From an uncultured Planctomycetia bacterium (lineage in GTDB: Bacteria > Omnitrophota > Gorgyraeia > Gorgyraeales > Gorgyraeaceae), in contig CAYPYS010000001.1 of the NCBI GenBank assembly GCA_964415355.1, forward strand, positions 95,161 to 143,732: a stretch of DNA of 48,572 nucleotides, in the 5' to 3' direction. The notes below the pieces were generated by a model. It did not search any database, was not told the origin of the DNA, and was given only the letters and a program-made list of their open reading frames with translations. Every line of letters begins with the position of its first letter. Within the stretch, counting starts at the first letter, position 1. Positions 1 through 48,572 of this stretch are shown here, piece after piece. Made by a program: the position numbers and the translations under genes.

Positions 1-277
1 TTGCCTTTTCTACCAGATATCTGAAATCAGGATTAAGTTCAGGGCAACCTCCTGTTACGTCCAGCACAAGTCCCTTCTTTTTCGAAAGAAACCCTACCAC
101 ATAGTCCATCACTCTTCTGGACATGATCTTTGTGCCTTTAGGGTCCGCGTCTACATGGCAATGCACACAACGCTGGTTACATACATTGCCCAGGTTAACC
201 TGCAGGGTCTCAAGCTTGGTTCTTCGCGAAAACGCCTCGGATACCGTAAGTATATCGGCCTTAAAATTCCTCTCCAA
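1..277 (-). CDS. arsS: Radical SAM/Cys-rich protein, ArsS-like (N-terminal 92 codons; gene runs off the left edge)
   Basis: Own minus-strand translation from TTG at 277 (AGGAGG 5 nt upstream): LERNFKADILTVSEAFSRRTKLETLQVNLGNVCNQRCVHCHVDADPKGTKIMSRRVMDYVVGFLSKKKGLVLDVTGGCPELNPDFRYLVEKA. Has the CxxxCxxC radical-SAM motif and a TGG.PELNP motif. Absent from the ORF track, presumably because it is open at the window edge (it starts with TTG). Confidence 0.7.
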   Translation of the reverse strand, partial: MERNFKADILTVSEAFSRRTKLETLQVNLGNVCNQRCVHCHVDADPKGTKIMSRRVMDYVVGFLSKKKGLVLDVTGGCPELNPDFRYLVEKA

Positions 278-294
278 TACAACCTCCTGCTTTC

Positions 295-331
295 TAACTT
301 TACATTTCAACAATGTTAAAATGTAAACTTA
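295..331 (+). repeat. Palindromic intergenic repeat R1 (orientation A)
   Basis: TAACTTTACATTTCAACAATGTTAAAATGTAAACTTA. The last 3 nt are the stop codon of the 329-1012 gene. Confidence 0.95.
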
Positions 332-1012
332 GGGGCGGTTTTTCTTCTTAAGATACTTATAGAGAACGGGGACCAGGATAATCATTAATAAAGCAACAAC
401 TGCTATCAAAAATTTTCCCGAGAATATGTCCTTTACGCCTTCTACTTCTCCAAGCGTGCCGCCAAAAAAAGCAGATATCGTGACTCCCGGTATCAAGCCT
501 ACAAGGGTAGCTAAAAAATAATCCTTAAATCTTATCTTAGAAAGACCGCTCGCATAATTAAGTACCTCATAAGGCACTATAGGGATCAATCTAAAAAACA
601 AAATCGTCCCGAATCCACGCCTTTCCAACGAATTGTCCAGATTCTTAAACTTTCCTTTTAAAAATCTTTCTGCTATTTGTCTTCCGAAAAATCTGGATAT
701 AAAAAACGTGCATGATGTGCCAAGCATGGCCCCTATCATTAGATAAACGGCGCCCCAGATCTTTCCAAAAACTAAACCCGCAGCAAGAGAAAGACCGGCT
801 ATAGGCGGGACAATCGAAATAGTGTTCAAAGTATAAGCGATTATATGCACTATAACTGCAAACCGGCCAAAACCCTGTATATAGTCTCTTATGGCTGCTG
901 GGGTAAAGTCCTCCAAGCTAATGCATTGACACTTCACAATCCACCAGACCGATAAAATAACTGCAGCGCCTATAAAAACCCTTATTATATTTTTAAAAAT
1001 TCCCTTGTCCAT
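329..1012 (-). CDS. TVP38/TMEM64 (DedA-related, VTT domain) integral membrane protein
   Basis: 227-aa multi-TM ORF with family-typical FGKIWGAVYLMIGAMLGTSCTFFISRFFGR and LIPIVPYEVLNYASGLS segments. Stop codon lies in repeat R1. Overlaps the upstream gene by 28 nt. Confidence 0.8.
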   Translation of the reverse strand: MDKGIFKNIIRVFIGAAVILSVWWIVKCQCISLEDFTPAAIRDYIQGFGRFAVIVHIIAYTLNTISIVPPIAGLSLAAGLVFGKIWGAVYLMIGAMLGTSCTFFISRFFGRQIAERFLKGKFKNLDNSLERRGFGTILFFRLIPIVPYEVLNYASGLSKIRFKDYFLATLVGLIPGVTISAFFGGTLGEVEGVKDIFSGKFLIAVVALLMIILVPVLYKYLKKKNRP

Positions 1013-1638
1013 TTCGCAACCTCAGCATTTTTATTTTTCTTTAAAGTTCTTTTCAGCTGCGCAAGCGCCTTTACGTCATCTATGTCGTACCATCCTCTAA
1101 GCAACGCTATTTTCTTCTCTAGTTTCTTTGCATTTCCTATGGTAGCACTCAACGCACGGCTTGAACTCCATTTTACACCTTTAAATAAATCTCTACAAAC
1201 ATTTTTAAGCCCTATAGCGTAATAGCCGCCGTCCTGACTTGGGCCCAAGACAACGTCGCTTTTGGTGAGTTTTCGAAAACCTGCCTCGATAAAAGAAGGC
1301 AGCATATCAGGCGAATCACTGCCAATGATAATCGCCTTATGAGACTTCTTGTTATTTGCAAACTTAAAGGCATTGTGCATTCTCTCGCCAAGATTACGGC
1401 CTTTCTGTCTGTAGAATTTAAAGCCCTTGCCTATTTTTTTAAGAAAAGACGGGGCCTTGCTGGATTCGTATGCCATGATCCTTATGTCGCATTTTATACG
1501 CCGAGCAATATCTATGATATCCCTTAAAAACGCTTTATATAAATCCACGCATTCGGATTCGGAGAATCCAGGCAAAAGCCTGGTCTTTACCTTTCCTTTC
1601 TCAGGCTCCTTGGCAAAGATTATAAGGCAGGTCTTCAT
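985..1638 (-). CDS. DUF2064 / TIGR04282-type glycosyltransferase-like protein (family annotated as arsenosugar-biosynthesis associated)
   Basis: N-terminus MKTCLIIFAKEPEKGKVKTRL, plus IIIGSDSPD and GPSQDGGYYAIG motifs. ATGA overlap with the upstream GT2 gene. Confidence 0.7.
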   Translation of the reverse strand: MKTCLIIFAKEPEKGKVKTRLLPGFSESECVDLYKAFLRDIIDIARRIKCDIRIMAYESSKAPSFLKKIGKGFKFYRQKGRNLGERMHNAFKFANNKKSHKAIIIGSDSPDMLPSFIEAGFRKLTKSDVVLGPSQDGGYYAIGLKNVCRDLFKGVKWSSSRALSATIGNAKKLEKKIALLRGWYDIDDVKALAQLKRTLKKNKNAEVAKWTREFLKI

Positions 1639-2309
1639 CTCAAATCACCGTACAGCTTTTTTATAACCCTTGGAGATATTTTAAGCCAAAATAAAATATT
1701 CAACAAAGAATATAAAAGCGCAGTTTTAAATACACCTTTCTGCTCCCATCTCCTCGGAGAAACAAAAATCTTATCCGGCAGGACGACTGCTTTGCCTGTC
1801 TTGCGTAATTTTTTTGTAAACAGTACATCTTCCATCATCAAGACCTCTGGAAAACCGCCTGTTTTAATAAAGGCCTCTTTCGCGACGAATATGCCCTGGT
1901 CGCCGTAAAACACCTTTGTGATCTTCGCGCGCGCGTTTCCAAAGCCCTCGATAAATCTATAGGCAAACCCATCTTTTTCTATGCGCTGCGTTAGGCATCC
2001 GCCTATAACGTTATCTGTTGCAATAATATTTTTAATGGAAGATATCGTATCCGGGGTTACAGCTGTATCAGCGTGTAAAAAAAGCAGGGTATCGCCATGC
2101 GAGGCACGGCCGCCAAGATTCATCTGGAGAGCCCTGCCTTTTGGGGAAGATAGGACGCGTCCGTATTGAGATGCTATTGACCTGCTCCTGTCAGTGCTCG
2201 CTCCGTCTACAAAAATAAGCTCAGCATGCCTGGCCAATTCCAGGAACACAGAAGGATTCCCGGATAAAACCTTTTCTTCGTTATAAATAGGAATAATTAT
2301 GGTGAGCAT
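1635..2309 (-). CDS. Family-2 glycosyltransferase, TIGR04283-like
   Basis: IIIPIYNEE, FVDGASTDRS, LFLHADT and MMEDV motifs of a GT-A fold. Conserved SPRRWE tail region. Translationally coupled to the downstream gene. Confidence 0.7.
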   Translation of the reverse strand: MLTIIIPIYNEEKVLSGNPSVFLELARHAELIFVDGASTDRSRSIASQYGRVLSSPKGRALQMNLGGRASHGDTLLFLHADTAVTPDTISSIKNIIATDNVIGGCLTQRIEKDGFAYRFIEGFGNARAKITKVFYGDQGIFVAKEAFIKTGGFPEVLMMEDVLFTKKLRKTGKAVVLPDKIFVSPRRWEQKGVFKTALLYSLLNILFWLKISPRVIKKLYGDLR

Positions 2310-2322
2310 TAAGATTCGACCC

Positions 2323-2359
2323 TAACTTTACATTTCAACAATGTTAAAGTGTAAAGTTA
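2323..2359 (+). repeat. Palindromic intergenic repeat R2 (A)
   Basis: TAACTTTACATTTCAACAATGTTAAAGTGTAAAGTTA. The arsM stop is 8 nt away. Confidence 0.95.
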
Positions 2360-2367
2360 AGCGACTC

Positions 2368-3165
2368 TTACTTTGTCGCTGAAACTTTTATGCTTACTAC
2401 TGTCTTATCAATGACCTCTATCTCTTGGTCGCTCATATCATTAGCAAGATCACTGATCACTTTATCAGAACCTATATAATCAGAAACGCGCACAGGATCT
2501 TCTTTTATAATATTTACATCTTTAAAACCTGCCCTTTTTATTTTATTTACATAATCTTCCTTCTTTAGCGCCTTGGCAATGCATCCTGCCTGCATCTCCG
2601 GCGATTTTAGAATCTTGTCCGGCAAATCCGCCAGAAGCACCATATCCGACACCATAAGACGCCCGCCTTTTTTCATAATCCTGTATGTTTCGTCAAAGAC
2701 CTTTTGTTTATCATCTGCTAAATTTATAACACAATTGCTGATCACACAGTCCGCAACGGCGCCTTCAAGAGGAATCTCTTCTATATCCCCTAGCTTGAAC
2801 TCAACGTTCTTGGCGCCCACTTCTCTTGCATTCTTCCTGGCCTTCTCGAGCATCTCCTCTGTCATGTCTATGCCAATAACCCTGCCTTTTTCACCAACTT
2901 TTTTCGCAGCCAAAAACGCATCTATACCTCCGCCTGATCCCAGGTCAACCACTGTCTCTCCCTTTTTTAACGAAAGCAATGCCACGGGATTACCGCAGCC
3001 AAGGCCCATATTTGCGCTATCCGGGATAGAATCCAATTCTTCTTTTGTATAACCGACTTTTTCTGAGACACCCGGACTGTTATCGCTGCAACAAGTCGGC
3101 CCGCAGCAGCTTTTCTTTTTCTTCTTTGCAATGCCACCGTATGTCTTTTTTATAAACTCCTTCAT
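2368..3165 (-). CDS. arsM: Arsenite S-adenosylmethionine methyltransferase
   Basis: SAM-binding VVDLGSGGGID. Cysteines in CCGPTCC, GLGCGNP, ISNCVINL and AGCI contexts match the conserved ArsM cysteines. Confidence 0.8.
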   Translation of the reverse strand: MKEFIKKTYGGIAKKKKKSCCGPTCCSDNSPGVSEKVGYTKEELDSIPDSANMGLGCGNPVALLSLKKGETVVDLGSGGGIDAFLAAKKVGEKGRVIGIDMTEEMLEKARKNAREVGAKNVEFKLGDIEEIPLEGAVADCVISNCVINLADDKQKVFDETYRIMKKGGRLMVSDMVLLADLPDKILKSPEMQAGCIAKALKKEDYVNKIKRAGFKDVNIIKEDPVRVSDYIGSDKVISDLANDMSDQEIEVIDKTVVSIKVSATK

Positions 3166-3201
3166 CTCTCCTCCTATTTATTTTTGCGTATATTACATGC
3201 C

Positions 3202-3238
3202 TAACTTTACACTTTAACGTTGTTGAAGTGTAAAGTTA
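3202..3238 (-). repeat. Palindromic intergenic repeat R3 (orientation B, the reverse complement of A)
   Basis: TAACTTTACACTTTAACGTTGTTGAAGTGTAAAGTTA. Contains the stop of the PIN-PhoH gene. Confidence 0.95.
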
Positions 3239-4528
3239 GAGGAGTTCTGCGGCTAAGCTGGCTAGGTTGGAACGTTCGTTTTTATCTAAGAGCACATGAC
3301 CAAATATCTCCCGGCCCTTCAGTCTCTCAACCGTATAGCTCAGACCGTTAGACGAAGAATCAAGGTAGGGGCTATCTATTTGATATGGGTCGCCGGTCAA
3401 TACCATCTTGGTATGGTTTCCTGCGCGACTTATAACCGTCTTTATCTCGTGGGGTGTGAGATTTTGAGCCTCGTCGATAATGATGAATTGGTTGGGGATG
3501 CTCCTCCCTCTCATATATGTGAGCGCCTCCAGCTGCAGCAGATCAGTATCCACCAGGTCCTCTATCTTCTCTTTTCTCTTTCTGGCGCTTAATATATATT
3601 CCAGGTTATCGTAAATCGGGTGCATCCAGTTTATAAGCTTTTCTTCTTTTGTGCCGGGGAGATACCCTATGTCTCTCCCCATTGGAATAACAGGTCTTGA
3701 GACAAGCATCCTCTTGTAAGCGTGATCGTTTATTGTTTTTTTCAAACCTGCTGCCAGGGCCAGAAGTGTCTTGCCTGTGCCTGCCTGCCCCACAAGCGTC
3801 ACAAGCGTCACGCTATCGTCCATCAACAGCTCAAGCGCCATCGCCTGCTCCTTGTTCCTGGGCTTTATACCCCATACATTGTTTATATCAGATCTCATCG
3901 GCACCAGGCCTTTTTTCTTAATTGAATATTTTGCGAGCGCAGTATGCTTTCCTTCTAATGAATCCTTTAATAAAACAAACTGGTTCGGCAGCACCTCTTC
4001 GCCTTTTATATCAAGATATTTCTTTTCGTAGAAGCTAGTAACATCTCTTCTCCCCACCACGATCTCTTTCCATCCGCTATATAACTTATCTATATCGACC
4101 TTTTGTTTCTCGAAATCAACGGCTTTTATGCCCAACGCGTCTGCCTTGACCCTCGCATTGATATCCTTTGAGACAAATATGACTCTATTGCCTTTTCGCT
4201 GCAGCCCATACGCGATCATCAATATCCTGTTGTCCTTTTCTTTTTTTAAAAAACCTGACGGCAGCTTGATATCTCCGTCCATAACAATGCGAAGCACGCC
4301 ACCGGTCTTAAGCGCGACCCCTTCGCCCAGCCTACCGCGTATCCTCAGCTCGTCCAGCTTCCTTATGACTGCACGCGCGTTCCTGCCTTTCTCATCATTG
4401 TCCTTTTTGAATATATCCAGCTCCTCGATGACATCTATCGGCAGCACGACCTCATTGTCGGCAAATGATTTTAAGGCTGATGAATCATGGAGCAGCACAT
4501 TTGTATCAAGCACGAATATCTTTCGCAT
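3236..4528 (-). CDS. PIN-domain plus PhoH-like ATPase (YlaK type)
   Basis: N-terminal PIN (FVLDTNVLLHD), Walker A GQAGTGKT, PhoH core. Stop codon lies in repeat R3. Confidence 0.85.
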   Translation of the reverse strand: MRKIFVLDTNVLLHDSSALKSFADNEVVLPIDVIEELDIFKKDNDEKGRNARAVIRKLDELRIRGRLGEGVALKTGGVLRIVMDGDIKLPSGFLKKEKDNRILMIAYGLQRKGNRVIFVSKDINARVKADALGIKAVDFEKQKVDIDKLYSGWKEIVVGRRDVTSFYEKKYLDIKGEEVLPNQFVLLKDSLEGKHTALAKYSIKKKGLVPMRSDINNVWGIKPRNKEQAMALELLMDDSVTLVTLVGQAGTGKTLLALAAGLKKTINDHAYKRMLVSRPVIPMGRDIGYLPGTKEEKLINWMHPIYDNLEYILSARKRKEKIEDLVDTDLLQLEALTYMRGRSIPNQFIIIDEAQNLTPHEIKTVISRAGNHTKMVLTGDPYQIDSPYLDSSSNGLSYTVERLKGREIFGHVLLDKNERSNLASLAAELL

Positions 4529-4559
4529 ATATCTCCTTTATCCTTGTATCCTCCTACCC

Positions 4560-4596
4560 TAACTTTACATTTCAACAACGTTAAAGTGTAAAGTTA
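4560..4596 (+). repeat. Palindromic intergenic repeat R4 (A, consensus copy)
   Basis: TAACTTTACATTTCAACAACGTTAAAGTGTAAAGTTA. Contains the pfkA stop. Confidence 0.95.
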
Positions 4597-5679
4597 CGTG
4601 CCAAAGGAAGTGCCGACTGACAAAGCCGACTTTATTATAGGATCTTTAGGGCTTACTTTTCTAATCGAGTCTGTTGCGTCCTTCAGGCTGACCGCCCTGA
4701 CATCGCGGCCTCTAAGTGCTGTCATCTTTCCAAAGTCTCCGCGCATAACAAGATCGCATGCAAATGTGCCGAAACGGGTAGCCAGCATCCTATCGAACGG
4801 CGAAGGTCCTCCTCCGCGCTGAAGATGCCCGAGCGCAGTCACTCTTGCTTCAAGACCGGTCAACCTCTCGATGTCATTCGCGATCTTATTACCTATGCCG
4901 CCCAGACGCACAGGATCAGTCGAATCCTTGACGATCTTCTTCACAACCATCTTGCCGCCTTTTGGCCTCGCGCCCTCACTCACTACTATAATACTAAACC
5001 TCTTGCCGCACTTATTTCTGTCTATAACCCTCTTGCATATTTTTTTAATATCATACGGGATCTCCGGCAATACAATTACATCTCCGCCGCCTGCCACGCC
5101 TGCATAGAGCGCGAGCCAACCAGCATACCTACCCATCACCTCTATCACCATGACCCTGTGGTGCGACTGGGCTGTCGTGTGCAGCTTGTCAATAGCTTCA
5201 GTCGCTGTCACCACAGCAGAATCAAAACCAATCGTAAAATCGGTTGCTTTTAAATCATTATCTATAGTCTTCGGAATTCCAACCAGTTTAAGTCCTTTTC
5301 TATGCAATCTATAAGCTATGCTGAGTGTGCCATCCCCACCTATACACACAAGGCCATTGAGCCGCATCTTGTCTACATTTATCAAAACGCGATCGGAAAC
5401 GTCTTTAAATTTACCACTTGTAGTTTGATATCTGAAAGGATTTGTCTTATTGGAAGAACCGAGAAATGTCCCGCCTTCAGTCAATATGCCAGAAACATCC
5501 TCATAAGACAAAGGCGTGTATTTATTTTCTATGAGGCCGATATAGCCGTCTCTTATGCCTAAGACCTCGATTTTATAATCAACAATAGCTGCCTTCGCAA
5601 CCGCTCTTATAGCAGCATTAAGGCCAGGGCAATCGCCCCCGCCTGTAAGAACGCCTATTCTTTTCTTACTTCCTTGCAT
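4594..5679 (-). CDS. pfkA: 6-phosphofructokinase
   Basis: GVLTGGGDCPGLNAAIR, GGDGT, PKTIDND and MGRYAGW motifs. Stop codon lies in repeat R4. Confidence 0.85.
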   Translation of the reverse strand: MQGSKKRIGVLTGGGDCPGLNAAIRAVAKAAIVDYKIEVLGIRDGYIGLIENKYTPLSYEDVSGILTEGGTFLGSSNKTNPFRYQTTSGKFKDVSDRVLINVDKMRLNGLVCIGGDGTLSIAYRLHRKGLKLVGIPKTIDNDLKATDFTIGFDSAVVTATEAIDKLHTTAQSHHRVMVIEVMGRYAGWLALYAGVAGGGDVIVLPEIPYDIKKICKRVIDRNKCGKRFSIIVVSEGARPKGGKMVVKKIVKDSTDPVRLGGIGNKIANDIERLTGLEARVTALGHLQRGGGPSPFDRMLATRFGTFACDLVMRGDFGKMTALRGRDVRAVSLKDATDSIRKVSPKDPIIKSALSVGTSFGT

Positions 5680-5734
5680 GGCGCTTGCCTTTTCTCTTCT
5701 TCTTAAGCTTCGCCCTTCTGTTACGTCGCGTCAT
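5666..5734 (-). CDS. Possible 22-codon highly basic micro-ORF (MTRRNRRAKLKKKRKGKRHARK)
   Basis: Own translation. AGGAG lies 4 nt upstream of the ATG at 5734. TAA at 5666-5668 overlaps the pfkA start by 14 nt. Below the ORF-track length cut-off. Confidence 0.25.
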   Translation of the reverse strand: MTRRNRRAKLKKKRKGKRHARK

Positions 5735-5749
5735 TTTTCTCCTTTTCTG

Positions 5750-6115
5750 CTACAAGCTCTTCATTGAAACAAGTATGCCCTTGTGGTATAACTCCAATCG
5801 ATAATCTTTTATGTATCCGTACCTGTCTCTATAAACCCTCGGTACGTTTATCTGTGTCTTGTGCCAACCTCTCTTGATATTGTTGAGGCCTGAACTTGAA
5901 AATGAAAGTTCCGCGCCCTTGCTAAAAGAACAAAAAAGCTTAAATACAAGACCATCCGTCCATTCGTCTTTCGTTTTATAATTTATCTTAAAAATATACC
6001 CTTTGGAACTGCGGATCTTTGAGAGGGTTTCAATGACAGACGTAGCTGCATGAGTCGAGCACGCTAAAGAGAGAAAAATAATTATTGTTATTAAACAACA
6101 AAATGCCCTACGCAT
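5750..6115 (-). CDS. Small secreted protein of unknown family (paralog A)
   Basis: 121 aa with signal peptide MRRAFCCLITIIIFLSLACSTHA. Shares INY.T.D.WTD, SS.LNN..GWHKTQI and LY..G.L blocks with the ORF at 6172-6561. Has its own near-consensus promoter. Confidence 0.7.
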   Translation of the reverse strand: MRRAFCCLITIIIFLSLACSTHAATSVIETLSKIRSSKGYIFKINYKTKDEWTDGLVFKLFCSFSKGAELSFSSSGLNNIKRGWHKTQINVPRVYRDRYGYIKDYRLELYHKGILVSMKSL

Positions 6116-6127
6116 ATATACATTTGA

Positions 6128-6156
6128 ATTATACTGTCAGGCTAGATAATAGTCAA
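6128..6156 (-). promoter_or_regulatory. sigma70-type promoter of paralog A
   Basis: TTGACT-N17-TATAAT on the minus strand. The -10 ends 12 nt before the ATG at 6115 and no SD is present. Confidence 0.7.
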
Positions 6157-6171
6157 GATTTTTTGGAAGGC

Positions 6172-6561
6172 TTAATAATTTTTCTTGCTGTCAATAAGCA
6201 CGCCGTTTTTATAGAGGTCGATCTTGTATTCACGCAAGGAACCGTATCTTTTTTTCATGGTGTCTGAGATCGCTATCTGCGTCTTGTGCCAACCCTTCTC
6301 AACGTTATTAAGGGAACTGCTGGCAAATGTAAACTCTCCTCTGTCAAACTTACAATGGACCTTAAAAAGAAGATTATCAGTCCATTTATCGCGCGTCTGA
6401 TAGTTTATAAGAATAACGTACCCGCCCATTCTATGGATCTTCATGGCGCCTTTTATGGCCACTGAATCTGCAAATGAATTTTGTAGGGGGAATGACAGGA
6501 CAGAGATCAGCGTTGCAAAAATTATTAAAAATTTCGCGATTTTCACTCGTGGCAAGCACAT
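6172..6561 (-). CDS. Small secreted protein of unknown family (paralog B)
   Basis: The track ORF starts at 6597. I prefer the ATG at 6561 (MCLPRVKIAKFLIIFATLISVLS...) because AGGAAGGA lies 7 nt upstream, whereas the 6597 ATG abuts a U7 tract. Roughly half the residues are identical to paralog A, by eye. Confidence 0.65.
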   Translation of the reverse strand: MCLPRVKIAKFLIIFATLISVLSFPLQNSFADSVAIKGAMKIHRMGGYVILINYQTRDKWTDNLLFKVHCKFDRGEFTFASSSLNNVEKGWHKTQIAISDTMKKRYGSLREYKIDLYKNGVLIDSKKNY

Positions 6562-6604
6562 ACTTTCATCCTTCCTAATATGCCCTAAAATGAGCATAAA
6601 AAAA

Positions 6605-6718
6605 TCGAAGGAATGGGTACGCGGTCTTTCGGCAACCCAGCCGCCTTACCCTAACTGGCTTAGGCCTGTGGCTTTGCGTCCCAATCTTTCGATCAGTTTG
6701 CCTTTTCGGTTTTACCCG
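6605..6718 (-). promoter_or_regulatory. c-di-GMP-I (GEMM-I) riboswitch upstream of secreted-protein paralog B
   Basis: Minus-strand RNA: GGGUAAAACCGAAAAGGCAAACUGAUCGAAAGAUUGGGACGCAAAGCCACAGGCCUAAGCCAGUUAGGGUAAGGCGGCUGGGUUGCCGAAAGACCGCGUACCC. It contains the GEMM-I hallmarks as I remember them from the V. cholerae Vc2 aptamer: GGCAAAC, a GAAA-capped hairpin, GGGACGCAAAGCC, the CCUAAG...UAAGG tetraloop-receptor halves, and GGGUUGCC closing P1. A U7 tract (6598-6604) and an anti-SD-like UCCUUC follow. Confidence 0.85.
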
Positions 6719-6736
6719 AAAATTAATAAAGACTTT

Positions 6737-7531
6737 TTAGAGGAACTCGATCTGGGAAGGATCATTAAGGATTATCTCGCAATCGCCTTTATATTCTTTG
6801 ATTACGCCATAGACCCTTATTGTCTTATGCTTGAAATAGGTATCCGGAGAGCGCGAAGCCATTTTGGGGAAATACCCTAGATTATTTTTGAATATAACGA
6901 CCTTAAAATTGCCCAGGCAGTTCAATGTCAAGACGCGATCTGATAAATAAGTGCTTAGCACCCTGGCCTCCACCATTCTAATCATGCCTACATTATCCTG
7001 GGCCTCATAGGGCGATATAATTTTTTCTTCCATTTCGCCCCATAGCCCCCTGTTGTCTTCCCTGGCCTCTTTTTGGGCAACCAAAAAATCATCCACATGT
7101 TTCACGTTCGGAGGATAAGTATATATCATCGCATAACCCTGCCTGACCATTTCCATATTAGCCATAACATCATCCTGATACACATACGCGAGGATACGGC
7201 CATATTTATCTCTCTTTTGGACATCGAATTTCAACCTGATATCCTTCCCTTCCACAAGCTTGCGATTAAAATCCTTTGCCTCCTCTGCATAGGGCATCGG
7301 GTCGTAAATCCATCCAGCGCCTTTTCTCTTTCGCAGCTCAGGCGTATCTATTCCTATATAACGCACCTTCTCGCCGCTGGAAAGCTCTAAAGTATCGCCG
7401 TCGACTACATGCGACACGTAAACGTCTTTATTATAATCTGCGAAATGAAGCGGCAAGCGCTGCAAAAGCCTTACTATTGCAAAGCCGGCAACAAGAAAAA
7501 CTATTATTATCAGAATGCATTTTTTCTTCAT
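6737..7531 (-). CDS. Thermonuclease (SNase) family nuclease with N-terminal signal/anchor and an extra C-terminal domain
   Basis: HVVDGDTLELSSGEKVRYIGIDTPE, KDIRLKFD...RDKYGRILAYVY and GLWG motifs of staphylococcal-nuclease-like proteins. Hydrophobic N-terminus. Confidence 0.8.
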   Translation of the reverse strand: MKKKCILIIIVFLVAGFAIVRLLQRLPLHFADYNKDVYVSHVVDGDTLELSSGEKVRYIGIDTPELRKRKGAGWIYDPMPYAEEAKDFNRKLVEGKDIRLKFDVQKRDKYGRILAYVYQDDVMANMEMVRQGYAMIYTYPPNVKHVDDFLVAQKEAREDNRGLWGEMEEKIISPYEAQDNVGMIRMVEARVLSTYLSDRVLTLNCLGNFKVVIFKNNLGYFPKMASRSPDTYFKHKTIRVYGVIKEYKGDCEIILNDPSQIEFL

Positions 7532-7556
7532 AATAAATAAACCTCTGACTCTGAGT

Positions 7557-7584
7557 AGGCTTGAAAAAAGCCTCTTTATTTTTT
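7557..7584 (+). terminator. Intrinsic-terminator-like hairpin oriented on the plus strand (antisense to local genes)
   Basis: AGGCTT-GAAAA-AAGCCT followed by CTTTATTTTTT. On the minus strand no U tract follows the hairpin. Confidence 0.4.
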
Positions 7585-7598
7585 GCGGGCACCGTGCC

Positions 7599-7635
7599 TA
7601 AGTTTACACTTTAACATTGTTGAAATGTATACTTA
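7599..7635 (-). repeat. Palindromic intergenic repeat R5 (B, variant)
   Basis: TAAGTTTACACTTTAACATTGTTGAAATGTATACTTA. Exact reverse complement of R18. Contains the stop of the PilZ gene. Confidence 0.95.
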
Positions 7636-9642
7636 GTCGATAGGGAACATCAATGGATTGTAATTATGCATGGCGAAAATCGTGTATGCAGTGCCGGCGG
7701 CTGACCCTGTCCTCGAGCCCTTTGCTATCCTCCAGCCGTGACCAGTATCGACATTGTCCTGCGAGGCATAAGGAAGGCACCCCTCGCCCTGACCTACCCG
7801 AGAAGGACTGACGATCATCATTTTCTGAAGTTCGGAAAGATAAAAATCCGCCTTTATCTTATAATAATCTGCTTTTATGGTGTCTCCTATCGACTCGCTG
7901 TACCCTGCCATCATATTCAACGACACCACCATCTGCGCTGTCCACTCTGTTGAAACAACCCCGCCTCTTGCCAAGTTCGTATTTTTTCCAAAATCAAAAC
8001 CTGTTATCTTCAGATGCTCGCCGTCAGGCCTTTTATAAGTAACATTGACATGACAATTCTCCTCTGCGAAATCCATAATCTGTCCCGGATCCATGCCTGA
8101 CTCTTTGAGGGTCTTCGGCCCGATAGCCGCAATGGCCCACGCGAACGTATCTGTCGCAATAGTGGCATCGCCCTTCCCCCTATTAAGCCTATTTTCTTTA
8201 TTATTATAGGCGTGATCCTTGATCCATTTCAATGTCCTGCCCTGAGCTGACCTGTATTTATTGTCTTTTGTCACTTCGTACAGCATCCCAAAAAATGCAT
8301 AGGCATCCAGATTATGTTCGGTGCTGAACCATGAAAACTTTGGCCCGCCTCTTATCCCAAACTGCGCATCTTCTTCCTGCAATAAAATCAGCCAGTCAGC
8401 TATGTCTTTTGCGACCGAAAGATATTGCTCATCCTTAAACTTATCAGTGTATTGCAAGACAGCCAGGCCGATCCAAATATTGGGCCCGCTGTGAACAGCA
8501 TATTCCACAACCTTCCCGGTATACGCGTCATAACCATTGACATAGCCGCCTTTTACCTTTTCAGCCTTGTCCTTATAAAAATCCAATATCTTTTGCGCGT
8601 TCTCCTGGTCACCCATCAAGGTGAAACACTGGGCTGCCAGAGACTGGTCATAAGTAAACGCCCAATCCTCGATATCCTTATCGCCCTCGAAACTCACCAC
8701 CAGCCCTGTCAAAAAATTCTGGTGATTCTTGATCCATCTATACATGCTCAATACGCCTCTTTCCTCTATTTCTGTAAAAGAAGGCAGAAACTCTTTTAAG
8801 GCGTCCTTCGCTGAAATCCTTTTCTGCGAAAGCCTGGTTACTTTATCTTTCAAATCAGATGTCTCGTTCGACAAGATATTTACCTTTTTCAGAAGCCTTG
8901 CTTTTTCAAGAAGCGCTTCCTTGAGTCTTTTCTTAGTAACCCCTCTATCCTGTTCGAAGTATTCGAGTATCTTATCTTTTCTCTTGAGTTCAGCACTTAG
9001 CGCCTTCAGTTCATTGACTTTTCCCCAGTATTCCTTGATCATCTTCTCGTTCTCTAAAATCTCTTCTTCCAGGGCCTCACGCTCGCTGCCGGACTCGATA
9101 ATACTATGTTCGAGCTCAGACTTCTTCTGAGAGAGCTCCACGAGCTCACGGACCAGCCGGACATTTTCCCTTCTCAGTTTAAAATCAGAGCTATAAAAAA
9201 AGGCAAGGCCTGTTATTAGGAATAAAACCAGGATCGAAACGATCTTCGGGGTCAAAGATATCCTTCGAGCGTGAAAATAGATCTTTTTCCTGGCCCTTGG
9301 GTCTATCTCTAAAAATGAAAGGCCGATGAGATATTTATTAGGATAGCTTCCTTTTATTTTTTTATACCAGGCAATGCCGGCTATAGCCTTTGTTCCTCTA
9401 TGGCTTAGCGGGATATTAAGATTCAGTTCTAGTTTAGCCTTTTGTTCGGCTACGATGTCTTCAAATTTCTCTTCCAGATTATTGACCTCTAAGCAGATAC
9501 CGCCCTTGCCCACGTCCCTCGTAAAACCCTGCTTGACCTCGCCAATTACTTCTCCTGTTGCCTGGTCTAAAAATTGAAATTCGACAGGGAACACAGCATG
9601 CAGCCTGATATATTTTCTCTGTTCAATATTTTTATTTTTCAT
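7633..9642 (-). CDS. PilZ domain - TM helix - coiled coil - (alpha/alpha)6-like C-terminal domain protein
   Basis: N-terminal RxxxR (QRKYIR) and D.G..G (RDVGKGGI) PilZ motifs. TM segment SILVLFLITGLAFFY. Long heptad-like E/K-rich segment. The C-terminal 350 aa have the look of a six-hairpin glycosidase-like fold. Stop codon lies in repeat R5. Confidence 0.7.
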   Translation of the reverse strand: MKNKNIEQRKYIRLHAVFPVEFQFLDQATGEVIGEVKQGFTRDVGKGGICLEVNNLEEKFEDIVAEQKAKLELNLNIPLSHRGTKAIAGIAWYKKIKGSYPNKYLIGLSFLEIDPRARKKIYFHARRISLTPKIVSILVLFLITGLAFFYSSDFKLRRENVRLVRELVELSQKKSELEHSIIESGSEREALEEEILENEKMIKEYWGKVNELKALSAELKRKDKILEYFEQDRGVTKKRLKEALLEKARLLKKVNILSNETSDLKDKVTRLSQKRISAKDALKEFLPSFTEIEERGVLSMYRWIKNHQNFLTGLVVSFEGDKDIEDWAFTYDQSLAAQCFTLMGDQENAQKILDFYKDKAEKVKGGYVNGYDAYTGKVVEYAVHSGPNIWIGLAVLQYTDKFKDEQYLSVAKDIADWLILLQEEDAQFGIRGGPKFSWFSTEHNLDAYAFFGMLYEVTKDNKYRSAQGRTLKWIKDHAYNNKENRLNRGKGDATIATDTFAWAIAAIGPKTLKESGMDPGQIMDFAEENCHVNVTYKRPDGEHLKITGFDFGKNTNLARGGVVSTEWTAQMVVSLNMMAGYSESIGDTIKADYYKIKADFYLSELQKMMIVSPSRVGQGEGCLPYASQDNVDTGHGWRIAKGSRTGSAAGTAYTIFAMHNYNPLMFPID

Positions 9643-9651
9643 ACTAATAAA

Positions 9652-9680
9652 ATCTTAACAGCGCACAAACCCAATTGCAA
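9652..9680 (-). promoter_or_regulatory. sigma70-type promoter of the PilZ-domain gene
   Basis: TTGCAA-N17-TAAGAT. The -10 ends 9 nt before the ATG at 9642 and no SD is present. Confidence 0.65.
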
Positions 9681-9690
9681 GCAAAATCCT

Positions 9691-9727
9691 TAACTTTACA
9701 TTTCAACAACGTTAAAATGTAAAGTTA
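9691..9727 (+). repeat. Palindromic intergenic repeat R6 (A), between divergent promoters
   Basis: TAACTTTACATTTCAACAACGTTAAAATGTAAAGTTA. Confidence 0.95.
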
Positions 9728-9730
9728 GGC

Positions 9731-9759
9731 TTGCAATGGGGCAAGGGGTAAAGTAAAAT
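9731..9759 (+). promoter_or_regulatory. sigma70-type promoter of the pseudopilin operon
   Basis: TTGCAA-N17-TAAAAT. The -10 ends 7 nt before the ATG at 9767 and no SD is present. Confidence 0.65.
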
Positions 9760-9766
9760 ATAGAGC

Positions 9767-10177
9767 ATGAGGGCTGATTGCAAGAAAAATTCTGGTTTTA
9801 CACTGCTCGAGCTTATGATAGGCGTATGCATATTGATCGTGGGATTAGTGGCACTCATATCTGCCTATATCGGATGTTTTGCATTGAATGAAAGCGCGAG
9901 AAACCTTACTATTGCAACAAACCATGCCCAATGCGTAATGGAAGAGATCCGGGACTACAATATCCCATCCAATATCACGCAGGAAGACTGGACAGCTTGG
10001 GCGGCAGCAGATCTTCCGACTGGCGGCGGTTGCAATACCCTCGATACTGAATCGATTAATGTAACATATCCTTCGGGCACAGGCACGAACCCTTTAGAAA
10101 TCCTGGTTACAGTCAACTGGTCTGAAAAAAATAGATCGCGCAGCGTCCAGTTCTCTACGCTGCTGACAGAGCGATAA
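9767..10177 (+). CDS. Prepilin-type N-terminal cleavage/methylation domain protein (pseudopilin)
   Basis: KKNSG/FTLLELMIGVCILIVGL gives the canonical G-1, F+1, E+5 prepilin peptidase site. Confidence 0.8.
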   Translation: MRADCKKNSGFTLLELMIGVCILIVGLVALISAYIGCFALNESARNLTIATNHAQCVMEEIRDYNIPSNITQEDWTAWAAADLPTGGGCNTLDTESINVTYPSGTGTNPLEILVTVNWSEKNRSRSVQFSTLLTER

Positions 10178-10180
10178 GAG

Positions 10181-10627
10181 ATGAAAACCATTAAAGCCAT
10201 TACCTTAATCGAATTAATGATCGCGCTGGCCATATTCTCGATAATCCTCGGAGCTATCTATAGCGTATTGAATATGGGTCGGGCATCTTATTATACTGGC
10301 GATATCCAGATAGCAGTACAGCAAGAAGCGCGCAAGGCAATGGATAAGATGACCCGGGAAATACGGGAAGCCAGCTCTGTCAATCTCAGCGATGATTATC
10401 CTTTTGCAGTCGAGGCAAACCGCATAAAATACGAAGTCAATAGCGGACAGCTACAGAGAATTGTTCAGGGAGGATCGACCACTGTCTTGGCAAACGATGT
10501 TGGAAATGTTCAGTTTACTCTGATAGGCGGAGATATGGTGTATATAACATTAACAACGCAAAAAAATACTGTGCTCGGAAGAAGCTTGAGCGCTGATTTG
10601 ACCTCTCAAGTCAACCTGAGAAATTAA
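10181..10627 (+). CDS. Minor pseudopilin (PilW/GspJ-like)
   Basis: N-terminal AITLIELMIALAIFSII prepilin-like segment with E+5. Only a 3-nt gap to the upstream gene. Confidence 0.7.
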   Translation: MKTIKAITLIELMIALAIFSIILGAIYSVLNMGRASYYTGDIQIAVQQEARKAMDKMTREIREASSVNLSDDYPFAVEANRIKYEVNSGQLQRIVQGGSTTVLANDVGNVQFTLIGGDMVYITLTTQKNTVLGRSLSADLTSQVNLRN

Positions 10628-10631
10628 AACC

Positions 10632-11924
10632 ATGTTAAAGAACAAAAAAGGCATAGCCCTGATAACTGCATATATAGTCATCGCTGTCCTGACAGCGCTT
10701 GGAGCCGCGTTTATCTCCCGCAGCATAAGCGAGATGAGGGTTGCTGAACGGGCAAAAAATTCTACCCAGGCCTTCTATATTGCAGAGGCCGGCATAGACT
10801 ATGCTATTGAAGAAATGCGCAATGGCAATACGTCAGATCAGAATACTGCCACATTGAACGACAGCAACGCCACTCCCATAGGTTATTATAATGTAAACTG
10901 GCAAAGGATAGGGTCGTCTTCCACGTGGGAAATTATATCTGACGGCTTTGTAGGCGATACCCAAAGAAAGGTCACCGTGGAAGCGCTGCCAGATACATTT
11001 GCCAGATATCTGTATTTTACAGACGACGAACACTTCCGCTGGTGGTGGTGGAGAGTACCGGTATGGTTCGTAACAGGCGATAATCTGGGCGGCCCACTGC
11101 AGACAAATTCGCATTTTCATATATCTGGAGACCCTGCTTTCAGCGACCCTGACTATCATAGACCTGTTAAAAGCGTAGATGACTTCATTACATATATGAA
11201 TGGCGGATCGCCCATAAATAGCACAGCCACTTCTAATTCACCAAACGACAATCCTACATTCGAAGAGGGCCTTCAATTAGACTCAGACAGGGCCCCTTTT
11301 CCAAGCAGGGCACTCGACTTAGAAAACGCTGCTTCTCAACCAGAAGGACTTGCTCTGACTGGAGCAACGACAATAGTCCTAAACTCTGACGGAACAATGA
11401 ATGTTACTAACAACGACCGAGGGTGGTCGAATGAAAACATGTCATTGCCAGACAATGGCGCAATGTTTGTAGATAATGGCGATGTAACTATCTCAGGCAC
11501 TCTGAACGGCCAGCTCAGCATAGGGACAAGCGAAAATATAGTCGTATCTGACAATGTGACTTATAACACAGATCCTAGAGTCAATCCGACCTCCACGGAT
11601 ACCTTAGGCCTCATAGCTGAAAGAGATGTAGTGATAAGCCAGAGCGCCCCTCACGATATAGAGATCGATGCCAGCGTAATGGCGCTGGGCGAATCATTTA
11701 CAGTTGAAAACTATTGGCAGGGCCCGCCGAAAGGCACTATCAGCGTATATGGCGGGATCATTCAAGACGAACGCGGTCCCGTAGGTACCTTTAACCCCAG
11801 CACTAACAGCAAAGCCAGCGGCTACAGCAAAGATTATCAATACGATCCAAGATTGATGGCAAGTCCGCCTCCATTCTATCCTACTACAGGGGATTATGTT
11901 ATCAGCTCTTGGTCAGAGGAATAA
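10632..11924 (+). CDS. PilX-N-domain-like minor pilin/pilus tip protein
   Basis: N-terminal KKGIALITAYIVIAVLTALGAAFISRS...AFYIAEAGIDYAIEEM resembles the PilX N-terminal domain and lacks E+5. Large Asn/Ser/Thr-rich globular part. Confidence 0.55.
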   Translation: MLKNKKGIALITAYIVIAVLTALGAAFISRSISEMRVAERAKNSTQAFYIAEAGIDYAIEEMRNGNTSDQNTATLNDSNATPIGYYNVNWQRIGSSSTWEIISDGFVGDTQRKVTVEALPDTFARYLYFTDDEHFRWWWWRVPVWFVTGDNLGGPLQTNSHFHISGDPAFSDPDYHRPVKSVDDFITYMNGGSPINSTATSNSPNDNPTFEEGLQLDSDRAPFPSRALDLENAASQPEGLALTGATTIVLNSDGTMNVTNNDRGWSNENMSLPDNGAMFVDNGDVTISGTLNGQLSIGTSENIVVSDNVTYNTDPRVNPTSTDTLGLIAERDVVISQSAPHDIEIDASVMALGESFTVENYWQGPPKGTISVYGGIIQDERGPVGTFNPSTNSKASGYSKDYQYDPRLMASPPPFYPTTGDYVISSWSEE

Positions 11925-11927
11925 ACT

Positions 11928-12353
11928 ATGTCCAAAGAAAATAAAAAAATCTCTAAATTAAATATCGCTATCGGGCTCGGACTGATATTATTCGTGGTTA
12001 TACTGGTTATAAGCATAAAGGATAACAGTAAAAAATCCGATTCGCCAAAGACAAAAGAAGCAATAACAATGCAGCAGATAATCAAGCCAATGGTTAAAAA
12101 GATCGAAGAGCCTTTCCTTTTTGAAGATAAAAAAACTTCATCAAAAGAAGAGATTACCGAGAAAGTCGAAGACGAAGAACTCCCGGCAGTATCGGTAAAA
12201 GACCTCCCGTTGGACGAAATCACGGACAAAACAGAGCAAGGCAGAGAAAAATCGCCTGAAGAGATCGAAGCTCCTGCTACCCCATCCCTTCAAACACAAC
12301 CCAGCCTTGAAGACATGAAACTGATCAAGAAAAAAGGGTTTGTAATTTACTGA
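11928..12353 (+). CDS. Membrane-anchored acidic/lysine-rich hypothetical protein
   Basis: Single N-terminal TM (LNIAIGLGLILFVVILVISI) followed by a low-complexity E/K/P-rich tail. Last gene of the pseudopilin operon. Confidence 0.55.
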   Translation: MSKENKKISKLNIAIGLGLILFVVILVISIKDNSKKSDSPKTKEAITMQQIIKPMVKKIEEPFLFEDKKTSSKEEITEKVEDEELPAVSVKDLPLDEITDKTEQGREKSPEEIEAPATPSLQTQPSLEDMKLIKKKGFVIY

Positions 12354-12362
12354 TCTCGGCCC

Positions 12363-12391
12363 TTGACAACATTAGTTTTATGTGCTAATAT
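12363..12391 (+). promoter_or_regulatory. sigma70-type promoter of the marR-efflux operon
   Basis: TTGACA-N17-TAATAT. Confidence 0.7.
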
Positions 12392-12408
12392 TTAGTTAGG
12401 CTAACTAA
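12392..12408. promoter_or_regulatory. Perfect 8-1-8 palindrome at the predicted marR transcription start (candidate MarR operator)
   Basis: TTAGTTAG-G-CTAACTAA, immediately after the -10 hexamer. Confidence 0.55.
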
Positions 12409-12414
12409 TAATGC

Positions 12415-12450
12415 TAACTTTACATTTCAACAATGTTAAAAGTATACTTA
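12415..12450 (+). repeat. Palindromic intergenic repeat R7 (A, 36 nt, degenerate right arm), in the marR 5' UTR
   Basis: TAACTTTACATTTCAACAATGTTAAAAGTATACTTA. Confidence 0.9.
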
Positions 12451-12483
12451 GGCTAGCAAACCTTGACATACCAGGAGGTCTTT

Positions 12484-12918
12484 ATGGCAACCATTGATAA
12501 AATTACGCATGAAATATCCATCATGGTACCCAAGCTCATGAAGGGTGCCAAAAGCGACTTTCTCTCTAAAAGCAATATCACAAGCGCCCAGATGATAATG
12601 CTCGTATCGATCCATGATCATGGCCAATGTAAACTCAAAACCCTGGCCAGGGAACGCGGCATCTCCCCTCCTACTGCAACTGTGCTGATAGATAGACTCG
12701 TCAGGGCTGGCTATGTAAAAAGAGGGACAAGCCCGGAAGACAGGCGCGTAATCATGGCATCGCTTACAAAAAAAGGCGAAAAAAGCGTGCAGGATTTTCT
12801 AGATAACGTGCGAAACAGGTGGAAAAAAATCCTTACACACCTTACATCCAAAGAACAAGAGCAATATCTCAATATTCTCAAAAAAGTCGTATCTGTTTTA
12901 TCAGGGAAAGAAGGCTGA
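12484..12918 (+). CDS. MarR family transcriptional regulator
   Basis: Winged-helix segment LKTLARERGISPPTATVLIDRLVRAGYVKRGTSPEDRRV. ATG at 12484 is preferred over the track's TTG at 12463 because AGGAGG sits 6 nt upstream. Confidence 0.85.
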   Translation: MATIDKITHEISIMVPKLMKGAKSDFLSKSNITSAQMIMLVSIHDHGQCKLKTLARERGISPPTATVLIDRLVRAGYVKRGTSPEDRRVIMASLTKKGEKSVQDFLDNVRNRWKKILTHLTSKEQEQYLNILKKVVSVLSGKEG

Positions 12919-12923
12919 TACAA

Positions 12924-14390
12924 GTGAAGCGTCTTACAGTTCTATTTATAATAATAAGCATTGCGATCTCATCCCCTGCCCCTATATATTCCCAGGAAGC
13001 AGAAAAAACCAGCGCTCTATTTATCTCAGTAGACGACGTGAGACTGATCGCTGCAAATAATAATCTCGACATAAAACTTGCGAGATTGGATTCAAAGATA
13101 AAAGGCACTGATCTTAGTTATAAAGAAGCGGTGTTTGACACTATATTGAACGGAACCATAGACTACACTGACGACCAGAGAAAAACCGCCTCGTCTTTAT
13201 ATGGCTCAAGAACAATAACCAATAATTACAATGTCGGCATGGACAAAAAACTCAGGACAGGCACAGACGTAGAGATAGATTTTACTAATAAAAGAGAATG
13301 GTCTGATTCGACCTTTATTTCCACGAACCCTTACCATGAATCAGAAATGGCGATAAGCATCACCCAGCCAATAGCCAAGAACTTCTTCGGCCTGATCGAC
13401 CGCGGGAACATAGGGATAGTAAAACACGAAATAAAAAACGCTGAGCTCGACTCCTATATAAAGATCGAGGACGCCATAATATCCACTGAAAAGGCATATT
13501 GGAATCTGGTGCTTATTCGTGAACAGGTCAAGGCAAAAAAAGCTACATTTAAAAAATCCATTAGACTCTTTAATCAATACCGAAGAAAACTAAAGATAGG
13601 CCTCGTTGAAACAGGCGATGCACTGGCAGCCGAAGCAAATATGCACATAAGAGAAAGCGACCTCTTGCTGGTGTCAAATGATCTAAAAACAGCCGAGGAG
13701 CTTCTGAGACTAAAGTTGAATATTAAAAATGGAGTAAGGTTATATCCGAGCGATACGCTTTATGTCAATTACTTCGACGCAAGCCTAAAAAAAAGTCTAA
13801 TGACTGCCTTTAAAAATAGACGCGATTATGTGTCGAATAAAAACACCATAGAAGCCAAAAATATAAATCTTAAGATGAAATCAAATTCTCGCCTGCCTGA
13901 AATAGACCTGAAGGCGACCTTTGCGCAGAACGGCATCAGCGGGAAATATTACAGGGCGTTGAGCGACGTATTCGAAGACTCGAATCCCAAATATTATCTT
14001 GCCGTGGAGTTCGAGTACCCCCTTGAAAACAATCTGGCAAACAGCGAATATGAAAAGGCGACCCTGGAAAAAGCAAAGGCTATAATAAATCTGCAAAAAA
14101 CAGAAAGACAGATCATCCTGGATATAGACAATAGCATAAGAAACCTATATGTCAATAAAGCGAATATATCAAAAATGGAGCGCGCTGAGAATCTGCAAAA
14201 AGGAAAGCTTTTTCAGGAAGAGAAAAAATTTAAATATGGCAGGTCTGATTCTGACACTTTGATACGCTATCAAGGAGACCTCTTAAATGCAATACTCATG
14301 ACCAAAAAGGCGTATTTTGATTACAGGGTTTCTATCTTGGACGTACTGGCCGCCGAGGACAGTTTCCTGGAACACATCGGCCTGGAGTAA
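12924..14390 (+). CDS. TolC-like outer membrane efflux protein
   Basis: GTG start at 12924 gives the signal peptide VKRLTVLFIIISIAISSPAPIYSQ. Two-repeat OEP-like architecture. The track start at 12819 overlaps marR and is rejected. Confidence 0.8.
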   Translation: MKRLTVLFIIISIAISSPAPIYSQEAEKTSALFISVDDVRLIAANNNLDIKLARLDSKIKGTDLSYKEAVFDTILNGTIDYTDDQRKTASSLYGSRTITNNYNVGMDKKLRTGTDVEIDFTNKREWSDSTFISTNPYHESEMAISITQPIAKNFFGLIDRGNIGIVKHEIKNAELDSYIKIEDAIISTEKAYWNLVLIREQVKAKKATFKKSIRLFNQYRRKLKIGLVETGDALAAEANMHIRESDLLLVSNDLKTAEELLRLKLNIKNGVRLYPSDTLYVNYFDASLKKSLMTAFKNRRDYVSNKNTIEAKNINLKMKSNSRLPEIDLKATFAQNGISGKYYRALSDVFEDSNPKYYLAVEFEYPLENNLANSEYEKATLEKAKAIINLQKTERQIILDIDNSIRNLYVNKANISKMERAENLQKGKLFQEEKKFKYGRSDSDTLIRYQGDLLNAILMTKKAYFDYRVSILDVLAAEDSFLEHIGLE

Positions 14391-14407
14391 CTGCGGATTT
14401 AAGTGCC

Positions 14408-14459
14408 ATCCCCGCGAAAGCGGGGATCTAAAGCAGTGGATTCCCGTTTACACGGGAAT
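14408..14459. repeat. Pair of GC-rich stem-loops in the tolC-like/RND spacer (a different element from the main repeat)
   Basis: ATCCCCGC-GAAA-GCGGGGAT (14408-14427) and ATTCCCG-TTTACA-CGGGAAT (14440-14459). Confidence 0.8.
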
Positions 14460-14496
14460 GACATTACATCTTAAGCCAAACAAGGGGTAATATCTT

Positions 14497-17400
14497 ATGA
14501 GTTTACCGCGATTCAGTGTCAATCAATCCATGTTCGTGAATTTGTGCTCGGTCATCATTATTATAATAGGGCTGATAGTGGTCCTGGGCATGAACAGGGA
14601 GATATTTCCCAATGTTGACTTCGAAATAGTGAGCGTCACCACCGCTTACCCCGGAGCCACTCCTCTTGACATCGAAAAACTCATCACTGTGCCTATTGAA
14701 AAGGAACTCAAGGAAGTCGACGGCCTCAAGGAAATAAAATCCTCTTCTGCCGCTGGTGTTTCTCTTTTAACAATAAAGATAGACCCTGACGAACATGACA
14801 AGAAAAAGGTCGTGAACGATATCAAAAGCGCCGTGGACAGGGTCAAAGACCTCCCTAAGGACATAACAGAAGACCCTGTTGTGACAGAGGTAACCAGCAA
14901 ACAATATCCGATAATCGAGGTATCTCTTTCTGGTAACATGTCCGAGAAAAAACTGCAAAGCTACGCCGATGCGCTCGAAGATACATTGGAAGACATAGCC
15001 GGCGTCGCAAAGGTAGATAAATCCGGATACCGTGACAGGGAAATACAGGTGCGCGTTGACCCTGAGAAGATGCATGATAGATATGTTTCGTTCGATGAGA
15101 TCGAGCAGGCTCTTGCCTCGCGCAATATAAGCATCCCGGCGGGCGAAATAAATACAGAGACCACAGAATATAACATAAGGACCACGGGTGAATTCTCAAC
15201 CGCCCAAGAGGTCGAGAATATAATAATCAGGGCCAATGACTCTGGCAACTGGCTCAGGATCAAAAATGTGGCAGAGGTAAAAGACTCCTTTAAAAAAGAA
15301 GACATAATCTATAAAACCCTCGGCACCCGTTCTATAAATCTCATAGTGATGAAAAAACAATCCGGCGATGCCATAAGCATTGTGGATGAGATCAAAGAAG
15401 TATGCGGCGCGTTCCAGAAACGCTCTTCCGACAAACTCGAGATATCGTACGTGAATGACTATTCATTCTTTGCGAGACGCAGGCTTAATGTATTAAAAAA
15501 CAATGGCTGGGCTAGTTTAATATTAATAACAATATCCATGCTCCTCTTTTTGCATTCCCGCGTAGCATTCGTGACGATCCTGGGGATACCCATCGCGTTC
15601 TTTGCGACATTTATGGTAATGAGTGCAATGGGCATCACTATAAATCTTATCAGCATGTTCGGCCTCATCATAGTGCTGGGGATGCTTGTGGACGACGGGA
15701 TCATTGTAGCTGAAAACGTGTACCGGTATATGGAACAAGGCATGCGTCCAAGGGAAGCTGCTGTAAAGGGCGCCGAAGAAGTCATGAGAGCTGTGACAAC
15801 GGCTGTGTTTACGACCATTGCCGCCTTCTCCCCTCTTTTATTTATGACCGGGATCATAGGAAAATTCATAAGAGACATCCCGACAGTACTGATCGTGGCG
15901 CTTCTCGCCTCTCTGGGCGAAGCCCTCATAATATTACCAAGTCACCTTGCTGACTTTGTAAAGATAAAATACGATGCGGCCGGAAAGCCCGTCAATATCT
16001 CGAAAGACATACCATGGTTTAAAAAACTTGTCAGATTCTATACAAAGATGGTCTCGTCTGCCATAAAAAGAAAATATAAAGTAGTGGCAGGCTTTACCCT
16101 TGCCCTTATCCTGTGTGCATTTTTTGCCTTTGGTGTAATAAAATTCATACTATTTCCAAGCGCTGGCATTAATTACTTTTTCATACGAGGCGAGGCAGCC
16201 ATAGGAACGCCTCTCCAGAAAACTAACGAGCTTATACTGCCTATTGAAGAGATAGTGGCTGAACTTCCGTCGCAAGAAATGGATTCATTCGTAACTTCCG
16301 TAGGAAGCATTCAAGAAGACCGCCATGACCCTTTTGCAGGGCAGGCAAGTCACTTAGTACAAACAACCGTCTACCTCACGCCGGAACAGGACAGGAAAAG
16401 AAGCGTGGAAAAAATCATAGAGGAGGTCAGAAAAAAAATAAAAGATGCGCATGGTTTTGCAGAGCTCAGATTTGACAAGCCTGAGACAGGCCCGCCTGTT
16501 GGAAAGGCTGTAGAGGCCAGGATCAGAGGCGAGGATTTTGAGACATTAGATGTAATCGCAAAAGAATATATGGATTATCTGAATACCGTAGAGGGCACGA
16601 TAGATGTAACATGGGACCATAAACCAGGCAAAGAAGAAATACGCATTAAAGTAGATAATGACAAAGCTACGCTGGCAGGCCTTAGCGTAGCGCAGATAGC
16701 AAAGACTGTGCGCGCGGTCTTTGAAGGAAATATCGCGACCAAGATAAAGCCTGTAAAGGCAGAGGAAGAAACCGACGTTACGATAATGTTCCCGGAAAAG
16801 GCATCAAAAGATATGACTGTCTTTAAAAACATACTTGTACGAAATTCTTACGGGAATCTGATACCTCTTGAAAAAGTAGCATCCATAGAAAAGGTGCCGG
16901 GCACCACGACCATACACCATCTTGACGGGAAACGCGTAGTGACTGCATCTGCCAACGTGGATACAGACAAGATAACATCGCTTAAGGCCAACAAAATGCT
17001 TGAGAAAAAATTCAAAGACATATCTGAACGCTATATGGGATACTCGGTAAAATACGGAGGCGAACAGGAAGAAACCGTTGATTCATTGATGAGCCTGTTA
17101 AAGGCCTTCTTCTATGCGTTTCTTATTATATACCTGATCCTATCCTCTGCCTTCAAATCCATCGTACAGCCTTTGATAATAATGCTCGCGATACCGTTCG
17201 GCCTCATTGGCGTGGTGTTTGCATTTCTCACGCACGGCATGCCCCTGTCGTTCATGGCCATTCTGGGCATAGTCGGCTTAAACGGTATCGTCGTCAATGA
17301 TTCGATCGTGCTTGTTGATTTTATAAATAAATTGCGCAGAGAAGGGATGTCTAGACCTGAATCAATAATAAAAGCCGGCCAGATGAGAATAAGGCCTGTT

Positions 17401-17610
17401 GTTCTGACTACTATAACTACTGTAGGAGGCTTATCAACTGTCGCCTATGGCATAGGCGGGAAAGACCCTTTCCTGGTGCCTATGGCCCTTTCGATCTGCT
17501 GGGGATTGATCTTCGCGACCGCGCTCACGCTAGTAGTCATCCCGTGTATATATTCTATCGTGGACGACCTCACAATGAAAATAACAAAACACTCCACCGT
17601 CAAAGTCTAA
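14497..17610 (+). CDS. RND family efflux transporter permease (AcrB/AcrD/AcrF type)
   Basis: 1037 aa with 12-TM RND topology and conserved VDDGIIVAEN and NGIVVNDSIVLVDF segments. TAA stop forms the first 3 nt of repeat R8. Confidence 0.9.
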   Translation: MSLPRFSVNQSMFVNLCSVIIIIIGLIVVLGMNREIFPNVDFEIVSVTTAYPGATPLDIEKLITVPIEKELKEVDGLKEIKSSSAAGVSLLTIKIDPDEHDKKKVVNDIKSAVDRVKDLPKDITEDPVVTEVTSKQYPIIEVSLSGNMSEKKLQSYADALEDTLEDIAGVAKVDKSGYRDREIQVRVDPEKMHDRYVSFDEIEQALASRNISIPAGEINTETTEYNIRTTGEFSTAQEVENIIIRANDSGNWLRIKNVAEVKDSFKKEDIIYKTLGTRSINLIVMKKQSGDAISIVDEIKEVCGAFQKRSSDKLEISYVNDYSFFARRRLNVLKNNGWASLILITISMLLFLHSRVAFVTILGIPIAFFATFMVMSAMGITINLISMFGLIIVLGMLVDDGIIVAENVYRYMEQGMRPREAAVKGAEEVMRAVTTAVFTTIAAFSPLLFMTGIIGKFIRDIPTVLIVALLASLGEALIILPSHLADFVKIKYDAAGKPVNISKDIPWFKKLVRFYTKMVSSAIKRKYKVVAGFTLALILCAFFAFGVIKFILFPSAGINYFFIRGEAAIGTPLQKTNELILPIEEIVAELPSQEMDSFVTSVGSIQEDRHDPFAGQASHLVQTTVYLTPEQDRKRSVEKIIEEVRKKIKDAHGFAELRFDKPETGPPVGKAVEARIRGEDFETLDVIAKEYMDYLNTVEGTIDVTWDHKPGKEEIRIKVDNDKATLAGLSVAQIAKTVRAVFEGNIATKIKPVKAEEETDVTIMFPEKASKDMTVFKNILVRNSYGNLIPLEKVASIEKVPGTTTIHHLDGKRVVTASANVDTDKITSLKANKMLEKKFKDISERYMGYSVKYGGEQEETVDSLMSLLKAFFYAFLIIYLILSSAFKSIVQPLIIMLAIPFGLIGVVFAFLTHGMPLSFMAILGIVGLNGIVVNDSIVLVDFINKLRREGMSRPESIIKAGQMRIRPVVLTTITTVGGLSTVAYGIGGKDPFLVPMALSICWGLIFATALTLVVIPCIYSIVDDLTMKITKHSTVKV

Positions 17611-17644
17611 CTTTACATTTCAACAACGTTAAAATGTAAACTTA
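17608..17644 (+). repeat. Palindromic intergenic repeat R8 (A), between convergent genes
   Basis: TAACTTTACATTTCAACAACGTTAAAATGTAAACTTA. The first 3 nt are the TAA stop of the plus-strand RND gene. Confidence 0.95.
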
Positions 17645-17654
17645 GGCGAAGAAT

Positions 17655-18062
17655 CTAAGTCAGATTTTCAGAGATTGTATTCAGGATGTTTTCTTCTACG
17701 AAGATGGGCGCCTTTGCGCGGACAGCCAGGGCGATGCTATCGCTGGGCCTTGCATCTATTTCTTCCAACTTGCTATCTATCTGCAGAACGAGCTTTGCAA
17801 AAAACGTATTCTGTTCTAATTTTGTAATAACTATTCTGTCTATTTTTGCTCCTAGCTGATTCACGGTAGAGCAAAACAAATCGTGCGTCATAGGCCTGGG
17901 CGGGGTCAAGCCGCTGACCTTCATCTTTATGGCGGTGACCTCCATTATGCCTATTACAATAGGCAGAATGCGCTTCCCGGCCTTTTCCTTGAGAAGGATT
18001 ACCTGCTCTCCCCTGTTCTCATCAATCCGGATTTTGTTTAATTCCATCTCTACAATAGCCAT
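17655..18062 (-). CDS. Bifunctional nuclease family protein (BFN/DUF151)
   Basis: LPIVIG..E..AI...PRPMTHDL...ARPSD.IALA pattern typical of DUF151. Confidence 0.8.
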   Translation of the reverse strand: MAIVEMELNKIRIDENRGEQVILLKEKAGKRILPIVIGIMEVTAIKMKVSGLTPPRPMTHDLFCSTVNQLGAKIDRIVITKLEQNTFFAKLVLQIDSKLEEIDARPSDSIALAVRAKAPIFVEENILNTISENLT

Positions 18063-18071
18063 ATCGACAAA

Positions 18072-18100
18072 AGATTAACATACCATTCTTTTCTTGTCAA
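18072..18100 (-). promoter_or_regulatory. sigma70-type promoter of the BFN nuclease gene
   Basis: TTGACA-N17-TAATCT. The -10 ends 9 nt before the ATG at 18062 and no SD is present. Confidence 0.65.
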
Positions 18101-18116
18101 CAACTTTGACCCTCCC

Positions 18117-18153
18117 TAACTTTACATTTCAACAACGTTAAAATGTAAAGTTA
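18117..18153 (+). repeat. Palindromic intergenic repeat R9 (A), between divergent promoters
   Basis: TAACTTTACATTTCAACAACGTTAAAATGTAAAGTTA, with flanks CCC/GGG extending the stem. Confidence 0.95.
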
Positions 18154-18157
18154 GGGG

Positions 18158-18186
18158 TTGCATATTGCAGCTCTGTATGGTATGCT
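18158..18186 (+). promoter_or_regulatory. sigma70-type promoter of the putative OMP gene
   Basis: TTGCAT-N17-TATGCT. The -10 ends 8 nt before the ATG at 18195. Confidence 0.55.
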
Positions 18187-18194
18187 TTGTGAAA

Positions 18195-18791
18195 ATGAAA
18201 ACTGCAATAAAGCTGATCCAAATTTTTATCGCTATCCAAATTATATCTGCAAGCCCTGTATGTGCCCTCGATATAACAGACAGAAACGAATACCTCTATG
18301 ATGTGCGGGGCGATGACGGGGATATCTACAGAAATCGCCTCTCGATACACGAAAAATTAGATGCTTATAATATAGACATATCTGGTTTTGGAGAAGCCCA
18401 GTGGAATTTTGACTTAAATGACTGGGAAAAGCTGATGTTAGGCGTGGAAGTCGAAAAAAAACTATTTAAATACATCTACATAGGTCAGTCTTTTCAGTTC
18501 ATATCAGGTCAGATACTGGACTATATGGTCTTTAATCCTGACTCCAGGTCTATAGATACGACCACGAAAATAATTTTCAAGTATCCACTGTTGAAATATC
18601 TGGATCTGAAGCTATTCGAAGAATATTCTGTAAATCTCGAGGAAGGAAAAGATGAGTGTAACGAAATAGGCGCTGAATTTATTTACAACCTAAAGGATTT
18701 TTGTTCTTTGGGGGTGGGATGGCGCCATACTGACAGGATTCACAGCTTCGACTCTGACTACATAACCTCATCCGTCAAATTACGCTTTTAA
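18195..18791 (+). CDS. Putative outer-membrane beta-barrel protein
   Basis: Signal peptide MKTAIKLIQIFIAIQIISASPVCA from the ATG at 18195. Alternating hydrophobic pattern and C-terminal ...SSVKLRF with terminal Phe. The start was chosen because a promoter ends 8 nt upstream. Confidence 0.5.
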   Translation: MKTAIKLIQIFIAIQIISASPVCALDITDRNEYLYDVRGDDGDIYRNRLSIHEKLDAYNIDISGFGEAQWNFDLNDWEKLMLGVEVEKKLFKYIYIGQSFQFISGQILDYMVFNPDSRSIDTTTKIIFKYPLLKYLDLKLFEEYSVNLEEGKDECNEIGAEFIYNLKDFCSLGVGWRHTDRIHSFDSDYITSSVKLRF

Positions 18792-19901
18792 TCCGGATAG
18801 ATACGCTTCGCAATTCCTCTTCGTCTCTGAAATATTATCTCCGCCAAATTTTTCCAACGCCGCGTTAGCTATGACAAAGGCACATATTGCCTCAGCCACG
18901 ACTCCAGCGCTCGGGACAGCACACACATCAGACCTTTCTGTAGCTGCCTTTTTGGCTTCTTTAGTCGATATGTCTATAGAGTTCAATCCCTTCATCAATG
19001 TGCTGATAGGCTTCATGTAGCCGCGCATGATTATATTCTCGCCGTTCGATACGCCGCCTTCTATGCCGCCTGCGTTATTGGTCTTTCTGTATATCCCCTT
19101 GGCCTTGGAATAAAATATCTCGTCGTGTACCTTTGACCCTATTTTTTTCGCTGCTTCGATGCCCTCTCCGATCTCAACTGCCTTCACTGCTGGTATGGAT
19201 ACGATAGCTGAAGCGAGCATTGCATCAAGCCTCCTATCGCTCTCTGCGTAACTCCCAAGACCTGGCGGTACGCCTTCTACAATCACCTCGAATATACCAC
19301 CCAGGGTGTCCTTTTTCTCTTTTGCACTATCTATCTCCTCTATAATAAGTTTCTCAGAAGCCTTATCTGCACAATTCAATTTAGATTTTGACAGATTCTT
19401 AAGCATCTCGTCGAAACTCAGGCTAGAAGTATGGGCCTCAACGCCGCCGATCATGACAACATGGCTAAGCATGCGCACTTTTAATTCTTTCAGAAAGATC
19501 TTACAGATCGCGCCGAGCGCAACCCTCATGGCTGTCTCTCTCGCAGAAGCCCTTTCAAGGACAGAGCGCGCTCCATCTAAGCCGTATTTCAAAATCCCTG
19601 CGAGATCAGCATGCCCAGGCCTGGGATTCTTGACCTCAGGCAATTTATCTATTGAGGAATCCTTGTTCTCTATGAGAATGGAAATAGGGCTCCCTATGGT
19701 CGCACCGCCCCTCAGGCCTGAAATTATACTGGCGCGGTCATCTTCTATATTCATTCTGTCGCCTCTGCCATAACCTTGCTGACGGCGTTTAAGTTCTTCA
19801 TTTATAAAGCCAATGTCAACCTTTAGCGCAGCTGGCACACCATCAAGAATACCAACCAATGCCTTGCCGTGAGATTCGCCTGCAGTCAAATATCTCAACA
19901 T
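18780..19901 (-). CDS. aroC: Chorismate synthase
   Basis: MLRYLTAGESHGKALVGILDGVPA and GRGDRMNIE/RPGHAD motifs. Confidence 0.9.
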   Translation of the reverse strand: MLRYLTAGESHGKALVGILDGVPAALKVDIGFINEELKRRQQGYGRGDRMNIEDDRASIISGLRGGATIGSPISILIENKDSSIDKLPEVKNPRPGHADLAGILKYGLDGARSVLERASARETAMRVALGAICKIFLKELKVRMLSHVVMIGGVEAHTSSLSFDEMLKNLSKSKLNCADKASEKLIIEEIDSAKEKKDTLGGIFEVIVEGVPPGLGSYAESDRRLDAMLASAIVSIPAVKAVEIGEGIEAAKKIGSKVHDEIFYSKAKGIYRKTNNAGGIEGGVSNGENIIMRGYMKPISTLMKGLNSIDISTKEAKKAATERSDVCAVPSAGVVAEAICAFVIANAALEKFGGDNISETKRNCEAYLSGLKA

Positions 19902-19917
19902 AATCTACCTCCAAAGC

Positions 19918-19954
19918 TAACTTTACATTTCAACAACGTTAAAGTGTAAAGTTA
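19918..19954 (+). repeat. Palindromic intergenic repeat R10 (A)
   Basis: Identical to R4. The pilD stop is 15 nt away. Confidence 0.95.
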
Positions 19955-19969
19955 AGAAAAATCTTTGTT

Positions 19970-20743
19970 TTATTGCCTGCCTATTATCCACCTCAATATA
20001 TCCTGACCCCAGATCATTGCAACGAAGCTGGCCATTGCAATATAGGGCCCATAAGGAATAATATCCTGTTTTTTCCTGAATTTCAAATAAATCCCAGCAG
20101 GGGAGCCGAAAAAAGGAGCGAGGAAGAAAATAAGCACTGCCATCTTCCAACCCAAAAAAGAGCCCAGCATGGCCATGAGTTTCACGTCTCCTCCGCCCAT
20201 GCTTTCCTTTTTAAACGCCATGCTTCCCAAAAATCCAGTCAGACACATCAGCGCCGCCCCTACAAGCGCTCCTAATAATGAATTTATAATTGACTCTTTC
20301 CATGTAAGTACAGAATGAAGTGACGGCACCAAAGCGCTGATAAGGATTCCAGAAAATAAACCGCCGAGGCTGAATCTGTCAGGTATAATTTGAAATTCGA
20401 GGTCGATAAAAGTTATTGCTGTTAAAATAGACGCCAGCAAGCTGTATATATAAAATCTGGCTGAAAATCCAAAATTCACAAACAGGACCAAAAAAGCCAG
20501 CGCGCTTATGAGTTCGACGATAAAATAACGCGGGGAAATCTTTTTTTTACAGGATCTACATTTGCCTCCAAGCAGCAAATAGCTCAAAAAAGGTATATTA
20601 TCGTACCACGCTATTGTCTTTTTGCAATGCACGCATCTCGAACGGGAAAAACCAATGGATTCACTGCGCGGTATCCTGTATATGCATACGTTCAAGAAAC
20701 TCCCTATCACTGCTCCGAAGATAAATATAAATAAATTCACCAT
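19970..20743 (-). CDS. pilD: Prepilin peptidase (A24 family)
   Basis: N-terminal zinc-binding CxxC...CxxC region, polytopic membrane domain, GGGDVKL active-site motif. Confidence 0.85.
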   Translation of the reverse strand: MVNLFIFIFGAVIGSFLNVCIYRIPRSESIGFSRSRCVHCKKTIAWYDNIPFLSYLLLGGKCRSCKKKISPRYFIVELISALAFLVLFVNFGFSARFYIYSLLASILTAITFIDLEFQIIPDRFSLGGLFSGILISALVPSLHSVLTWKESIINSLLGALVGAALMCLTGFLGSMAFKKESMGGGDVKLMAMLGSFLGWKMAVLIFFLAPFFGSPAGIYLKFRKKQDIIPYGPYIAMASFVAMIWGQDILRWIIGRQ

Positions 20744-20755
20744 ATCATCCCGCCT

Positions 20756-20792
20756 TAACTTTACACTTTAACGTTGTTGAAGTGTAAAGTTA
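20756..20792 (-). repeat. Palindromic intergenic repeat R11 (B)
   Basis: TAACTTTACACTTTAACGTTGTTGAAGTGTAAAGTTA. aroE reads into it ([10 protein letters not shown]). Confidence 0.95.
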
Positions 20793-21612
20793 GCGCTTCT
20801 CTCATTGTTTCAATTGGGGCTTTCTGGTCGGTCCAGAACTCAAAGGCATGGACGCCCTGATACAAAAACATACCCAGGCCGCCTACTGCGCGGCCTTTTG
20901 CCTTTTTCACCAATTCTGTTTTTCTGTTATATACCACATCGTAGACAAACAAATCTTTGTGGAGCAACTCCTTATCCACAGGAGAATCATCGCCTTCTTT
21001 CATGCCAACAGGACTGGCATTGATCAATAATTGACAATCGGCTACAATGCTCGAAATTTCTTTTTTAGTGATAAATTGTAATTTTTCTTTGGCAATAGCG
21101 AATTTTTCAAAATGCTCTTTTGCTGATTTTACTGCTTTATCACTGGCTTCGTAGATGTATATTTTTTTGGGGTGCGGCAAGTCTTCGCATATCAACGCAG
21201 CGACAATCGCCCTGCCAGCACCACCGCAAGCAACAAGAAAAACATTTTTACCTTTAGGATCAAAACCCAAATCCTCTTTTAATGACCTGCGAAAACCCAG
21301 GACATCTGTATTCAAACAAAAGAATTCGCTTCCTTCTCTTTTTACTGTATTAATAGCTCCCGATAGCTGGACATAAGGCAAAACTTCCTTCGATCTCTTA
21401 TTTAAAATCTCTTTTGCTCTTACTTTATGCGGAACTGTAATATTAAAGCCTTTGACATTTTTTCTATTAAGAATAAAATCCTCGAGCTCTTCTGGTTTGA
21501 CTGCAAATTTTTTATATTCGGCCTTTATGCCCAGCTTTTTGAATGCGGCGTTGTGCATTGCAGGCGACAAGCTGTGTTTTATTGGCCAGCCTATTACTCC
21601 GTATATATCCAT
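20761..21612 (-). CDS. aroE: Shikimate dehydrogenase
   Basis: GVIGWPIKHSLSPAMHNAAF and NITVPHK motifs. The last 10 codons ([10 protein letters not shown]) plus the stop are encoded by repeat R11. Confidence 0.85.
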   Translation of the reverse strand: MDIYGVIGWPIKHSLSPAMHNAAFKKLGIKAEYKKFAVKPEELEDFILNRKNVKGFNITVPHKVRAKEILNKRSKEVLPYVQLSGAINTVKREGSEFFCLNTDVLGFRRSLKEDLGFDPKGKNVFLVACGGAGRAIVAALICEDLPHPKKIYIYEASDKAVKSAKEHFEKFAIAKEKLQFITKKEISSIVADCQLLINASPVGMKEGDDSPVDKELLHKDLFVYDVVYNRKTELVKKAKGRAVGGLGMFLYQGVHAFEFWTDQKAPIETMREALTLHFNNVKV

Positions 21613-21665
21613 CCCTGCTCCGTATAAATCGCAGGGGAGCTCAAGGCTCCCCTGTATCTAAATCT

Positions 21666-21700
21666 TAAGTTTACTTTTAACATTGTTGAAAGTAAACTTA
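21666..21700 (-). repeat. Palindromic intergenic repeat R12 (B, 35-nt variant with paired 1-nt deletions)
   Basis: TAAGTTTACTTTTAACATTGTTGAAAGTAAACTTA. Both arms are shortened by 1 nt and the stem is preserved. Contains the leuA stop. Confidence 0.9.
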
Positions 21701-23245
21701 GAGGTCGAGTTCTTTCTGCTTAGGCTTTGTTTTTCGCGATCGCGCGAAAAAGAGCCTGTTGGTTGCATTCACGTATGCCTTTGCGCTGGCCTCGATTATA
21801 TCAGTGGAGGCCCCTCTCCCTGAAACTTCTTTGCCCTTGCCAGGTTTTATCCTGACAGTGACCTCGCCCAAGGCGTCCTTACCCCTCGTTATAGACTTTA
21901 AAGAATAATCCAGGAGCGTACACTTGAGGCCTGTTATTTTGTCAATAGCCTTGTAGCAGGCATCCACAGGCCCATCACCGGTGGAAGATTTTTTCAGCAT
22001 CTTCGCGCCTTTTTTCAACGCTACTGCAGCGCGCGGGATGACCTTGCTTCCGCTTACTATATTAAGGTCTTCCAACCTATATGTTTCCGGTATAGAAATA
22101 ATTTCGTCCTCGACTATAGTCAAAAGATCCTCGTCAAATATCTCCTTCTTTTTATCAGCGAGGCTCTTGAAGCGCTCAAATGCCTTCAAAAGATCCTTCT
22201 GGTTAAGCTCGAATCCCAGCTTCTTAAGCCTCTCGGAAAACGCGTGTTTACCTGAATGTTTTCCGAGCACAAGCCGCGTCTCTCCGAAGCCCACGTCCTC
22301 TGGTTTCATAATCTCGTAGGTAGTGCGCTTCTTCAATATGCCGTCTTGATGCACGCCTGCTTCGTGGCTGAATGCGTTGCGGCCCACTATCGCCTTGTTC
22401 GGCTGCACCACAATGCCTGTGAGCTTGCTCACCAGGCGGCTCGCCTTATAGAGTTCCTCTGTATTTATCGACGTGGAAGCCTCAAAGATATCCTTGCGCG
22501 TATCCAGCGCCATCACGATCTCTTCCAGGGACGCATTACCTGCCCTCTCGCCAATGCCGTTGACAGTACATTCGACCTGCTCAGCGCCGTTCTCAATGGC
22601 TGCGAGGGAATTACTCACGCCAAGTCCAAGGTCATTGTGGCAATGCACACTAAGTATAGCCTTGCTTGAATTAGGGACTTTGTTTTTTATTGTATTTATT
22701 AGTGAACCAAATTCAATAGGGATCGCGTAACCTACTGTGTCAGGGATGTTCACTGTTTTCGCGCCTGCGGATATCACTGCTTCGACCACGCGGCACAGAA
22801 AATCCTTTTCAGAGCGCGAGGCATCCTCTGGCGAAAACTCGACATCATCACAAAACTTGCGTGCATATTCCACAGCCCACACAGCCTGCCGCAATATCTC
22901 ACTCTCTGCCTTTTTCAGTTTATACTGCATGTGGATTTTAGATGTTGCCAAAAACACATGGATGCGCGGCTTCTTTGCCTTTTTGACAGCGCGGGCGCAC
23001 GTCTCTATATCCTGCTTTGTAGCCCTTGCAAGACCACAAACGCTCGGTCCCTTGACCTCAGAAGCGACTTTACTGACTGCGTTGAAATCACCCTTCGAGG
23101 CAATGGGAAAACCCGCCTCGATCACGTCAACGCCTAGCCTTGCCAGCTGTTTCGCAATGTCAATCTTTGCCTTTATGTCGAGGCTCGCGCCAGGTGACTG
23201 TTCGCCATCTCTCAGAGTTGTATCGAAAATAATAATTCTTTTCAT
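21698..23245 (-). CDS. leuA: 2-isopropylmalate synthase (LeuA/CimA family)
   Basis: [16 protein letters not shown] and HCHNDLGL motifs. Start moved to the ATG at 23245 ([15 protein letters not shown] upstream) because the track's MLKCKVKDV extension is translated repeat R13. Stop codon lies in R12. Confidence 0.85.
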
Positions 23246-23253
23246 AACATCCT

Positions 23254-23290
23254 TAACTTTACATTTCAACAACGTTAAAGTGTAAAGTTA
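23254..23290 (+). repeat. Palindromic intergenic repeat R13 (A)
   Basis: Identical to R4. Contains the ilvC stop. The leuA ATG is 8 nt from the other end. Confidence 0.95.
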
Positions 23291-24277
23291 CTTTATCCAG
23301 TCCATCATGCCTCTTAATTTTTTGCCGATTACCTCTATTGGATGACTGTCGTCTTTTTTTCTTAATTCATTGAATGCAGGGCGGCCTTTTTCATTTTCCT
23401 TTATCCATTCCTTTGCGAACGCGCCTGACTGCACCTCTTTTAAGATCTTCTGCATCTCCTTGCGAGTCGCATCAGTTATGACCCTTTTACCTCTTGTTAC
23501 ATCGCCGTACTCTGCTGTGTCGGATACGCGTTTTCTCATTCCCTGGATACCTGTCTTGTATATTAAATCCGTAATGAGTTTTAATTCATGCAGGCACTCG
23601 AAATATGCTATCTCTGGTTGATATCCAGCATTGACAAGCGTCTCGAATCCTGCCTTCACGAGCTCGGTGACTCCGCCGCAAAGCACTGTCTGTTCCCCAA
23701 AAAGATCTGTCTCGGTTTCTTCTTTAAAAGTCGTCTCTATGACACCTGCCCTTGTGCCGCCTATGCCTTTTGCATAAGCAAGTCCTATCTTAGCAGCATT
23801 ACCAGAGGCGTCTTGAAAAACTGCCAATAAACACGGTACACCCTTTTTCTCTTCATACATCTGTCTTACGAGAGCGCCTGGTCCTTTTGGCGCTACCATG
23901 AAGACATCCACATCTTTCGGAGGCACGATCTGTTTAAAATGTATATTGAAGCCATGTGAAAACACAAGTGACTTGCCTTTTTTTAGATTCGGCTCAATTG
24001 CCTGCTTATAAACCTTTGCCTGCACATGATCCTGCGTCAATATCTGAATGACATCCGCTTGCTTTGCAGCGTCACTCGCCGAAACAGGCGCGAAACCGTC
24101 TTTCTGTGCAGTTTTGTAATTCTCAGTACCTTCTAATTCGCTTGCAATCACGTCCAGCCCGCTGTCCCGCAGATTCAAAGCCTGGCCGCGACCCTGAATA
24201 CCATAACCTATAATCGCTATCTTCTTTCCTTTTAACACATTCAAATCAGCGTCTTTGTCATAATACATCTTTGTCAT
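23288..24277 (-). CDS. ilvC: Ketol-acid reductoisomerase
   Basis: [21 protein letters not shown] and the class I KARI core. Stop codon lies in R13. Confidence 0.95.
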
Positions 24278-24315
24278 TACTGTTTTCCTCCTTATTATCG
24301 ATTTCGTCGAAAGCC

Positions 24316-24352
24316 TAACTTTACACTTTAACGTTGTTGAAATGTAAAGTTA
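24316..24352 (-). repeat. Palindromic intergenic repeat R14 (B)
   Basis: TAACTTTACACTTTAACGTTGTTGAAATGTAAAGTTA, the exact reverse complement of R4. Confidence 0.95.
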
Positions 24353-24366
24353 AGGTGGTGGGGTTT

Positions 24367-24840
24367 TTATTTGCGGCCCATGGCAATGCGGCCGGTCCTG
24401 ACGACCTCTGAAATCCCAAAAGGCTTCATGATCTCTATAAACGATTTTATCTTGTTCTGATCGCCCGTAACCTCTATGACTGCTGTCTCTTTCTTGACGT
24501 CGTCGATCTTTCCCTGGAACGTATCTGCTATCTGCAATATCTCTGAGCGGTTCTTGCTGTCGAGCTTGACCTTGACCATAACGAGTTCACGGTCAATAAA
24601 GTCCTCGCCCGTGAGATCGATCACCTTTATAACGTCGATAAGCCTGTTTAGTTGCTTCTTGACCTGCTCCAATGTCTTTTCATCGCCGTCAGCTACGATT
24701 GTCATTCTCGAGATACTAGGATCTTCGGTCTCGCCTACAGCAAGGGAATCGATGTTGAAACCTCTTGCGCTAAATAGACCTGATACGTGCGTTAGCACGC
24801 CAAAGTGATTCTCAACCAATACTGAAATTATTTTTTTCAT
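24367..24840 (-). CDS. ilvN: Acetolactate synthase small (regulatory) subunit
   Basis: ACT domain ISVLVENHFGVLTHVSGLFSARGFNIDSL. Confidence 0.9.
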   Translation of the reverse strand: MKKIISVLVENHFGVLTHVSGLFSARGFNIDSLAVGETEDPSISRMTIVADGDEKTLEQVKKQLNRLIDVIKVIDLTGEDFIDRELVMVKVKLDSKNRSEILQIADTFQGKIDDVKKETAVIEVTGDQNKIKSFIEIMKPFGISEVVRTGRIAMGRK

Positions 24841-24856
24841 TGCCTTTGCCTCTATC

Positions 24857-24893
24857 TAAGTTTACATTTTAACGTTGTTAAAGTGTAAACTTA
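24857..24893. repeat. Palindromic intergenic repeat R15 (chimeric arms), in tandem with R16
   Basis: TAAGTTTACATTTTAACGTTGTTAAAGTGTAAACTTA. B-type loop with an A-type right arm, giving a nearly perfect hairpin. Confidence 0.9.
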
Positions 24894-24899
24894 CGCGCC

Positions 24900-24936
24900 T
24901 AACTTTACATTTCAACAATGTTAAAATGTAAAGTTA
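24900..24936 (+). repeat. Palindromic intergenic repeat R16 (A)
   Basis: TAACTTTACATTTCAACAATGTTAAAATGTAAAGTTA. Contains the ilvB stop. 6 nt from R15. Confidence 0.95.
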
Positions 24937-26604
24937 GGCTAGGGCGCCGATCATTTTGTTGATAGCCTGGCCTGCCGGCACCATTGGAAACACATTTTCC
25001 TCTGGCTCGACTTGAAAATCTAAAATCACAGGCTTCTTTATGTCCAGCGCCTTTTTTATTGCTTTTTTCACTTCGCTTTTTTTCGTAACCCTTATCCCGC
25101 AGGCGCCGTACGCCTCTGCGAGTTTCACAAAATCAGGAGAATGCTCCAGCGTAGTGTGCGCATATCTCCTCTTATAAAAGAGCTCCTGCCACTGCCTGAC
25201 CATGCCGAGATAGCCATTGTTCAAAATCGCTATTTTTACCGGCAGCTTATTTGCAACAGCAGTCGTAAGCTCCTGGATATTCATCTGAATGCTTCCGTCA
25301 CCTGCAATGTCAAAGACAATTTTGTTCGGACAGCCGACTTGCGCGCCGATCGCTGCAGGAAAACCATAGCCCATTGTGCCGAGCCCGCCGCTCGAAATGA
25401 ACTGGCGCGGCTTTGTATAATTATAAAACTGCGCGGCCCACATCTGATTCTGTCCGACCTCGGTCGTAATGATGGCTTTGCCTTTTGTAAGCTCGCAGAT
25501 CTGCTCGACGACATACTGCGGTCGCAGCTTGGAATCGTTTTTGTAAGCAAGTGGGAACTTTTTCTTCCACTCCTCTATCTGCTTATGCCATTTGGCGATA
25601 TCAGGTTTTTTTATTTCTTTAACAAGGTCTTGCAAAATGCAATTGGCATCGCCCACTATCGGCACGTCGACTTTAACATTCTTACTTATCGCGCATGGGT
25701 CAATGTCAATATGTATGACCTTTGCATGCGGAGCAAACTCGTCGATCTTGCCTGTAACTCTATCGTCGAAGCGCGCGCCCACTGCTATTATAAGGTCTGA
25801 CTCCTGTATAGCGTGATTCGCGTACGCAGTTCCGTGCATGCCAAGCATACCGAGTGAAAGTTTATGCGTGGTCGGAAATGCACCCAGACCCATGAGCGTC
25901 ATAGTAACCGGAATCTCTGTCTTTTTGACAAATTCAGCGAGCTTCGCACTGGCACCTGAAATAATCACGCCACCGCCAACATAGAGCACAGGCCGTTTGC
26001 TGTGCGCAATGAGCCGCGCTGCCCTTTTTATCTGGCCGATATGGCCTTTGCATGTCGGCTTATAGCCTCTGATGTCTGCTTTTTCAGGATAATCAAAATT
26101 CGCTTCCTGTATTTGCATGTCTACTGGCAAGTCAACCGAAACCACGCCAGGCCTGCCTGTAGAGGCTATGTGAAACGCATTCTTTATGACAGTCGCTATA
26201 TTGTTAACATCTTTTACGAGATAGTTATGCTTTGAAATCGGCCGTGTTATGCCGCTGACATCAACTTCCTGAAAAGCGTCGTTCCCTATAAGCGAGGTCT
26301 TGACCTGGCCTGTAATAGCAACGACTGGCACAGAATCCATATTGGCTGTCGCGAGCCCTGTAACAAGGTTCGTCGCTCCAGGACCAGACGTAGCTAGGCA
26401 GACGCCGACCTTGCCGGTTGCGCGAGCGTAGCCGTCTGCTGCGTGGGCCGCACCCTGCTCGTGTCTCGTCAATATGAAATTTATGTCGCTGTCGTAAAGA
26501 ACGTCGAAAATCGGAAGCACCACGCCTCCAGGGTAACCAAAGATTACCTCAACGCCCTCTTTCTTAAGCGACTCTATTAATATCTTTGCGCCTGTCAATC
26601 TCAT
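24934..26604 (-). CDS. ilvB: Acetolactate synthase large subunit
   Basis: ThDP enzyme motifs GYPGG, GPGATN and GDGS..MN.QEL. Stop codon lies in R16. Confidence 0.9.
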
Positions 26605-26628
26605 AACCTTACCTCATATGTATGTACC

Positions 26629-26665
26629 TAACTTTACATTTCAACAACGTTAAAGTGTAAAGTTA
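26629..26665 (+). repeat. Palindromic intergenic repeat R17 (A)
   Basis: Identical to R4. The ilvD stop is 16 nt away. Confidence 0.95.
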
Positions 26666-26681
26666 GCGCCGCGAAAAATCC

Positions 26682-28334
26682 CTAATCCAACACTGCGCCT
26701 TTGCTCGCAGAGCTGACAAAACGGCTATACCTGGAAAGCCAGCCCTTTATCACCTTTGGCTTAGGCTGTCGCCACTTCTTAAGACGCTTCTTGATCTCAC
26801 TGGCTGAAACCTGCAGATTCATGCGTCGCTTCTTTATATCTATTTTGATCTTATCGTTGTTTTTAATAATAGCAATCGACCCGCCTTTTGCTGCTTCAGG
26901 CGCGACATGACCAATGCAGGGTCCGCGCGTGCCGCCTGAAAATCTGCCGTCGGTAATGAGCGCAACGTCATTGGACAGACCCATGCCCACGATAGCTGAT
27001 GTCGGTGAAAGCATCTCCCGCATACCAGGCCCGCCACTCGGGCCCTCGTATCGAATAACAACCACATCACCCTTTTTGACCTTGCCTTTTAATATAGCAG
27101 ACATTGACTCTTCTTCAGAATTAAAGACCTTTGCCTTGCCCGTAAACACCATTGTGTCTTCTTCGATCGCGCCCTGTTTCACAACCGCACCTTCAGGCGC
27201 AATATTCCCCTTTAAAATAGCAATGCCGCCTTCCTCTTTATATGGCTCGTCAAGATCACGTATCACTTCCTCGTCGTAGACCTTGCTCGACCGCGCGATC
27301 TGTTTTATCGACGGGCCGCTGACTGTCGGATTGTCGATTAGCCTCGCTTCCAGTCTCTTCAAAACCGCTGGTATTCCTCCCGCGACCTCAAGGTCCTCGA
27401 GAAAATATTCGCCGCTCGGCCTCAAGTCGCAGATCTTCGGCGTCTTGCGGCTGATCTGATCGAATGTAGCGAGCGGAAGCGCAACGCCTGCTTCTTTTGC
27501 AATCGCAATCAGGTGCAACACTGTATTTGTCGAGCCACCCAATGCCATGTCGACCATGATCGCGTTCAAAAACGCTTTTTTATTTAAAATACTGCGCGGC
27601 TTAATGTTCTTTTTGACTAATTCTACTGCGCGCTTGCCACTCTCATGAGCAATCCTCGCCTTTTTACTAGAGACTGCGAGTGATGTTGCGCAGCCAGCGA
27701 GCGACATGCCCATTGTCTCAGTCAAACAACTCATTGTATTTGCAGTGAAAAGTCCCTGGCACGAACCCGGGCCAGGACACGCATTGATCTCAAGCTGTTC
27801 CAAGTCATACTTGGAGATGTCGCCCTTCTTATATTGCCCCACTGCTTCAAACGTATCGCGAACGAGATCGAGTCGCCTGCCTTTGTAATGTCCGGTGAGC
27901 ATCGGCCCTGCCGTGACAACGATCGTCGGAATGTTAATCCTCGCGCACGCCATGAGCATGCCCGGCGTGATCTTGTCGCAGTTCGTCAAGAGCACAAGCC
28001 CATCCAGCGCATACGCGCCAGCCATTGTCTCGACCATGTCAGCGATGAGCTCCCTCGACGCCAGAGAATACTTCATGCCAAAGTGGCCCATTGCAATGCC
28101 GTCGCAGATACCTGGAATGCCGAAGACAAACGGTCGGCCACCACCTGCATAGACGCCATTCTCGACAGCGCGCTCCAGCGACCTCATATGTATATGGCCC
28201 GGCACAAGATCGGTAAAACTCGACGCAATACCAATAAAAGGCCTGCCCAAATCCTTTGGACACACCCCTGTCGCATACAAAAGCGCCCTGTTCCCGGCCT
28301 TTGAAACACCTTTTTTAATAATATCACTTTTCAT
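26682..28334 (-). CDS. ilvD: Dihydroxy-acid dehydratase
   Basis: [23 protein letters not shown] and full-length IlvD-like sequence. Confidence 0.95.
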
Positions 28335-28380
28335 AATCGGCTCCTAGGCTCTTATAAATATATAGATCCCTAATCTCGTT

Positions 28381-28409
28381 ATTATCGCATTTTCCGCAAA
28401 AAATTGCAA
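28381..28409 (-). promoter_or_regulatory. sigma70-type promoter (extended -10) of the ilvD-ilvB-ilvN-ilvC-leuA string
   Basis: TTGCAA-N17 (ending TGc)-GATAAT. An approximately 40-nt leader with AGGAG precedes the ilvD ATG. Confidence 0.65.
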
Positions 28410-28437
28410 CAGAATAACTTCACCCACAAACACCCCT

Positions 28438-28474
28438 TAAGTATACATTTCAACAATGTTAAAGTGTAAACTTA
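28438..28474 (+). repeat. Palindromic intergenic repeat R18 (A, variant)
   Basis: TAAGTATACATTTCAACAATGTTAAAGTGTAAACTTA. Exact reverse complement of R5. The greA stop is 4 nt away. Confidence 0.95.
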
Positions 28475-28478
28475 GGCG

Positions 28479-28952
28479 CTAATCCCGCGATATCTTTATG
28501 ACTTTATACCTCAATGTGCCTGCCGGCACCCTTATATTTATGGCATCACCTTTCTTGCGGCCCAAAAGCGCCTTACCCACAGGCGATGAAATCGAAATCC
28601 TGCCCTGGCTAAAATCTGCCTCGTCCTCAGTTACTAATTTATAATCTATTTTCTCCTTAGAATCCATGTCTTCCAGCTTAAGATTGGCTCCTATATAAGC
28701 CTTGTCAGTAGAGATCGTTGTGTTCTCGATGATCTTTGCGCGGCCAAGCTTATTTACGAGCTCGGCGATTCTCTTCTCGTTTATTGCCTGTGACTGTTTT
28801 GCGGAATCGTATTCTGCGTTCTCGCTCAAGTCCCCCAAAAGCCTTGCCTTCTCGAGCGCATCCGCTATCTCCCTGCGCTTCTCTCCCTTAAGAAATTCCA
28901 ACTCCTTCTTTAGCTTCTCAAAACCTTTTTTAGTCAAAAAAACACCATCCAT
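28479..28952 (-). CDS. greA: Transcription elongation factor GreA
   Basis: GDLSENAEYDSAK coiled-coil motif and C-terminal FKBP-like domain. Confidence 0.9.
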   Translation of the reverse strand: MDGVFLTKKGFEKLKKELEFLKGEKRREIADALEKARLLGDLSENAEYDSAKQSQAINEKRIAELVNKLGRAKIIENTTISTDKAYIGANLKLEDMDSKEKIDYKLVTEDEADFSQGRISISSPVGKALLGRKKGDAINIRVPAGTLRYKVIKISRD

Positions 28953-28963
28953 AGTCGTCTCCT

Positions 28964-30079
28964 CTATTTATACACTCGCGGCACGCGTCGCCCGATATTA
29001 CAAACCACTTCATATGGGATCGTGCCCATGATATCGGCAAGATCTTCCGCTTTTATAGCCTCTTTTCCCTGCTTACCTATTAAAACTACTTCGTCTCCTG
29101 ATTTCACGCCCTGCAAATGCCCCACATCGACCATGCACATGTCCATGCATACCCTTCCCGCTATCGGCGCCAGGCGACCTCTTATTAAGACGTACGCTTT
29201 ATTCGACAAATGTCTGGAATAACCGTCTCCGTAGCCCACAGGTATAGTGGCAATCCGCGTTTCCTTTTCTGCAATATAGGTCCTTCCATAACTTATGGTT
29301 CTGCCCTTCGGTACCGATTTCACATGCGTAATTTTTGTCTTTAATGCCATCACCGGCTTTAAACCCAATCTTTTTACAAGGTCTTTTCTCGGATGCAAGC
29401 CATAAATTATAAGTCCCGGCCTCACTATATTCATATGCGAATCCTTGAAATCCACCAGTGCCATGCTGTTCGAAGCGTGTTTAAAAGGGATATTAATATT
29501 GTGAGACGATAACGCCTTCACAAGGAAATTAAAATCTTTTATTTGTCGCCGGGTAAATTTTTTATCATCTTCAGCGCTTGGAAAATGCGTAAAAATTCCG
29601 TCGATAACAATACTTTTGAGCGCTGCTATTTTTTTTACAAACTCGATCGCCTCTTCGTGCCAAAAACCAATCCTGCCCATGCCTGTATCGATCTTCACGT
29701 GCACCTTTATATTTTTCTTTTTGGCCTGGCCGAGCTTTGAAAGCAGCTTCGCTATTTTCAGATCAGACACGGTCTGAATTACGTTGAGTTTCAAGACGCC
29801 TTCTACTTCTTCGGGCAAGATCACTCCTAGTATAATGATTTTATTTTTAATTCCAGCTTCGCGCAGTTCCCGTGCTTCGTCAAGCGATGCAACGCCCAGA
29901 TATTCCACGCCTTCTTCGACCAGGACCCTCGAAACCTCTTTCATGCCATGGCCATACGCATCGGCCTTGATTACGCCGAGTATTTTGACGTCAGAGGCAA
30001 TCATCCGCCTTACCTTGCGCAGATTATGTCGTAGCGCATCTAAATCTATCTCTGCAAATGTCGGCCTGTAAAATCTCAT
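28964..30079 (-). CDS. alr: Alanine racemase
   Basis: PLP-lysine motif GVIKADAYGHG and a C-terminal beta domain. Confidence 0.9.
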   Translation of the reverse strand: MRFYRPTFAEIDLDALRHNLRKVRRMIASDVKILGVIKADAYGHGMKEVSRVLVEEGVEYLGVASLDEARELREAGIKNKIIILGVILPEEVEGVLKLNVIQTVSDLKIAKLLSKLGQAKKKNIKVHVKIDTGMGRIGFWHEEAIEFVKKIAALKSIVIDGIFTHFPSAEDDKKFTRRQIKDFNFLVKALSSHNINIPFKHASNSMALVDFKDSHMNIVRPGLIIYGLHPRKDLVKRLGLKPVMALKTKITHVKSVPKGRTISYGRTYIAEKETRIATIPVGYGDGYSRHLSNKAYVLIRGRLAPIAGRVCMDMCMVDVGHLQGVKSGDEVVLIGKQGKEAIKAEDLADIMGTIPYEVVCNIGRRVPRVYK

Positions 30080-30094
30080 CCCATCACCCGCTCC

Positions 30095-30131
30095 TAACTT
30101 TACATTTCAACAACGTTAAAATGTAAAGTTA
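30095..30131 (+). repeat. Palindromic intergenic repeat R19 (A)
   Basis: TAACTTTACATTTCAACAACGTTAAAATGTAAAGTTA. Contains the tsaB stop. Confidence 0.95.
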
Positions 30132-30815
30132 AGGTTTTGACTTTGTCTTCACCTGGCAATATCTCGAATATATATATAAAGGTTTAAGCTTGCCCAGGTC
30201 TTGCTTTCTGCGCATTTTTATATTTTTAAGGGCTAATTTTATAAGACAGCTTGCCTTTGGATACCAATATTTCTCGTCTAAAAAAATCGCTTTTCGACCC
30301 AACCGGCGTATCTCTTCTTTATAAAGAGTTACGCCATCGCCTAAAAATACCGCAGGGCCTTTTATCTTTTTCATAAGTGCCTCTACGGTTAACAAAAGGT
30401 AACCTGATGTCTTGGAAATTGTGCCATTTTTTCTCTTGTATATCGCAGAATACACCTGGTTTCTCTTTGCATCGATCACCGGCACTACAGTCGCCTTTTC
30501 GACATCGGCATTCATTGCCAGTGCGTCAATACTGGCCACGCCAATACACGGCTTCTTTGTGGCAATGCCAAATCCTTTCACAGAACTCACGCCGATGCGC
30601 AAGCCTGTAAACGAACCCGGTCCTAACCCTACGACGAACGCGCCAATATCATTGATCCGCGAATTGCATTTCTCTAAAAGCTCCTTGACCTTAGGCACCA
30701 GCAAGGCCGAATGCTGCCTGTCAAGCAGGTGAGATTCTTCCGCGATGATAAAATTATCCTCACCCAACGCCATGTTTAAAAATTTCGAACTTGTATCAAT
30801 CGCCAGGATCTTCAT
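30129..30815 (-). CDS. tsaB: tRNA t6A37 biosynthesis protein TsaB
   Basis: MKILAIDTSS...GLGPGSFTGLRIG. Stop codon lies in R19. Confidence 0.8.
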   Translation of the reverse strand: MKILAIDTSSKFLNMALGEDNFIIAEESHLLDRQHSALLVPKVKELLEKCNSRINDIGAFVVGLGPGSFTGLRIGVSSVKGFGIATKKPCIGVASIDALAMNADVEKATVVPVIDAKRNQVYSAIYKRKNGTISKTSGYLLLTVEALMKKIKGPAVFLGDGVTLYKEEIRRLGRKAIFLDEKYWYPKASCLIKLALKNIKMRRKQDLGKLKPLYIYSRYCQVKTKSKP

Positions 30816-30824
30816 ATCTCACGC

Positions 30825-30861
30825 TAACTTTACATTTCAACAACGTTAAAGTGTAAAGTTA
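30825..30861 (+). repeat. Palindromic intergenic repeat R20 (A)
   Basis: Identical to R4. Contains the tsaE stop. The tsaB ATG is 9 nt from the other end. Confidence 0.95.
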
Positions 30862-31266
30862 GGAAATAGTTATCTTTCTTTTACATTCGCCTTTAACCTT
30901 GATCTTTACAATTATGCAATTTTCGGGCAATATCTCTTTTATCTTCTCTGCCCATTCTATCACAGTAACACCGTCGCCATAAATATATTCTTTCACTCCG
31001 ATATTCTCTATGTCCTGCAGCCTGTCGAGTCTATATAAATCCAGATGATACATCGGCATCCTGCCGTTATATTCTTTTATCAGAACAAAAGTAGGGCTAT
31101 TTATATGGCGCGAGTCCTTCACTCCGAGCCCCCTGCCTATACCTTTGGTAAATGTAGTCTTGCCGCTTCCAAGGTCTCCGCAAAGAGCGATAACGTCTCC
31201 AGCCGAAAGTTTCTTAGCCAGCCTTGCCCCCAATTCTATCGTATCCTTAGCGCTTTTACTTATCAT
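30859..31266 (-). CDS. tsaE: tRNA t6A37 biosynthesis ATPase TsaE
   Basis: LCGDLGSGKTTFTKGI...SPTF...YHLDLYRL. Stop codon lies in R20. Confidence 0.85.
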   Translation of the reverse strand: MISKSAKDTIELGARLAKKLSAGDVIALCGDLGSGKTTFTKGIGRGLGVKDSRHINSPTFVLIKEYNGRMPMYHLDLYRLDRLQDIENIGVKEYIYGDGVTVIEWAEKIKEILPENCIIVKIKVKGECKRKITIS

Positions 31267-31275
31267 AATTCCGCC

Positions 31276-31312
31276 TAACTTTACACTTTAACGTTGTTGA
31301 AACGTAAAGTTA
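31276..31312 (-). repeat. Palindromic intergenic repeat R21 (B, variant)
   Basis: TAACTTTACACTTTAACGTTGTTGAAACGTAAAGTTA. Contains the thiL stop. Confidence 0.95.
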
Positions 31313-32212
31313 GAAATGCGAATAGCCAGAAGGTCTTACTTTTCGCTCTCTCCCATTCTTTTTTATTATACAAAATCCTTTGCGCTTGCCGCAAATTTTT
31401 CCTATCCTGGAAAGACGCGTTTTAAACGGCCATATCTTTTCTAATCTAAGAGCTGATTTTTGCGGCAATGTAAAGACTAATTCAAAATCCTCGCCTTCTT
31501 TTGCGGCCGTGTTAAAGCTTTTTGCATTTTTTGACAATGGCACGCTCTTCTCACAAATTACTGCGCCTGCTTTACTCGCCTCCAATATATGGCCAAGATC
31601 AGCTAACAACCCGTCAGAAACATCTATCATAGAACTGATTTTGAAATTTCTTACCAAAAAACGCGATTCCTTAAGGCGCGGGGTAAAATCCAAATGTTTG
31701 CCTTTTGAAGCACCGCCAATGCTACCCGTAATAAATATCACATCTCCTGTTTTGGCCCCGCTACGCAATACCAAACTATCTTTTTCAACGCTGCCCAAAA
31801 GCGCTATGTTCACAATTATCTTTTTTGAAGCAATAGTGTCCCCGCCTACTAAATCAACGCCATGCCTCTTAGCCACATCTCTCATACCTTTATATAATGT
31901 ATCAACGTACTTTACATCAAGGGTAGACGGCACACCCAGAGACACCAATGCAAACTCAGGCACCCCGCCCATAGCCGCGATATCGCTTATGTTAGAAGAA
32001 ATGCATTTTTTCCCGACTAGGCTCGCACCTGCTCGTCTATAAAAATGCACGTCCTCCAAAAGCATATCAGAAGTAAACAAAAGATGTTTATCTTTCGTAT
32101 ATCTCAGGACAGCTGCATCGTCTCCTATGCCCTTTGCCACTTTCTTGGAGAGCTTTACGCGCGCCGAGATTCTCTTTATTAAATTAAATTCTCCTAAATC
32201 TTTTAATATCAT
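31310..32212 (-). CDS. thiL: Thiamine-monophosphate kinase
   Basis: GEFNLIKRI, GDDAAVL and GGDT motifs of the AIR synthase-related fold. Stop codon lies in R21. Overlaps mtnA by 29 nt. Confidence 0.8.
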   Translation of the reverse strand: MILKDLGEFNLIKRISARVKLSKKVAKGIGDDAAVLRYTKDKHLLFTSDMLLEDVHFYRRAGASLVGKKCISSNISDIAAMGGVPEFALVSLGVPSTLDVKYVDTLYKGMRDVAKRHGVDLVGGDTIASKKIIVNIALLGSVEKDSLVLRSGAKTGDVIFITGSIGGASKGKHLDFTPRLKESRFLVRNFKISSMIDVSDGLLADLGHILEASKAGAVICEKSVPLSKNAKSFNTAAKEGEDFELVFTLPQKSALRLEKIWPFKTRLSRIGKICGKRKGFCIIKKNGRERKVRPSGYSHF

Positions 32213-33206
32213 ATACGCCTGATTCAGTTATTATGGCGGTTATAAGTCCATGGGGCGTGACGTCGAACGCCGGGTTAAATACCCTGGCATTTTTTGGAGC
32301 AGTCTGTTTTACTCCAACATATATCAACTCCTCGCGTTTTCTCTCTTCTATGGGGATATCTTTTCCCGTCTTTATATTTCTGTCTATAGTAGAACTCGGC
32401 GCCGCTATATAAAAAGGTATCTTGTGGTATCTCGCAAGCACTGCCAGGCCATAAGTCCCGATCTTGTTCGCAGCGTCTCCGTTCCTCGCTATCCTGTCAG
32501 CGCCCACAATGATCTTAGTCACGCGTTTCTCTCTTATCGTCGCAGCCGCCATGTCATCGCATATGAGCGTCGCGTCAATGCCGTTCTTCATTAGTTCCCA
32601 CATAGTAAGGCGTGAGCCCTGCATCAGCGGTCTTGTCTCATCCGCGTACACCTTAAATCTCTTTCCCTGCTTTTTTGCCTCATAAAAAACAGAAAGAGCT
32701 GTGCCATAGCCTGCAGTCGCGAGCATGCCTGCGTTGCAATGCGTAAGCACGGCATCTTTATTCTTTATCAGTTTTGCGCCGTTTCTTCCTATTGCGCGGC
32801 ACATCTCTCTATCTTCTTTTAGAATACAAAGCGCTTCATCTAAGACAACTTTTTTTGCTCTTATCACTGAAAACTGCCGACAACTGTTAAATTTATCCTG
32901 CATCCTTTTGAGCGCCCAAAAAAGATTGACTGCGGTCGGCCTCGTCTTTCTCAACTTATCCGACGCCACATTCAAATCTCTCCTAAGCCCACTCAATGTC
33001 TTTGCCTTTGAATTTATCGCAGCCAATGCATAGCCTAGCGCAACGCTGACTCCTATAAGCGGCGCCCCGCGCACCCTTAATTTCTCTATTGCCTCGCACA
33101 TCGCAGCAATGTCCTTGCATCTTACGAATTTAAGCGCCGACGGTAATTCTGTCTGGTCAATAAAAACTATGCTATTTTTTTCCCACCTTATCGGCTCCAG
33201 CAACAT
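32184..33206 (-). CDS. mtnA: S-methyl-5-thioribose-1-phosphate isomerase (eIF-2B-like family)
   Basis: FIDQTELP...VRGAPLIG...THCNAG and GADRIARNGD.ANKIGTY motifs. Confidence 0.8.
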   Translation of the reverse strand: MLLEPIRWEKNSIVFIDQTELPSALKFVRCKDIAAMCEAIEKLRVRGAPLIGVSVALGYALAAINSKAKTLSGLRRDLNVASDKLRKTRPTAVNLFWALKRMQDKFNSCRQFSVIRAKKVVLDEALCILKEDREMCRAIGRNGAKLIKNKDAVLTHCNAGMLATAGYGTALSVFYEAKKQGKRFKVYADETRPLMQGSRLTMWELMKNGIDATLICDDMAAATIREKRVTKIIVGADRIARNGDAANKIGTYGLAVLARYHKIPFYIAAPSSTIDRNIKTGKDIPIEERKREELIYVGVKQTAPKNARVFNPAFDVTPHGLITAIITESGVYDIKRFRRI

Positions 33207-33222
33207 AGCCTCTCCCTTAAGT

Positions 33223-33259
33223 TAACTTTACATTTCAACAACGTTAAAGTGTAAAGTTA
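33223..33259 (+). repeat. Palindromic intergenic repeat R22 (A)
   Basis: Identical to R4. Contains the stop of the DUF362 gene. Confidence 0.95.
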
Positions 33260-34366
33260 CAGCCCAAGACCCCTTGCCAATATATTCCGCCTGAGCTTGA
33301 CTGCATCATACGGACACACCTCATTACAGCACATGCACTTGATGCATTTAACCGCATCGATAACTGATGTCTCTTTATTTATTGTAATAGCGGACACCGG
33401 GCATGTATCTCGGCAAATATTGCATTTTTTGCAAAGCCCTTCGTCTATATAAGGCCCGAACTTCACAAGACTCGCCACCGCCCTTATAAGAAAACCGGGT
33501 AATTTAAAAATAAGCCTTGAATGAGGGAGCCTGAAATTCTTTATCAAATTATCCTTTAGCGTCTCACCTAAAATATCTATTTTTTTTATATCTGCCTCGC
33601 CAAGCCCCCTTTTCGCAGCTTCTTTTGTAGACAGGATCTTAAAAGGGTCCATACCGATCAGATGCGAAAATATAACATCTAGCGCCACGCTATCTGCGCT
33701 CGCCATCAAAAGCCCCGCCGGATTTAATGTCCCTGCTGCTGGCCCGTCTCCGTCCATTGCAATCACGCCATCCATCAGGGCAAGTTGCGGCTTCACGGCA
33801 TCGAAGACATCGACCAGGACATTGCAAAATTCCTCTTCCCTGGGAAATCTCTTGTGGCATTCGGATTTATTTAAGCCTGACACCGCGCCAAACATATTTT
33901 TTACAGCTCCTGTCAATATCATCAGGTTATGAGTTTTCATCTTCGGCAAAGATATGATCTTATCACACTCAAAAAAATAAGAAGCTATCGGCAAGCCCTT
34001 GATCATCTTTACATTTTTCGTCTCCAAAAGCTCGACGCCTTCTTCTTTCGCGATCCGCGCCATGCCTGAAGACTCATATATCTCCCGGACCTGGACCCCC
34101 CTGCACCCTCCCGGAGTATCCCCTATCAAAGGATATGCGCCGCATTCCCTTACTAGTTTCACGACAGCTCTAACGACCTCCACGTGAGTATTGGCTCCTT
34201 TTTCCGGACCGCTGCCTGAAAGCATATTAGGCTTAATAAGCACCTTCTCGCCTTTATTTACAAACGCGGATATGCCGCCTAAAAGATCAAAGGCCTGACG
34301 CACGCACGACCCCAGGATCTCCTGGCTATATGTCTTACATTTTACAATCGAAACTCTTGCACTCAC
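33257..34366 (-). CDS. DUF362 domain protein with C-terminal 2x[4Fe-4S] ferredoxin domain
   Basis: VLIKPNM core of DUF362 plus CKKCNICRDTCP and CIKCMCCNEVCP clusters. Start set to the GTG at 34366 (AGGAGG 9 nt upstream) because the track's MLKCKV extension is translated repeat R23. Stop codon lies in R22. Confidence 0.75.
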   Translation of the reverse strand: MSARVSIVKCKTYSQEILGSCVRQAFDLLGGISAFVNKGEKVLIKPNMLSGSGPEKGANTHVEVVRAVVKLVRECGAYPLIGDTPGGCRGVQVREIYESSGMARIAKEEGVELLETKNVKMIKGLPIASYFFECDKIISLPKMKTHNLMILTGAVKNMFGAVSGLNKSECHKRFPREEEFCNVLVDVFDAVKPQLALMDGVIAMDGDGPAAGTLNPAGLLMASADSVALDVIFSHLIGMDPFKILSTKEAAKRGLGEADIKKIDILGETLKDNLIKNFRLPHSRLIFKLPGFLIRAVASLVKFGPYIDEGLCKKCNICRDTCPVSAITINKETSVIDAVKCIKCMCCNEVCPYDAVKLRRNILARGLGL

Positions 34367-34380
34367 TTTATCAATCCTCC

Positions 34381-34417
34381 TAACTTTACATTTCAACAAC
34401 GTTAAAGTGTAAAGTTA
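34381..34417 (+). repeat. Palindromic intergenic repeat R23 (A)
   Basis: Identical to R4. Contains the stop of the CPBP gene. Confidence 0.95.
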
Positions 34418-35455
34418 AGCCATTAGTTCTTTTATAAAGAACACGAAGCCGACGATAATCGCATTATGCAGGATGTGCACTGCCATCGAAGCGACAAGCG
34501 ACCCTGTCCTCTCATAAAGGTAAACCAAAAGCAAACCCAGTATCATGATCGGGAAAAAACCGACAATATTCGTATGCAGGAGACTAAAAACTGACGCGCT
34601 TATAAACGCAGCCCCTATCACACCAATATGTTTTTTAACGGCATTGTACATAAACCCTCGAAAAAATATCTCCTCAATAATAGGCCCCAGGATGGAAACG
34701 AATATCGCAAAGAACGCAAGAAATACGCCTCTCTTTTCTTCCATGAACATTTCAAATACAGGCTGAGGCTCGGGCTTATAGCCCAAGATATTCAAAATCC
34801 ATAAAGAAAAAATCAAGACCGTGAATAAAAGCGGCAGAATAAAAATATACCCCGCTATGCCTGATGAAATATTTTTAAATAAAGAAGATAATTTCAAGCC
34901 TAGCGAAACCAGTGTATCCTTGCATTTAACCACTACAAAATACAACACCACTATAACCACGGCAATATCTATAAAAAAAGTGCTGATCATCATGCGCAAA
35001 TTGATCCCGATATCTAATTGCAATAATTCATATATAATGCTTTCTGCAAGGCCTAAGACATAACTCATGAAAACAATAACAAGGCTCGCCCTTAAAAGGT
35101 CGGGAACGCCCCAGGAAATATCCTCTCTCCCTCGAGAAGACGACAAGGATGAAAAAGAAAAAGCAAAAGGCCTTATCCTGAAAATAAAAGCTAAATTCAT
35201 CACAATGGAAAACATAAATACTAAAAATCCCAAGATTATCGCGTATTTAAAAAACCTTGCACTTAGCTTGCCTGAGGACAAAAAATCCTTGACCCTCTCT
35301 TCGGTAACTCCGATCTCCTCAAGGGTCATCTCTGAAAAGGATTTTTCTGACTTTACCTGCTTTTTTTCCGACTGCCCTGCGCTCATAAAATTCACAGCCA
35401 GTATAAAGAGCAGCATGAATATGTATATTTTTTCTCGTCTTATAAAATCCAGCAT
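34415..35455 (-). CDS. CPBP family intramembrane glutamic endopeptidase (CAAX protease-like)
   Basis: EEIFFRG, FSLLH and HILHN motifs in a polytopic membrane protein. Stop codon lies in R23. Confidence 0.75.
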   Translation of the reverse strand: MLDFIRREKIYIFMLLFILAVNFMSAGQSEKKQVKSEKSFSEMTLEEIGVTEERVKDFLSSGKLSARFFKYAIILGFLVFMFSIVMNLAFIFRIRPFAFSFSSLSSSRGREDISWGVPDLLRASLVIVFMSYVLGLAESIIYELLQLDIGINLRMMISTFFIDIAVVIVVLYFVVVKCKDTLVSLGLKLSSLFKNISSGIAGYIFILPLLFTVLIFSLWILNILGYKPEPQPVFEMFMEEKRGVFLAFFAIFVSILGPIIEEIFFRGFMYNAVKKHIGVIGAAFISASVFSLLHTNIVGFFPIMILGLLLVYLYERTGSLVASMAVHILHNAIIVGFVFFIKELMA

Positions 35456-35470
35456 GGTAATGCCCTCTCG

Positions 35471-35507
35471 TAACTTTACACTTTAACGTTGTTGAAATGT
35501 AAAGTTA
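35471..35507 (-). repeat. Palindromic intergenic repeat R24 (B)
   Basis: Identical to R14. tatD reads into it (NFTFQQR*). Confidence 0.95.
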
Positions 35508-36262
35508 AAGAGGTTTTTCGCGTTGTCAGTCGTAATCCTAGCTACCTCGTCAAGGCTCAGGCCTTTTATCTTCGCTATCTCTTCTGCGAGATATCTCACA
35601 TAGCTCGGCTCGTTTCGCTTTCCCCTGTATATTTGCGGTGCCAAAAATGGAGCGTCAGTCTCAAGAAGAAGTCTTTCCATAGGCGTCTTCTTCGCAACCT
35701 CCCGCAGCCGGCTGGCATTCTTGAAAGTAAGATTACAGGTAAACGATACGCAAAGTCCCATATCCAAACAATCTGTCAAAAATCTCTCGTCTCCGGAGAA
35801 ACAATGCATGACGCCCCTCAGCTTATCCCCTATTATATCTCTTAATATGCCCAATATATCATCGTGCGCGTCGCGATTATGTATGATTATCGGCAAATCC
35901 CTCTTCTTTGCCTCTTTCAATAAAATCTTGACCAGCCTTTTCTGATTGTCCCTCGAAGAAATATTTTTAAAATAATCCAACCCTATCTCTCCGATCGCGA
36001 CGACCTTATCTCTGTCGAGAAAACCTCTAAATTCCTCTAAATCCTTCTCCGTCACGCTGTCAGCCTCGTGAGGATGGATCCCGGCTGCCGCATAAATAAA
36101 ATCATTCTTCTCAGCGATCTCTATCGAGGCCCTTGTCCCCCTAAGACTTGAACCGACATTTACAATCAGGCCCACGCCTTCTTCCCTCGAGCGTTTTATG
36201 ACCTCATTCCTATCAGATTCAAAGTCTTTGAAATCTAAATGACAGTGAGTATCTGTCAACAT
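35483..36262 (-). CDS. tatD: TatD family metal-dependent hydrolase
   Basis: MLTDTHCHLDF start at 36262, overlapping the upstream stop (ATGTTGA). IGEIGLDY, HCFSG and ETDAP motifs. The last 7 codons (NFTFQQR) plus the stop are encoded by repeat R24. Confidence 0.85.
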   Translation of the reverse strand: MLTDTHCHLDFKDFESDRNEVIKRSREEGVGLIVNVGSSLRGTRASIEIAEKNDFIYAAAGIHPHEADSVTEKDLEEFRGFLDRDKVVAIGEIGLDYFKNISSRDNQKRLVKILLKEAKKRDLPIIIHNRDAHDDILGILRDIIGDKLRGVMHCFSGDERFLTDCLDMGLCVSFTCNLTFKNASRLREVAKKTPMERLLLETDAPFLAPQIYRGKRNEPSYVRYLAEEIAKIKGLSLDEVARITTDNAKNLFNFTFQQR

Positions 36263-37413
36263 AGTGGCGACATCTCTCTGAGTCTTTTTACTATTGGCGG
36301 GATCTCGGCCAGGCAATACTCAATGTCTTTTTCAGTATTCTCATAGCCGAAAGAAAACCTGATGGAGCCTTGCGAAATATCAGGAGGAACGCCCATTGCA
36401 GTCAATACGTGAGAAGGTTCGAGCGAACCAGAGGTGCACGCAGAGCCAGTGGAAGCAAAAATGCCTTTCATGTCAAAATTCAATATCAGGGACTCACCCT
36501 CGATATACCTGAAACTTATATTGAGCGTATTGGAAAGACGGTGCTCAGGATGCCCGTTCAGATATATTTCATTGAGCTCTTTTTTTAAACCTGTCAAAAA
36601 TTTATCTGTGAGTTTTTTAAGGTGCTTGTTCACTTTTTTCATATCTTTTTTTGCTATCTCTGTAGCCTTTGCAAAACCCACGATACCGGGTACGTTTAAG
36701 GTCCCCGCCCTCAGCCTTCTCTCATGATATCCTCCGGTCTGATAGGGTGAGATCTTTACGCCTTTTTTTATATATAGCGCGCCTGCGCCTTTGGGCCCGT
36801 TCAACTTATGCGCTGAAAAAGAACATAGATCGACCCCCAGATCTTCGACATCTAGAGACTCCTTGCCAAGCGCCTGGACCGCATCTGTGTGAAAATATAC
36901 ACCGTTCTTCTTCGCTATTTTTCCGATTTCTTTTATCGGCTGGATAGTTCCTGTCTCGTTGTTAGCAAACATAATCGAGATCAGAACAGTATCTTTTCTT
37001 ATAGAGTCCTCCAATTTATTCAGATCAATAACGCCATGTTTATCTACGGGTAACCGGGTGACTTCAAGGCCCAGTTCTTCTTCGGCAAATTTACATGATT
37101 CCAAAACCGCGTGATGTTCTATCTCGCTCGTTATTATGTGCCGTCCTTTTGCCAGGTTAGCAATCGCAATGCCTTTTACCGCAAAATTATCTGATTCGGT
37201 CCCGCCTGATGTAAAAATAATATCCACGGGCTCTGTACCGATCGCCTGTGCGATTACTTCTCTCGACCCTTCTACTGCCTTGCGAGCTGTCTGTCCTTTG
37301 GAATGCACGCTCGAGGCATTCCCGTATTCATCGGAAAAATACGGCATCATGGCCTCCAGCACTTCTTTGCGCACCGGCGTAGTTGCGTTATGATCCAAAT
37401 AAATCTGTCTCAT
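36256..37413 (-). CDS. Cysteine desulfurase (NifS/IscS class I)
   Basis: IYLDHNATTP, the SAHK PLP lysine and the STGSACTSG active-site loop. Confidence 0.9.
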   Translation of the reverse strand: MRQIYLDHNATTPVRKEVLEAMMPYFSDEYGNASSVHSKGQTARKAVEGSREVIAQAIGTEPVDIIFTSGGTESDNFAVKGIAIANLAKGRHIITSEIEHHAVLESCKFAEEELGLEVTRLPVDKHGVIDLNKLEDSIRKDTVLISIMFANNETGTIQPIKEIGKIAKKNGVYFHTDAVQALGKESLDVEDLGVDLCSFSAHKLNGPKGAGALYIKKGVKISPYQTGGYHERRLRAGTLNVPGIVGFAKATEIAKKDMKKVNKHLKKLTDKFLTGLKKELNEIYLNGHPEHRLSNTLNISFRYIEGESLILNFDMKGIFASTGSACTSGSLEPSHVLTAMGVPPDISQGSIRFSFGYENTEKDIEYCLAEIPPIVKRLREMSPLC

Positions 37414-37428
37414 TTCATCGCTCCTGCC

Positions 37429-37465
37429 TAACTTTACATTTCAACAACGTTAAAGTGTAAAGTTA
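37429..37465 (+). repeat. Palindromic intergenic repeat R25 (A)
   Basis: Identical to R4. Contains the metG stop. Confidence 0.95.
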
Positions 37466-38992
37466 GAGCTCTATTCTGGGGAACAAAGGTTTGCCTTTGC
37501 TGGTTTTTACCCCTGATTTTGCCATGCCCCAGGACAAATCCTTTAAAGTTTTCTTCTCTGCTTTTAAACCAAGCTGCTGCGTCATTTTTTCGGAAGTCGT
37601 CGGTAAAAATGACCACAGGGCCGCTGATATAATCCTGAGAATTTCGTAAAGGTCATACATCATATCCCTGAGCTCATCCTCTTTGTTTTCTTTTGAAAGC
37701 CTCCATGGCGCTTTCTGCTCTATAAATTTATTGGCCATATTTATCAATACCCAGATAGCGCCGAGCGCCTGGCTAAAATCTATATTGTCCATTGCCGCTG
37801 AGATCTCGGATTTTAAATTCTTCGCTTTGTCAATGAGCGAAGCTGTGAGCTCGTCCGCGTTTTTAATATCTCGCCTCCTGGGAACTTTCCCGGAAAAATA
37901 TTTCTCTATCATGGACAATGTCCTGTGCAAAAGATTTCCCAGGTCATTAGCGAGATCACTATTGATCCTGGATATAAGCGCAGATTCGGAAAACGAACCA
38001 TCTGCGCCAAACGGCACTTCTCTCAACAGGAAAAACCTGTATGCGTCCACGCCGAACTTATCGACCATCTCAAGCGGATTGACTATATTGCCCCTGGACT
38101 TGGACATCTTGTCTTCGCCGATCTTCCACCAGCCATGAGCAAACACTGTCTTGGGCTGCTCGAGCCCAATAGCGTGAAGCATGATGGGCCAATAAACAGT
38201 GTGCGGCCTCAATATATCCTTTCCTATCATGTGCACGTCAGCCGGCCAGAATTTTTTGAATTTCTTAGAGTCATCGCCGTAGCCGCACAGGCTGATATAA
38301 TTTATGAGCGCGTCAAACCAGACATAGGTCACATGATCTTCGCTAAAAGGTATCTTAATGCCCCACGAAAGCCTGGACTGGGGCCTTGAGATACACAAGT
38401 CGTTCAACGGATTCTTAAGAAAACTCAGGATCTCGTTCTTTCTTATAATCGGTAATATAAAATCCTCGTGCGAATTAATGTAATCCACGAGCCAATTTTG
38501 ATATTTCGAAAGCCTGAAAAAGAAATTCTTTTCTTTTATGTGTTCGACCTTCCTCTTGCAGTCAGGACAATTGTCGTCTACAAGCTGGGCCTTGGTCCAA
38601 AAACTCTCACACGGCGTGCAATACCATCCGCTATATTCACCCTCATACAGATCACCCTTCTTGTACAGGATCTCCAGTATTTTTTTCACGACATCCTCAT
38701 GCCTCTTCTCTGTCGTGCGGATAAAATCATCATATGAGATGTTCAGCTTCTCCCATAGATTTTTAAATCTCGGAACCACTGCATCAACGAACGCAGCCGG
38801 CTCCATGCCCTTTTCGCTAGCTGCCTCTTTTATCTTCTGGCCATGCTCGTCAGTACCTGTAGAAAACAATACCTCTGCGCCCGAAAACCGATTAAATCTA
38901 GCGAGCGCGTCGCACGCGATATTGGTATACGAATGCCCGATATGCGGATTACCATTAACATAGTATAGAGGTGTCGTAATATAAAATTTCAT
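37463..38992 (-). CDS. metG: Methionine--tRNA ligase
   Basis: HIGH-type motif (PHIGHSYT), KMSKS and a zinc knuckle CPDC. Stop codon lies in R25. Confidence 0.9.
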   Translation of the reverse strand: MKFYITTPLYYVNGNPHIGHSYTNIACDALARFNRFSGAEVLFSTGTDEHGQKIKEAASEKGMEPAAFVDAVVPRFKNLWEKLNISYDDFIRTTEKRHEDVVKKILEILYKKGDLYEGEYSGWYCTPCESFWTKAQLVDDNCPDCKRKVEHIKEKNFFFRLSKYQNWLVDYINSHEDFILPIIRKNEILSFLKNPLNDLCISRPQSRLSWGIKIPFSEDHVTYVWFDALINYISLCGYGDDSKKFKKFWPADVHMIGKDILRPHTVYWPIMLHAIGLEQPKTVFAHGWWKIGEDKMSKSRGNIVNPLEMVDKFGVDAYRFFLLREVPFGADGSFSESALISRINSDLANDLGNLLHRTLSMIEKYFSGKVPRRRDIKNADELTASLIDKAKNLKSEISAAMDNIDFSQALGAIWVLINMANKFIEQKAPWRLSKENKEDELRDMMYDLYEILRIISAALWSFLPTTSEKMTQQLGLKAEKKTLKDLSWGMAKSGVKTSKGKPLFPRIEL

Positions 38993-39015
38993 AAATTTAT
39001 CCTGCGGAACCTCGC

Positions 39016-39052
39016 TAACTTTACACTTTAACGTTGTTGAAATGTAAAGTTA
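39016..39052 (-). repeat. Palindromic intergenic repeat R26 (B)
   Basis: Identical to R14. Contains the stop of the PSP1 gene. Confidence 0.95.
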
Positions 39053-39859
39053 GGATTTTTTCTTTTTGAATTCTTCCTTATTGTAGTCCAGTTCAATATG
39101 TCTTCCTTCTTCCAATGCCACTATGACCTTGCGCTTCAACGCATTAACGCTTATAACCCTGCCCTTACCTTGCTTTGTCTTTATTTTCTCACCCTCTTTT
39201 GGCAGGCCTTTTAAATATTTTCTATAATTCTCGTATTCATATCCAAGGCAACACATCAATCTACCGCAGCATCCTGATATCTTAGAAGGATTCAGTGGCA
39301 GGTTCTGCTCCTTTGCCATCTTTATCGTCACAGGTTCAAAGCCTTTCAAAAAACTCGCACAGCATAATGACCTCCCGCAATGCCCGAAACCTCCCAGCAT
39401 CCGCGCCTCGTCCCTCACACCTATCTGCCTCAGTTCTATCCTGACCTTGAAAATAGAGGCTAAATCCTTTACAAGGTCCCTGAAATCAACCCGGCCCTCG
39501 GAGGTGAAATAAAAAATAAGCTTGGTCCTGTCAAACGAATATTCAGCGTCGATCAACTTCATATCGAGCCTGCGTTCCTGGATCTTTCTTGCGCAGGTTT
39601 GAAACGCGTTTTTTATCCGCTTTTTGTTCTCGTTTATCTTGCGCATATCGTCTTTTGTAGCGATGCGCGCTATCTTTTTCAAAGGCTTGCCGAGATCCCT
39701 CTCCAATATCATCTCTGGCTCGCCTATTACCTCGCCGTAATCCTGGCCCCGTTCGACCTCAACTATTACGTAATCTCCTATCCTGGGCTTCAGACCATGG
39801 CTCTCGTAATAGAGGATATTCCCCGACTCCCTTAATCTTACTTGCACAGCTTCCCGCAT
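39050..39859 (-). CDS. PSP1 domain protein (YaaT/RicT-like)
   Basis: PSP1 C-terminal domain with a Cys-rich CGRSLCC...CCGRLMCC segment. Conserved position next to holB. Stop codon lies in R26. Confidence 0.8.
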   Translation of the reverse strand: MREAVQVRLRESGNILYYESHGLKPRIGDYVIVEVERGQDYGEVIGEPEMILERDLGKPLKKIARIATKDDMRKINENKKRIKNAFQTCARKIQERRLDMKLIDAEYSFDRTKLIFYFTSEGRVDFRDLVKDLASIFKVRIELRQIGVRDEARMLGGFGHCGRSLCCASFLKGFEPVTIKMAKEQNLPLNPSKISGCCGRLMCCLGYEYENYRKYLKGLPKEGEKIKTKQGKGRVISVNALKRKVIVALEEGRHIELDYNKEEFKKKKS

Positions 39860-39861
39860 CT

Positions 39862-40830
39862 CTAGCTCCTCTTCAACTCGACAGCCAGATTAAAAAGCGC
39901 TATCTTGGGGTTTGCATTCCTTCTGGTGTATTCAATCGCCTTCATTATGTTAAAAAGATCTCTCTCTAGCTTATCTTTTGTAAACCTGTTTGAATATGAG
40001 GAGATCTCGCTAAATCTATCTACGTTTAAAATTTCGTTTGATTCCTGCGTGAATTTCGATATAAAGATATCCCTGTACCAGCACAGAAGTATATATAAAG
40101 TCTCCTCTATGTCTTCACTGACCTGCTCCTTCAACACAGCCTCTCTCAATAGTGCGCTTTTTCTGAAAAAAAAGTCATTGACCACCTGGTTCCGTCGGGA
40201 AATCAAATCATTCTCTTTGAAAGACAATGCCCTGCCGATCGAGCCCATTGCCATATGCGAAAATAAAATCGCTTCTTCTTCCTCGATATCGCGAGTCATC
40301 AAAAATTCTCTGATCTGACCGCCCGGAAGCAGATTAAACCTCAATATTTTGCATCGCGAAATAACAGTGGGCAGAAGGCCTGCCAGGCTAGAGGCAGTCA
40401 ATATCATAACATGGTTCTCGGGGGGTTCCTCTAAAAGTTTCAAAAAGGCATTCTGCGCCTCGATAGTCGCGGTCTCGGCTTCATTTATAATAAAAATCCT
40501 CTTTTTTGCCTCGTATGGTTTTAAGCTCGCCTGATAAATAATATCCCGTATCTTCTCGATCTTTATCGAACCTGACGGGCCTTCGGGAAAAACGCAAAAG
40601 ACATCCGGATGGTTTCCGGATTCTATCTTATTACAAGAGACGCAATCACAAGAGGCACCACTGAGATATCTCTCGCAATTTATTGCCTTGGCGAATTCAA
40701 TACCTGCAGTTCGCTTCCCAACTCCGTCAGGACCCAAAAATAAATAGGTCCCCCTGACCTGTTTTCTTGCAATTATATTCTTAAGCGCCCTGACAGCCAC
40801 ATCTTGTCCGATTATCTTATTAAACGACAT
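39862..40830 (-). CDS. holB: DNA polymerase III subunit delta prime
   Basis: YLFLGPDGVGKRT Walker-like motif, CxxCxxC zinc module, SRC motif (VISRCKIL). Confidence 0.8.
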   Translation of the reverse strand: MSFNKIIGQDVAVRALKNIIARKQVRGTYLFLGPDGVGKRTAGIEFAKAINCERYLSGASCDCVSCNKIESGNHPDVFCVFPEGPSGSIKIEKIRDIIYQASLKPYEAKKRIFIINEAETATIEAQNAFLKLLEEPPENHVMILTASSLAGLLPTVISRCKILRFNLLPGGQIREFLMTRDIEEEEAILFSHMAMGSIGRALSFKENDLISRRNQVVNDFFFRKSALLREAVLKEQVSEDIEETLYILLCWYRDIFISKFTQESNEILNVDRFSEISSYSNRFTKDKLERDLFNIMKAIEYTRRNANPKIALFNLAVELKRS

Positions 40831-40840
40831 TATCAGTCCC

Positions 40841-40877
40841 TAAGTTTACATTTCAACAACGTTAAAGTGTAAAGTTA
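40841..40877 (+). repeat. Palindromic intergenic repeat R27 (A, TAAG left end)
   Basis: TAAGTTTACATTTCAACAACGTTAAAGTGTAAAGTTA. Contains the tmk stop. Confidence 0.95.
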
Positions 40878-41492
40878 GCAAATGCAATCTAATACTATTT
40901 TACGTATCTTTTCCTGTGTCTCAGCTATCTCTCCGAGAGCAGAGACAACTTTTACGCGACGCGGCTCTTTCTTTGCAATGCTAAGATATCCTTTTCTTAC
41001 CTTTTTATGATACGAGAGCGATTTTTTTTCCATCCTGTCTTTGTTTCCGGTAGAACGCGAAAGCCCCTTTTTTGCGTCTATGTCTAATATAAAGGTGATG
41101 TCGGGTTTTATTCCATTAGTAGTAAGTCTGCCTATGTCTTTTATTAATCTTACATCAAGTCCTCCGGCATATCCCTGATAGGCCATGGTAGCGTCCATAA
41201 ATCTATCGCATATCACTATCTTTCCTTTTCTTAAAGCTGGTAGGATCTTTTCTCTTACTATCTGCGCTCGCGCAGCCATATATAAAAGCAATTCGCACAC
41301 TACATCCATGCCCTTGTTCCTGGGATCCAGCAAAACCTTTCTTATCTTCTCGCTGACTACAGTCCCTCCTGGCTCGCGCGTGTGCAAGACCTTCAGGCCC
41401 TGTTTTTTAAGAAACTCACACAAGAGTCGAGAGTGAGTGCTCTTGCCGCTCCCCTCCGGCCCTTCAAAAGTTATAAATAACTTTCTCTTCAC
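40875..41492 (-). CDS. tmk: dTMP kinase
   Basis: FITFEGPEGSGKST P-loop and the DRF motif. Stop codon lies in R27. Confidence 0.9.
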   Translation of the reverse strand: MKRKLFITFEGPEGSGKSTHSRLLCEFLKKQGLKVLHTREPGGTVVSEKIRKVLLDPRNKGMDVVCELLLYMAARAQIVREKILPALRKGKIVICDRFMDATMAYQGYAGGLDVRLIKDIGRLTTNGIKPDITFILDIDAKKGLSRSTGNKDRMEKKSLSYHKKVRKGYLSIAKKEPRRVKVVSALGEIAETQEKIRKIVLDCIC

Positions 41493-41505
41493 CGTATATT
41501 TATTC

Positions 41506-41542
41506 TAACTTTACATTTTAACGTTGTTGAAATGTAAAGTTA
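41506..41542 (-). repeat. Palindromic intergenic repeat R28 (B-like, symmetrised left arm)
   Basis: TAACTTTACATTTTAACGTTGTTGAAATGTAAAGTTA. Contains the cysS stop. Confidence 0.95.
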
Positions 41543-42943
41543 GACATCCTTTGCGCGCCAGGTCGTACTGTCTTTCTGGTCTTCAAGTATAATACCTGAT
41601 CTATCTAAATCCTCGCGTATCTTGTCGGCCTTTTTAAAATCTTTATTTCTTCTGGCTTCATTCCTCATCTCAATCATTTTTTTGATCTCTTGTTCTGAAA
41701 TCAGAAATTTCTTTTGTTCAAATGCGAAACCAAAAACATCAGACATGCGCTCCAATGCGTCCATCGCCACCTTTAAAACAGACCTCCCTGCCTTGTCTTT
41801 CGCATCTATCATTTTATTAACCTTATTCACCATATCAAACAATACCGCAAGAGCCTTTGGAGTATTAAAATCGTCATCCATGGCTTCTTCAAATTCTTTG
41901 TCAAATTCACATGTATTTTCAGTGTCACCCTTGGGCAATTTCATTTTCTTTAGCTTTCCCCTAAATATATCAATGCGCGCATAGGCCTTCTTCGCCTCCT
42001 CCATCTTGTCCCAGGAAAAATCTACTGGACTTGAATAGTGCGCTTGCAAAAACAATATCTTAAGCGCATCAGCCGGATATTTGGCCAAAACCTCTTCTAT
42101 TGTCACAAAATTACCTAAAGACTTGGCCATCTTTTCTTTATTTATAGTCAACAGCCCGTTATGTATCCAGTAACGTGCAAATTTTTTCCCTGCGCCCTCT
42201 GATTGAGCTATTTCATTTTCATGGTGAGGAAAAATAAGATCCATGCCGCCACCATGTATATCAAATTCGTCACCTAATATATCAGAGCTCATCACTGAAC
42301 ATTCTATATGCCATCCAGGCCTACCTGGACCCCAAGGGCTGGGCCACGAAACCTCCCCTGCCTTGGCCTTTTTCCACAATGCAAAGTCAAGAGGGTCTTT
42401 TTTGTTTTCTCCGGGAGAAATCCTTGCCCCGCTCTCCAGCATCTCGAGACCCTGGTTGGATAATTTACCGTAATCCCTGGCTTTTCTCACATCAAAATAC
42501 ACATCGCCGTCTGATTCATAAGCTACTCCGCACTTGATCAATAACGCTATAAAATCTTTCATCTTTTTTATATACCTGGTCGCCTTTGGCTCTTTATCCG
42601 GCCGTCCAATACCCAGCGAGTCCATATATTTATGATAACTCTTTAGATATTTATCAGAGACCTTCTCCGCAGCGCTGCTTATATCTTCTCCTTTAAACTC
42701 TTCCTTTGCCTTATTGATTATTTTATCGTCGACATCAGTAACGTTTCTAACAAATTTAACCTTGATCTTCTTGTACTTAAAATATCTACGAATGACGTCA
42801 AATATATAAGCGCTCCTTGCGTGGCCGATATGTGGATCGTCATAGACTGTCGGGCCGCACACATACATCCCAACCCGGTCCTTTTTTATAGGCTTGAATT
42901 CTTCTTTTTTTCCGGTTAGCGTATTGTGTATCTTAATGCTCAT
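41540..42943 (-). CDS. cysS: Cysteine--tRNA ligase
   Basis: YVCGPTVYDDPHIGHAR, KMAKSLGN. Stop codon lies in R28. Start overlaps the ispF stop (TAATG). Confidence 0.95.
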   Translation of the reverse strand: MSIKIHNTLTGKKEEFKPIKKDRVGMYVCGPTVYDDPHIGHARSAYIFDVIRRYFKYKKIKVKFVRNVTDVDDKIINKAKEEFKGEDISSAAEKVSDKYLKSYHKYMDSLGIGRPDKEPKATRYIKKMKDFIALLIKCGVAYESDGDVYFDVRKARDYGKLSNQGLEMLESGARISPGENKKDPLDFALWKKAKAGEVSWPSPWGPGRPGWHIECSVMSSDILGDEFDIHGGGMDLIFPHHENEIAQSEGAGKKFARYWIHNGLLTINKEKMAKSLGNFVTIEEVLAKYPADALKILFLQAHYSSPVDFSWDKMEEAKKAYARIDIFRGKLKKMKLPKGDTENTCEFDKEFEEAMDDDFNTPKALAVLFDMVNKVNKMIDAKDKAGRSVLKVAMDALERMSDVFGFAFEQKKFLISEQEIKKMIEMRNEARRNKDFKKADKIREDLDRSGIILEDQKDSTTWRAKDV

Positions 42944-43425
42944 TATTTTTTCTTAGGTGCGTATAAAGTCACGACAGCATAAGCAGCAATAGCTTCTCCT
43001 CTGCCTATTGCGCCGATACCTTCCTGTGTGGTCGCCTTTATGCTGACGCTGCACTTATCCACAGCAAGCGCTTTTGATATTTCAGCTTTCATGCTTTCCT
43101 TGAACGGCGCTATTTTAGGTTCTTCCAATATAATCACAGAGTCTGCGTATTCTACCTTGAATCCCTTCCCCTCTATTAATTCCTTCACTTTTTTTAAAAG
43201 CTCTATACTGGCAATACCTGCGTACCTGTCATCGGATACGGGAAATTGGTGGCCTATGTCATCCAACCCGGCAGCACCTAAGATCGCATCGCATACTGCA
43301 TGTATGAGCGCATCGCCGTCTGAATGCCCCTCCAGACCTTTAACATGCGGGATCTCGATCCCACCCAACATGAGAGGTTTATCCTCGACAAACCTATGTA
43401 TGTCATAACCTATTCCGATACGCAT
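42943..43425 (-). CDS. ispF: 2-C-methyl-D-erythritol 2,4-cyclodiphosphate synthase
   Basis: MRIGIGYDIHRF...HSDGD. Start moved to the ATG at 43425 (G-rich SD upstream). Confidence 0.9.
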   Translation of the reverse strand: MRIGIGYDIHRFVEDKPLMLGGIEIPHVKGLEGHSDGDALIHAVCDAILGAAGLDDIGHQFPVSDDRYAGIASIELLKKVKELIEGKGFKVEYADSVIILEEPKIAPFKESMKAEISKALAVDKCSVSIKATTQEGIGAIGRGEAIAAYAVVTLYAPKKK

Positions 43426-43455
43426 AACCACCCCCTGTATCATGCAAGAAAGCCT

Positions 43456-43492
43456 TAACTTTACATTTCAACAACGTTAAAGTGTAAAGTTA
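43456..43492 (+). repeat. Palindromic intergenic repeat R29 (A)
   Basis: Identical to R4. Contains the ispD stop. Confidence 0.95.
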
Positions 43493-44170
43493 AGCGCTGC
43501 ATAATATCTTTGCCAATGCAAGATCTTCCTGCGTCGTTATCTTTATGTTGCTATAAGACCCTAAAACAACCTTTGGTCTCACGCCGAGTCGCTCTACCAG
43601 CATAGAATCATCTGTTAAATTAGCGCTGGCTCTACCGCTTTTCTTGTAAGCCTTCTCTATCAAGCTTTTTTTAAAAACCTGAGGGGTCTGGGCCTCCCAG
43701 AAATTTCTCCTGTCCGGAGTGCAAGAAATGCGTCCGTTTTTAACTATGCGTTTCAAAGTCGGCTTAACAGGAACCGCGACAACGCTTGCTTTGAAGCGCT
43801 GTGCAGCCTTTAAAGAAGCGAGAATTACTTTATCGGTAACAAGCGGCCTTGCACAATCATGGATCAAAACATAATCAACGTCTCTAGAGACATCTCTTAA
43901 CGCATTAAAAACAGAGTCTTTTCTTTCTTTGCCTCCAGCGACTACTTTTGTTTTTTTAATCTTGAATTTAGCGACTATATCGTGTTTGACTTTATTTACG
44001 TTTTTTCTATCGACGGCGACGATTATTTCTGAGATAGACTTGTTTTTTGAGAATTTGAGTAATGTGTGGGCGATTATTGGTTTACCGCAAAGCTCGATGT
44101 AAGGCTTTTGGATCTTTGACCCTATTCTCTTCCCTCTACCCGCGGCAGGAACAATAGCTGCAACTTTCAT
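43490..44170 (-). CDS. ispD: 2-C-methyl-D-erythritol 4-phosphate cytidylyltransferase
   Basis: AIVPAAGRGKRIG...KPY and HDCARP motifs. Stop codon lies in R29. Confidence 0.9.
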   Translation of the reverse strand: MKVAAIVPAAGRGKRIGSKIQKPYIELCGKPIIAHTLLKFSKNKSISEIIVAVDRKNVNKVKHDIVAKFKIKKTKVVAGGKERKDSVFNALRDVSRDVDYVLIHDCARPLVTDKVILASLKAAQRFKASVVAVPVKPTLKRIVKNGRISCTPDRRNFWEAQTPQVFKKSLIEKAYKKSGRASANLTDDSMLVERLGVRPKVVLGSYSNIKITTQEDLALAKILCSA

Positions 44171-44186
44171 TTTATCGGCATAACGC

Positions 44187-44223
44187 TAAGTTTACACTTT
44201 AACATTGTTGAAATGTAAAGTTA
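44187..44223 (-). repeat. Palindromic intergenic repeat R30 (B, variant)
   Basis: TAAGTTTACACTTTAACATTGTTGAAATGTAAAGTTA. Contains the stop of the PIN/TRAM gene. Confidence 0.95.
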
Positions 44224-45240
44224 GCGTCGATTTCTATTTGTGTCGCCTGGTAATTTTCCGAATATCATCCTGCCCGCTGCTGTCTGAAGTACGCTGCCTA
44301 CTACTACGCGGACATTCTGGCCTATAAGCCTTCTTCCGTTATCGACCACTACCATGGTACCGTCTTCCAGGTAACCTACGCCCTGATTATACTCCTTGCC
44401 TTCCTTTATGAGCCTTATATCCAAAACCTCGCCAGGCAGAACAACAGGCCTTAGCGCATTCGCAAGCTCATTGACATTGAGCACCTTTACGCCCTGGATC
44501 TCTGCGATCTTATTGAGATTGTAATCATTCGTAAAAATCTTTGCGCTTAAGACCTTTGCCAGATTCACGAGCTTCGCATCCACCTCTTTTATTTGCGGAA
44601 AATCCTCATTATGTATCTTTACGTCTATATTAGGGTTCTTTTGCAGTTTTCCCAGGATATCCAGCCCCCGTCTTCCGCGCGCCCGCTTCAGCGAATCACT
44701 GGAATCTGCTATCTGCTGCAACTCTTTCAAAACGAAACGCGGCGCAATGAATTTGCCTTCGAGGAACCGAGTGTTGCATATATCTACTATGCGACCATCT
44801 ATGATAACACTCGTATCAAGTATGACGAATTCTTCTTTCTGGTCCTGTCGTGAAAATTTAACATAAGGTACGATGATGTTAAATTCATCTCTGCCTCGTA
44901 TCGCGACTATCATGCCTAAATAGCAAAATATAAGCGTAAGCGCAACGCGCAACGAATACAACACAGTCTCGTCTATGGGGATCAGCGATAATGTATCAGA
45001 GACTAACTTTGCCATTATAAGACCGAATATCAAACCAAATACAGCTGATGAAAGACCTCTAACAGACACCTTCCTCATGATAAACTCAAACATGATTATA
45101 AACGTAGCTGCGATAAATCCTATAAGCGCGCCAAGTGTGCTAAAATCCACGTCTCCAGTCGTCCGCACGAATGAACCTATCTGAAAACCTACTATGATGC
45201 TTAATAAAATGAAAAAAATACGGATAAATATCAGCGTCAT
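44221..45240 (-). CDS. Membrane-anchored PIN/TRAM domain protein (YacL-like)
   Basis: N-terminal TM helices, PIN ([12 protein letters not shown]) and C-terminal TRAM. Conserved position upstream of ispD. Stop codon lies in R30. Confidence 0.8.
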
Positions 45241-45241
45241 C

Positions 45242-45273
45242 TAAGTCCCCCTTATATCATTATTGTAAAGTTA
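45242..45273. repeat. Degenerate remnant of the palindromic repeat (R31)
   Basis: TAAGTcccccttatatcattatTGTAAAGTTA. Only the outer 5 nt of one arm and 10 nt of the other are recognisable. Still provides the mlaD stop codon. Confidence 0.6.
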
Positions 45274-45999
45274 TCTCTTCTTTTTTCTCTTGCTTTCTTT
45301 TGGCCGGTAGAGAAGTTTCCATGGGTGCTTCTTAATATCCAGGATCATTTCGTCTATATCGTTGTATAGCTTGTCGTCTGTTAAAAATTTGCCTACAGTG
45401 CCTTCGCCTTTTCTGACAACAGTCATGACCTCGCTCAATTCATAGCTTAATGTCTCGAGATTCACAAGCGTATTCTTTAAAGAAGTCCTGAATTCTTCGT
45501 CACCAACGACTTTATTGATCGATTCTATCATCTTATCCACTTTTGCCAATGTCTCCCTGGTCCCCCTTGTGAGCTCTTCAGTGGAAATCGGATCCTTTCC
45601 TCTTAAGGTGTCACCCTTTTGTAAGAGACGCGCCTCTCTGGTACCCGGCACGATCTCTAGATATTTCTCGCCTAAAAGCCCCAAAGTATTTATGGTCGCG
45701 CTCGCATCATCATTGACCCACGTATTCTGTGCCACCCATACTCGCAGCCGTATCATCGGGCTATTTTCCTGCTCGTCAAAATACACCTCTATATCCTGCA
45801 CCTCTCCCACTTCTACTCCAGCGTACCTGACAGGGGCACCAACACTGATGCCATTTGCAAACTTAAAAAGCATATTCAAAACATAGCCCCGTTTGACGCT
45901 ATAGAAGTTGCCTATCGAAAATACTATAACGGATAATATCACGATCCCTATAAAGATAAATATGCCGACCTTAAGTTCAAAGCTTGATTTGGTAAACAT
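45271..45999 (-). CDS. mlaD: MlaD/MCE domain protein
   Basis: N-terminal TM plus MCE domain (GISVGAPVRYAGVEVGEV). Stop codon lies in degenerate repeat R31. Confidence 0.8.
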   Translation of the reverse strand: MFTKSSFELKVGIFIFIGIVILSVIVFSIGNFYSVKRGYVLNMLFKFANGISVGAPVRYAGVEVGEVQDIEVYFDEQENSPMIRLRVWVAQNTWVNDDASATINTLGLLGEKYLEIVPGTREARLLQKGDTLRGKDPISTEELTRGTRETLAKVDKMIESINKVVGDEEFRTSLKNTLVNLETLSYELSEVMTVVRKGEGTVGKFLTDDKLYNDIDEMILDIKKHPWKLLYRPKESKRKKKR

Positions 46000-46016
46000 T
46001 GTTTACCTCCCTCTCT

Positions 46017-46766
46017 CTATACCGTTTCAGTCATAGGTCCCTTGGCGGCACCTGTTATAAACTGTTTTACCAGCGGGTCCTTTGTATTCTTTATCTGCTT
46101 AACCGGCCCTACCTCAACAATCTTTCCGTTATAAAGCATAGCTACTCTGTCTGCCACCTTATAAGCACTCACCATGTCGTGCGTGACAACAATAGAGGTC
46201 ACCTTTAATTTTTTGTTCAGATCTATAATGAGTTCGTTTATCGCGTCCGCGCCTATAGGATCCACGCCTGTTGTAGGCTCATCGTATAAAATAATCTTTG
46301 GGTCATTACATATTGCCCTTGCCAGGCCTACGCGCTTTCTCATTCCTCCGCTCAATTCAGCAGGCATTAGTTCTTCTATGTCTTTTAGTCCTACCATTGC
46401 CAGAGACCTTGTAACCTTTTTGCGTATGTCGCTCTCCGGTGTATCAGTGTGCTCCCTTAAAGCAAAACTGACATTTTCATACACTGTCAATGAATCAAAA
46501 AGCGCGGCTCCCTGAAAAAGCATGCCGAAAGTCAGTCGCAATCTATCTAACTGCTTCTCATCCATCCTGCCGACATCTGTCCCGTCTATTATGACCTGGC
46601 CAGAGTCTGGCTTGAGAAGTCCTATGGCATGTTTTAACAAAACACTCTTGCCGCAACCCGAACGCCCAATGATGACCATGGTCTCTCCGGAATTTATGGT
46701 GAGGTTCAGGTTTTCCAGGACTCTATTGCCGCCGAACGATTTTGATAAATTTATTATCTCTATCAT
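46017..46766 (-). CDS. mlaF: ABC transporter ATP-binding protein (MlaF-like)
   Basis: Walker A GRSGCGKS, signature LSGGMRKR, Walker B ILYDEPT. Confidence 0.85.
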   Translation of the reverse strand: MIEIINLSKSFGGNRVLENLNLTINSGETMVIIGRSGCGKSVLLKHAIGLLKPDSGQVIIDGTDVGRMDEKQLDRLRLTFGMLFQGAALFDSLTVYENVSFALREHTDTPESDIRKKVTRSLAMVGLKDIEELMPAELSGGMRKRVGLARAICNDPKIILYDEPTTGVDPIGADAINELIIDLNKKLKVTSIVVTHDMVSAYKVADRVAMLYNGKIVEVGPVKQIKNTKDPLVKQFITGAAKGPMTETV

Positions 46767-46770
46767 AGTT

Positions 46771-47553
46771 TTATGGGAACATGAAATAAAACAGGGCGGT
46801 GAACAAGCAATCCGCCATAATGATTAAAATAAATGAGGTCACGACTGAAAGTGTCGTGGCCTTGCCCACGCCTTCAGCGCCCCCTTCTGTCCTGAAACCT
46901 TCATAGCACGAGACAATGCATATTATCATCGCGAATACAAAAGACTTAAAAAGTCCTGTGAATACATCCTTGAACATCAATGGATCGTATGTCATCTTTA
47001 TGTATATAGTAGAGCCTATCAGCAGTTTATATACACCTATGATATAACCTCCTATTATCCCCAGAAAATCAGCGTATATGGTTAGTATTGGCAGCATGAG
47101 ACAAAGCGCTAAAAATCTAGGCACCACCAGATACTTTACTGGATTTGCAGAGAGGGTCTCTAGGGCGTCTATCTGTTCTGTCACTTTCATCGTGCCAAGC
47201 TCAGCTGTAATACTGGCCCCTACCCTGCCAGCTACTACCAGAGCAGTCAACACAGGGCCCAGCTCTCTGACCATTGACAGTGCAACAAGGCTCGATATAT
47301 AGATCTGCGCGTTCATCTTGGTGAGCTGATAGGCACTTTGAAGCGCGAGCACCATGCCTGTAAAGAAAGAGACAAGAAAGACAATAGGAAAACTCAGCAC
47401 GCCGATCTTATACAGCTGCATTGCAAATTCTTTTCTCCTGAAAGGCGGCACGAATATATGAAAGAGGGTGCTTACAGAAAGATGAAACATCCCGCCTATA
47501 TAGGTAAAGAAGTTCAGCGACTTATTGCCTAATGACTTGATCAGTTTTTTCAT
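46771..47553 (-). CDS. mlaE: MlaE family ABC transporter permease
   Basis: 260-aa polytopic protein with MlaE-typical RELGPVLTALVVAGRVGASITAELGTMKVTEQIDAL. Confidence 0.85.
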   Translation of the reverse strand: MKKLIKSLGNKSLNFFTYIGGMFHLSVSTLFHIFVPPFRRKEFAMQLYKIGVLSFPIVFLVSFFTGMVLALQSAYQLTKMNAQIYISSLVALSMVRELGPVLTALVVAGRVGASITAELGTMKVTEQIDALETLSANPVKYLVVPRFLALCLMLPILTIYADFLGIIGGYIIGVYKLLIGSTIYIKMTYDPLMFKDVFTGLFKSFVFAMIICIVSCYEGFRTEGGAEGVGKATTLSVVTSFILIIMADCLFTALFYFMFP

Positions 47554-47573
47554 ACTAGCACCATGGTTTCTCC

Positions 47574-47610
47574 TAACTTTACACTTTAACGTTGTTGAAA
47601 TGTAAAGTTA
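47574..47610 (-). repeat. Palindromic intergenic repeat R32 (B)
   Basis: Identical to R14. The upstream gene's stop is 20 nt away, with a small GGCC..GGCC hairpin in between. Confidence 0.95.
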
Positions 47611-47630
47611 GGCCAAATTCGGCCTATTTG

Positions 47631-48572
47631 TTAAAACTTAATATTGCGCTCTAAAACAAGAAACTCTTCATTATCTCTGAGCTTCATCTTTAACTGCTCT
47701 GAGCCTATTTTGTATTCCAGGCTCATTTCTTCTGGGTTCTCCCTGTCTTCATAAGTCGTAAGCGGCTCTCTCGTCATTGTCTTAAAACCCACGCGCATAT
47801 TTTCCCCGATATCCTTCTTCATGCTTAATTCATCCGTGCCTTTTTTCGTTATATCCCAATCTCTCCACACTATTGTATTGACGTCCGAACGTATTCTCAC
47901 GCCGTCGAAAAAACCGCCTTTTGAGATCTCTCGCAAATCCACATAACCTTCCATCGTCAAGGTGCCGCTATCATGCTTGAAACTAGAATCCACTATATTT
48001 ATTATAGGTCCAAAGCCTTCCAGCTTAAGCCTTATAGTATTATACTCTATAGAACCAAAGCGCCCCCTCTTGCTTTCTATTCTACCTTCTGAAAAAATAT
48101 CACCTTCTAAATTTCCAGTGATATCAAAACCCCCGCTTACAATACCAAACACAATATCTCGACCCTTTATTTTTGAAGCTCGAGAAAGACGTCTCATGTC
48201 CAGCCTGTCTATCTCAAGGCGAAGGTTTATGTCATAAGGCGCTGTCAATGAAATCCTGCCCATCGCTTTATGCGCCCTGCCAAAAAGTAGTTTTTCTATC
48301 TCAAGTTCTCCGTCAGCAATTTTAAACAACGCCCTGAAAGGCAAAAGCGGCTCTGAATTCTGCGTAATATTCCCGGAAAAAAGTTTTCCGCTAAAGCCTG
48401 TTGGCTGTCCTTTTTCATTTCTCAAAATGCGGCCCTTTACAATAATATCGCCCGAGAATTCATTGCCCTTAAAAACCAGACCATCTATTTTTATCTTGGA
48501 AAACAAAAAATCATCGTTTAATAGATTAACGTCCAATGAGGCAAAGCTATCGATCTCTGCGTCAGGCTGTAG
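47631..48572 (-). CDS. Hypothetical protein, C-terminal part (possibly AsmA/TamB-like); ORF stays open to the right edge
   Basis: The track's TTG at 48536 is not a convincing start, because my translation stays open upstream (LQPDAEIDSFAS-LDVN...) to the window end. Repetitive beta-rich sequence next to mlaEFD. Function is a guess. Confidence 0.45.
   Translation of the reverse strand, partial: LQPDAEIDSFASLDVNLLNDDFLFSKIKIDGLVFKGNEFSGDIIVKGRILRNEKGQPTGFSGKLFSGNITQNSEPLLPFRALFKIADGELEIEKLLFGRAHKAMGRISLTAPYDINLRLEIDRLDMRRLSRASKIKGRDIVFGIVSGGFDITGNLEGDIFSEGRIESKRGRFGSIEYNTIRLKLEGFGPIINIVDSSFKHDSGTLTMEGYVDLREISKGGFFDGVRIRSDVNTIVWRDWDITKKGTDELSMKKDIGENMRVGFKTMTREPLTTYEDRENPEEMSLEYKIGSEQLKMKLRDNEEFLVLERNIKF

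Follow-up and report, generated by a model that had tools for sequence, protein, structure and literature searches.

REP sequences are operationally defined as short, palindromic, extragenic repeats that have one shared consensus and many copies (PMC12306157), and their termini are already known to supply stop codons to flanking ORFs (PMC3733652). The repeat family described here resembles the REP/REPIN sequences of Proteobacteria, which are mobilised by RAYTs (Y1 HUH), in several respects: both are short imperfect palindromes (20–40 nt in REPs), extragenic and with a single consensus, both lie between genes in co-directional or convergent arrangement, number hundreds of copies and comprise subfamilies with complementary stem changes, and in both the termini often give the flanking ORF its stop codon (PMC3733652; PMC12306157). 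A second parallel is offered by bacterial MITEs such as the Neisseria Correia elements, which are non-autonomous, combine conserved terminal inverted repeats with variable interiors, insert between the genes of operons and, as part of the mRNA, fold into long hairpins. Moreover, the palindromic elements of Rickettsia (RPEs) are tolerated by coding sequences, as is the present repeat, which encodes the C-termini of aroE and tatD and, in UBA10183, of glyQ. RPEs are 100–150 nt long and inserted in frame within genes, whereas the present repeat shuts every reading frame and is restricted to gene ends. Finally, integron attC sites and Vibrio VCR arrays share with the repeat an imperfect palindrome, in which a mismatch is conserved, at almost every gene boundary.

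The window, which is the whole 48.6-kb stretch of DNA that we analysed, also contains type IV pilus genes. The repeat consensus, TAACTTTACATTTCAACAACGTTAAAGTGTAAAGTTA, finds 26 matches in it at three or fewer mismatches, compared to none in 100 shuffles, and 30 ungapped sites lie within ten mismatches. A covariance model run with filters off detects 31 distinct full copies where none is expected by chance, namely 29 aligned copies, a site with a 1-nt indel (12413-12452) and a site with a matching 1-nt deletion in both arms (21664-21702). One decayed remnant has kept the terminus GTAAAGTTA, which ends at 45273, on a MlaD-domain gene's stop codon, and brings the total to the 32 copies counted in a first-pass annotation of the same DNA. 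That annotation also gave the correct coverage (about 2.4% of the window, 31 x 37 nt), fold and number of exact reverse-complement copies (four); of the ten exact forward copies of the 37-mer that it claimed, we find nine. The copies are as follows.

295..331, + strand, repeat copy; TTA 329-331 is the stop (TAA on the - strand) of VTT-domain gene 329-1012
2323..2359, + strand, repeat copy; 8 nt past the stop of 2368-3165, 13 nt ahead of the start of 1635-2309
3202..3238, - strand, repeat copy; stop of PhoH/PIN gene 3236-4528
4560..4596, + strand, exact copy; stop of PFK gene 4594-5679
7599..7635, - strand, TAAGTATACA-subtype copy; stop of gene 7633-9642
9691..9727, + strand, repeat copy; divergent intergenic region, 7633-9642 / 9767-10177
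12415..12450 (model span 12413-12452), + strand, repeat copy, right arm with 1-nt deletion; 61 nt past the stop of 11928-12353, 12 nt ahead of MarR gene
17608..17644, + strand, repeat copy; convergent genes, stop of AcrB-like gene 14497-17610
18117..18153, + strand, repeat copy; divergent intergenic region, 17655-18062 / 18165-18791
19918..19954, + strand, exact copy; pilD|aroC, a junction with a 3-nt spacer in relatives
20756..20792, - strand, repeat copy; aroE (20761-21612) runs in and ends at an internal TAA (offset 29)
21666..21700 (model span 21664-21702), - strand, 35-nt subtype, matching 1-nt deletion in both arms; stop of leuA
23254..23290, + strand, exact copy; stop of ilvC 23288-24277
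24316..24352, - strand, exact copy; ilvN|ilvC, orthologous to a G-type copy in L107
24857..24893, - strand, G-type copy; inner member of the sole tandem pair, ilvB|ilvN
24900..24936, + strand, repeat copy; stop of ilvB 24934-26604
26629..26665, + strand, exact copy; ilvD|ilvB
28438..28474, + strand, TAAGTATACA-subtype copy; greA|ilvD, with a 110-nt relative at the same site in L107
30095..30131, + strand, repeat copy; stop of tsaB-like gene 30129-30815
30825..30861, + strand, exact copy; stop of tsaE 30859-31266
31276..31312, - strand, repeat copy; stop of thiL-like (AIRS) gene 31310-32212, position and subtype identical in L100 and L104
33223..33259, + strand, exact copy; stop of DUF362 gene
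34381..34417, + strand, exact copy; stop of Rce1-like gene, site empty in L101
35471..35507, - strand, exact copy; tatD (35483-36316) runs in and ends at an internal TAA (offset 22)
37429..37465, + strand, exact copy; stop of metG, site empty in L101, G-type copy in L100
39016..39052, - strand, exact copy; stop of PSP1 gene
40841..40877, + strand, repeat copy; stop of tmk, tmk/holB overlap here in relatives
41506..41542, - strand, repeat copy; stop of cysS
43456..43492, + strand, exact copy; stop of ispD
44187..44223, - strand, repeat copy; stop of YCF81/PIN gene
45241..45273, - strand, decayed remnant (TAACTTTACAATAATGATATAA... on the - strand); fills the 30-nt spacer 45241-45270 from the MlaD-domain gene's stop 45271-45273
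47574..47610, - strand, exact copy; 20 nt past the stop of 47631-48536

The repeat, 37–41 nt long and hairpin-forming, has a foldback layout of two inverted termini of 17–19 nt with a 3-nt loop between them. Its stem of 17 bp (19 bp with the usual C...G flank) contains one T:G wobble and one C:A mismatch, and the predicted RNA hairpin is stable in either orientation (-13 to -18 kcal/mol). Both sides have changed in 7 of the 19 stem pairs, the C.A mismatch is retained in 53 of 65 distinct sequences and an alignment of 79 copies from several species shows no variation at 19 of its 41 columns. The repeat carries TAA at both ends and a stop in all three frames in both orientations. Almost all copies are singletons, the only tandem pair in the window being the one at ilvB|ilvN.

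Copies occupy 29 of the 48 gene junctions in the window (about 60%), and their orientation relative to transcription is unbiased (15:12). The terminal TAA of the repeat is the stop codon of the upstream gene in 19 copies, and an internal TAA in two more. The median distance from the repeat end to the next start codon is ~15 nt, and the geometry is regular, with the stop codon within the repeat and a Shine-Dalgarno sequence and ATG 9–16 nt further on. Unfilled junctions are overlaps, gaps of at most 17 nt, the remnant site and four spacers longer than 30 nt (5680-5749, 6116-6171, 6598-6736 and 14391-14496). Our junction survey agrees with the first-pass annotation that these four are the only long spacers lacking a copy, and the operons that it described as interrupted by copies are real, running ilvD-ilvB-ilvN-ilvC-leuA and ispD-ispF-cysS-tmk-holB. 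Two copies, at 9691 and 18117, sit in divergent intergenic (promoter) regions.

The annotation had assigned the repeat to no named family, and indeed it has no match in Rfam families, plasmid or phage records, or the literature searched; however, it falls within the operational definition of REPs (PMC12306157), and the statement that it is not a REP thus needs correction. It differs from REPs in that its ends are symmetric (YTAA.../...TTAR) with no one-sided GTAG/CGTC tag, its stem measures 17–19 bp instead of 6–13 bp, and nearly all copies are singletons and not dimers or BIMEs. Moreover, about one copy is found per 1.5 kb, whereas E. coli REPs occur roughly once in 8 kb. No RAYT was found by phmmer, with the E. 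coli RayT as a single distant query, in any reading frame of the 232 kb of repeat-bearing DNA searched, which amounts to only a small fraction of the genomes. Correia elements and other MITEs have no sequence similarity to the repeat, which at only 37–41 nt consists of just the two termini and has no demonstrable TA or other target duplication. No such duplication is separable from the palindrome itself, and the C-type copies count against one, as do copies in UBA10183 with CAAC...GTTG ends. We know of no parent IS. Gene calls agree with the annotation that the window contains no transposase, and none of any kind, including the one with repeat-like ends that it had suggested looking for, was found in the extra 10 kb or among the gene calls of related loci.

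The host is an uncultured Candidatus Omnitrophota, and two sister species carry the family on many contigs at similar density. Five further copies lie in the 10 kb left of the window, one sister-species MAG has the family on at least 17 contigs and two more MAG species carry it too (three other species in all), as befits the dispersed family, rather than local duplication, that the annotation had proposed. Protein-anchored loci of the sister species hold one copy per 1.6–2.8 kb. Canonical copies were not found in relatives at or below ~80% MetG identity (L102, L103, L105), in which the genes flanking these junctions overlap or have 1–15 nt between them; compared to empty sites the repeats are clean 34–35 nt insertions. 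Elements in L103, L105, L107 and L109 have ~10-nt termini (TAA(C/G)TTTACA...) in common and unrelated interiors of 38–110 nt, and elements of this sort are rare in relatives without the canonical repeat.

Between species that are 82–86% identical in DNA, orthologous junctions vary in presence, exact position, subtype and orientation of the repeat, which indicates that its spread has been recent or repeated, as the annotation had suspected. The junction comparison in related genomes that it recommended revealed sites that are empty in some species and filled in others (metG|AT5, Rce1|DUF362, ilvB|ilvN, pilD|aroC and OEP|acrB). At ilvC|leuA the repeat is offset 0, 6 or 17 nt from the stop, depending on the species, and at ilvN|ilvC, cysS|tmk and leuA|aroE one site carries a differing subtype or orientation. 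Since orthologous copies bear genome-specific subtypes, for example at ilvN|ilvC, gene conversion or same-site re-insertion is needed. Propagated subfamilies include the G-type, the TATAC-type and, at at least three loci, the subtype with the matching 1-nt deletion in both arms; decay products also occur. These sequence comparisons show that, within a small Candidatus Omnitrophota clade, orthologous junctions have gained and lost the repeat and have had copies shifted or replaced, and that variant masters have each given rise to several copies. In the L101/L108 species, sites that look 'empty' may have lost a copy by deletion rather than never having been filled. The AIRS|tsaE copy differs at only 1–3 of 37 nt across three species, compared to ~20% in its flanks, a low divergence that could reflect selection rather than recent copying.

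Our preferred explanation, to which we assign a probability of about 65%, is that the repeat is a non-autonomous miniature mobile element with a foldback structure, of the same kind as REPs and MITEs. Its behaviour is that of an extremely successful member of this known class rather than of a novel type of system. Copying would start from the hairpin, probably via a single-stranded DNA intermediate, and would depend on a trans-acting enzyme whose gene lies outside the window and which recognises the conserved stem base 5'-TAA(C/G)TTTACA.../...TGTAAA(G/C)TTA-3'. The best candidate is a single-strand HUH/Y1 (RAYT-like) enzyme, given that only 3 nt separate the arms, that the stem mismatch is conserved and that a target duplication could not be demonstrated; a DDE transposase binding the terminal inverted repeats ranks below it. 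The ancestral genome would have had overlapping genes or spacers of 1–15 nt, so that insertions would survive only at or just after a stop codon and before the next Shine-Dalgarno sequence. As TAA at each end and stops in every frame allow the repeat, in both orientations, to coincide with the native stop codon or take its place, these limits would together produce the layout of gene, TAA in the repeat, hairpin, Shine-Dalgarno sequence and ATG. The 'fixed position relative to coding ends' reported in the first-pass annotation is thus accounted for simply by insertion survival and the built-in TAAs, and our analysis turned up no evidence for the functions that the annotation had proposed. The hairpin in the mRNA would begin at the stop codon, and any effect on expression would be secondary.

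It is also conceivable, albeit unlikely, that transposition was only the original delivery and that the repeat has been domesticated as punctuation between cistrons, a selected RNA element that supplies the stop codon and may serve as a processing site for RNase III or another enzyme, stabilise 3' ends or control termination and re-initiation for the adjacent cistrons. The very regular geometry would suit such a role, but already follows from insertion survival in a compact genome. According to work cited in PMC12306157, E. coli REPs at most 15 nt from the stop affect translation and mRNA fate; here, however, the same junctions function without the repeat in close relatives, some with overlapping genes. 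The invariant columns, the paired changes that keep the stem, the hairpin predicted to be stable in both orientations and the almost identical AIRS|tsaE copy are consistent with selection, whereas occupancy, offset, subtype and orientation differ among sister species, decayed and disrupted copies are tolerated, and the copies at 9691 and 18117 lie in divergent promoter regions.

We consider it improbable that the repeat is a signal in double-stranded DNA, either bound by a dimeric protein of the chromosome or, like Neisseria DUS pairs, serving DNA uptake and accumulated through a drive mechanism. Its density is comparable to that of uptake sequences in Neisseria and Haemophilus, it has species-specific 'dialects' and the window contains type IV pilus genes, but its copies are clean insertions and not products of point mutation. 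Single arms are found at about chance level (7 + 7 solo 7-mers, compared to roughly 8 per orientation by our estimate), and the termini 38–110 nt apart in relatives fit poorly to a dimer on duplex DNA.

Even less credible are intrinsic terminators or attenuators, one of the functions considered in the first-pass annotation, or carried promoters: a stable predicted hairpin does lie immediately 3' of coding regions, but its stem is AT-rich, no U/T tract follows any copy (as the annotation itself had noted), no copy matches a terminator or sigma-70 scan, promoter-like matches are no commoner than in shuffles, and copies lie within conserved operons (ispD-ispF, tmk-holB), where termination would be harmful. 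Least plausible of all are attC-like sites marking gene cassettes, since, despite an imperfect palindrome with a conserved mismatch 3' of nearly every gene and C-type ends, (G)CCTAAC...GTTAGG(C), that resemble the attC core consensus RYYYAAC/GTTRRRY, the genes are syntenic housekeeping genes that keep the same order in relatives without the repeat, G-type copies (CTTAAG...) do not fit the cores, 37–41 nt is shorter than known attC sites and no integrase was found in the window.

A GC-rich hairpin (47609-47626) adjoins the copy at 47574..47610.

The 37-nt consensus proposed by the first-pass annotation matches 26 sites in the window at up to three mismatches, and none in 100 shuffles; 30 ungapped sites are found at up to ten mismatches. 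A covariance model, built from 79 aligned copies from the window and its relatives and run with filters off, recovers 31 distinct sites, adding 12413-12452, which carries a 1-nt indel, and 21664-21702, where the two arms carry matching 1-nt deletions. Moreover, the 30-nt spacer at 45241-45270 is taken up by the remnant of a decayed copy. The total of 32 copies counted in the first-pass annotation is therefore right, being made up of the 31 model sites and the remnant, while its ten exact copies and four exact reverse complements become nine and four in our count. The density amounts to 31 copies in 48.6 kb, approximately one per 1.5 kb. The element is 37-41 nt long, has a GC content of 24-32% and a mean column identity of 90%, and folds into a stem of 17-19 bp with a 3-nt loop, in which 91% of the cells are paired across the 79 copies. 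The palindrome is usually longer by one or two bases per side (C-C-TAAC...GTTA-G-G). As RNA, the hairpin has a dG of -13 to -18 kcal/mol in both orientations, with a z-score of -5 to -6.

All copies lie at gene boundaries, and 29 of the 48 gene junctions in the window have one. Those without are overlaps or gaps of at most 17 nt, the four long spacers singled out in the first-pass annotation, and the site of the remnant. The upstream open reading frame is overlapped by its stop codon or more in 21 of the 31 copies. In 19 of these 31 the upstream gene uses the terminal TAA of the element as its stop codon, and in two further copies the frames of aroE and tatD enter the element and terminate at an internal TAA. 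The element thereby supplies 21 of the 49 stop codons in the window, where usage is 38 TAA, 7 TAG and 4 TGA. The next start codon follows the element after 9-20 nt in 19 cases (median approximately 15), which leaves room for a Shine-Dalgarno sequence only. The orientation of the copies relative to transcription is 15:12. TAA occurs at positions 1-3, 23-25 and 30-32 of the element and at 14-16 of the other orientation, so that no frame stays open in either orientation. We do not regard this as a designed feature, since by our rough estimate an AT-rich 37-mer has a chance of about 28% to show it; the closure is functionally relevant and, on this estimate, statistically unremarkable. The genes of the window are all housekeeping genes, and no transposase or integrase is found among them. 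The long spacer 6598-6736 has no repeat because it holds a riboswitch, listed here with other features of the window.

6628-6712 (-), c-di-GMP-I riboswitch (81.6 bits, E 1e-14), preceding two small open reading frames (6172-6597 and 5750-6115), neither of which matches Pfam or NCBIfam
9767-12353 (+), minor-pilin cluster (N-terminal methylation motif, PilX_N, PilV-like), with genes 3-4 nt apart and no repeat inside
19970-20743 (-), prepilin peptidase gene
47609-47626, GC-rich hairpin TAGGCCGAATTTGGCCTA, abutting the repeat at 47574-47610 and one of the few terminator-like matches of our scan

Across the 79 copies, 19 of 41 alignment columns are invariant. Changes on both sides are seen in 7 of the 19 stem pairs, as in 6:36, where C:G becomes G:C in 17 sequences, and in 9:33, where T:A becomes C:G; the C.A mismatch is retained in 53 of 65 distinct sequences. 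Several subtypes, namely the C-type with CTAAC... ends, the G-type with CTTAAG... ends, a TATAC-type and the one with matching deletions in both arms, recur at several loci, and variant masters must therefore have been copied. Most informatively, genomes without the 37-mer harbor rare elements of 38-110 nt that combine identical termini, TAA(C/G)TTTACA, with different interiors. Elements with these termini are listed by locus.

L105 (relative without a canonical copy), 585-622, same termini, GC-rich interior
L105, 6789-6832 and 12303 onward, same termini
L103 (Ca. Gorgyraea atricola), 7299-7374, 76-nt element on the cysS stop codon
L107 (repeat-bearing sister species), same termini, 88 and 110 nt
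L109 (further locus compared), 15759-15801, compensated CTGACAC...GTGTCAG arms

Foldback elements of 88-110 nt are seen at L107 8094-8276 (greA-ilvD junction), L107 11672-11774 (ilvB-ilvN) and L100 11096-11205, a locus of the same sister species. Their outer termini, CTTAAGTT...AACTTAAG, are those of the family, they have a common interior, CAAAAATAGGGACAGACACCTATTTTT, and the one at greA-ilvD sits where the window has a 37-mer. The conserved part is therefore a stem base of approximately 10 bp, irrespective of the spacing of the arms. This excludes a dimer on duplex DNA and suggests that each terminus, or the base of a hairpin, is what is recognized. Finally, two independent copies in the UBA10183 metagenome-assembled genome (MAG) end in CAAC...GTTG, and hence the outer TAA/TTA is part of the element and not a duplicated TA target. 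One UBA10183 copy codes for the ten C-terminal residues of GlyQ.

Orthologous junctions were compared among genomes that all have the same gene order. Where relatives are free of the repeat, the genes at these junctions overlap (ATGA) or are separated by 1-15 nt, and a junction with the element is 34-35 nt longer than an empty one. Between species, filled and empty states are found at metG-AT5, Rce1-DUF362, ilvB-ilvN, ilvN-ilvC, pilD-aroC, OEP-acrB and tmk-holB. The ilvC-leuA junction is filled in all three species, at offsets of 0, 6 and 17 nt from the stop codon, and at ilvN-ilvC, cysS-tmk, leuA-aroE and tsaE-tsaB another subtype or orientation occupies the same position. AIRS-tsaE is the only junction where the subtype is kept across the three species; its copy differs at 1-3 of 37 nt and its flanks by approximately 20%. 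In a further locus of a sister species (L004), a single copy gives its TAA to both members of a convergent gene pair. The species represented by L101/L108 is the closest to the window by identity, yet it lacks copies that the window has in common with the more distant L100/L107. Copies must therefore also be lost by deletion, and an empty site is not always one that was never filled. At tmk-holB (40830-40900) and pilD-aroC (19900-19970) the genes of the relatives share a segment, either because their ends overlap or because the upstream gene contains a Shine-Dalgarno sequence; the window has this segment on both sides of the element, as a flanking duplication of variable length (9-18 nt).

By its MetG and IlvB homologues the window belongs to Candidatus Omnitrophota; identical proteins are found on contigs of 371 kb and 159 kb. 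In a scan of genome collections the pattern was detected in at least three MAG species, one of which has it on at least 17 contigs, and the next 10 kb to the left of the window contain five more copies. With many contigs of a sister MAG and sites outside the window occupied, the dispersed family assumed in the first-pass annotation is borne out. Loci of two sister species, which share 85.5% and 81.7% DNA identity with the window, have one copy per 1.6-2.8 kb; these loci were fetched through proteins and are thus free of bias towards repeats. No canonical copy is present in relatives at approximately 80% MetG identity or less (L102, L103 and L105) or in any of 80 more distant loci. In a metagenome scan with CysS as anchor, all relatives obtained were at 62% identity or less and the repeat was absent from each, which marks a negative boundary only; a search of viral contigs, plasmids and phages gave no carrier and nothing meaningful. 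An assembly artefact is ruled out: assemblies obtained independently from different samples agree at 99.99% identity across the repeats, and between species the orthologous copies are variable.

Thus, the repeat has been gained, lost and replaced at orthologous sites, forms propagating subfamilies, leaves decay products and is restricted to a single clade. We infer a mobile element that is non-autonomous and depends for its copying on an enzyme encoded elsewhere. A single-strand hairpin substrate acted on by an HUH/Y1 (RAYT-like) enzyme would be favored over a DDE transposase by three lines of indirect evidence: the arms are only 3 nt apart, a target duplication is not demonstrable and the stem mismatch is conserved. 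An IS630/Tc1-like element that duplicates a TA target fits the G-type, whose copies are compatible with a TA, TTAA or CTTAAG duplication. It does not fit the C-type pairs at metG-AT5 and Rce1-DUF362, which read TAA/GG when empty and TAA[C...GTTA]GG when filled and whose empty sites may be deletions, or the CAAC...GTTG copies. Neither the E. coli RayT query nor Pfam/NCBIfam annotation of all window proteins revealed a RAYT, transposase, integrase or HUH protein; a Y1 transposase (RAYT) gene was absent from the window, from the further locus L110 and from 232 kb of repeat-bearing loci, and no unpaired terminus lies beside a transposase gene in the compared loci. The shared termini with variable interiors provide a concrete handle for finding the mobilizing enzyme.

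The regular position of the copies can be explained in two ways. In a genome nearly devoid of spacers, insertions between a stop codon and a Shine-Dalgarno sequence would be the only ones to survive. In addition, slippage between the native TAA and that of the element would remove leftover spacer (compare the offsets at ilvC-leuA in the three species). The two accounts are mutually compatible and neither requires a function in RNA. By our own weighing, the element is unlikely to have been selected for a role in mRNA punctuation, which would be the interesting outcome. It would then serve as genome-wide cistron punctuation, each copy providing a stop codon plus a hairpin where polycistronic transcripts are cleaved or stabilized, or where terminating ribosomes pass to the next Shine-Dalgarno sequence, and gene expression in this lineage would depend on the element. 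Likewise unlikely is a spread by a hairpin-templated, stop-codon-targeting process unrelated to RAYT or DDE transposases.

Several other known kinds of element were rejected. The attC sites of integrons have the cores RYYYAAC (R'') and GTTRRRY (R') and flank mobile cassettes next to intI; here the housekeeping genes keep their order in relatives that have no copy, there is no integrase, and the cores are not matched by the G-type ends. An intrinsic terminator consists of a GC-rich stem followed by a U tract, and the repeat has 24-32% GC and no T tract, with no copy matching the terminator scan. TTTACA resembles a -35 box, but the candidate -10 is spaced 19 nt away and no copy passes a sigma-70 scan, and a promoter in the element was rejected on these grounds. 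A DNA uptake motif would be over-represented both singly and in pairs. Unpaired 7-mer termini occur 7 + 7 times, about chance level by our own estimate, and a DNA uptake sequence was rejected on this count. CRISPR was considered and rejected.

The mobile-element reading is best placed among known families by comparison with REPs and MITEs. REPs are operationally defined as transcribed, extragenic stem-loop palindromes of 14-40 nt that share a consensus and occur in many copies per genome (PMC12306157), and the repeat agrees in palindrome, length, consensus and copy number. The GTAG and CGTC superfamilies have their tetranucleotide at one end only and stems of approximately 6-13 bp (PMC3733652). 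In contrast, the ends of our repeat are symmetric, Y-TAA(C/G)...(G/C)TTA-R, neither tetranucleotide occurs in the alignment, and the stem is 17-19 bp long. REP termini that supply stop codons are already on record (PMC3733652). A REPtron has a RAYT gene flanked by repeats in the same genome, whereas none lies within the loci searched here. With MITEs the repeat has in common its conserved terminal inverted repeats, TAA(C/G)TTTACA being common to the 37-mer and the 38-110 nt elements; MITEs also have a target-site duplication of fixed length and a parent IS that bears their termini and encodes the transposase, but here a duplication is not demonstrable and a parent IS is not known. We regard the repeat as a real and striking feature, best filed with the REP/MITE kind, in an uncultured phylum. 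At gathering thresholds Rfam returned only the c-di-GMP-I riboswitch, and at E ≤ 1 one chance miRNA hit, so that the repeat matched no curated RNA family. Literature searches for the sequence and for repeats in Omnitrophota gave nothing; as far as the literature searched shows, sequence and density are new and the kind of element is known.

To our knowledge, this is among the densest invasions of a bacterial genome by a small repeat, and it is found in a poorly known, uncultured phylum. The species series amounts to a natural experiment: sister species with 82-86% DNA identity are filled at different junctions, and slightly more distant relatives have no copies and, at the same junctions, overlapping genes. 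It may reveal how compact operons are colonized by palindromic repeats, at what cost, and whether the repeats later acquire a use.

A second, unrelated family of small hairpins, ATCCCCGCGAAAGCGGGGAT and ATTCCCGTTTACACGGGAAT, is found in the window at 14391-14496 and in the PSP1-metG and tsaE-tsaB spacers of L100. A junction occupied by this family carries a 37-mer instead in the sister species (L004), where the family is also found again. At L102, ...aacttgatatagtaggaaatgcctttttaagtcgttgtaggggcgtcattt..., also unrelated to the 37-mer, is present at two junctions (PSP1-metG and AIRS-tsaE), and L103 has 'aaatcccaaa' palindromes in the PSP1-metG, alr-greA and tmk-holB spacers. Colonization of junctions by hairpin repeats thus seems to be general in the clade.

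Scaffold gaps of 100 N are present at L101 1337-1436 and at L104 1312-1411, 3920-4019 and 13455-13554. The L101 gap and at least one of those in L104 (3920-4019) fall at junctions that have repeats in the window, and the repeats probably break short-read metagenome assemblies. The MAG GCA_964445715 (CAYULJ01; L100/L107 and L002-L017) is titled 'uncultured Planctomycetia', and its proteins are 90-94% identical to those of the window; it is probably mislabelled, since the other relatives of the window are all labelled Omnitrophota. Finally, gene callers annotate spurious starts within the element, as at tatD-Rce1 in L100 and aroE-pilD in L108, and a practical consequence of the repeats is that called gene starts and ends are displaced.

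Follow-up and report, generated by a model that had tools for sequence, protein, structure and literature searches.

A c-di-GMP-I riboswitch with two mutually exclusive platform helices ahead of a small, probably secreted protein in uncultured Omnitrophota

The analyzed stretch of DNA (the window, 48.6 kb from an uncultured Omnitrophota bacterium) carries on its minus strand two paralogous genes for small proteins. Paralog B, encoded at 6172..6561 with its start ATG at 6561, has 129 amino acids with a predicted signal peptide and an Ig-like beta-sandwich, and it is followed by paralog A (5750..6115, minus strand, 121 aa), which is 44% identical to it and, with its own promoter at 6156..6128, stands outside riboswitch control. 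An in-frame upstream ATG at 6597, which would give a 141-aa ORF, was rejected as the start codon of paralog B because it is not conserved in orthologs. The initial annotation spoke of a 13-kDa exported protein; the N-terminus is indeed signal-peptide-like, and the size can be taken as approximate, with a precursor of 14.9 kDa and a mature protein of 11.4 kDa after cleavage between SFA and D. No family could be named for it at that time and no Pfam or NCBIfam family matched it now. In the AF2 model (pLDDT 88.7) the only Foldseek matches in PDB were generic Ig-like beta-sandwiches, with TM 0.35-0.54, and a profile search of 1.84 billion representative proteins returned just 12 clusters, none of which connects it to a known family. 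We collected 93 homologs, and all those with an organism name are from Omnitrophota. The mature paralog B is, as modelled, a basic 11-kDa Ig-like beta-sandwich of a very narrow family, with a pI of about 9.8. Among the 23 ORFs of the window scanned against Pfam and NCBIfam no GGDEF or EAL genes were found near the locus.

The leader of paralog B contains, at 6712..6628 of the minus strand, a match to RF01051 (c-di-GMP-I/GEMM-I) with 81.6 bits (E 1.3e-14), which spans the full length of the model (1-87), lies far above the gathering score of 35 and is the sole gathering-level Rfam match across the window. Its score is among the highest of all copies. The end of the aptamer is 66 nt ahead of the ATG at 6561 on the same strand, and the same aptamer precedes the same gene in 20 unique leaders of orthologs, collected from MAGs of Omnitrophota and from metagenomes, which bears out the earlier proposal of a GEMM-I riboswitch in front of a small exported protein without a named family. 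In loci with neighboring genes called, the gene order PilZ-like, SNase, leader, B, A, PFK recurs wholly or partly. One locus (L007) lacks the entire leader and its gene adjoins the SNase stop codon. All the motifs on which the proposal had been based are present on the minus strand, namely GGCAAAC (6702..6696), GGGACGCAAAGCC (6682..6670), the tetraloop-receptor halves CCUAAG and UAAGG (6664..6659 and 6648..6644), GGGUUGCC (6638..6631), UUCCUUCG (6613..6606), the SD GGAAGGA (6575..6569) and a U7 run (6604..6598).

Judged by its sequence, the element is a canonical c-di-GMP-I aptamer. In the Rfam consensus structure the tetraloop hairpin CUGAUC-GAAA-GAUUGG, here called P2 (P1b in Vc2 naming), occupies 6681..6696 with its GAAA loop at 6690..6687, and the receptor hairpin, here P3 (P2 in Vc2 naming), occupies 6634..6673 with CCUAAG/UAAGG; the UAAGG half is that of the window, while most orthologs have the classical UAUGG. 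According to the model alignment, the ligand contacts G20, A47 and C92 correspond to g6702, a6675 and c6632, and the C44-G83 bridge to c6678 and g6641 or g6642; PMC11705072 is the source for the roles of G20, C92, C44-G83 and the tetraloop/receptor. The G20, A47 and C92 columns are unchanged in 19 out of 19 aligned leaders. All six P2 pairs are also retained in these 19, with one-sided changes (U-G/U-A and A-U/G-U), and two-sided compensatory changes occur at six pairs of the leader alignment, every one of them in P3. The aptamer probably binds c-di-GMP. Pairing of GGGUUGCC back to GGCAA, as initially suggested, is predicted by the thermodynamic fold; however, the Rfam consensus and the Vc2 structure (PMC11705072) place these bases elsewhere, in the ligand pocket (G20, C92) and in the G21-C46 and C22-G45 pairs.

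An outer helix GGGUA/UACCC had been proposed to close the domain and we rejected it as a conserved element: it reaches -6.5 kcal/mol or below in just about 10 of 21 leaders, amounts to only -3.8 and -3.6 kcal/mol in the closest relatives (L001 and L002) and competes with a local 5' hairpin. This rival, UUUUCGG-GUAAAA-CCGAAAA at 6703..6722 of the minus strand, appears in all folds of the window leader, overlaps the 5' flank of the aptamer and contains the proposed GGGUA within it. It was found in 13 of the 21 leaders with -7 to -9.6 kcal/mol and with CGG/CCG to GGG/CCC changes. The closing helix P1 in the consensus register consists of 2 bp, c6708-g6707 with c6631-g6630.

Downstream of the aptamer lies a 20-nt switching strand, GCGUACCCAUUCCUUCGAUU (6603..6622, minus strand), which is near-invariant across leaders in otherwise variable surroundings. 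It is at the same time the 3' arm of one helix, H_A, and the 5' arm of another, H_B. In H_A it pairs (6622..6603) with UGAUCGAAAGAUUGGGACGC at 6676..6695, an arm composed of the 3' side of P2, its loop and most of its 5' side, plus the junction GAC-GC. This pairing disrupts the aptamer fold, and the SD stays open. In H_B it pairs (6623..6607) with 6557..6574, that is with the SD (6575..6569) and the start codon (6561..6559), and in MFE folds a linker hairpin, AUGCUC-AUUUUA-GGGCAU (6580..6597), whose sequence is not conserved among orthologs, sits in the H_B loop. It was initially suggested that UUCCUUCG pairs either with the SD or with CGAAAGA at the 3' edge of the aptamer. Pairing with the SD is supported by our folds; the hairpin with CGAAAGA was rejected as the main alternative fold, as it has just -1.9 kcal/mol in the window, and the main alternative partner is the aptamer tetraloop hairpin with the junction (-23.2 kcal/mol).

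Both helices are conserved. The H_A duplex reaches -23.2 kcal/mol in the window, and 19 of 20 leaders fall between -21 and -27.5 kcal/mol; 14 of its 15 core positions hold canonical pairs in 18 or more of the 20 leaders, and one position shows a two-sided compensation in a G-C, G-U, A-U series. Co-changes of the two partners were also seen, G-C to A-U in L036 and L042 and AGGGCGC:GCGCCC in L039. The H_B local hairpin is worth -22.5 kcal/mol in the window; in 19 of 20 leaders it lies at -14.6 to -27.8 kcal/mol and usually covers the AUG. Across leaders the duplex of the switching strand with its own translation initiation region (TIR) has -12 to -22.6 kcal/mol, compared with -8 +/- 2.7 when the partner is one of 47 other TIRs from the window, and in 14 of 17 leaders it is matched by no control TIR. 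For the window itself the value is -14.7 kcal/mol against a control mean of -8.1 and a best control of -14.3. If the switching strand is kept unpaired, the penalty is 1-16 kcal/mol; it amounts to 8.3 in the window and to at least 8 in 15 of 17 leaders.

The two helices are mutually exclusive, and in the window they are balanced. With the strand paired upstream or downstream, MFE is -58.6 or -58.5 kcal/mol and ensemble energy -62.0 or -61.9 kcal/mol, so the two states are isoenergetic as far as nearest-neighbour energies, with their error of several kcal/mol, can tell. Accessibility of the initiation region depends on the state: the mean unpaired probability from SD to AUG in the window is 0.70 in the H_A state and 0.29-0.36 in the H_B or aptamer-locked state, and over 20 leaders it is 0.50 with H_A and 0.21 otherwise. 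Accessibility of the SD is thereby lost in the aptamer-locked ensemble.

We lean towards a three-strand translational OFF switch, in which c-di-GMP turns paralog B off, as the somewhat better supported explanation of these features. Without c-di-GMP the strand 6622..6603 would invade the aptamer once it is transcribed, starting at the toehold ACGC:GCGU and continuing through the P2 stem, SD and AUG would stay accessible and paralog B would be translated. Once c-di-GMP is bound, the pocket (G20, A47, C92, G21-C46 and C22-G45) and the tetraloop-receptor dock would keep P2 closed, the strand would remain free until the SD region emerges and would then sequester SD and AUG, the net output being that paralog B is off when c-di-GMP is present. 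In transcripts ending at the U-run that follows H_A, this helix is favored over the intact aptamer by 9-19 kcal/mol, about as much as binding of a pM-nM ligand would contribute, and the two leaders that lack the U-run (L012 and L024) retain H_A and H_B, which also fits the model. A precedent for the last step is Bc1, in which RBS and AUG enter a stem-loop upon addition of c-di-GMP (PMC11218506). Several points speak against this model. The window H_B duplex is barely stronger than the best control TIR, P1 is here only about 2 bp long, and in Vc2 the length of P1a influences ligand binding (PMC11705072). For several leaders the predicted energy of H_B is 5-11 kcal/mol below that of H_A even when no ligand is present, and the OFF model therefore needs kinetic trapping of H_A. 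Finally, the 10-bp base of H_A together with U7 resembles an intrinsic terminator; if it acted as one, transcription would be off in the ligand-free state.

The initial statement that the platform could act on both transcription and translation is still a fair one, and signatures of both were found. The U7 tract (6598..6604, minus strand) lies immediately 3' of H_A as a possible pause site or terminator tail, and with a U tract in this place, right behind the helix that invades the aptamer, the switch may have an ON (anti-termination) component, or an incoherent one as in Bc1. In a transcriptional ON switch, H_A and U7 would form an intrinsic terminator when c-di-GMP is missing, the ligand would protect P2 and block H_A, transcription would read through into paralog B, and SD pairing would be too weak or transient to matter. 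A run of U5-8 does abut H_A in 18 of 20 leaders, and the 9-19 kcal/mol advantage of H_A at the moment this run is made would suit a terminator too. Among GEMM-I relatives, the ON-type pilM also uses mutually exclusive aptamer and terminator folds (PMC9262584). Such terminators work in Omnitrophota, because a TPP riboswitch there has a hairpin-plus-U-run terminator in its platform. Nevertheless we consider a pure ON switch unlikely, as it leaves unexplained the conserved, register-compensated helix that sequesters SD and AUG, and as two leaders without the U-run (L012 and L024) still keep both H_A and H_B. H_A is the only strong helix ending at 6604..6598 (-23 kcal/mol), with an A-U-rich base and arms more than 70 nt apart, unlike the GGG-based terminator of L015. 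A consensus scan listed no terminator-like site at 6604..6598 of the minus strand, and the window has no excess of such sites (18, against 18.2 +/- 4.3 in shuffles). In the favored model the U7 tract would act as a pause site and not as an efficient terminator. In most orthologs the H_B hairpin ends in GGGU followed by UUUUUAUGUUUUU, and for this reason it may also terminate transcription; in the L072 leader GGGU is followed by UUUUAUGUUUUU. With incoherent dual control of the Bc1 kind, transcripts at low c-di-GMP would mostly be terminated at H_A/U7 and the escapees would have an open SD, while at high c-di-GMP read-through RNA would have SD and AUG sequestered, so that the output is buffered or peaks only at intermediate or falling c-di-GMP. 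This we hold to be possible although doubtful. Both signatures occur together in 18 of 20 leaders, and Bc1 is reported to have a terminator with exposed RBS at low c-di-GMP and, at high c-di-GMP, an unfolded T1 with RBS/AUG in a stem-loop (PMC11218506). On the other hand, most leaders are preceded by a well-matched promoter of their own, as would be expected of a switch whose output is clear, and Bc1 itself gave no net response. Moreover, c-di-GMP-I aptamers, as known from the affinity of Vc2, usually bind so tightly that a ligand level high enough for anti-termination would saturate the complete transcript too, with little expression left in any steady state.

Two further explanations concern the ligand and this particular genome. 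Sensing of a different cyclic dinucleotide, either 3'3'-cGAMP, which GEMM-Ib recognizes, or whatever ligand the RF03167 "GGC" variant binds, could be suspected because the L001 and L003 leaders score best against RF03167 and not RF01051. The consensus of this variant, as read from the cmscan alignment, has G at the A47 position (GACGCGAAg) and L001, L003 and the window have A (GACGCAAAG), so the assignment of these two leaders is an artefact of clan competition. The cGAMP-specific GEMM-Ib reportedly carries A20, and the G20 position is G in 19 of 19 leaders and at 6702 of the window, for which RF01051 with its 81.6 bits is the best clan member. A different ligand is for these reasons extremely improbable. 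The other explanation is that the leader is a relic in this genome, its promoter lost by a deletion of about 95 nt, and that it regulates nothing useful. An own promoter is present in all 19 orthologous leaders examined and the window has lost its copy: none was found for the window leader, the best match being 7/12 at an unrelated site. The leaderless L007 locus would fit such decay as well. Nonetheless decay is very unlikely here, since the aptamer still scores among the highest of all copies and H_A, H_B and their balance are intact. The SNase gene ends 18 nt upstream, and without a promoter of its own the leader must be transcribed by read-through from this gene, which would still supply it in cis.

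The translational OFF switch that we favor can be compared with characterized systems of the same class. Vc2 of Vibrio cholerae (tfoY leader, RF01051) has the same aptamer class, a GAAA hairpin docking a receptor hairpin, G20, A47 and C92 in the ligand pocket and the C44-G83 bridge, and, as cited in the Bc1 paper (PMC11218506), its mutation disrupts its translational regulation in reporter assays. Its closing helix P1a has several bp and matters for binding, in contrast to the short P1 seen here; the switching strand described here targets the tetraloop hairpin and junction and not P1, and the Omnitrophota host and the regulated gene are unrelated. Cd1 of Clostridioides difficile is a transcriptional OFF switch in which the ligand-bound aptamer permits a downstream shut-off hairpin, and without ligand part of the aptamer is drawn into a competing helix (PMC9262584); for Cd1, too, a U-rich pause site has been proposed downstream of the aptamer. 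The part of the Cd1 aptamer that enters the competing helix is the aptamer-closing strand A, the pairing partner of 5' aptamer strand P (PMC9262584), and Cd1 acts by termination, whereas here the partner in the aptamer is P2 with the junction and the OFF hairpin holds SD and AUG. Bc1 of Bacillus thuringiensis, with its incoherent transcription-translation dual regulation, has at low c-di-GMP a terminator-like fold with RBS and AUG exposed, and at high c-di-GMP the first terminator unfolds and RBS and AUG go into a stem-loop (PMC11218506), which is the same pair of signatures. However, its platform is long, with two separate canonical terminators, T2 being insensitive to ligand (PMC11218506), and in our case one strand alternates between two partners and no second independent terminator was found in the window. 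The c-GAMP-sensing GEMM-Ib of pilM in Geobacter, an ON switch, has a homologous aptamer whose fold excludes that of its terminator (PMC9262584), as H_A excludes the aptamer here, but it differs in its ligand, with specificity owed to A at position 20 (G here), and has no SD-sequestering alternative. The c-di-GMP-I-GGC variant (RF03167) belongs to the same clan, CL00126, and its defining G is absent from the two leaders assigned to it by score competition as well as from the window.

The aptamer itself is not new, as this well-known riboswitch class has been recognized since 2008. In the literature searched no c-di-GMP riboswitch was described in Omnitrophota, and the locus offers a sequence-level entry to the c-di-GMP regulon of the uncultured phylum Candidatus Omnitrophota. 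It also flags a narrow family of basic secreted beta-sandwich proteins as candidate effectors predicted to be controlled by c-di-GMP. Their genes show a consistent linkage to those of a secreted nuclease and of a PilZ-like protein, which makes these proteins candidates for surface, matrix or DNA-related functions. More tentatively, and with rather modest expectation, the leader could be a two-checkpoint incoherent device conserved across Omnitrophota, in which a single 20-nt strand forms a terminator with P2 when ligand is missing and sequesters SD and AUG when it is bound. If this were true, paralog B would be made only at intermediate or falling c-di-GMP, the leader would, together with Bc1 of Bacillus, represent a recurrent, unrecognised GEMM-I design beyond simple ON or OFF, and a lineage-specific basic secreted Ig-like protein beside a secreted nuclease would be joined to the c-di-GMP lifestyle switch of ultra-small bacteria. 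The platform design, with a strand that would attack the tetraloop hairpin and not P1 and an SD region that appears to have evolved to mimic an aptamer strand, could be useful for understanding and engineering translational riboswitches. The SD regions of the leaders do resemble the aptamer strand, for example UCGAAAGGAUGGG in L072 compared with UCGAAAGGUUGGG in the aptamer.

The element on the minus strand ahead of gene B, which the initial annotation had recognized from its motifs, is a genuine canonical c-di-GMP-I riboswitch of the known class. All of the motifs listed there are present at the minus-strand positions named, and the Rfam search which it had suggested gives a match to RF01051 (c-di-GMP-I) at 6712..6628 (-) with 81.6 bits against a gathering score of 35 (E = 1.3e-14); this match spans the full model and is the sole gathering-level Rfam match in the window. 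By alignment to the RF01051 model, the equivalents of G20 (6702), A47 (6675), C44 (6678) and C92 (6632) are G, A, C and C, the junction pairs G21-C22/G45-C46 correspond to 6701-6700 with 6677-6676 and the GAAA tetraloop to 6690..6687, all on the minus strand, and both receptor halves, CCUAAG and UAAGG, are present. The functions given to G20, C92, C44-G83 and the contact between tetraloop and receptor are those described for Vc2 (PMC11705072). Across 19 aligned aptamers the columns G20, A47 and C92 are invariant and the receptor hairpin carries two-sided compensatory changes at six pairs. The consensus closing helix P1 has only about 2 bp in the window. Rfam clan competition assigns the aptamers of two related loci, L001:2853-2936 and L003:544-651, to RF03167 (c-di-GMP-I-GGC) with 70 and 62.8 bits, respectively, a label which we reject since the consensus of that family has G at the A47 position and both leaders have A, as does the window. 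All copies are thus canonical at the specificity positions, and automated annotation would mislabel these two. The class being known, this is a new member of it, from a phylum (Omnitrophota) in which the searchable literature describes no c-di-GMP riboswitch.

Among 73 related loci that were fetched, with leaders recovered by Rfam, regular expressions and an nhmmer profile, 20 unique leaders have the same aptamer ahead of the same gene. A 20-nt block, GCGUACCCAUUCCUUCGAUU (6622..6603, -), is near-invariant among them while the rest of the linker varies freely. Its reverse complement is nearly identical to the tetraloop hairpin (P2) and junction of the aptamer itself, UGAUCGAAAGAUUGGGACGC (6695..6676, -). 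For the helix between the two (H_A) the window value is -23.2 kcal/mol, and 19 of the 20 leaders lie between -21 and -27.5 kcal/mol; 14 of the 15 positions of its core are canonical in at least 18 leaders of 20, and a single U.U mismatch is universal. One position is G-C in 15 leaders, G.U in two and A-U in two, and at one locus (L039) both partners are altered together, AGGGCGC with GCGCCC. Because it destroys the pairs of P2 and the junction, H_A is incompatible with ligand binding. For transcripts ending at the U-run that follows, when the SD is not yet made, H_A is favored over the intact aptamer by 9-19 kcal/mol, which is the order of magnitude that pM-nM ligand can offset.

The block has a second partner downstream. 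Helix H_B, in the window 6623..6607 with 6574..6557, spans the SD GGAAGGA and the AUG. SD regions vary among leaders and complementarity to the block is kept in each, several of them visibly mimicking the aptamer strand (e.g. UCGAAAGGAUGGGU in L072). Duplexes of the block with its own translation-initiation region (TIR) reach -12 to -22.6 kcal/mol, compared to -8 ± 2.7 kcal/mol for 47 other TIRs of the window used as controls, and in 14 of 17 leaders the own duplex is unmatched by any control. With the block restricted to upstream-only or downstream-only pairing, the window leader has an MFE of -58.6 and -58.5 kcal/mol and ensemble energies of -62.0 and -61.9, respectively; the two MFE values differ by no more than a few kcal/mol in most leaders. 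If the block is kept unpaired, the penalty is 1-16 kcal/mol; it is 8.3 in the window, and 15 of 17 leaders have 8 or more. The unpaired probability, averaged over the 19-nt SD-to-AUG stretch, is 0.70 in the H_A state of the window and 0.29-0.36 in its H_B or aptamer-locked states; for the 20 leaders the means are 0.50 and 0.21. This expression platform has good support, and its design is somewhat unusual. The local hairpin of CGAAAGA with UUCCUUCG proposed in the initial annotation is worth -1.9 kcal/mol and was rejected as the main alternative fold.

From these helices we infer a translational OFF switch. When c-di-GMP is absent, the block would invade P2 co-transcriptionally and leave the SD open, and when it is present the aptamer would be locked, with SD and AUG captured by the block. 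The opposite sign follows if H_A with its U-run is taken as a terminator: transcription would then be OFF when no ligand is bound and c-di-GMP would act by anti-termination, i.e. an ON switch. Five to eight U residues do directly abut H_A on its 3' side in 18 of the 20 leaders (U7 at 6604..6598 (-) in the window), but the two leaders with no U-run (L012 and L024) keep both helices, and H_A has an A-U-rich base and more than 70 nt between its arms. Furthermore, no terminator-like site was picked up at 6604..6598 (-) by a consensus scan, sites of this kind are no more frequent in the window than in shuffles (18 vs 18.2 ± 4.3), and the well-supported H_B would be purposeless. A pause at this tract, like the one proposed for the U-rich stretch after the Cd1 aptamer (PMC9262584), would fit. 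It is also conceivable that both signatures act, which would result in incoherent control. The same pair was reported for Bc1 of B. thuringiensis, where at low c-di-GMP the terminator forms and the RBS is exposed, and at high c-di-GMP T1 unfolds and a stem-loop takes in the RBS/AUG (PMC11218506). On account of this precedent we keep the ON switch as quite improbable and the incoherent scheme as unlikely.

Returning to the OFF switch, most orthologs have GGGU at the end of H_B and UUUUUAUGUUUUU right after it; the window and its closest relatives, L001 and L002, do not. This end is similar to the canonical terminator after an Omnitrophota TPP riboswitch, so the OFF state may in those species also terminate transcription. 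The TPP riboswitch in question (RF00059, 59.6 bits; L015:845-995, in an Omnitrophota MAG) is followed by the intrinsic terminator GCCCUUAU-GCUUCGGU-AUAAGGG + UUUUUUGUUUUU, just ahead of a GTG-start ORF.

The outer helix GGGUA/UACCC, previously thought to close the domain, is weak in the closest relatives (-3.8 and -3.6 kcal/mol), and no more than about half of the leaders have a strong one. It overlaps a local 5' hairpin, UUUUCGG-GUAAAA-CCGAAAA (6722..6703, -), found in 13 of 21 leaders with CGG/CCG to GGG/CCC variation. The 3' arm CCGAAAA is a near-duplicate of the aptamer's 3' tail CCGAAAG (6632..6626), so the UUUUCGG arm could pair with either. An in-frame ATG at 6597 (-), directly after U7, lengthens the B ORF to 141 aa, and gene callers give over-long homologs of 153-212 aa; these upstream starts are not conserved, and the ATG at 6597 was rejected as the start codon. 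In L061/L062 (2292-2510) a spurious 72-aa ORF covers the riboswitch.

In each of the 19 orthologous leaders that were examined, a TTG-type -35 precedes a (T)GTATA(C/A)T -10 by about 17 nt; in most of them this promoter lies 35-45 nt upstream of the aptamer (range about 12-93 nt). In the window leader a promoter was looked for and not found, the best promoter-like match being 7/12. Alignment of the window (6736..6740, -) with L001:2730-2830 and L002:1000-1100 revealed a clean deletion of about 95 nt between the stop codon of the upstream nuclease (SNase) gene (6739..6737) and AAAGTCTTTATT, in which an inverted-repeat hairpin and a dedicated TTGATT-17-TATAAT leader promoter were lost. Transcription of the promoterless leader must therefore come as read-through from SNase; aptamer, H_A and H_B are intact. 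Paralog A (6115..5750, -), 44% identical to B, has a TTGACT-17-TATAAT promoter (11/12) at 6128..6156 (-), which is kept at all syntenic loci; the ATG of A follows 13-14 nt past the -10 element, and an SD is lacking. A thus appears to be expressed from this promoter on a nearly leaderless mRNA; with its own conserved promoter, it lies outside the direct control of the riboswitch.

Other homologs are preceded by different inputs. Seven riboswitch-free ones (L004, L010, L011, L013, L019, L066 and L068) adjoin an OmpR-type response-regulator gene and have 3-4 tandem direct repeats AAATTAACACT/TAAATTAACGT, with TTAAC about every 11 nt, some 40-110 nt upstream, replacing the -35 before a TATACTT -10, an arrangement that looks like a promoter activated by a response regulator. 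In L016, L017 and L021-L023 a leader-type TTG...GGTATACT promoter without aptamer directly follows a histidine-kinase gene. L026-L029 have an A-type promoter (directly after SNase in L027-L029), and in L007 only 1-4 nt separate the SNase stop codon from the start of the gene, which has no leader.

The predicted target of the riboswitch is a lineage-specific secreted protein. The B ORF (6561..6172, -; 129 aa) has 93 homologs, of which the organism-named ones are all Candidatus Omnitrophota and annotated as 'hypothetical'; some MAG records with related loci bear a Planctomycetia label. Searching 1.84 billion representative proteins with a profile gave only 12 clusters. B has a signal-peptide-like N-terminus and a mature part of about 98 aa (11.4 kDa, pI 9.7). 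Its AlphaFold2 model (24-sequence alignment, pLDDT 88.7) has an N-terminal helix, then seven beta-strands and one short helix, for which Foldseek against PDB returned generic Ig-like sandwiches only (TM 0.35-0.54; GH2 Ig-like domains, Asf1, PDE6D/UNC119/NPC2). As to its function, the only hints come from the basic pI and from the fixed linkage to a secreted nuclease.

At loci where neighbors were called, a gene order seen repeatedly, whole or in part, is PilZ-like 670-aa protein, SNase, leader, B, A, PFK. The PilZ-like gene keeps its position two genes upstream of the riboswitch. In the window it encodes 669 aa (7633..9642, -). The N-terminus, which has the motifs RKYIR and DVGKGG, is similar to the c-di-GMP-binding PilZ domain, and behind it come a transmembrane/coiled-coil region and, at the C-terminus, a large domain without family; Pfam PilZ scores 16.9 bits, below the 22.5 cut-off, and is 'faint' in the L072 ortholog. 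A divergent minor pilin/pseudopilin operon (PilV, ComGE/ComGF, GspK-like; 9767..11924, +) begins beside it, a prepilin peptidase (A24; 19970..20743, -) is located 10 kb away, and a second nuclease-domain gene (BFN_dom) is found at 17655..18062 (-).

Follow-up and report, generated by a model that had tools for sequence, protein, structure and literature searches.

The window, a stretch of 48,572 nucleotides of housekeeping genes from the chromosome of an uncultured Candidatus Omnitrophota bacterium, carries 31 copies of a 37-nt imperfect palindrome, TAACTTTACATTTCAACAACGTTAAAGTGTAAAGTTA, which is probably a REP-like miniature palindromic element that has multiplied in this lineage to about two thirds of the gene junctions. 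A mismatch scan and a covariance-model scan with its filters off each gave exactly 31 loci in the window, and 100 shuffled sequences held no copy (31 seen against 0 expected). The copies are 35-37 nt long and all lie at gene junctions amid housekeeping genes, at a density of 1 per 1.6 kb. Nineteen are in orientation A and 12 in orientation B; a preliminary description of this DNA had the 19 right and counted 11 of the others, omitting one copy although its numbering ran to R31; the total is 31 and not 30. Thirteen identical copies, found in both orientations, form a master sequence, and the variants are arranged star-like around it. The unit is single in 30 of its 31 junction occurrences, with one inverted pair (24857/24900), 6 nt apart. 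Solitary arms are essentially missing from the window, the sole exception being a remnant at 45264..45273, which is probably the leftover of a former copy. Several long junctions in the window have no copy. The copies, with window coordinates and strand, are:

R1, 295..331, +: orientation A; CTTA on right arm only; last three bases are the stop of a VTT-domain gene (329..1012, -)
R2, 2323..2359, +: orientation A; 8 nt past a methyltransferase gene stop
R3, 3202..3238, -: orientation B; TAA stop of PhoH/PIN gene
R4, 4560..4596, +: master sequence, orientation A; TAA stop of phosphofructokinase gene
R5, 7599..7635, -: TAAG/GTATAC/CTTA variant; stop of a 669-aa gene
R6, 9691..9727, +: orientation A; divergent junction, start codons 48 and 39 nt away
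R7, 12415..12450, +: degenerate, 36 nt; right arm GTATACTTA; after pilin operon
R8, 17608..17644, +: orientation A; convergent junction; first three bases are the stop of an AcrB-family efflux pump gene
R9, 18117..18153, +: orientation A; divergent junction
R10, 19918..19954, +: master sequence; prepilin peptidase to aroC junction; empty in sister species (tagATTatg)
R11, 20756..20792, -: orientation B; codes the final nine residues of aroE plus stop
R12, 21666..21700, -: 35 nt, one base lost symmetrically per arm, TAAG..CTTA; leuA stop
R13, 23254..23290, +: master sequence; ilvC stop; opposite orientation in sister species
R14, 24316..24352, -: master sequence, orientation B; ilvN stop 14 nt before; junction empty in L089
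R15, 24857..24893, -: TAAG..CTTA variant; second of tandem pair, R16 6 nt away
R16, 24900..24936, +: orientation A; ilvB stop
R17, 26629..26665, +: master sequence; ilvD stop 16 nt before
R18, 28438..28474, +: R5 variant; greA stop 4 nt before; conserved ilvD promoter downstream
R19, 30095..30131, +: stop of TsaD-family gene (labelled tsaB or tsaD)
R20, 30825..30861, +: master sequence; tsaE stop
R21, 31276..31312, -: AIRS/thiL gene stop; one base different from sister-species ortholog
R22, 33223..33259, +: master sequence; DUF362 gene stop
R23, 34381..34417, +: master sequence; Rce1-like gene stop
R24, 35471..35507, -: master sequence, orientation B; internal TAA of repeat ends tatD
R25, 37429..37465, +: master sequence; metG stop
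R26, 39016..39052, -: master sequence, orientation B; PSP1-domain gene stop
R27, 40841..40877, +: TAAG on left arm only; tmk stop
R28, 41506..41542, -: cysS stop
R29, 43456..43492, +: master sequence; ispD stop
R30, 44187..44223, -: TAAG, one arm only; PIN-domain gene stop
R31, 47574..47610, -: master sequence, orientation B; upstream stop 20 nt before; ribosome-binding site of next gene directly adjoining
Solitary right arm TGTAAAGTTA, 45264..45273, no strand assigned: TTA is the stop of the MlaD gene (45271..45999, -)

Stop codons and junction layout

Both strands of the repeat have TAA in three frames, and the element thus closes any reading frame that enters it. Of the copies, 27 follow a gene, and 19 of these supply its stop codon with their first TAA (nt 1-3), while in 2 further ones the stop is internal to the repeat; a binomial test for a stop at nt 1-3 (18/27 against 1/3) gave p=4e-4. 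In L039 one copy supplies the stop codon of each of two convergent genes. The repeat encodes the C-terminal residues of AroE and TatD, and tsaE, which stops in R20, is 4 residues shorter than in copy-free relatives. At the junctions the order is stop codon, hairpin and then a ribosome-binding site, which precedes the start codon by 8-16 nt. Copies would persist where they are harmless, with incoming frames ended by the element itself, and folding of the hairpin would set the upstream stop beside the following gene's ribosome-binding site, so that operon expression and translational coupling would be preserved. The element would be tolerated because the upstream frame is ended and the next ribosome-binding site is left intact.

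Hairpin fold and arm variants

The repeat is predicted to fold into a 17-bp stem with a 3-nt loop, in which T11 is opposite G27 and C14 opposite A24, and without bulged extrahelical bases. The stem has 19-27% G+C, and the folding energies of the copies are -15 to -21 kcal/mol, with z-scores of -5 to -8. It had been claimed that the asymmetry of the arms is kept in most copies, and this holds: both mismatches are present in 19 of 29 full-length copies, and C14/A24 in 28 of the 29. The asymmetry is a property of the master copy of the window genome; the master of the sister species has retained one of the two mismatches only, C14/A24. On either strand the mismatches are one G.T and one A.C. Orientation relative to mRNA sense is about 15:14, which agrees with the earlier statement that polarity is independent of transcription direction and means that the repeat is not tied to transcription.

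The paired TAAG...CTTA change is seen in R5, R12, R15 and R18, and a change on one arm only in R1, R7, R8, R27 and R30, both as first reported; a Fisher test for the pairing of the arms gave p=0.014, on copies that are not independent of each other. R12, with true coordinates 21666-21700 and a length of 35 nt, has indeed lost one base per arm, yet its fold remains perfect, with a single G.U pair. The commonest variants, G27A and T11C, do no more than make the stem perfect, and templated correction may have produced them repeatedly.

Other small signals were looked for in the same sequence. As an intrinsic terminator the repeat was rejected, having a stem low in G+C, no T run and no copy reported by the scan. 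A sigma-70 promoter was also rejected: there is a TTTACA resembling a -35 box, with no acceptable -10 at 16-18 nt, the length varies between genomes (35-39 nt), one copy lies in a convergent junction, and the scan reported no copies though canonical promoters occur elsewhere. The copies had no match in Rfam at the gathering threshold, and the tandem pair gave only sub-threshold, microRNA-like matches.

A hairpin of this kind brings integron attC sites to mind. The copies would then be attC-like sites that a tyrosine recombinase recognises in folded, single-stranded form, an origin that we regard as highly improbable. The consensus of the attC R''/R' boxes is RYYYAAC/GTTRRRY, and the flanked termini of the repeat, YYTAAC...GTTARR (CCTAAC...GTTAGG in the window), fit it as a pattern match only. 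The box of 6-7 bp, 6-bp spacer, 7-bp box and 3-nt loop come close to a minimal folded attC, and like attC the repeat can be a single-strand hairpin with AAC/GTT triplets conserved at its base and a variable tip, placed between consecutive genes. However, the orientations are mixed (19:12), extrahelical bases are absent, other genomes do not keep the inner boxes and the window has no integrase. The flanking genes are core genes, in a synteny conserved across relatives, so that cassettes are not being shuffled.

Gain, fill and homogenisation in relatives

The same operon in L083, L085 and L090 has no copy, and the orthologous junctions are overlapping or tight, which indicates that the element was gained in the window lineage. 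The syntenic operon of L084 is nearly copy-free, with two strong and two weak matches to the family model. Among close relatives the fill state varies, at prepilin peptidase to aroC, ilvN to ilvC and OEP (outer-membrane factor) to AcrB pump, and at the ilvB-ilvN junction one and the same downstream spacer is combined with three different hairpin contents in three genomes. The sister species, L082/L039, has 82% nucleotide identity to the window and copies at shared junctions. At 8 of 9 orthologous junctions the two copies point the same way; a copy could be inverted where it lies by recombination of its perfect 10-nt arms.

Between window and sister copies, C4G+G34C, T11C/A27G and a loop change recur junction after junction, and such parallel substitutions in all sister-species copies are the mark of concerted evolution. 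The sequences thus point to resident copies being homogenised toward a genome-specific master by a process like gene conversion. This bears on R5 (7599-7635), which is, as described earlier, the exact reverse complement of R18 (28438-28474). Their identity was explained by an inverted duplication, but homogenisation could also yield it with no new insertion.

Across many Omnitrophota assemblies the element is 35 to 39 nt long; conservation is in the outer 10-nt arms, and variation, with compensatory changes, in the inner stem. Covariation across these assemblies is strong, with double-sided changes in 12 of 18 pairs and 64 compensatory cells; none of 500 shuffles attained the observed score. 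The compensatory arm changes point to recognition based on structure. Subfamilies are present, and one of them occupies non-orthologous sites in different genomes. Subfamilies, covariation and presence/absence differences were what the preliminary description wished to see compared between genomes, and since all three were found, its idea of spread withstands the comparison. The empty orthologous junctions, differing fill, subfamilies and covariation support a spread of the family in this lineage; the specific arguments of the preliminary description do not single out copy-and-paste as its mechanism. Metagenome contigs of the window strain are all identical, with no sign of present-day mobility, and no clean pair of empty and filled junctions giving exact insertion boundaries or a target duplication was found among the relatives compared.

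The conserved arms could also mean that the repeat is a selected host signal for gene boundaries, whose invariant stem base would be read by a conserved protein of the host. The hairpin, transcribed in polycistronic mRNAs or extruded in DNA, would then stabilise 3' ends, terminate transcription weakly or in a factor-dependent manner, mark an RNase III-type processing site or couple translation. We find this unlikely. In its favour, the outer arms are kept across many assemblies while the tip varies, the placement between stop codon and ribosome-binding site is exact, the RNA hairpins are stable, and copies stay near the genome-wide consensus despite the 82% identity of the genomes. Copies also occur where a terminator would be expected, just upstream of conserved promoters (greA-ilvD; L038/L075). 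Those within the ilv-leu operon must be co-transcribed, because the genes overlap there in relatives. Against this reading, L083, L085 and L090 run the same operons copy-free, so the element is dispensable, and in the window itself certain long junctions do without it. The copies are oriented at random relative to transcription, the mismatches (a G.T and an A.C on either strand) leave no RNA-strand signature, there is no U-tract, and terminator and promoter scans flag no copies. The parallel double change C4G+G34C is furthermore impossible by point selection at hundreds of sites. A broader version, in which the hairpin is a lineage-wide punctuation system of Omnitrophota genes, with a host factor on the invariant 10-bp stem base and a dedicated, undescribed conversion mechanism that would propagate the hairpin along the chromosome and keep it uniform, seems to us quite improbable. 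If it were true, a stop codon, a transcript-end or processing signal and a re-initiation spacer would be united in one 37-nt unit working on either strand.

A putative mobilising enzyme

For the REP-like element that we prefer, the folded single strand, DNA or RNA, would be the unit recognised by a trans-acting enzyme, which would read the conserved 10-bp stem base (TAACTTTACA/TGTAAAGTTA); the hairpin tip drifts from genome to genome. Copies would stay alike, and acquire their paired arm changes, through short-patch gene conversion and through templated correction inside each quasi-palindrome. By analogy with REP systems, the leading candidate for the mover is a Y1/HUH (RAYT-like) transposase. 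No transposase, integrase or RAYT (Y1/HUH) gene was found in the window, and the related loci (about 650 kb) have a single Y1 transposase ORF, in L064, flanked by a different inverted repeat; the element is absent from the 27 metagenomic relatives of that transposase. No gene recurs beside copies across assemblies, and neither the window nor L082-L085 has a transposase between arms that lie far apart.

Could a DDE transposase have done the work instead? The repeat would then be a minimal MITE with TA target duplication in the style of IS630/Tc1-mariner, its element proper being ACTTTACA...TGTAAAGT, inserted at the TA of TAA or TAG stops. IS630 prefers CTAG-like targets, which the window flanks, C-TAAC...GTTA-G, resemble; the flanks vary by genome (T..A and others). 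An insertion at TA in a stop codon would restore TAA, and L082 has composite copies with common arms and other interiors. The TA..TA ends are invariable, and as a target duplication they are indistinguishable from element sequence; flank comparisons give hints of duplicated target sequence that are confounded by the similarity of ribosome-binding sites. Paired arm changes and symmetric losses (R12; GTATAC on both arms in L089) fit recognition of a hairpin and not of two independently bound duplex ends, 37 nt is below the usual size of a MITE, and no transposase with ends matching the arms was found in the window or related loci. We consider this origin very improbable.

Likeness to known repeat families

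The repeat behaves like the REP palindromes of other bacteria, which are selfish elements, but its density is unusual, it has no tag, and the search for an enzyme that moves it found none. Like the REP/BIME elements of Enterobacteria and Pseudomonas and REPIN-RAYT systems, the repeat is a 20-40 nt imperfect palindrome with many extragenic copies in both orientations, a genome-specific consensus, a master with variants, and presence/absence differences between relatives. Its dispersed copies are homogenised as in REP/BIME; for REPs, Higgins and colleagues reportedly suggested gene conversion in 1988. Classical REPs occur roughly once per 3-10 kb, so the Omnitrophota repeat, at its 1 per 1.6 kb, is much denser. 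It is mostly single and not in doublets like REPINs, whose mobile unit is a pair of inverted REPs around a short spacer, no flanked RAYT gene was found in the window or related loci, and unlike REPs it is also present in divergent junctions and has a stem base conserved across species. This conservation of the 10-nt arms, stronger than in typical REPs, could hint at a host function. REP termini often give flanking ORFs their stop codon (PMC3733652), as the ends of this repeat can. A conserved GTAG or CGTC tetranucleotide at one stem end is used as a criterion for REPs, and families that resemble REPs but lack terminal tags are known as well (PMC3733652); here the tag is absent, every genome having TAAC...GTTA at the two ends.

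The repeat shares with the Correia elements (NEMIS/CREE) of Neisseria and other bacterial MITEs that it is small, non-autonomous and palindromic, lies at gene boundaries and has TA at both ends. Another likeness is that Correia elements are co-transcribed with their neighbours as hairpins able to affect expression. They are 100-155 bp long and carry 26-bp inverted repeats along with working promoter and IHF sites, whereas the Omnitrophota repeat is 37 nt and essentially one hairpin. DNA uptake sequences of Neisseria and Haemophilus are 10-mers common to related species and occur downstream of genes as inverted pairs, with a frequency of about one per kilobase. The arms are likewise a conserved 10-mer in an inverted pair after genes, but uptake sequences are also found single and inside genes, while solitary arms are essentially absent here and the spacer is itself palindromic. 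Rickettsia palindromic elements (RPE), of 100-150 bp, are inserted in frame inside genes. The Omnitrophota repeat also joins coding sequence, at the ends of AroE and TatD, but unlike RPE it touches 3' ends only and closes the frame.

The repeat and its host genome

The mismatch scan and the covariance-model scan, the latter with filters off, agree on 31 loci in the window (R1-R31, numbered along it) and on nothing else, which corresponds to one copy per 1.6 kb; shuffled window sequence gave 0 copies in the mismatch scan. The commonest sequence, here called the master, is TAACTTTACATTTCAACAACGTTAAAGTGTAAAGTTA, a 37-nt imperfect palindrome. Its fold is a 17-bp stem, containing T11.G27 and C14/A24, that closes on a 3-nt loop; with two flanking bases added per side, the RNA form has a folding energy of about -17 to -18 kcal/mol. 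Thirteen copies are identical to the master, nine in one orientation and four in the other, and the remainder are 1-5 substitutions or a one-base loss away from it. A preliminary description held that most copies keep the asymmetry of the arms and that the resulting polarity is not tied to transcription. Both mismatches are present in 19 of the 29 full-length copies, and the orientations relative to mRNA are divided about 15:14, in line with that view. The orientations are also mixed on the plus strand, but at 19:12 and not 19 and 11 as first counted. The paired TAAG...CTTA change, the five changes on one arm only and, in R12 (21666-21700), the loss of one base from each arm are all found as described.

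Members of the Omnitrophota are ultra-small, have compact genomes and have not been cultured. The window is about 94% coding, with most genes on the minus strand. Pfam scans identify housekeeping genes (leuA, ilvB/N/C/D, metG, cysS, aroC/E, greA, alr, tsaE, a TsaD-family gene, ispD/F, tmk, holB and pfk) together with an AcrB/OEP efflux pair, pilins and an Mla transporter, and no transposase or integrase among the window genes. The housekeeping content rules out a phage origin, and among named proteins those nearest to the IlvC of the window come from Candidatus Omnitrophota. Contigs of several metagenomes match the window at 99.97-100% identity, and the window thus represents one clonal strain; a search for strain-level polymorphism in 24 metagenome contigs with identical IlvD or IlvN returned only this strain, at an identity of at least 99.9%. 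The 139-nt junction upstream of a 141-aa gene (6172..6597) is among the few long ones that lack a repeat; it contains a c-di-GMP-I riboswitch at 6628-6712 (-) (Rfam RF01051, 81.6 bits).

Position at gene junctions

All 31 copies are located at gene junctions. Among the 27 that follow the 3' end of a gene, the terminal TAA of the repeat is the stop codon of that gene in 19, R12 included; with R12 left out, 18/27 against a generous expectation of 1/3 gives p=4e-4 in a binomial test. Read directly from the sequence, TAA occurs at repeat positions 1, 14 or 23, and 30, so that all three frames are stopped in either orientation. In aroE and tatD the frame closes at an internal TAA, so that the repeat encodes the final residues; the end of AroE is read in different frames in the window and in the sister species (L082).

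Protein ends affected by the repeat in the window
30859-31266, minus strand: TsaE, four C-terminal residues shorter than in relatives
20761-21612, minus strand: AroE, last nine residues encoded by the repeat
35483-36316, minus strand: TatD, end of the protein encoded by the repeat

The other end of the repeat typically stops 8-16 nt short of the following start codon, and the ribosome-binding site occupies this gap. Both divergent junctions of the window are filled, as is one convergent junction. On a sister-species contig (L039, 3846-3882) a single 37-nt copy provides the TAA stop for two convergent genes, an AcrB-family pump and, on the other strand, a BFN-domain gene, leaving an intergenic distance of only 31 nt.

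In Ca. Gorgyraea atricola (L084, 7788-7830 and 3587-3640) unrelated palindromes also start at the TAA stop of the upstream gene, the one at the ilvD stop being taaAGTAGACAAAACAGAC...GTCTACTTTA. Starting at a stop codon may be a general habit of junction hairpins in this phylum.

Gain in the lineage of the window

The block tsaE-alr-greA-ilvDBNC-leuA-aroE is syntenic in five further loci. Its junctions overlap or measure 1-4 nt in two of these relatives (L085 and L090) and largely so in two others (L083 and L084); lengths where they are tight are -20 for tsaE-tsaD, -4 for tsaD-alr, 1 for ilvB-ilvN and -4 for ilvC-leuA. The exception is in L083, where the ilv-leu junctions are 17-92 nt and occupied by other hairpins. 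A scan with the family model found 0 copies in L083, L085 and L090, and two strong and two weak matches in L084. Overlapping junctions are common to three lineages and are thus the ancestral state, and the element was gained by the clade of the window. The 37-nt hairpin has forced apart anciently overlapping genes at most junctions and left the operons intact; TsaE lost four C-terminal residues as the element was gained.

Presence and absence among relatives had been proposed as a check on mobility, and three junctions do differ in fill: prepilin peptidase-aroC has a copy in the window and tagATTatg in L082, ilvN-ilvC has a copy in the window and L082 and is empty in L089 (another relative), and OEP-AcrB has a copy in L039 and none in the window. 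Such comparisons of empty with filled junctions gave no definite target-site duplication. The element-free L083 carries other junction repeats (1560-1616 and 13590-13700), and a GTAG-containing, REP-like unit, TTGTAGGGGCGTCATTTATGGCGCCC, is present at two of its junctions.

Concerted evolution

The window and its sister species (L082/L039) share 82-84% nucleotide identity. Nine junctions have a 37-nt copy in both genomes, and the shared orientation at eight of them (p ~0.02) shows that these copies were inherited. The same differences between the two genomes nevertheless recur from junction to junction: C4G with G34C at six of the nine, a T11C change (or A27G, its mirror) at eight, and a loop change at seven. 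Independent point mutation cannot produce such recurrence of identical changes; the masters are therefore genome-specific, and the resident copies have been converted toward them. We propose that short-patch conversion homogenises the copies and that templated correction acts inside the quasi-palindrome, which together would explain why one-arm intermediates and paired changes exist and why variants that perfect the stem are frequent. R5 is, as first noticed, the exact reverse complement of R18, but this identity is no proof of a new insertion since homogenisation could also produce it. A copy in L089 is one mismatch from R18, yet sits at another junction.

At ilvB-ilvN a downstream spacer common to three genomes adjoins three different hairpin contents, namely two copies in tandem, a composite in which truncated arms enclose a foreign palindrome, and a GTATAC-type copy. 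Two loci of L082 (5750-5855 and 9324-9410) are composite or nested elements, in which members of a second palindrome family, AAAAATAGGGACAGACACCTATTTTT and its complement, lie between symmetrically truncated arms of the main element; the arms are TAAGTTTACC..GGTAAACTTA at one locus and TAAGTTC..GAACTTA at the other.

Breadth and structural conservation

When one genome per species was scanned, the arms (the conserved outer 10 nt on each side) with a 15-19 nt spacer were found in many Omnitrophota assemblies. Several of the assemblies that bear them are labelled Planctomycetia, and one of these has an IlvC 97% identical to that of the window. The few arm matches in unrelated taxa have interiors that are not palindromic and are apparently due to chance; the single match that might suggest viral carriage is of the same kind and was discarded. 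The inner stem is genome-specific, e.g. CCCGCC/GGCGGG, TCCGTGCC/GGCACGGA and TTTAGTC/GACTAAA. Covariation, which the preliminary description expected, is evident among 33 distinct members: paired cells make up 91.6%, double-sided changes occur in 12 of 18 pairs, no shuffle reached the observed score, and pairing falls to 22-42% in slid registers. Selection therefore acts on the hairpin, and the stem base is read by its sequence. True members with palindromic interiors also occur on short contigs binned with unrelated taxa (L036, L060 in a Woesearchaeota assembly and L054 in a Desulfonatronovibrio assembly), which could reflect mis-binning or horizontal presence.

Nature of the element

No Rfam family matches the repeat, and we found neither the motif nor Omnitrophota intergenic palindromes described in the literature. 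A sigma-70 promoter or an intrinsic terminator can be dismissed, as the scan flags no copies, a T run is absent and the length of the element varies between genomes. A canonical sigma-70-like promoter separate from the repeat, TTGCAA-17-TGnGATAAT, lies upstream of ilvD (28381-28409, -), with R18 between it and the greA stop; its sequence is kept in all relatives (greA-ilvD/surA gaps of L082-L085), so these bacteria use ordinary promoters. Solitary arms are essentially absent from the window, which argues against a DNA uptake sequence, and a CRISPR array is rejected since its "spacers" would be entire genes. The termini match the attC core consensus of integrons; mixed orientation, the lack of bulges, a fixed gene order and the lack of an integrase in the window exclude an integron.

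The closest analogy is the REP/RAYT system. Stop codons supplied by REP termini and REP-like families without the tag are both documented (PMC3733652). The main element differs from REP in having no GTAG/CGTC tag, and a cognate RAYT was not found for it in the window or related loci. With E. coli RayT as the query, 1,838 ORFs yielded a single Y1 transposase (Pfam Y1_Tnp, E=2.8e-17), at about 3830-4300 of a contig from an Omnitrophota assembly (L064); the inverted repeat that flanks this Y1/HUH gene, AGGGACGGTTCTYAGCCCAATCCCAGACCTGTC, is 30 nt long and has no relation to the main element. The GGGACAG core of that inverted repeat resembles the second palindrome family of L082. A metagenome scan with the L064 protein returned 27 distant relatives, all without the element, and no neighbour gene recurs beside copies across assemblies.

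The analyses establish that the element proliferated in the lineage, that its copies are homogenised and that its structure is constrained. Copy-and-paste spread, as originally suggested, is thus right about the spread; the mode of copying is not singled out, and homogenisation had been overlooked. We hypothesize that an enzyme in trans recognises the folded single strand, and that the element is tolerated since frames are closed and the stop is kept beside the next ribosome-binding site. The element may in addition serve the host as a hairpin in mRNA; this reading is weakened in that relatives dispense with the element and a strand signature is lacking. We therefore regard the repeat as REP-like in kind, set apart by its density, its stops in all frames, its conserved stem base and its clear concerted evolution.

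It is a natural example of how a selfish palindrome can be rendered harmless, by stops in every frame of either strand and by a fold that keeps the stop near the ribosome-binding site, and the two species offer a clear case of dispersed short repeats evolving in concert. Thanks to the conserved stem base, it should be possible to trace the recognising enzyme by correlating copy number with gene content in complete Omnitrophota genomes. Gene callers are misled by the repeat into annotating C-termini that it encodes, and short-read assemblies of these genomes are probably broken up by it.

Some contigs of relatives are in fact masked or broken at copies or beside them: a run of N follows ilvC in one (L088, 1105-1204), and two short contigs of <1 kb (L098 and L099) end inside or beside R14.

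What the first reader, a model, noticed from the sequence alone, without database searches (positions are those of the whole stretch)
20756..35507. The repeat supplies the stop codon of the upstream gene in 22 of 32 copies and has stops in all six frames
In 20 copies the terminal TAA of the repeat is exactly the stop codon of the preceding gene. In ORF-track terms, the gene end falls on the last 3 nt of R1, R3, R4, R5, R12, R13, R16, R19-R23 and R25-R31, and on the first 3 nt of R8 for the plus-strand RND gene. The other two frames are also used. aroE reads through R11 and ends ...[10 protein letters not shown] at the GTG-TAA of the distal arm. tatD reads into R24 and ends ...NFTFQQR* at CGT-TAA near the loop. 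By direct reading, orientation A has TAA in frame 1 (nt 1-3), frame 2 (nt 23-25) and frame 3 (nt 30-32). Orientation B has TAA at nt 1-3, 14-16 and 30-32. Any ORF entering from either side is therefore terminated. In the remaining 3'-flanking copies the native stop lies only 4-20 nt upstream. Two explanations fit: insertion is targeted to stop codons or TA-containing sites, or insertions clip gene ends and are tolerated because the element always restores termination. In all 20 stop-capturing copies the nucleotide just beyond the distal TTA/TAA is G or A in gene orientation, giving a distal TAG or TAA. That fits a TA target-site duplication inside an original TAG/TAA stop. It fits an element-encoded CTAAC...GTTAG end equally well.
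Basis: seen in the sequence. Interest (0 to 1): 0.85.

Follow-up and report, generated by a model that had tools for sequence, protein, structure and literature searches.

The report
Palindromic repeats that end genes
A 37-41 base hairpin-forming repeat fills almost every gap between genes in this uncultivated Omnitrophota genome, and because its ends read TAA it has become the stop codon of most upstream genes; this is an extreme, undescribed example of a known kind of bacterial repeat, not a new mechanism.

Summary
The window has 32 copies of TAACTTTACATTTCAACAACGTTAAAGTGTAAAGTTA. In 20 copies the gene-proximal TAA is the stop codon of the adjacent gene. AroE and TatD read 10 and 7-8 codons into the repeat.

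Orthologues show both tails are not native. Relatives' TatD ends LF-x-L/F*, and the window carries a 10-nt junction deletion. AroE orthologues end AL-x-x-A-L/I-K*.

The TA-duplication reading is not supported. The flanking pyrimidine/purine also occurs at copies with no nearby stop, including those in divergent spacers. The element is really a 41-nt palindrome, CC-TAAC...GTTA-GG. No empty orthologous site differs by element plus TA.

New findings:
- 30 of 34 junctions with room carry a copy.
- At least 13 of 16 junctions carry the element in both the window and a related genome (TatD 85% identical).
- Copy sequence follows the genome, not the locus, so the family evolves in concert.
- Eight of 17 stem pairs show compensatory changes.

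Stops in all six frames occur in 22% of random palindromes of this composition. REP termini are already known to supply stop codons.

Verdict: a REP-like interspersed palindrome. Stop capture is a by-product of TAA ends plus trimmed spacers.

The parts
295..331 (.). R1, 37-nt palindrome. Its last 3 nt (329-331) are the TAA stop of the VTT-domain gene 329-1012 (minus).
2323..2359 (.). R2. The native TAA of methyltransferase gene 2368-3165 (minus) ends 8 nt upstream, so the stop is not captured.
3202..3238 (.). R3. Captures the stop of the PIN/PhoH gene 3236-4528 (minus).
4560..4596 (.). R4. Captures the stop of pfk 4594-5679 (minus).
7599..7635 (.). R5 (TAAG...CTTA subfamily). Captures the stop of gene 7633-9642 (minus).
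9691..9727 (.). R6. Lies in a divergent (5'-5') spacer with no stop nearby, yet has the same T...G flanks.
12415..12450 (.). R7, 36 nt with a 1-nt deletion in one arm. Lies in the 465-nt spacer after gene 11928-12353 (plus).
17608..17644 (.). R8. Its first 3 nt are the TAA stop of the plus-strand RND transporter 14497-17610. Convergent spacer.
18117..18153 (.). R9. Lies in a divergent spacer, with C...G flanks.
19918..19954 (.). R10, pilD>aroC junction. The native TAA of pilD ends 15 nt upstream. The junction is empty in the related genome, and the old GGAGG-TAG-ATT-ATG survives downstream of the copy.
20756..20792 (.). R11. aroE (20761-21612, minus) reads through it and stops at repeat nt 30-32 (20761-20763). 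The tail [10 protein letters not shown] is element-encoded.
21666..21700 (.). R12, 35 nt with matching 1-nt deletions in both arms. Captures the leuA stop at the native position (ELDL* in four genomes).
23254..23290 (.). R13. Captures the ilvC stop. The related genome keeps the native TAA plus an 18-nt spacer before its copy.
24316..24352 (.). R14, ilvN>ilvC junction. The native TAA ends 14 nt upstream. Flanks are conserved with the related genome, so this is an orthologous copy.
24857..24893 (.). R15, second member of a doublet with R16 (6-nt spacer). TAAG...CTTA subfamily.
24900..24936 (.). R16. Captures the ilvB stop at the native position (GALA* in the window and CAYULJ; EGLA* in L039).
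26629..26665 (.). R17, ilvD>ilvB junction. The native TAG ends 16 nt upstream. An orthologous copy is present in the related genome.
28438..28474 (.). R18, greA>ilvD junction. The native TAG ends 4 nt upstream. In the related genome the orthologous copy is split by a nested palindromic element.
30095..30131 (.). R19. Captures the tsaB stop (KP* in three genomes). An outgroup has CCA-TGA overlapping the alr start.
30825..30861 (.). R20. Captures the tsaE stop. The orthologous copy also captures it.
31276..31312 (.). R21. Captures the stop of the AIRS-domain gene 31310-32212. The orthologous copy is 36/37 identical.
33223..33259 (.). R22. Captures the stop of the DUF362 gene. The related genome keeps the native TAG plus a 17-nt spacer before its copy.
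34381..34417 (.). R23. Captures the stop of the Rce1-like gene. This junction is empty (overlapping ATGA) in the related genome.
35471..35507 (.). R24. tatD (35483-36316, minus) reads in and stops at repeat nt 23-25 (35483-35485). There is a 10-nt junction deletion relative to the related genome.
37429..37465 (.). R25. Captures the metG stop. The orthologous copy captures it too but has its centre flipped.
39016..39052 (.). R26. Captures the stop of PSP1-domain gene 39050-39859.
40841..40877 (.). R27. Captures the tmk stop.
41506..41542 (.). R28. Captures the cysS stop.
43456..43492 (.). R29. Captures the ispD stop.
44187..44223 (.). R30. Captures the stop of gene 44221-45240.
45241..45273 (.). 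R31, half-decayed copy. The gene-proximal arm still supplies the TAA of the MlaD gene 45271-45999. The distal half is replaced by an AAGGGGGA ribosome-binding site that abuts the next start codon.
47574..47610 (.). R32. The native TAA of gene 47631-48536 ends 20 nt upstream.

Best explanation
This is a family of short interspersed imperfect palindromes of the REP kind, belonging to a lineage of Candidatus Omnitrophota.

The element:
- The core is 37 nt, and 41 nt with its usual CC/GG extension.
- It folds into a 13+3 bp hairpin with one conserved C.A mismatch.
- It has spread to nearly every intergenic spacer that has room.
- Its two ends read TAA and TTA because that is the element's own sequence.

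How stop capture arises (partly inferred):
- In this compact genome the spacers around each copy have been trimmed to the functional minimum. Upstream they are trimmed until the gene's own stop merges with the element's terminal TAA. Downstream they are trimmed to a 9-16 nt ribosome-binding site.
- The TA(A/G)...TAA microhomology makes an in-frame merge an easy deletion, and the merged state is absorbing.
- If erosion goes a few bases further, the gene runs into the element and is stopped by one of its internal TAAs. This costs 2-7 native residues and adds 5-10 element-coded ones (AroE, TatD).

Shown here:
- Most copies are old: they occupy the same junctions as in a related genome.
- Copies stay alike within a genome and differ between genomes, so some copy-correction or replace-in-place process acts on them.
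- The stem is maintained by compensatory changes.
- The two tails are non-native.

Inferred:
- Trimming, not stop-targeted insertion, produced most offset-0 copies.
- The homogenising agent is probably a single-copy hairpin-specific enzyme acting in trans, as RAYT does for REPINs.
For: Identity and structure:
- 32 copies in 48.6 kb, 2.4% of the window. 30 of 34 junctions with room are occupied, across co-directional, convergent and divergent spacers.
- Hairpin energy is -10.7 to -12.4 kcal/mol as RNA. DNA z-scores are -4.8 to -7.3.
- 8 of 17 stem pairs have double-sided changes: 39 cells against 13.5 in shuffles, 0 of 500 shuffles reaching that. The slid-partner controls collapse.
- Lineage-specific variants of the family occur in at least six related MAGs or contigs.

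Age and concerted evolution:
- Synteny with CAYULJ010000003.1 shows at least 13 of 16 junctions filled in both genomes (two of these carry only the outer arms, around a nested element), 2 filled in the window only and 3 more empty in both. Flanks are conserved, for example at ilvN>ilvC.
- Orthologous pairs share 33.0 of 37 nt, the same as non-orthologous between-genome pairs (32.98). Within-genome paralogues share 36.4 and 35.6. The centre is flipped in 3 of 10 orthologous pairs.

Termini are the element's own:
- The C/T...G/A flanks are the same at capturing and non-capturing copies. The last sense codon ends in C in 13 of 19 capturing copies (p = 2e-5).

Trimming:
- DUF362>IF2B and ilvC>leuA have an identical last sense codon in both genomes. 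The relative keeps a native TAG/TAA plus 17-18 nt before its copy, and the window is merged.
- Spacers are shorter or equal in the window at 9 of 11 shared junctions.
- tatD carries a 10-nt junction deletion.
- aroE meets its junction element in three different frames: the window in frame 3, CAYULJ and L118 in frame 2, and L039 at offset 0.
- R31 has lost its distal arm but keeps the TAA.

Native stop positions and precedent:
- Stop positions are preserved at ilvB, leuA, tsaB and DUF362.
- REPINs are vertically inherited and persist at orthologous sites (titles and abstracts).
Against: - No mobilising enzyme was found. None of the 48 window ORFs and none of the called genes in L118, L122, L127 or L128 hits a transposase family. 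Less than about 10% of any one genome was seen.
- The element lacks the GTAG/CGTC head of classical REPs.
- The direction of the merged versus unmerged difference is not polarised by an outgroup.
- No offsets of -1 to -6 are seen among about 10 unmerged copies. A purely gradual trimming model would predict about 2 (P about 0.07).
- Stop-targeted arrival would give the same offset-0 peak at once.
- Ectopic gene conversion between 37-nt tracts is at the lower limit for homologous recombination, so the homogenising mechanism is unexplained.
- Strong conservation and saturation could equally mean the hairpin is useful to the host.
Confidence: 0.55

Rival explanations
1. TA-targeting miniature transposon of the IS630/Tc1-mariner type. 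The mobile body is ACTTTACA...TGTAAAGT. It integrates into TA, preferring CTAG/YTAR, and duplicates it. The TA of a TAG/TAA stop is the most permissive TA in tight operon junctions, so most surviving insertions regenerate TAA proximally and leave TAG/TAA distally.
For: - TA sits at both ends, and the flanks are C...G or T...A in 57 of 62 cases. This fits a YTAR target as known for IS630 (my knowledge, not tested).
- Both orientations are used, 19 A and 12 B.
- The same outer arms TAA(C/G)TTTAC flank different interiors in L039 and L126, and flank a nested larger element in CAYULJ, as expected if the termini are what an enzyme recognises.
- Re-insertion at a reused target would explain flipped centres and subfamily swaps at conserved junctions.
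Against: - The flank conservation extends to position -2 (C in 39 of 62). In CAYULJ it extends to CT...AG and GCT...AGC, and in UBA10183 to AAACA...TGTTT with no terminal TA at all. The flanks therefore behave as part of the palindrome.
- None of the empty/filled pairs is element plus TA. pilD>aroC has a 63-nt insert flanked by GGNAGG, with the old TAG intact downstream. At Rce1>DUF362 the start region is remodelled. The tsaB>alr outgroup stop is TGA with no TA.
- No pair of arms 0.7-2 kb apart, and no transposase, occurs in about 0.9 Mb of held loci.
- At 37 nt the element is below the usual MITE size.
Confidence: 0.15
2. Host-selected intercistronic punctuation. The hairpin is transcribed within operons and is kept because it does something for expression: it protects the upstream cistron's 3' end, provides an RNase processing site, or gates the downstream ribosome-binding site so that translation is coupled. 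The stop codon at its foot and the GG(AG) after it would then be functional parts of one cassette.
For: - The position is exact: the stop is nt 1-3, and the distal end lies 9-16 nt before the next start, often running straight into GGAG.
- Copies are conserved at orthologous junctions over about 15% protein divergence, while neighbouring synonymous sites differ.
- Compensatory changes keep the stem.
- The closing C-G pair recruits the last sense codon's third base.
- REPs are reported to modulate mRNA stability (PMC3733652 discussion).
Against: - Both orientations occur about equally relative to transcription: 13 A and 15 B in the gene direction.
- Copies also sit in divergent promoter spacers (R6, R9) and in long untranslated gaps.
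- Close relatives do without the element at the same junctions, or use unrelated hairpins there (L119, L121, L124).
- There is no U-tract and no sigma-70 consensus.
- Locus-by-locus selection does not explain genome-wide switches of the 4/34 pair or the flipped centres.
- No expression data exist.
Confidence: 0.2
3. DNA-level recognition site, such as an uptake-signal-like sequence or the binding site of a nucleoid or recombination protein. It would be kept uniform within a species by biased recombination, like the dialects of neisserial uptake sequences.
For: - Density is 0.64 per kb in the window and 0.57 per kb in CAYULJ. By my recollection this is in the range of uptake sequences.
- Species-specific variants sit at conserved positions.
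- Type IV pilus genes are in the window (pilD, a pseudopilin with an N_methyl motif, PilX_N).
Against: - Single arms are not enriched outside the palindromes. ACTTTACA occurs once against 1.0 expected, and CTTTACA 10 times against 8.0 +/- 2.7.
- Covariation of the types C-G to G-C and T-A to C-G points to base pairing, not to a fixed protein-read sequence.
- Flipped centres are unexpected for this model.
- There is no functional evidence.
Confidence: 0.05

Closest known systems
REP / REPIN elements (repetitive extragenic palindromes) with their RAYT transposase, including the GTAG- and CGTC-tagged super-families
   Same: - 20-40 nt imperfect palindromes, in high copy and extragenic.
- Mostly between co-directional or convergent genes, as singlets and occasional inverted doublets (R15/R16).
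- Termini that supply the stop codon of the flanking ORF (PMC3733652).
- Vertical inheritance, persistence at orthologous sites and genome-specific sequence populations (papers listed).
   Different: - No GTAG or CGTC head. The ends are (C)TAAC.
- A+T-rich stem instead of G+C-rich.
- Density of about 0.6 per kb, with 30 of 34 usable spacers filled. By my recollection this is several-fold above E. coli or Pseudomonas.
- No RAYT gene seen in the sequence available.
- Found in Omnitrophota, where no such family is described in the searched literature.
Bacterial MITEs with TA duplication (Correia/NEMIS elements of Neisseria, ERIC/IRU of enterobacteria, IS630-derived elements)
   Same: - Terminal inverted repeats bounded by TA.
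- Insertion in either orientation next to genes.
- Occasional in-frame overlap with gene ends.
- The same outer arms bracket different interiors.
   Different: - 37 nt is far shorter than those elements (about 100-170 nt).
- The whole element is one hairpin.
- The flanks behave as part of the palindrome, not as a duplicated target.
- No simple empty site and no autonomous partner were found.
Mycobacterial interspersed repetitive units (MIRUs)
   Same: Intercistronic position inside operons, with the element overlapping the stop codon of the upstream gene and lying just before the next start. This description is from my knowledge of Supply et al. 1997, which is not in the searched library.
   Different: - MIRUs are 40-100 nt direct (not palindromic) units.
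- They have a fixed orientation relative to transcription, are often tandemly repeated, and carry short ORFs that couple translation.
- Here both orientations occur and tandem copies are rare.
Integron attC sites
   Same: - An imperfect palindrome directly after a gene.
- The consensus ends CCTAAC...GTTAGG resemble the inverse core RYYYAAC and core GTTRRRY, whose TAA often ends cassette ORFs (my knowledge).
   Different: - Only 7 of 31 copies match RYYYAAC, 7 of 31 match GTTRRRY, and 1 of 31 matches both.
- The element is too short.
- There are mismatches instead of extrahelical bases.
- Both orientations occur.
- The flanking genes are syntenic housekeeping genes, not cassettes.

Membership tests
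REP / REPIN-RAYT | Short (about 20-40 nt) imperfect palindrome, in high copy and extragenic | tested here: met
   37-41 nt, 32 copies in 48.6 kb, all intergenic or at gene ends. The hairpin is supported by covariation.
REP / REPIN-RAYT | Conserved GTAG or CGTC tetranucleotide at one end of the palindrome | tested here: not met
   All copies start (C/T)TAAC or TAAG. No GTAG or CGTC head is present.
REP / REPIN-RAYT | A single-copy RAYT (Y1 HUH transposase) gene flanked by the repeats | tested here: inconclusive
   No transposase family among the 48 window ORFs or among the called genes of L118, L122, L127 and L128. Only a small part of any one genome was available.
REP / REPIN-RAYT | Vertical inheritance with copies at orthologous positions, and a genome-specific master sequence | tested here: met
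   At least 13 of 16 junctions filled in both genomes. Within-genome identity is 36.4 and 35.6 of 37, against 33.0 between orthologues.
MITE (TA-duplicating, IS630/Tc1-like) | Target-site duplication (TA) flanking terminal inverted repeats | tested here: not met
   TA is present at both ends, but conservation continues outwards (CC/GG, CT/AG, AAACA/TGTTT). The empty/filled pairs are not element plus TA. No very recent insertion was available, so this is not an absolute exclusion.
MITE (TA-duplicating, IS630/Tc1-like) | A related autonomous IS with the same ends | tested here: inconclusive
   No arm pairs 0.7-2 kb apart in the window or in 128 held loci. Whole genomes were not searchable.
MIRU | Fixed orientation with respect to the operon, direct-repeat unit, tandem arrays | tested here: not met
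   In the gene direction, orientation A occurs 13 times and B 15 times. The element is palindromic. There is one doublet only.
Integron attC | R''/R' boxes RYYYAAC and GTTRRRY at the two ends, a single orientation, and a cassette context with intI | tested here: not met
   7 of 31 and 7 of 31 matches, with both in 1 of 31. The flanking genes are housekeeping genes in conserved synteny.
Intrinsic terminator / sigma-70 promoter | G+C-rich hairpin followed by a T-run, or -35/-10 hexamers with A2 and T6 | tested here: not met
   The consensus scan of 20000-39999 reports no promoter-like site at any copy. The only terminator-like hit touching one (20779-20799) pairs the outer part of R11's arm with flanking sequence and is not the palindrome's own hairpin.
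Uptake signal sequence (DUS/USS) | A short core motif over-represented genome-wide, including inside genes | tested here: not met
   Arm 7- and 8-mers outside the palindromes occur at chance frequency.
Any Rfam RNA family | Match to a curated covariance model | tested here: not met
   The gathering-threshold scan of the window finds only a c-di-GMP-I riboswitch. A permissive scan of 30050-31350 gives only chance-level hits.

The most novel reading that the evidence does not exclude
The palindrome is not merely tolerated junk. It would be a standardised intercistronic cassette of these Omnitrophota: a stop codon at its foot, a hairpin, and the first bases of the next ribosome-binding site. A dedicated enzyme would actively rewrite it to a genome-specific master sequence at fixed chromosomal positions. 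That would make it a genome-wide, sequence-homogenised punctuation system for operon mRNAs, with in-place copy correction of more than 1000 dispersed 37-nt sites.
Probability: 0.12. Interest if true: 0.75.

Novelty: new variant of a known kind. Interest (0 to 1): 0.42.

Why it matters
- It documents, in a phylum known almost only from metagenomes, an interspersed hairpin repeat at near-saturation: about 0.6 per kb, in 30 of 34 usable spacers.
- The repeat has taken over the termination codon of roughly 60% of adjacent genes and has rewritten the C-termini of at least two housekeeping enzymes.
- For annotation, gene callers will systematically add repeat-encoded tails (AroE, TatD) or call starts inside the repeat. 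Assemblers will break contigs at these copies.
- For evolution, the window versus CAYULJ comparison is a clean natural example of concerted evolution of dispersed 37-nt elements at conserved loci. Complete genomes of this clade would make the homogenising mechanism directly testable.
- It does not reveal a new principle. REP termini supplying stop codons and vertically inherited REPIN populations are both already described.

Tried and rejected
- **Stop-codon relic.** Rejected as evidence for a TA duplication, because the same purine/pyrimidine flank occurs at non-capturing copies and in divergent spacers.
- **Six-frame stops as a designed feature.** Rejected: 22% of random palindromes of this composition have them.
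- **attC/integron resemblance (CCTAAC/GTTAGG).** Tested and rejected.
- **Promoter or intrinsic terminator.** No consensus hits at the copies. I also checked by eye that TTTACA-N17-TGTAAA lacks the key -10 bases.
- **Uptake-sequence model.** Arm k-mers are not enriched outside the copies.
- **Phage or viral origin.** No match in viral contigs.
- **Rfam.** Nothing.
- **Autonomous element.** I searched the window and all held loci for unpaired or distant arm pairs and found none.
- **Clean empty site.** The metagenome scan with IlvC returned only relatives at 78% identity or less. Closer relatives (L119-L126, 81-89% for AroE or TatD) carry other hairpin families or decayed remnants at the same junctions. 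The TA-duplication test therefore could not be done on a fresh insertion.
- **Extending past the window's far end.** Failed, because the protein is not on record.
- **Technical failures.** A first fuzzy-regex scan under-counted copies and was replaced by a Hamming scan. One literature query failed on term length.

Full report
**What is there**

The window is 48,572 nt with 41-50% G+C, and nearly all genes are on the minus strand. It carries 32 copies of an imperfect palindrome with consensus TAACTTTACATTTCAACAACGTTAAAGTGTAAAGTTA. I call this orientation A, and its reverse complement orientation B. That is 0.64 copies per kb and 2.4% of the sequence.

Pfam scans of all 48 long ORFs show ordinary housekeeping genes and no transposase. 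These include ilvD-B-N-C, leuA, aroE, pilD, aroC, metG, cysS, tmk, ispDF, tsaBE, alr, greA, tatD, an RND pump and Mla genes.

AroE and TatD homologues that carry a source name are labelled Candidatus Omnitrophota/Omnitrophica. The window lies on JGI contig Ga0118720_1000045, which is 159.5 kb.

**Checking the observation**

I mapped the copies onto the ORFs.
- In 20 copies the gene-proximal three bases of the repeat are the gene's TAA.
- AroE reads through R11 and ends [10 protein letters not shown] at repeat nt 30-32.
- TatD reads into R24 and ends NFTFQQR* at nt 23-25.
- In the remaining 3'-flanking copies the native stop ends 4-20 nt upstream.

Twenty of 30 copies at offset 0 is far beyond random placement, with p about 1e-25. 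Ten further kilobases of the same contig, outside the window, give two more offset-0 copies out of three that sit next to a CDS. One of these is after smpB. The third follows a TGA stop.

Two elements of the finding are correct but carry no weight.
- Stops in all six frames are found in 22% of random palindromes built from the same arm composition.
- The purine just beyond the distal end is not specific to stop-capturing copies (see "The TA-duplication idea" below).

**The two tails**

AroE:
- Forty-four AroE orthologues end ...MR(K/E)AL-x-x-A-(L/I)-K* or similar. The window protein diverges after AL.
- Nucleotide comparison with an 81%-identical relative (L119) shows shared ...GAAGCGCTAA. After that the window continues with the repeat, while L119 continues with native codons.

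TatD:
- Fifty-three TatD orthologues end ...NAK-x-LF plus 2-3 residues. The window has LF-NFTFQQR.
- The syntenic relative CAYULJ010000003.1 has CTCTT-TTCATTACCT-TAAGATCACA..., with the stop at the element's first TAA. The window has CTCTT-TAACTTTACA....
- This is a 10-nt loss that throws the first TAA out of frame.

Both tails are therefore element-encoded, and in both proteins native residues were lost as well as added.

At the aroE>pilD junction an element of this family is present in four genomes, but it meets aroE in three different frames:
- L039 at offset 0;
- CAYULJ and L118 in frame 2, with tails KFTLQQC* and NFTFQQ*;
- the window in frame 3.

This is what one expects if small indels at the junction are harmless because some TAA always follows.

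**The TA-duplication idea**

I folded the two flanks of every copy onto each other. Position -1 is C in 43 of 62 flanks and a pyrimidine in 57 of 62. Position -2 is C in 39 of 62. The non-capturing copies give the same picture (C or T in 22 of 24), including R6 and R9 in divergent spacers that contain no stop codon. The element is therefore a 41-nt palindrome, CC-TAAC...GTTA-GG.

Further points against the TA-duplication model:
- In capturing copies the third base of the last sense codon is C in 13 of 19, against 22% for codon third positions overall (p = 2e-5). This base pairs with the distal G.
- In the CAYULJ genome the conserved extension is CT...AG, often GCT...AGC. The last codon of orthologous genes changes accordingly: metG is CTC in the window and TCT in CAYULJ, and tsaE is TCC and GCT.
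- In MAG UBA10183 a sister family ends AAACAAC...GTTGTTT, with no terminal TA.

Junctions that are empty in one genome and filled in the other do not differ by element plus TA.
- pilD>aroC is GGGAGG-TAG-ATT-ATG in CAYULJ. In the window it is GGCAGG-CAA-TAA, then 15 nt, the palindrome, GCTTT, and GGAGG-TAG-ATT-ATG. The old stop is still in place downstream.
- Rce1>DUF362 is an overlapping ATGA in CAYULJ. In the window it is remodelled with a new GGAGG and a GTG start.
- At tsaB>alr, the outgroup L118 has CCA-TGA overlapping the start, with no TA at all.

These comparisons span at least 15% protein divergence. They argue against the simple model but cannot exclude it for the original events.

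**What the copies are like as a population**

The scan of species-representative genomes found the family in several related MAGs. Other hits, for example in Bacillus, did not carry the full arm-loop-arm element when re-scanned and are presumably chance matches.

CAYULJ010000003.1 has TatD 85% identical to the window's and is collinear with window positions of about 19,000-39,000.
- Of 19 junctions compared, at least 13 carry the element in both genomes at the same place.
- Two junctions are filled only in the window (Rce1>DUF362 and pilD>aroC). Three are tight or overlapping and empty in both.
- At two of the shared junctions, CAYULJ has only the outer arms of the element around a nested, unrelated palindromic element.
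- Offset-0 capture is shared at metG, the AIRS gene, tsaE, tsaB, ilvB and leuA.

Yet the sequence of a copy is predicted by its genome, not its locus:
- orthologous pairs share 33.0 of 37 nt;
- non-orthologous between-genome pairs share 32.98;
- paralogues within the window share 36.4, and within CAYULJ 35.6.

The main diagnostic is the pair 4/34. It is C-G in most window copies and G-C in most CAYULJ copies. Both types exist in both genomes, and at leuA>aroE the states are swapped. The asymmetric centre is flipped in 3 of 10 orthologous pairs.

This is concerted evolution or replace-in-place turnover at conserved loci. At ilvN>ilvC the flanks on both sides are conserved, so the locus itself was not re-created.

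**Structure**

- The 37-mer folds to -10.7 (A) and -12.4 (B) kcal/mol as RNA.
- As DNA the z-scores are -4.8 to -7.3.
- On an alignment of 33 distinct variants from seven genomes, 8 of 17 stem pairs show changes on both sides. These include C-G/G-C at 4/34, T-A/C-G/G-C at 7/31, T-A/A-T at 6/32 and T-A/C-G at 1/37.
- That is 39 doubly changed cells against 13.5 +/- 2.6 in shuffles (0 of 500). Pairing collapses when partners are slid.
- Pair 14/24 is a conserved C.A mismatch (20 of 33).
- Each orientation has one G.T/G.U wobble and one C.A mismatch, so neither strand is favoured.
- Orientation is unbiased relative to transcription (13 A, 15 B) and on the chromosome (19 to 12, p = 0.28).

**What it is not**

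- No Rfam family matches.
- No sigma-70 or intrinsic-terminator consensus falls on the hairpin itself.
- It is not attC: 7 of 31 and 7 of 31 copies match the box patterns, and 1 of 31 matches both.
- It is not uptake-sequence-like, because single arms occur at chance frequency outside the palindromes.
- It is absent from viral contigs.
- No full-length element with these ends exists in any held locus.

**How stop capture most likely arises**

The spacers of occupied junctions are close to the minimum. Gaps of 43-50 nt are typical: 34 nt of element after the stop plus 9-16 nt holding the ribosome-binding site.

At DUF362>IF2B and ilvC>leuA both genomes have the same last sense codon. CAYULJ keeps a native TAG/TAA plus 17-18 nt before its copy, whereas the window is merged. 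Spacers are shorter or equal in the window at 9 of 11 shared junctions.

A deletion between the TA of the native stop and the TA of the element's TAA gives exactly the merged state, and once merged nothing more can be removed. I therefore favour erosion to an absorbing state, with the internal TAAs catching over-erosion (tatD, aroE) and R31 showing the end stage.

Direct arrival at stop codons would give the same distribution and is not excluded. The merged/unmerged pairs are not polarised by an outgroup.

**Comparison with what is known**

- Work on REPIN-RAYT systems describes vertically inherited, long-persisting sequence populations at orthologous positions.
- The present family shares these behaviours. 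It lacks the GTAG/CGTC head, is A+T-rich, is several-fold denser, and has no identified enzyme.
- No paper in the searched library mentions such repeats in Omnitrophota.

I therefore class it as a new variant of a known kind. The headline phenomenon, a repeat supplying the stop, is real and striking in degree but not new in principle. The concerted evolution at conserved loci is the more interesting lead.

Noticed in passing
window 6628-6712 (minus): A c-di-GMP-I riboswitch (Rfam RF01051, 81.6 bits, E = 1e-14) lies upstream of an unannotated 141-aa ORF (6172-6597). This is one of only four roomy spacers without the palindrome.
   Followed up: no
window 21632-21654; also L119, L121, L124: A second, G+C-rich hairpin family, CAGGGGAGC-N5-GCTCCCCTG. 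It sits in the leuA>aroE spacer and is conserved there in two relatives (L119, L121). It recurs at tatD>Rce1 in L124, which lacks the 37-mer there.
   Followed up: partly
L122:11098-11203, L127:6632-6734, L007:5320-5410: In the CAYULJ genome a larger palindromic element (AAAAATAGGGACAGACACCTATTTTT...AAAAATAGGTGTCTGTCCCTATTTTT) sits between the outer arms of the 37-mer (CTTAAGTTTAC...GTAAACTTAAG). It is either nested in the 37-mer or shares its termini.
   Followed up: partly
L122 (upstream of metG and tsaE>tsaB), L124:2440-2500: A third hairpin family, ATTCCCGC-TTTC-GCGGGAATGACA, lies directly beside copies of the 37-mer in relatives.
   Followed up: no
L039:9331-9369: A different 39-nt palindrome that also has TAA...TTA ends (TAATGTTACAAAACGAGT-ATG-ACTTGTTTTGTAACATTA). 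It fills the pilD>aroC junction in a more distant relative, so TAA-ended palindromes at gene ends may be common in this clade.
   Followed up: no
L126:2318-2378: A relative with TatD 86% identical shares the window's frameshifted tatD/repeat junction. It has a further insertion of about 37 nt inside the repeat, giving a different tail (NFTYRVALH*).
   Followed up: partly
window 24857-24936: The only doublet: two copies of different subfamilies (TAAG...CTTA and TAAC...GTTA) in opposite centre orientation, 6 nt apart. It resembles a REPIN-like pair.
   Followed up: no
window 21666-21700: R12 has lost one base from each arm at mirror positions, so the hairpin is preserved. This fits palindrome correction by template switching.
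   Followed up: no
L128:20181-20330 and about 19470-19620: Just beyond the window, a copy captures the smpB stop and is followed by what looks like the 5' end of tmRNA (GGGGGCGAAAGGTTTCGAC). Another copy lies next to a tRNA-like stretch. Neither was checked with ARAGORN.
   Followed up: no
L001 vs L002 (pilD, locus positions 3870-4643): Contigs with identical AroE differ in the called length of pilD (169 aa against 257 aa). This suggests a strain-level frameshift or a start-calling difference next to R11.
   Followed up: no
window 23254-23290 and 34381-34417: The longest-ORF starts of leuA and the DUF362 gene fall inside the upstream repeat (TTG at repeat nt 16-18). Automatic annotation is therefore likely to over-extend N-termini as well as C-termini.
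   Followed up: partly

Follow-up and report, generated by a model that had tools for sequence, protein, structure and literature searches.

REPs are imperfect palindromes of 20-40 nt that occur in hundreds of extragenic copies per genome. E. coli REPs, the Correia elements of Neisseria and intercistronic sites in phage T7 all act on mRNA stability or processing. In the CaMV ribosome shunt and the gene 60 bypass of phage T4, translation stops at the 5' base of a stem and resumes a few nt past its 3' base, ~45-50 nt downstream, the hairpin bringing both sites together in space. The TAG stop of an ORF next to a REP is often contributed by the GTAG terminus of the repeat (PMC3733652). MIRUs are mobile repeats between the cistrons of operons that preserve the expression of flanking genes, and a 2025 review finds coupling to be lowered by structure right after the upstream stop and by added stop-to-start distance (<20 nt) (PMC12548453).

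Here we consider a palindrome that recurs between the genes of a 48,572-nt stretch of bacterial DNA (the window, always meaning the whole stretch analysed). An initial annotation had described a standardised junction, with the upstream stop in a hairpin and the next start 8-16 nt beyond its distal arm, and had suggested that this arrangement could enforce translational coupling or set the relative expression of neighbouring cistrons. The uniform hairpin junction is real and far from chance. As we argue below, however, what it resembles is the trace left by a small mobile element, not a demonstrated coupling device.

A repeat family at gene boundaries

The repeat is a 37-nt palindrome with the consensus (C)TAACTTTACA-N17-TGTAAAGTTA(G), present in the window as 31 full copies, in agreement with the earlier numbering R1-R31, and one half copy (density ~1 per 1.6 kb). 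All 31 copies lie at gene boundaries, and 26 of the 44 co-directional junctions carry one. TAA opens and TTA closes every copy, and direct reading finds stop codons in all three frames in either orientation (stop offsets 0/+13/+22/+29). The stem comprises 17 pairs, or 18-19 if the flanking C/G is added, with a dG of -7 to -17 kcal/mol; its outer 10 bp are AU-rich and pair without a mismatch. The orientation of the loop relative to transcription is random (11 to 9), and the repeat also occurs in divergent gaps (#6, #9), in a convergent gap (#8), as a tandem pair (#15/#16) and as a half copy, which is a decayed or deleted element. In size and abundance it is REP-like (a 20-40 bp imperfect palindrome, high in copy number and mostly extragenic), and both ends of its consensus lack a GTAG or CGTC tag. 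An Rfam scan of the window matched the repeats to no family, its sole match being a c-di-GMP-I riboswitch elsewhere; a literature search for palindromic or intergenic repeats in Omnitrophota, limited in extent and thus no proof of novelty, listed no paper that mentions Omnitrophota. The features are listed below in window coordinates, repeats without strand; "inside" means that the upstream stop lies inside the repeat, and distances to starts are counted from its end.

295..331: repeat #1; first TAA is the stop of the upstream VTT-domain gene
2323..2359: repeat #2; stop 8 nt upstream, start 13 nt after
3202..3238: repeat #3; inside, start 36 nt after
4560..4596: repeat #4; pfk stop inside, start 31 nt after
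7599..7635: repeat #5, variant arms TAAGTATAC/GTAAACTTA; inside
9691..9727: repeat #6; divergent intergenic gap, without upstream cistron
12415..12450: repeat #7, degenerate 36-nt copy; upstream of plus-strand marR
17608..17644: repeat #8, convergent gap; acrB stop TAA 17608-10, convergent gene end 10 nt from the other arm
18117..18153: repeat #9, divergent gap; 11 nt before a plus-strand start
19918..19954: repeat #10, pilD to aroC; stop 15 nt upstream, start 16 nt after
20756..20792: repeat #11, aroE to pilD; aroE enters the repeat and stops at the 3'-arm TAA, start 12 nt after
21666..21700: repeat #12, 35-nt variant, leuA to aroE; inside
23254..23290: repeat #13, ilvC to leuA; inside, leuA ATG at 23245, 8 nt after (GTTA-AGGA-TGTT-ATG)
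24316..24352: repeat #14, ilvN to ilvC; stop 14 nt upstream, start 38 nt after, flank CCCCACCACCT
24857..24893: repeat #15, second of the tandem pair, ilvB to ilvN; start 16 nt after
24900..24936: repeat #16, first of the tandem pair, ilvB to ilvN; ilvB stop inside
26629..26665: repeat #17, ilvD to ilvB; stop 16 nt upstream, start 24 nt after
28381..28409, minus strand: promoter-like TTGCAA-17-(TG)GATAAT upstream of ilvD; conserved in relatives L055 and L057
28438..28474: repeat #18; 3' of greA, upstream of the ilvD promoter
30095..30131: repeat #19, tsaB to alr; inside, start 15 nt after
30825..30861: repeat #20, tsaE to tsaB; tsaE stop TAA 30859-61 is its first 3 nt on the minus strand
30859..31266, minus strand: tsaE ORF, 135 aa (TIGR00150, E=3.8e-39); repeat on both flanks
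31276..31312: repeat #21, thiL to tsaE; thiL stop TAA 31310-12, tsaE ATG 31266, 9 nt past the arm
33223..33259: repeat #22, DUF362 to mtnA; inside, start 16 nt after
34381..34417: repeat #23, CPBP to DUF362; inside, then GGAGG, GTG start 14 nt after
35471..35507: repeat #24, tatD to CPBP; tatD enters the repeat and stops at an internal TAA, start 15 nt after
37429..37465: repeat #25, metG to nifS; inside, start 15 nt after
39016..39052: repeat #26, ricT to metG; inside, start 23 nt after
40841..40877: repeat #27, tmk to holB; inside, start 10 nt after
41506..41542: repeat #28, cysS to tmk; inside, GTG start 13 nt after, no SD
43456..43492: repeat #29, ispD to ispF; inside, start 12 or 30 nt after
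44187..44223: repeat #30, PIN-like gene to ispD; inside, start 16 nt after, no SD
45264..45273, minus strand: half copy, 5' arm only (TAACTTTACA), mlaD to PIN-like gene; its TAA is the mlaD stop
47574..47610: repeat #31, hyp301 to mlaE; stop 20 nt upstream, start 20 nt after

Stop, repeat and start

The span 30816-31275, around a gene whose identical TsaE protein is present on 19 contigs, is made up of the 9-nt gap before tsaB (30816-24), the tsaE ORF and the 9-nt gap after the repeat at 31276-31312. The tsaB ATG stands at 30815, 9 nt beyond the distal arm of repeat #20, and the RNA hairpins of repeats #20 and #21 have energies of -12.4 and -7.3 kcal/mol, respectively. Throughout the window, the repeat's first TAA serves as the upstream stop in 19 copies by curated count and in 20 of 30 by automatic count; if each stop had a 1/40 chance of lying at this offset, 20 of 30 would do so with p~2e-25, and 20 of the 23 repeat-terminated ORFs stop in that one frame (p=1.6e-7 against equal frames). 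Nor is this confined to a single genome: in three other genomes the first TAA is likewise the stop, in 17 of 40, 10 of 23 and 11 copies, and the same order of stop, repeat and start recurs in the CAYULJ01 MAG, the CAZTIQ01 MAG and the JACKQG01 metagenome.

On the far side of the repeat, direct reading of the junctions reproduces the gaps reported earlier: 8 nt (#13), 9 (#20, #21), 10 (#27), 12 (#11), 13 (#2, #28), 14 (#23, with a GTG start), 15 (#19, #24, #25) and 16 (#10, #15, #22, #30). Fifteen of the 16 junctions said to measure 16 nt or less thus hold; #1 is doubtful, with 17 nt to a TTG and a downstream ORF that leaves the window. Repeat-bearing gaps in the window cluster at 42-50 nt and 12 of the 18 repeat-free gaps measure 17 nt or less; subtracting the repeat from the modal 42-50 nt leaves an ordinary SD spacer of 5-16 nt. 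That the SD abuts or overlaps the 3' arm is borne out in 9 of the 16 short junctions, where the best SD-antiSD duplex takes in 1-4 nt of that arm, and three junctions have almost no SD (#20 tsaB, #28 tmk, #30 ispD).

The ~30-kb co-directional string in which these junctions were described is likewise there, as 30 genes running from 48536 down to 18780, and so is the strong internal promoter claimed at ilvD, a TTGCAA-17-GATAAT conserved in two relatives. This promoter interrupts the gene string and is separate from the repeat.

Note that gene starts are easily misjudged at these sites. The longest-ORF list misplaces the starts of leuA and DUF362 or puts them inside the repeat, and the JGI calls do the same for CPBP and metG.

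Empty and filled sites in relatives

The order tmk-holB-ricT-metG-nifS-tatD-CPBP-DUF362-mtnA-thiL-tsaE-tsaB-alr-greA-ilvDBNC-leuA-aroE-pilD-aroC is kept in relatives, among them the distant L056 and L057 (TsaB ~65% identical) and L010 (~68% nucleotide identity). Because the ORFs at these junctions overlap in the distant relatives (-20, -7, -4, -1) or lie 1-23 nt apart, the repeats appear as secondary insertions into a string that was already coupled.

Single sites agree with this history. The site of repeat #23, between CPBP and DUF362, is empty in three relatives: in L065 (~85% nucleotide identity) the junction reads ATGGGTTAA directly followed by GGTAAGAATATG, and in L055 the two genes share an ATGA overlap. 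In the window it reads ATGGCTTAA, 34 nt, GGAGGATTGATAAAGTG, and both the SD and the GTG start are new. The site of repeat #31, between hyp301 and mlaE, is empty in L064, the JACKQG01 relative, and removing the element between tmk and holB gives TAGGGACTGATAATG, where L056 has TAGGACTATG. The cleanest empty/filled pair differs by 34 nt rather than 35, and duplication of a TA would give one A more; the Y-TA...TA-R flanks are compatible with a TA target duplication, which palindromic ends make hard to recognise. Ten contigs with identical TsaE, 99.97-100% identical to the window and of the same strain, are free of repeat indels, so that mobility is deduced from differences between species only. 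Most orthologous junctions retain the repeat in a species at 84% identity.

Where the repeat is retained, its sequence has moved on. The consensus arms are TAAC...GTTA in the window and TAAG...CTTA in a sister species at the same junctions, a switch that includes the non-stop site between ilvN and ilvC, whose flank CCCCACCACCT is common to the window and L055; between metG and nifS the orientation of the loop is flipped. In the CAZTIQ01 MAG the same arms surround different interiors, including at the tsaB to alr junction, and in L055 elements of ~100 nt are nested within them. At least three distinct interiors are found between the arms TAACTTTACAC, TAAGTTTAC or, in a shorter form, TAAGTT, a sharing of termini typical of MITEs. 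Double-sided stem changes fill 38 cells compared to 16.7±2.9 in shuffles. The repeat is evolving in concert inside each genome. None of the 49 ORFs in the window encodes a transposase, RAYT or integrase, and ~0.5 Mb of related DNA holds no autonomous element in the form of an arm pair enclosing a transposase-sized ORF.

A probable mobile palindrome on the stop side of tight junctions

What might account for so regular an arrangement? In our judgement the repeat is probably a lineage-specific, high-copy mobile palindrome of the REP/MITE kind that colonised the stop side of an ancestrally tight and probably polycistronic string. The insertions coincide with the upstream stop or lie at most a few nt away. 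The element may target a TA/TAA-containing site (Y-TA-R), or may survive only there, since elsewhere in a junction of 0-16 nt it would break the reading frame or part the SD from its start. The 8-16 nt between repeat and next start are the ordinary SD and spacer, either pre-existing or rebuilt afterwards. Once transcribed, the AU-rich hairpin would loop out the inserted 37 nt, which would make the insertion nearly neutral for expression, and continued copying or gene conversion may keep the copies uniform within a genome. Effects of the repeat on coupling or on the stability or processing of the mRNA, if any, would be secondary. The near-perfect conservation of the copies, together with their retention at 84% identity, could instead reflect selection by a sequence-specific host factor.

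Other possible roles for the hairpin

Could the repeats be an adaptive translational device, in which the terminating ribosome melts the 5' arm and frees the SD, or the refolded hairpin joins stop and SD? A ribosome on a stop at the base of the 5' arm would necessarily keep that arm unpaired, given its footprint and helicase activity. The uniform geometry is replicated in four genomes, SD nucleotides lie inside the 3' arm in the 9 junctions mentioned, remodelling after insertion has in every case kept 8 nt or more including an SD, and the three SD-less junctions follow genes that are overlap-coupled in relatives. The folded hairpin had been expected to occlude the downstream SD in part. Partial occlusion is indeed predicted, albeit weakly: the SD region (-13..-4) is unpaired with a probability of only 0.22 where the gap is 10 nt or less and of 0.44 where it is 12-16 nt. 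Masking the 5' arm, however, is predicted to free the SD little, raising these values to 0.34 and 0.53. Moreover, the repeats were inserted secondarily into junctions already coupled, they are orientation-independent and also occur where there is no upstream cistron, and structure after the stop and extra distance of <20 nt reduce coupling (PMC12548453). We therefore regard an adaptive device of this type as unlikely. The computation lends no support to enforced coupling or a setting of expression, although coupling as such may occur; the SD-poor junctions before tsaB, tmk and ispD may depend on it, and hint that the arrangement may matter for reinitiation.

A second scenario concerns the fate of the mRNA: the hairpins might be barriers to 3' exonucleases, or RNase III/E-type sites at which the polycistron is cut into segments of different stability. 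A 17-pair stem of -7 to -17 kcal/mol directly after the stop in most junctions would suit such a role, which is known for REP and Correia elements (summarised in PMC3733652), and the pairing is conserved with compensatory changes. Yet the stems are AU-rich and weak relative to E. coli REPs, and the asymmetry of G.U versus C.A pairs shows neither a sense-strand bias nor an RNA-specific signal: outside two inner stem positions there are only 3 single-sided transitions on the sense strand, and at those two positions U.G and C.A are evenly balanced (29 to 24 and 10 to 14), in a comparison that has no power. We doubt this scenario.

A more specific translational model is that the hairpin loops out its own 37 nt, so that the terminating ribosome or 30S adjoins the SD at the 3' base and reinitiates, making the junction a shunt-like, genome-wide module that is possibly recognised by a co-evolving host factor. 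If true, this would explain both the high uniformity of the repeat and the SD-less junctions, and it would be thanks to the hairpin that a tightly coupled operon can withstand being saturated with insertions. We rate the idea as rather improbable.

It is very unlikely that each repeat is a transcription signal, be it a weak bidirectional promoter (TTTACA-N19-TAAAGT on both strands) or an intrinsic terminator. Although TTTACA is similar to a -35 hexamer, and A2 and T6 of the -10 hexamer are preserved in TAAAGT, a consensus scan flags no repeat as promoter-like or as a sense-strand terminator, and its promoter-like matches (43 versus 34±5.7 in shuffles) are not above expectation. A transcript starting ~7 nt past the -10 would begin in or beyond the SD, the stems are AU-rich with G/A-rich 3' flanks in place of a U-tract, and the sole bona fide promoter, that of ilvD, is canonical with a 17-nt spacer.

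Finally, an integron, with the repeats as attC-like recombination sites and the gene string as a cassette array, is barely conceivable: the genes are co-directional with a palindrome after each, and termini such as GCCTAAC...GTTAGGC (copy at 24900) superficially resemble attC cores (RYYYAAC...GTTRRRY), but only 1 of 31 copies matches both cores, 37 nt is too short (attC, 57-141 nt), the window lacks an integrase, and the housekeeping genes keep their order down to ~65% protein identity, a conserved synteny that effectively refutes the cassette-array reading.

Implications

A small palindromic element here takes up 26 of the 44 co-directional junctions in a string of conserved housekeeping genes and leaves the genes unbroken, because each frame meets a stop within it and space remains for the next ribosome-binding site. 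Sites that are empty in one species and filled in another at ~85% identity provide a natural before-and-after series, from overlapping coupled genes to hairpin-spaced ones with SD and start rebuilt, and the junctions offer a test bed for the debated role of stop-to-start structure, which may help or hinder coupling. They also carry a caution for annotators of MAGs of the PVC/Omnitrophota type, in that longest-ORF and other automatic start calls err at the repeats.

Comparison with known systems

The RAYT-mobilised REPs and REPINs of E. coli, Pseudomonas and Stenotrophomonas (SMAG) are likewise short extragenic palindromes that often follow stops inside operons. RAYTs are tyrosine (Y1) transposases similar to those of IS200/IS605, and REPs often flank their genes. 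They share with the present repeat the transcribed hairpin, a genome-specific consensus and the occurrence of singles, dimers and decayed copies. The repeat differs in its ends (TAAC...GTTA, without the GTAG/CGTC tag), in its perfectly paired, AU-rich outer 10 bp, in a density of ~1 per 1.6 kb with a TAA stop as the first three bases of about two thirds of copies, and in that no RAYT was found among the 49 window ORFs.

MITEs with TA duplication (Neisseria Correia/NEMIS; IS630/Tc1-type) resemble it in their conserved terminal inverted repeats around a varying interior, here with short and ~100-nt forms, in their insertion into operons and co-transcription, and in flanks that fit Y-TA-R. In contrast to these, the repeat measures no more than 37 nt in all and amounts to two arms fused together, the gain at the clean empty site is 34 nt, and ~0.5 Mb of related DNA is without an autonomous partner.

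As a standard intercistronic insert, the repeat has a conceptual precedent in MIRUs. These, however, carry a small ORF that overlaps the start and stop of its neighbours (-4 coupling) and are oriented and tandem, whereas the repeat is closed by a stop in each frame, contains no ORF, lies in either orientation without preference and folds into a hairpin. The CaMV shunt and T4 gene 60, lastly, are single specialised viral cases with additional signals; the present junctions, known from the geometry of their sequence, may be likened to them only in the sense of working like them.

Geometry of the repeat-bearing junctions

Region 30816-31275 comprises the tsaE ORF and a 9-nt spacer on either side, and at both flanking junctions the transcribed strand reads last sense codon, TAA-CTTTACA...TGTAAAG-TTA, 9 nt, ATG.

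Features at the tsaE locus
30859..31266, minus strand: tsaE ORF (TIGR00150)
30825-30861: 37-nt palindromic repeat flanking tsaE; its opening TAA is the stop of tsaE
31276-31312: 37-nt palindromic repeat flanking tsaE; its opening TAA is the stop of thiL

An arm search of the 48.5-kb window recovers 31 full copies of this repeat (#1-#31) and one half copy, about one per 1.6 kb. Two mirror forms occur, distinguished only at two inner stem positions and in the 3-nt loop (AAC/GTT); relative to transcription, the loop faces one way in 11 copies and the other way in 9. The repeat is present at 26 of 44 co-directional junctions (59%), where gap lengths concentrate at 42-50 nt; 12 of the 18 repeat-free junctions overlap or are no wider than 17 nt. 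One junction carries a tandem pair, another the half copy alone, and copies also lie between divergent genes (#6, #9) and, once, between convergent ones (#8).

The initial annotation had described hairpins that hold the upstream stop and end 8-16 nt before the next start. Reading every junction along transcription reproduces its distances except for #1, which is uncertain, lying 17 nt from a TTG in an ORF that extends past the window edge. As described, the upstream stop forms the first three bases of the repeat in 19 curated copies (20 of 30 by automatic count); tatD and aroE run into the repeat and terminate at an internal TAA, and seven genes stop 4-61 nt upstream of it. Direct reading finds a stop in all three frames in either orientation (offsets 0, +13/+22, +29); 20 of 23 repeat-terminated ORFs use the first frame (p=1.6e-7 versus equal frames). 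The best pairing between Shine-Dalgarno (SD) sequence and anti-SD takes 1-4 nt of the 3' arm at nine of 16 short junctions, in line with the abutting or overlapping SDs reported earlier; three junctions have almost no SD (#20 tsaB, #28 tmk, #30 ispD). From the junction, stop-frame and gap counts, the observation is therefore confirmed: the uniform geometry is far from chance.

Gap from repeat to start codon
8 nt: leuA
9 nt: tsaB, tsaE
10 nt: holB
12 nt: pilD
13 nt: #2, #28
14 nt: DUF362 (GTG start)
15 nt: #19, #24, #25
16 nt: #10, #15, #22, #30

Start calls are misled by the repeat at 21698-23272, 33257-34399, 34415-35455 and 37463-38992. The longest-ORF list starts leuA and DUF362 at a TTG within the repeat; the JGI calls cut CPBP to 217 aa (340-356 aa in relatives) and metG to 468 aa (509-512 aa in relatives), and include an extra 139-aa antisense ORF, probably spurious.

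The long co-directional string is real and comprises thirty minus-strand genes between 48536 and 18780 (hypothetical, mlaE, mlaF, mlaD, PIN-like, ispD, ispF, cysS, tmk, holB, ricT, metG, nifS, tatD, CPBP protease, DUF362-ferredoxin, mtnA, thiL, tsaE, tsaB, alr, greA, ilvD, ilvB, ilvN, ilvC, leuA, aroE, pilD-like, aroC). The deeply conserved gene order and the ORF overlaps of relatives speak for long transcripts across it. Upstream of ilvD lies a canonical promoter-like site, kept in relatives.

28409..28381, minus strand: promoter-like TTGCAA-17-GATAAT with TG

That this is the only strong internal promoter, as first claimed, is unprovable, because promoter-like matches overall do not exceed those in shuffles.

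Between repeat #31 and mlaE lies a four-codon mini-ORF (47554-47573, minus strand; ATG GTG CTA GTA TGA, preceded by GGAG) whose stop overlaps the mlaE ATG and which could serve as a reinitiation relay. Repeats are visibly sparser in the plus-strand pilin/efflux block, where a few clustered type IV pilin-like genes (10181-12353, plus strand; N_methyl motif, PilX_N) have 3-4-nt junctions and zero repeats and adjoin a MarR/OEP/AcrB efflux unit. The repeats match no Rfam family; the window's sole Rfam match lies in one of the few long junctions without a repeat, a gap of 139 nt that precedes a hypothetical gene of 141 aa (6172..6597).

6628-6712, minus strand: c-di-GMP-I riboswitch aptamer (RF01051, 81.6 bits, E=1.3e-14)

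Insertion into a tight gene string

The arms were scanned for in one genome per species and, separately, in metagenomes; TsaB homologues were used to reach syntenic loci. By the genome scan, the same arms are abundant in two 'uncultured Planctomycetia' MAGs, CAYULJ01 and CAZTIQ01, and single in 'Candidatus Omnitrophota' MAGs; the metagenome scan supplied a third close relative, JACKQG01 (~85% nucleotide identity). The loci reached through TsaB are L055 in CAYULJ01 (85% TsaB identity) and the more distant L056 and L057 (about 65%), while L010 in CAZTIQ01 (~68% nucleotide identity) came from the genome scan. Many independent assemblies of the same strain agree in all their repeats, which rules out an assembly artefact.

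Gene order is identical across all relatives compared, and in L056, L057 and L010 most junctions overlap (tsaE/tsaB -20, nifS/tatD -7, several ATGA -4, ilvB/ilvN -1) or are 1-23 nt apart, which indicates, on comparative grounds, that the repeats are insertions into an already tight gene string. At CPBP->DUF362, the close relative's locus L065 (about 85% nucleotide identity) is empty (...ATGGGTTAA|GGTAAGAATATG), L055 and L010 have an ATGA overlap, and the window reads ...ATGGCTTAA[CTTTAC...AAAGTTA]GGAGGATTGATAAAGTG, with SD and GTG start both new. L064 (JACKQG01) has an empty site at hyp301->mlaE, and tmk->holB minus the element is TAGGGACTGATAATG, near the TAGGACTATG of L056. Subtracting 34-37 nt from the modal 42-50-nt gaps leaves 5-16 nt, an ordinary SD spacer; thus the 'standard' downstream distance is pre-existing or necessarily rebuilt. 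Its minimum is 8 nt, since room for the SD within the upstream gene is no longer available. At thiL->tsaE in L056 (9548-9601), a 52-nt gap opens TAACTTTAG and includes ...CTCAAGTTGG; it may be a decayed repeat copy (TsaB 67% identical), in which case occupation of that junction may be old.

We consider it likely that the repeat is a new REP/MITE-like palindromic element and the uniform junction its footprint. The element would insert on the stop-codon side of tight junctions, or persist nowhere else, and insertion would regenerate the TAA stop and leave SD and start downstream.

Family dynamics and other palindromes

Repeat copies are nearly identical inside one genome and differ in concert between genomes. 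At the same junctions, the window has arms TAAC...GTTA versus mostly TAAG...CTTA in L055; the ilvN->ilvC copy shows this arm difference too, and its flank CCCCACCACCT is common to both, so these copies are positionally orthologous. The loop is flipped between the two at metG->nifS, and at ilvC->leuA and DUF362->mtnA, both shared junctions, the distance from stop to copy differs, a sign of turnover. In the CAZTIQ01 MAG the 11-nt arms are the same but enclose unrelated interiors, and L055 has ~100-nt elements nested between repeat arms.

A larger second palindrome in L055 (arms AAAAATAGGGACAGACACCTATTTTT, about 80-100 nt; ~11100-11280 and ~14672-14775) is nested inside TAAGTT(TAC)...(GTA)AACTTA arms of the 37-nt family at greA->ilvD and ilvB->ilvN, junctions that in the window hold a plain copy or tandem pair; this looks like insertion of one element into another, or like a single family with both long and short forms. 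Within the mtnA and tsaB coding regions of L010 lie long near-perfect palindromes (4215-4270 and 1970-2016; 25-nt and 20-nt arms), which recall palindromes inserted in frame elsewhere, for example Rickettsia RPEs; the mtnA palindrome has a further copy nested in a 37-nt-family element (locus L004, 684-773). L057 has a related family (CAACTTGACACTTGTGACATTGTTACAAGTGTCAAGTTG), whose TAA once more supplies the upstream stop at two junctions, and an unrelated GC-richer palindrome (TTCTCGACTCGC...GCGAAGTCGAGAA); between them they occupy CPBP->DUF362, greA->surA, thiL->tsaE and ilvD->ilvB. Several palindrome families therefore occur in junctions across the clade, at lower density.

Does the hairpin couple translation?

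Stem pairing is kept (38 double-sided changes versus 16.7+-2.9 in shuffles), a constraint that in a palindrome may act on RNA or DNA alike; the sole test able to separate the two, G.U versus C.A on the sense strand, has little power and shows no bias. The predicted RNA hairpin has -7 to -17 kcal/mol, and, judging by the known footprint of ribosomes, one that terminates would have to keep the 5' arm open, the stop being at its base. In partition-function folds, the unpaired probability of positions -13..-4 is 0.22 for gaps of up to 10 nt and 0.44 for gaps of 12-16 nt; masking the 5' arm raises it only to 0.34 and 0.53, so that arm opening is predicted to be a weak switch.

The earlier proposal, that such junctions could enforce coupling or set relative expression of neighbouring cistrons, is partly supported: the geometry stands, but the proposed function is partly contradicted by the comparative evidence for insertion and by published data, in which coupling is negatively correlated with structure that directly follows the upstream stop, and extra distance below 20 nt can lower it (2025 translational coupling review, PMC12548453). 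That the junction was exapted for coupling, instead of or in addition to being a footprint, seems to us unlikely, and we give no better chances to hairpins acting in mRNA processing or stability, again as rival or add-on. Slightly more doubtful still is a shunt-like route, whereby the hairpin would loop out its own 37 nt, making stop and SD spatially adjacent so that the terminating ribosome reinitiates. A promoter or terminator is highly improbable, given that no U-tract follows the stems, the sense-strand scan flags no intrinsic terminator among them and the promoter scan flags no repeat; attC sites can be practically dismissed, both cores being matched by 1 of 31 copies and conserved housekeeping synteny excluding cassettes.

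Relation to known elements

A mobile palindromic element remains our preferred reading. Window ORFs encode no transposase. The repeat works like a REP or minimal MITE, but carries no GTAG/CGTC tag, the defining mark of REP superfamilies; as a MITE it is without demonstrated target duplication and without an autonomous partner sharing its ends in the ~0.5 Mb of related DNA searched; and it lacks the internal ORF of MIRUs, which are a precedent for mobile repeats whose position preserves expression (PMC12548453). We therefore class it with small intergenic palindromic mobile repeats, as a new variant that belongs to no named family. The element class is already known, and Di Nocera et al. (PMC3733652) report that ORFs beside REPs often take their stop from the REP terminus; the window adds a clean natural experiment in how operon junctions of an uncultured lineage are remodelled. 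What is unusual is a matter of degree: a density of about one copy per 1.6 kb with 59% of junctions occupied, and the precise coincidence of the stop codon with the first three bases of the repeat.
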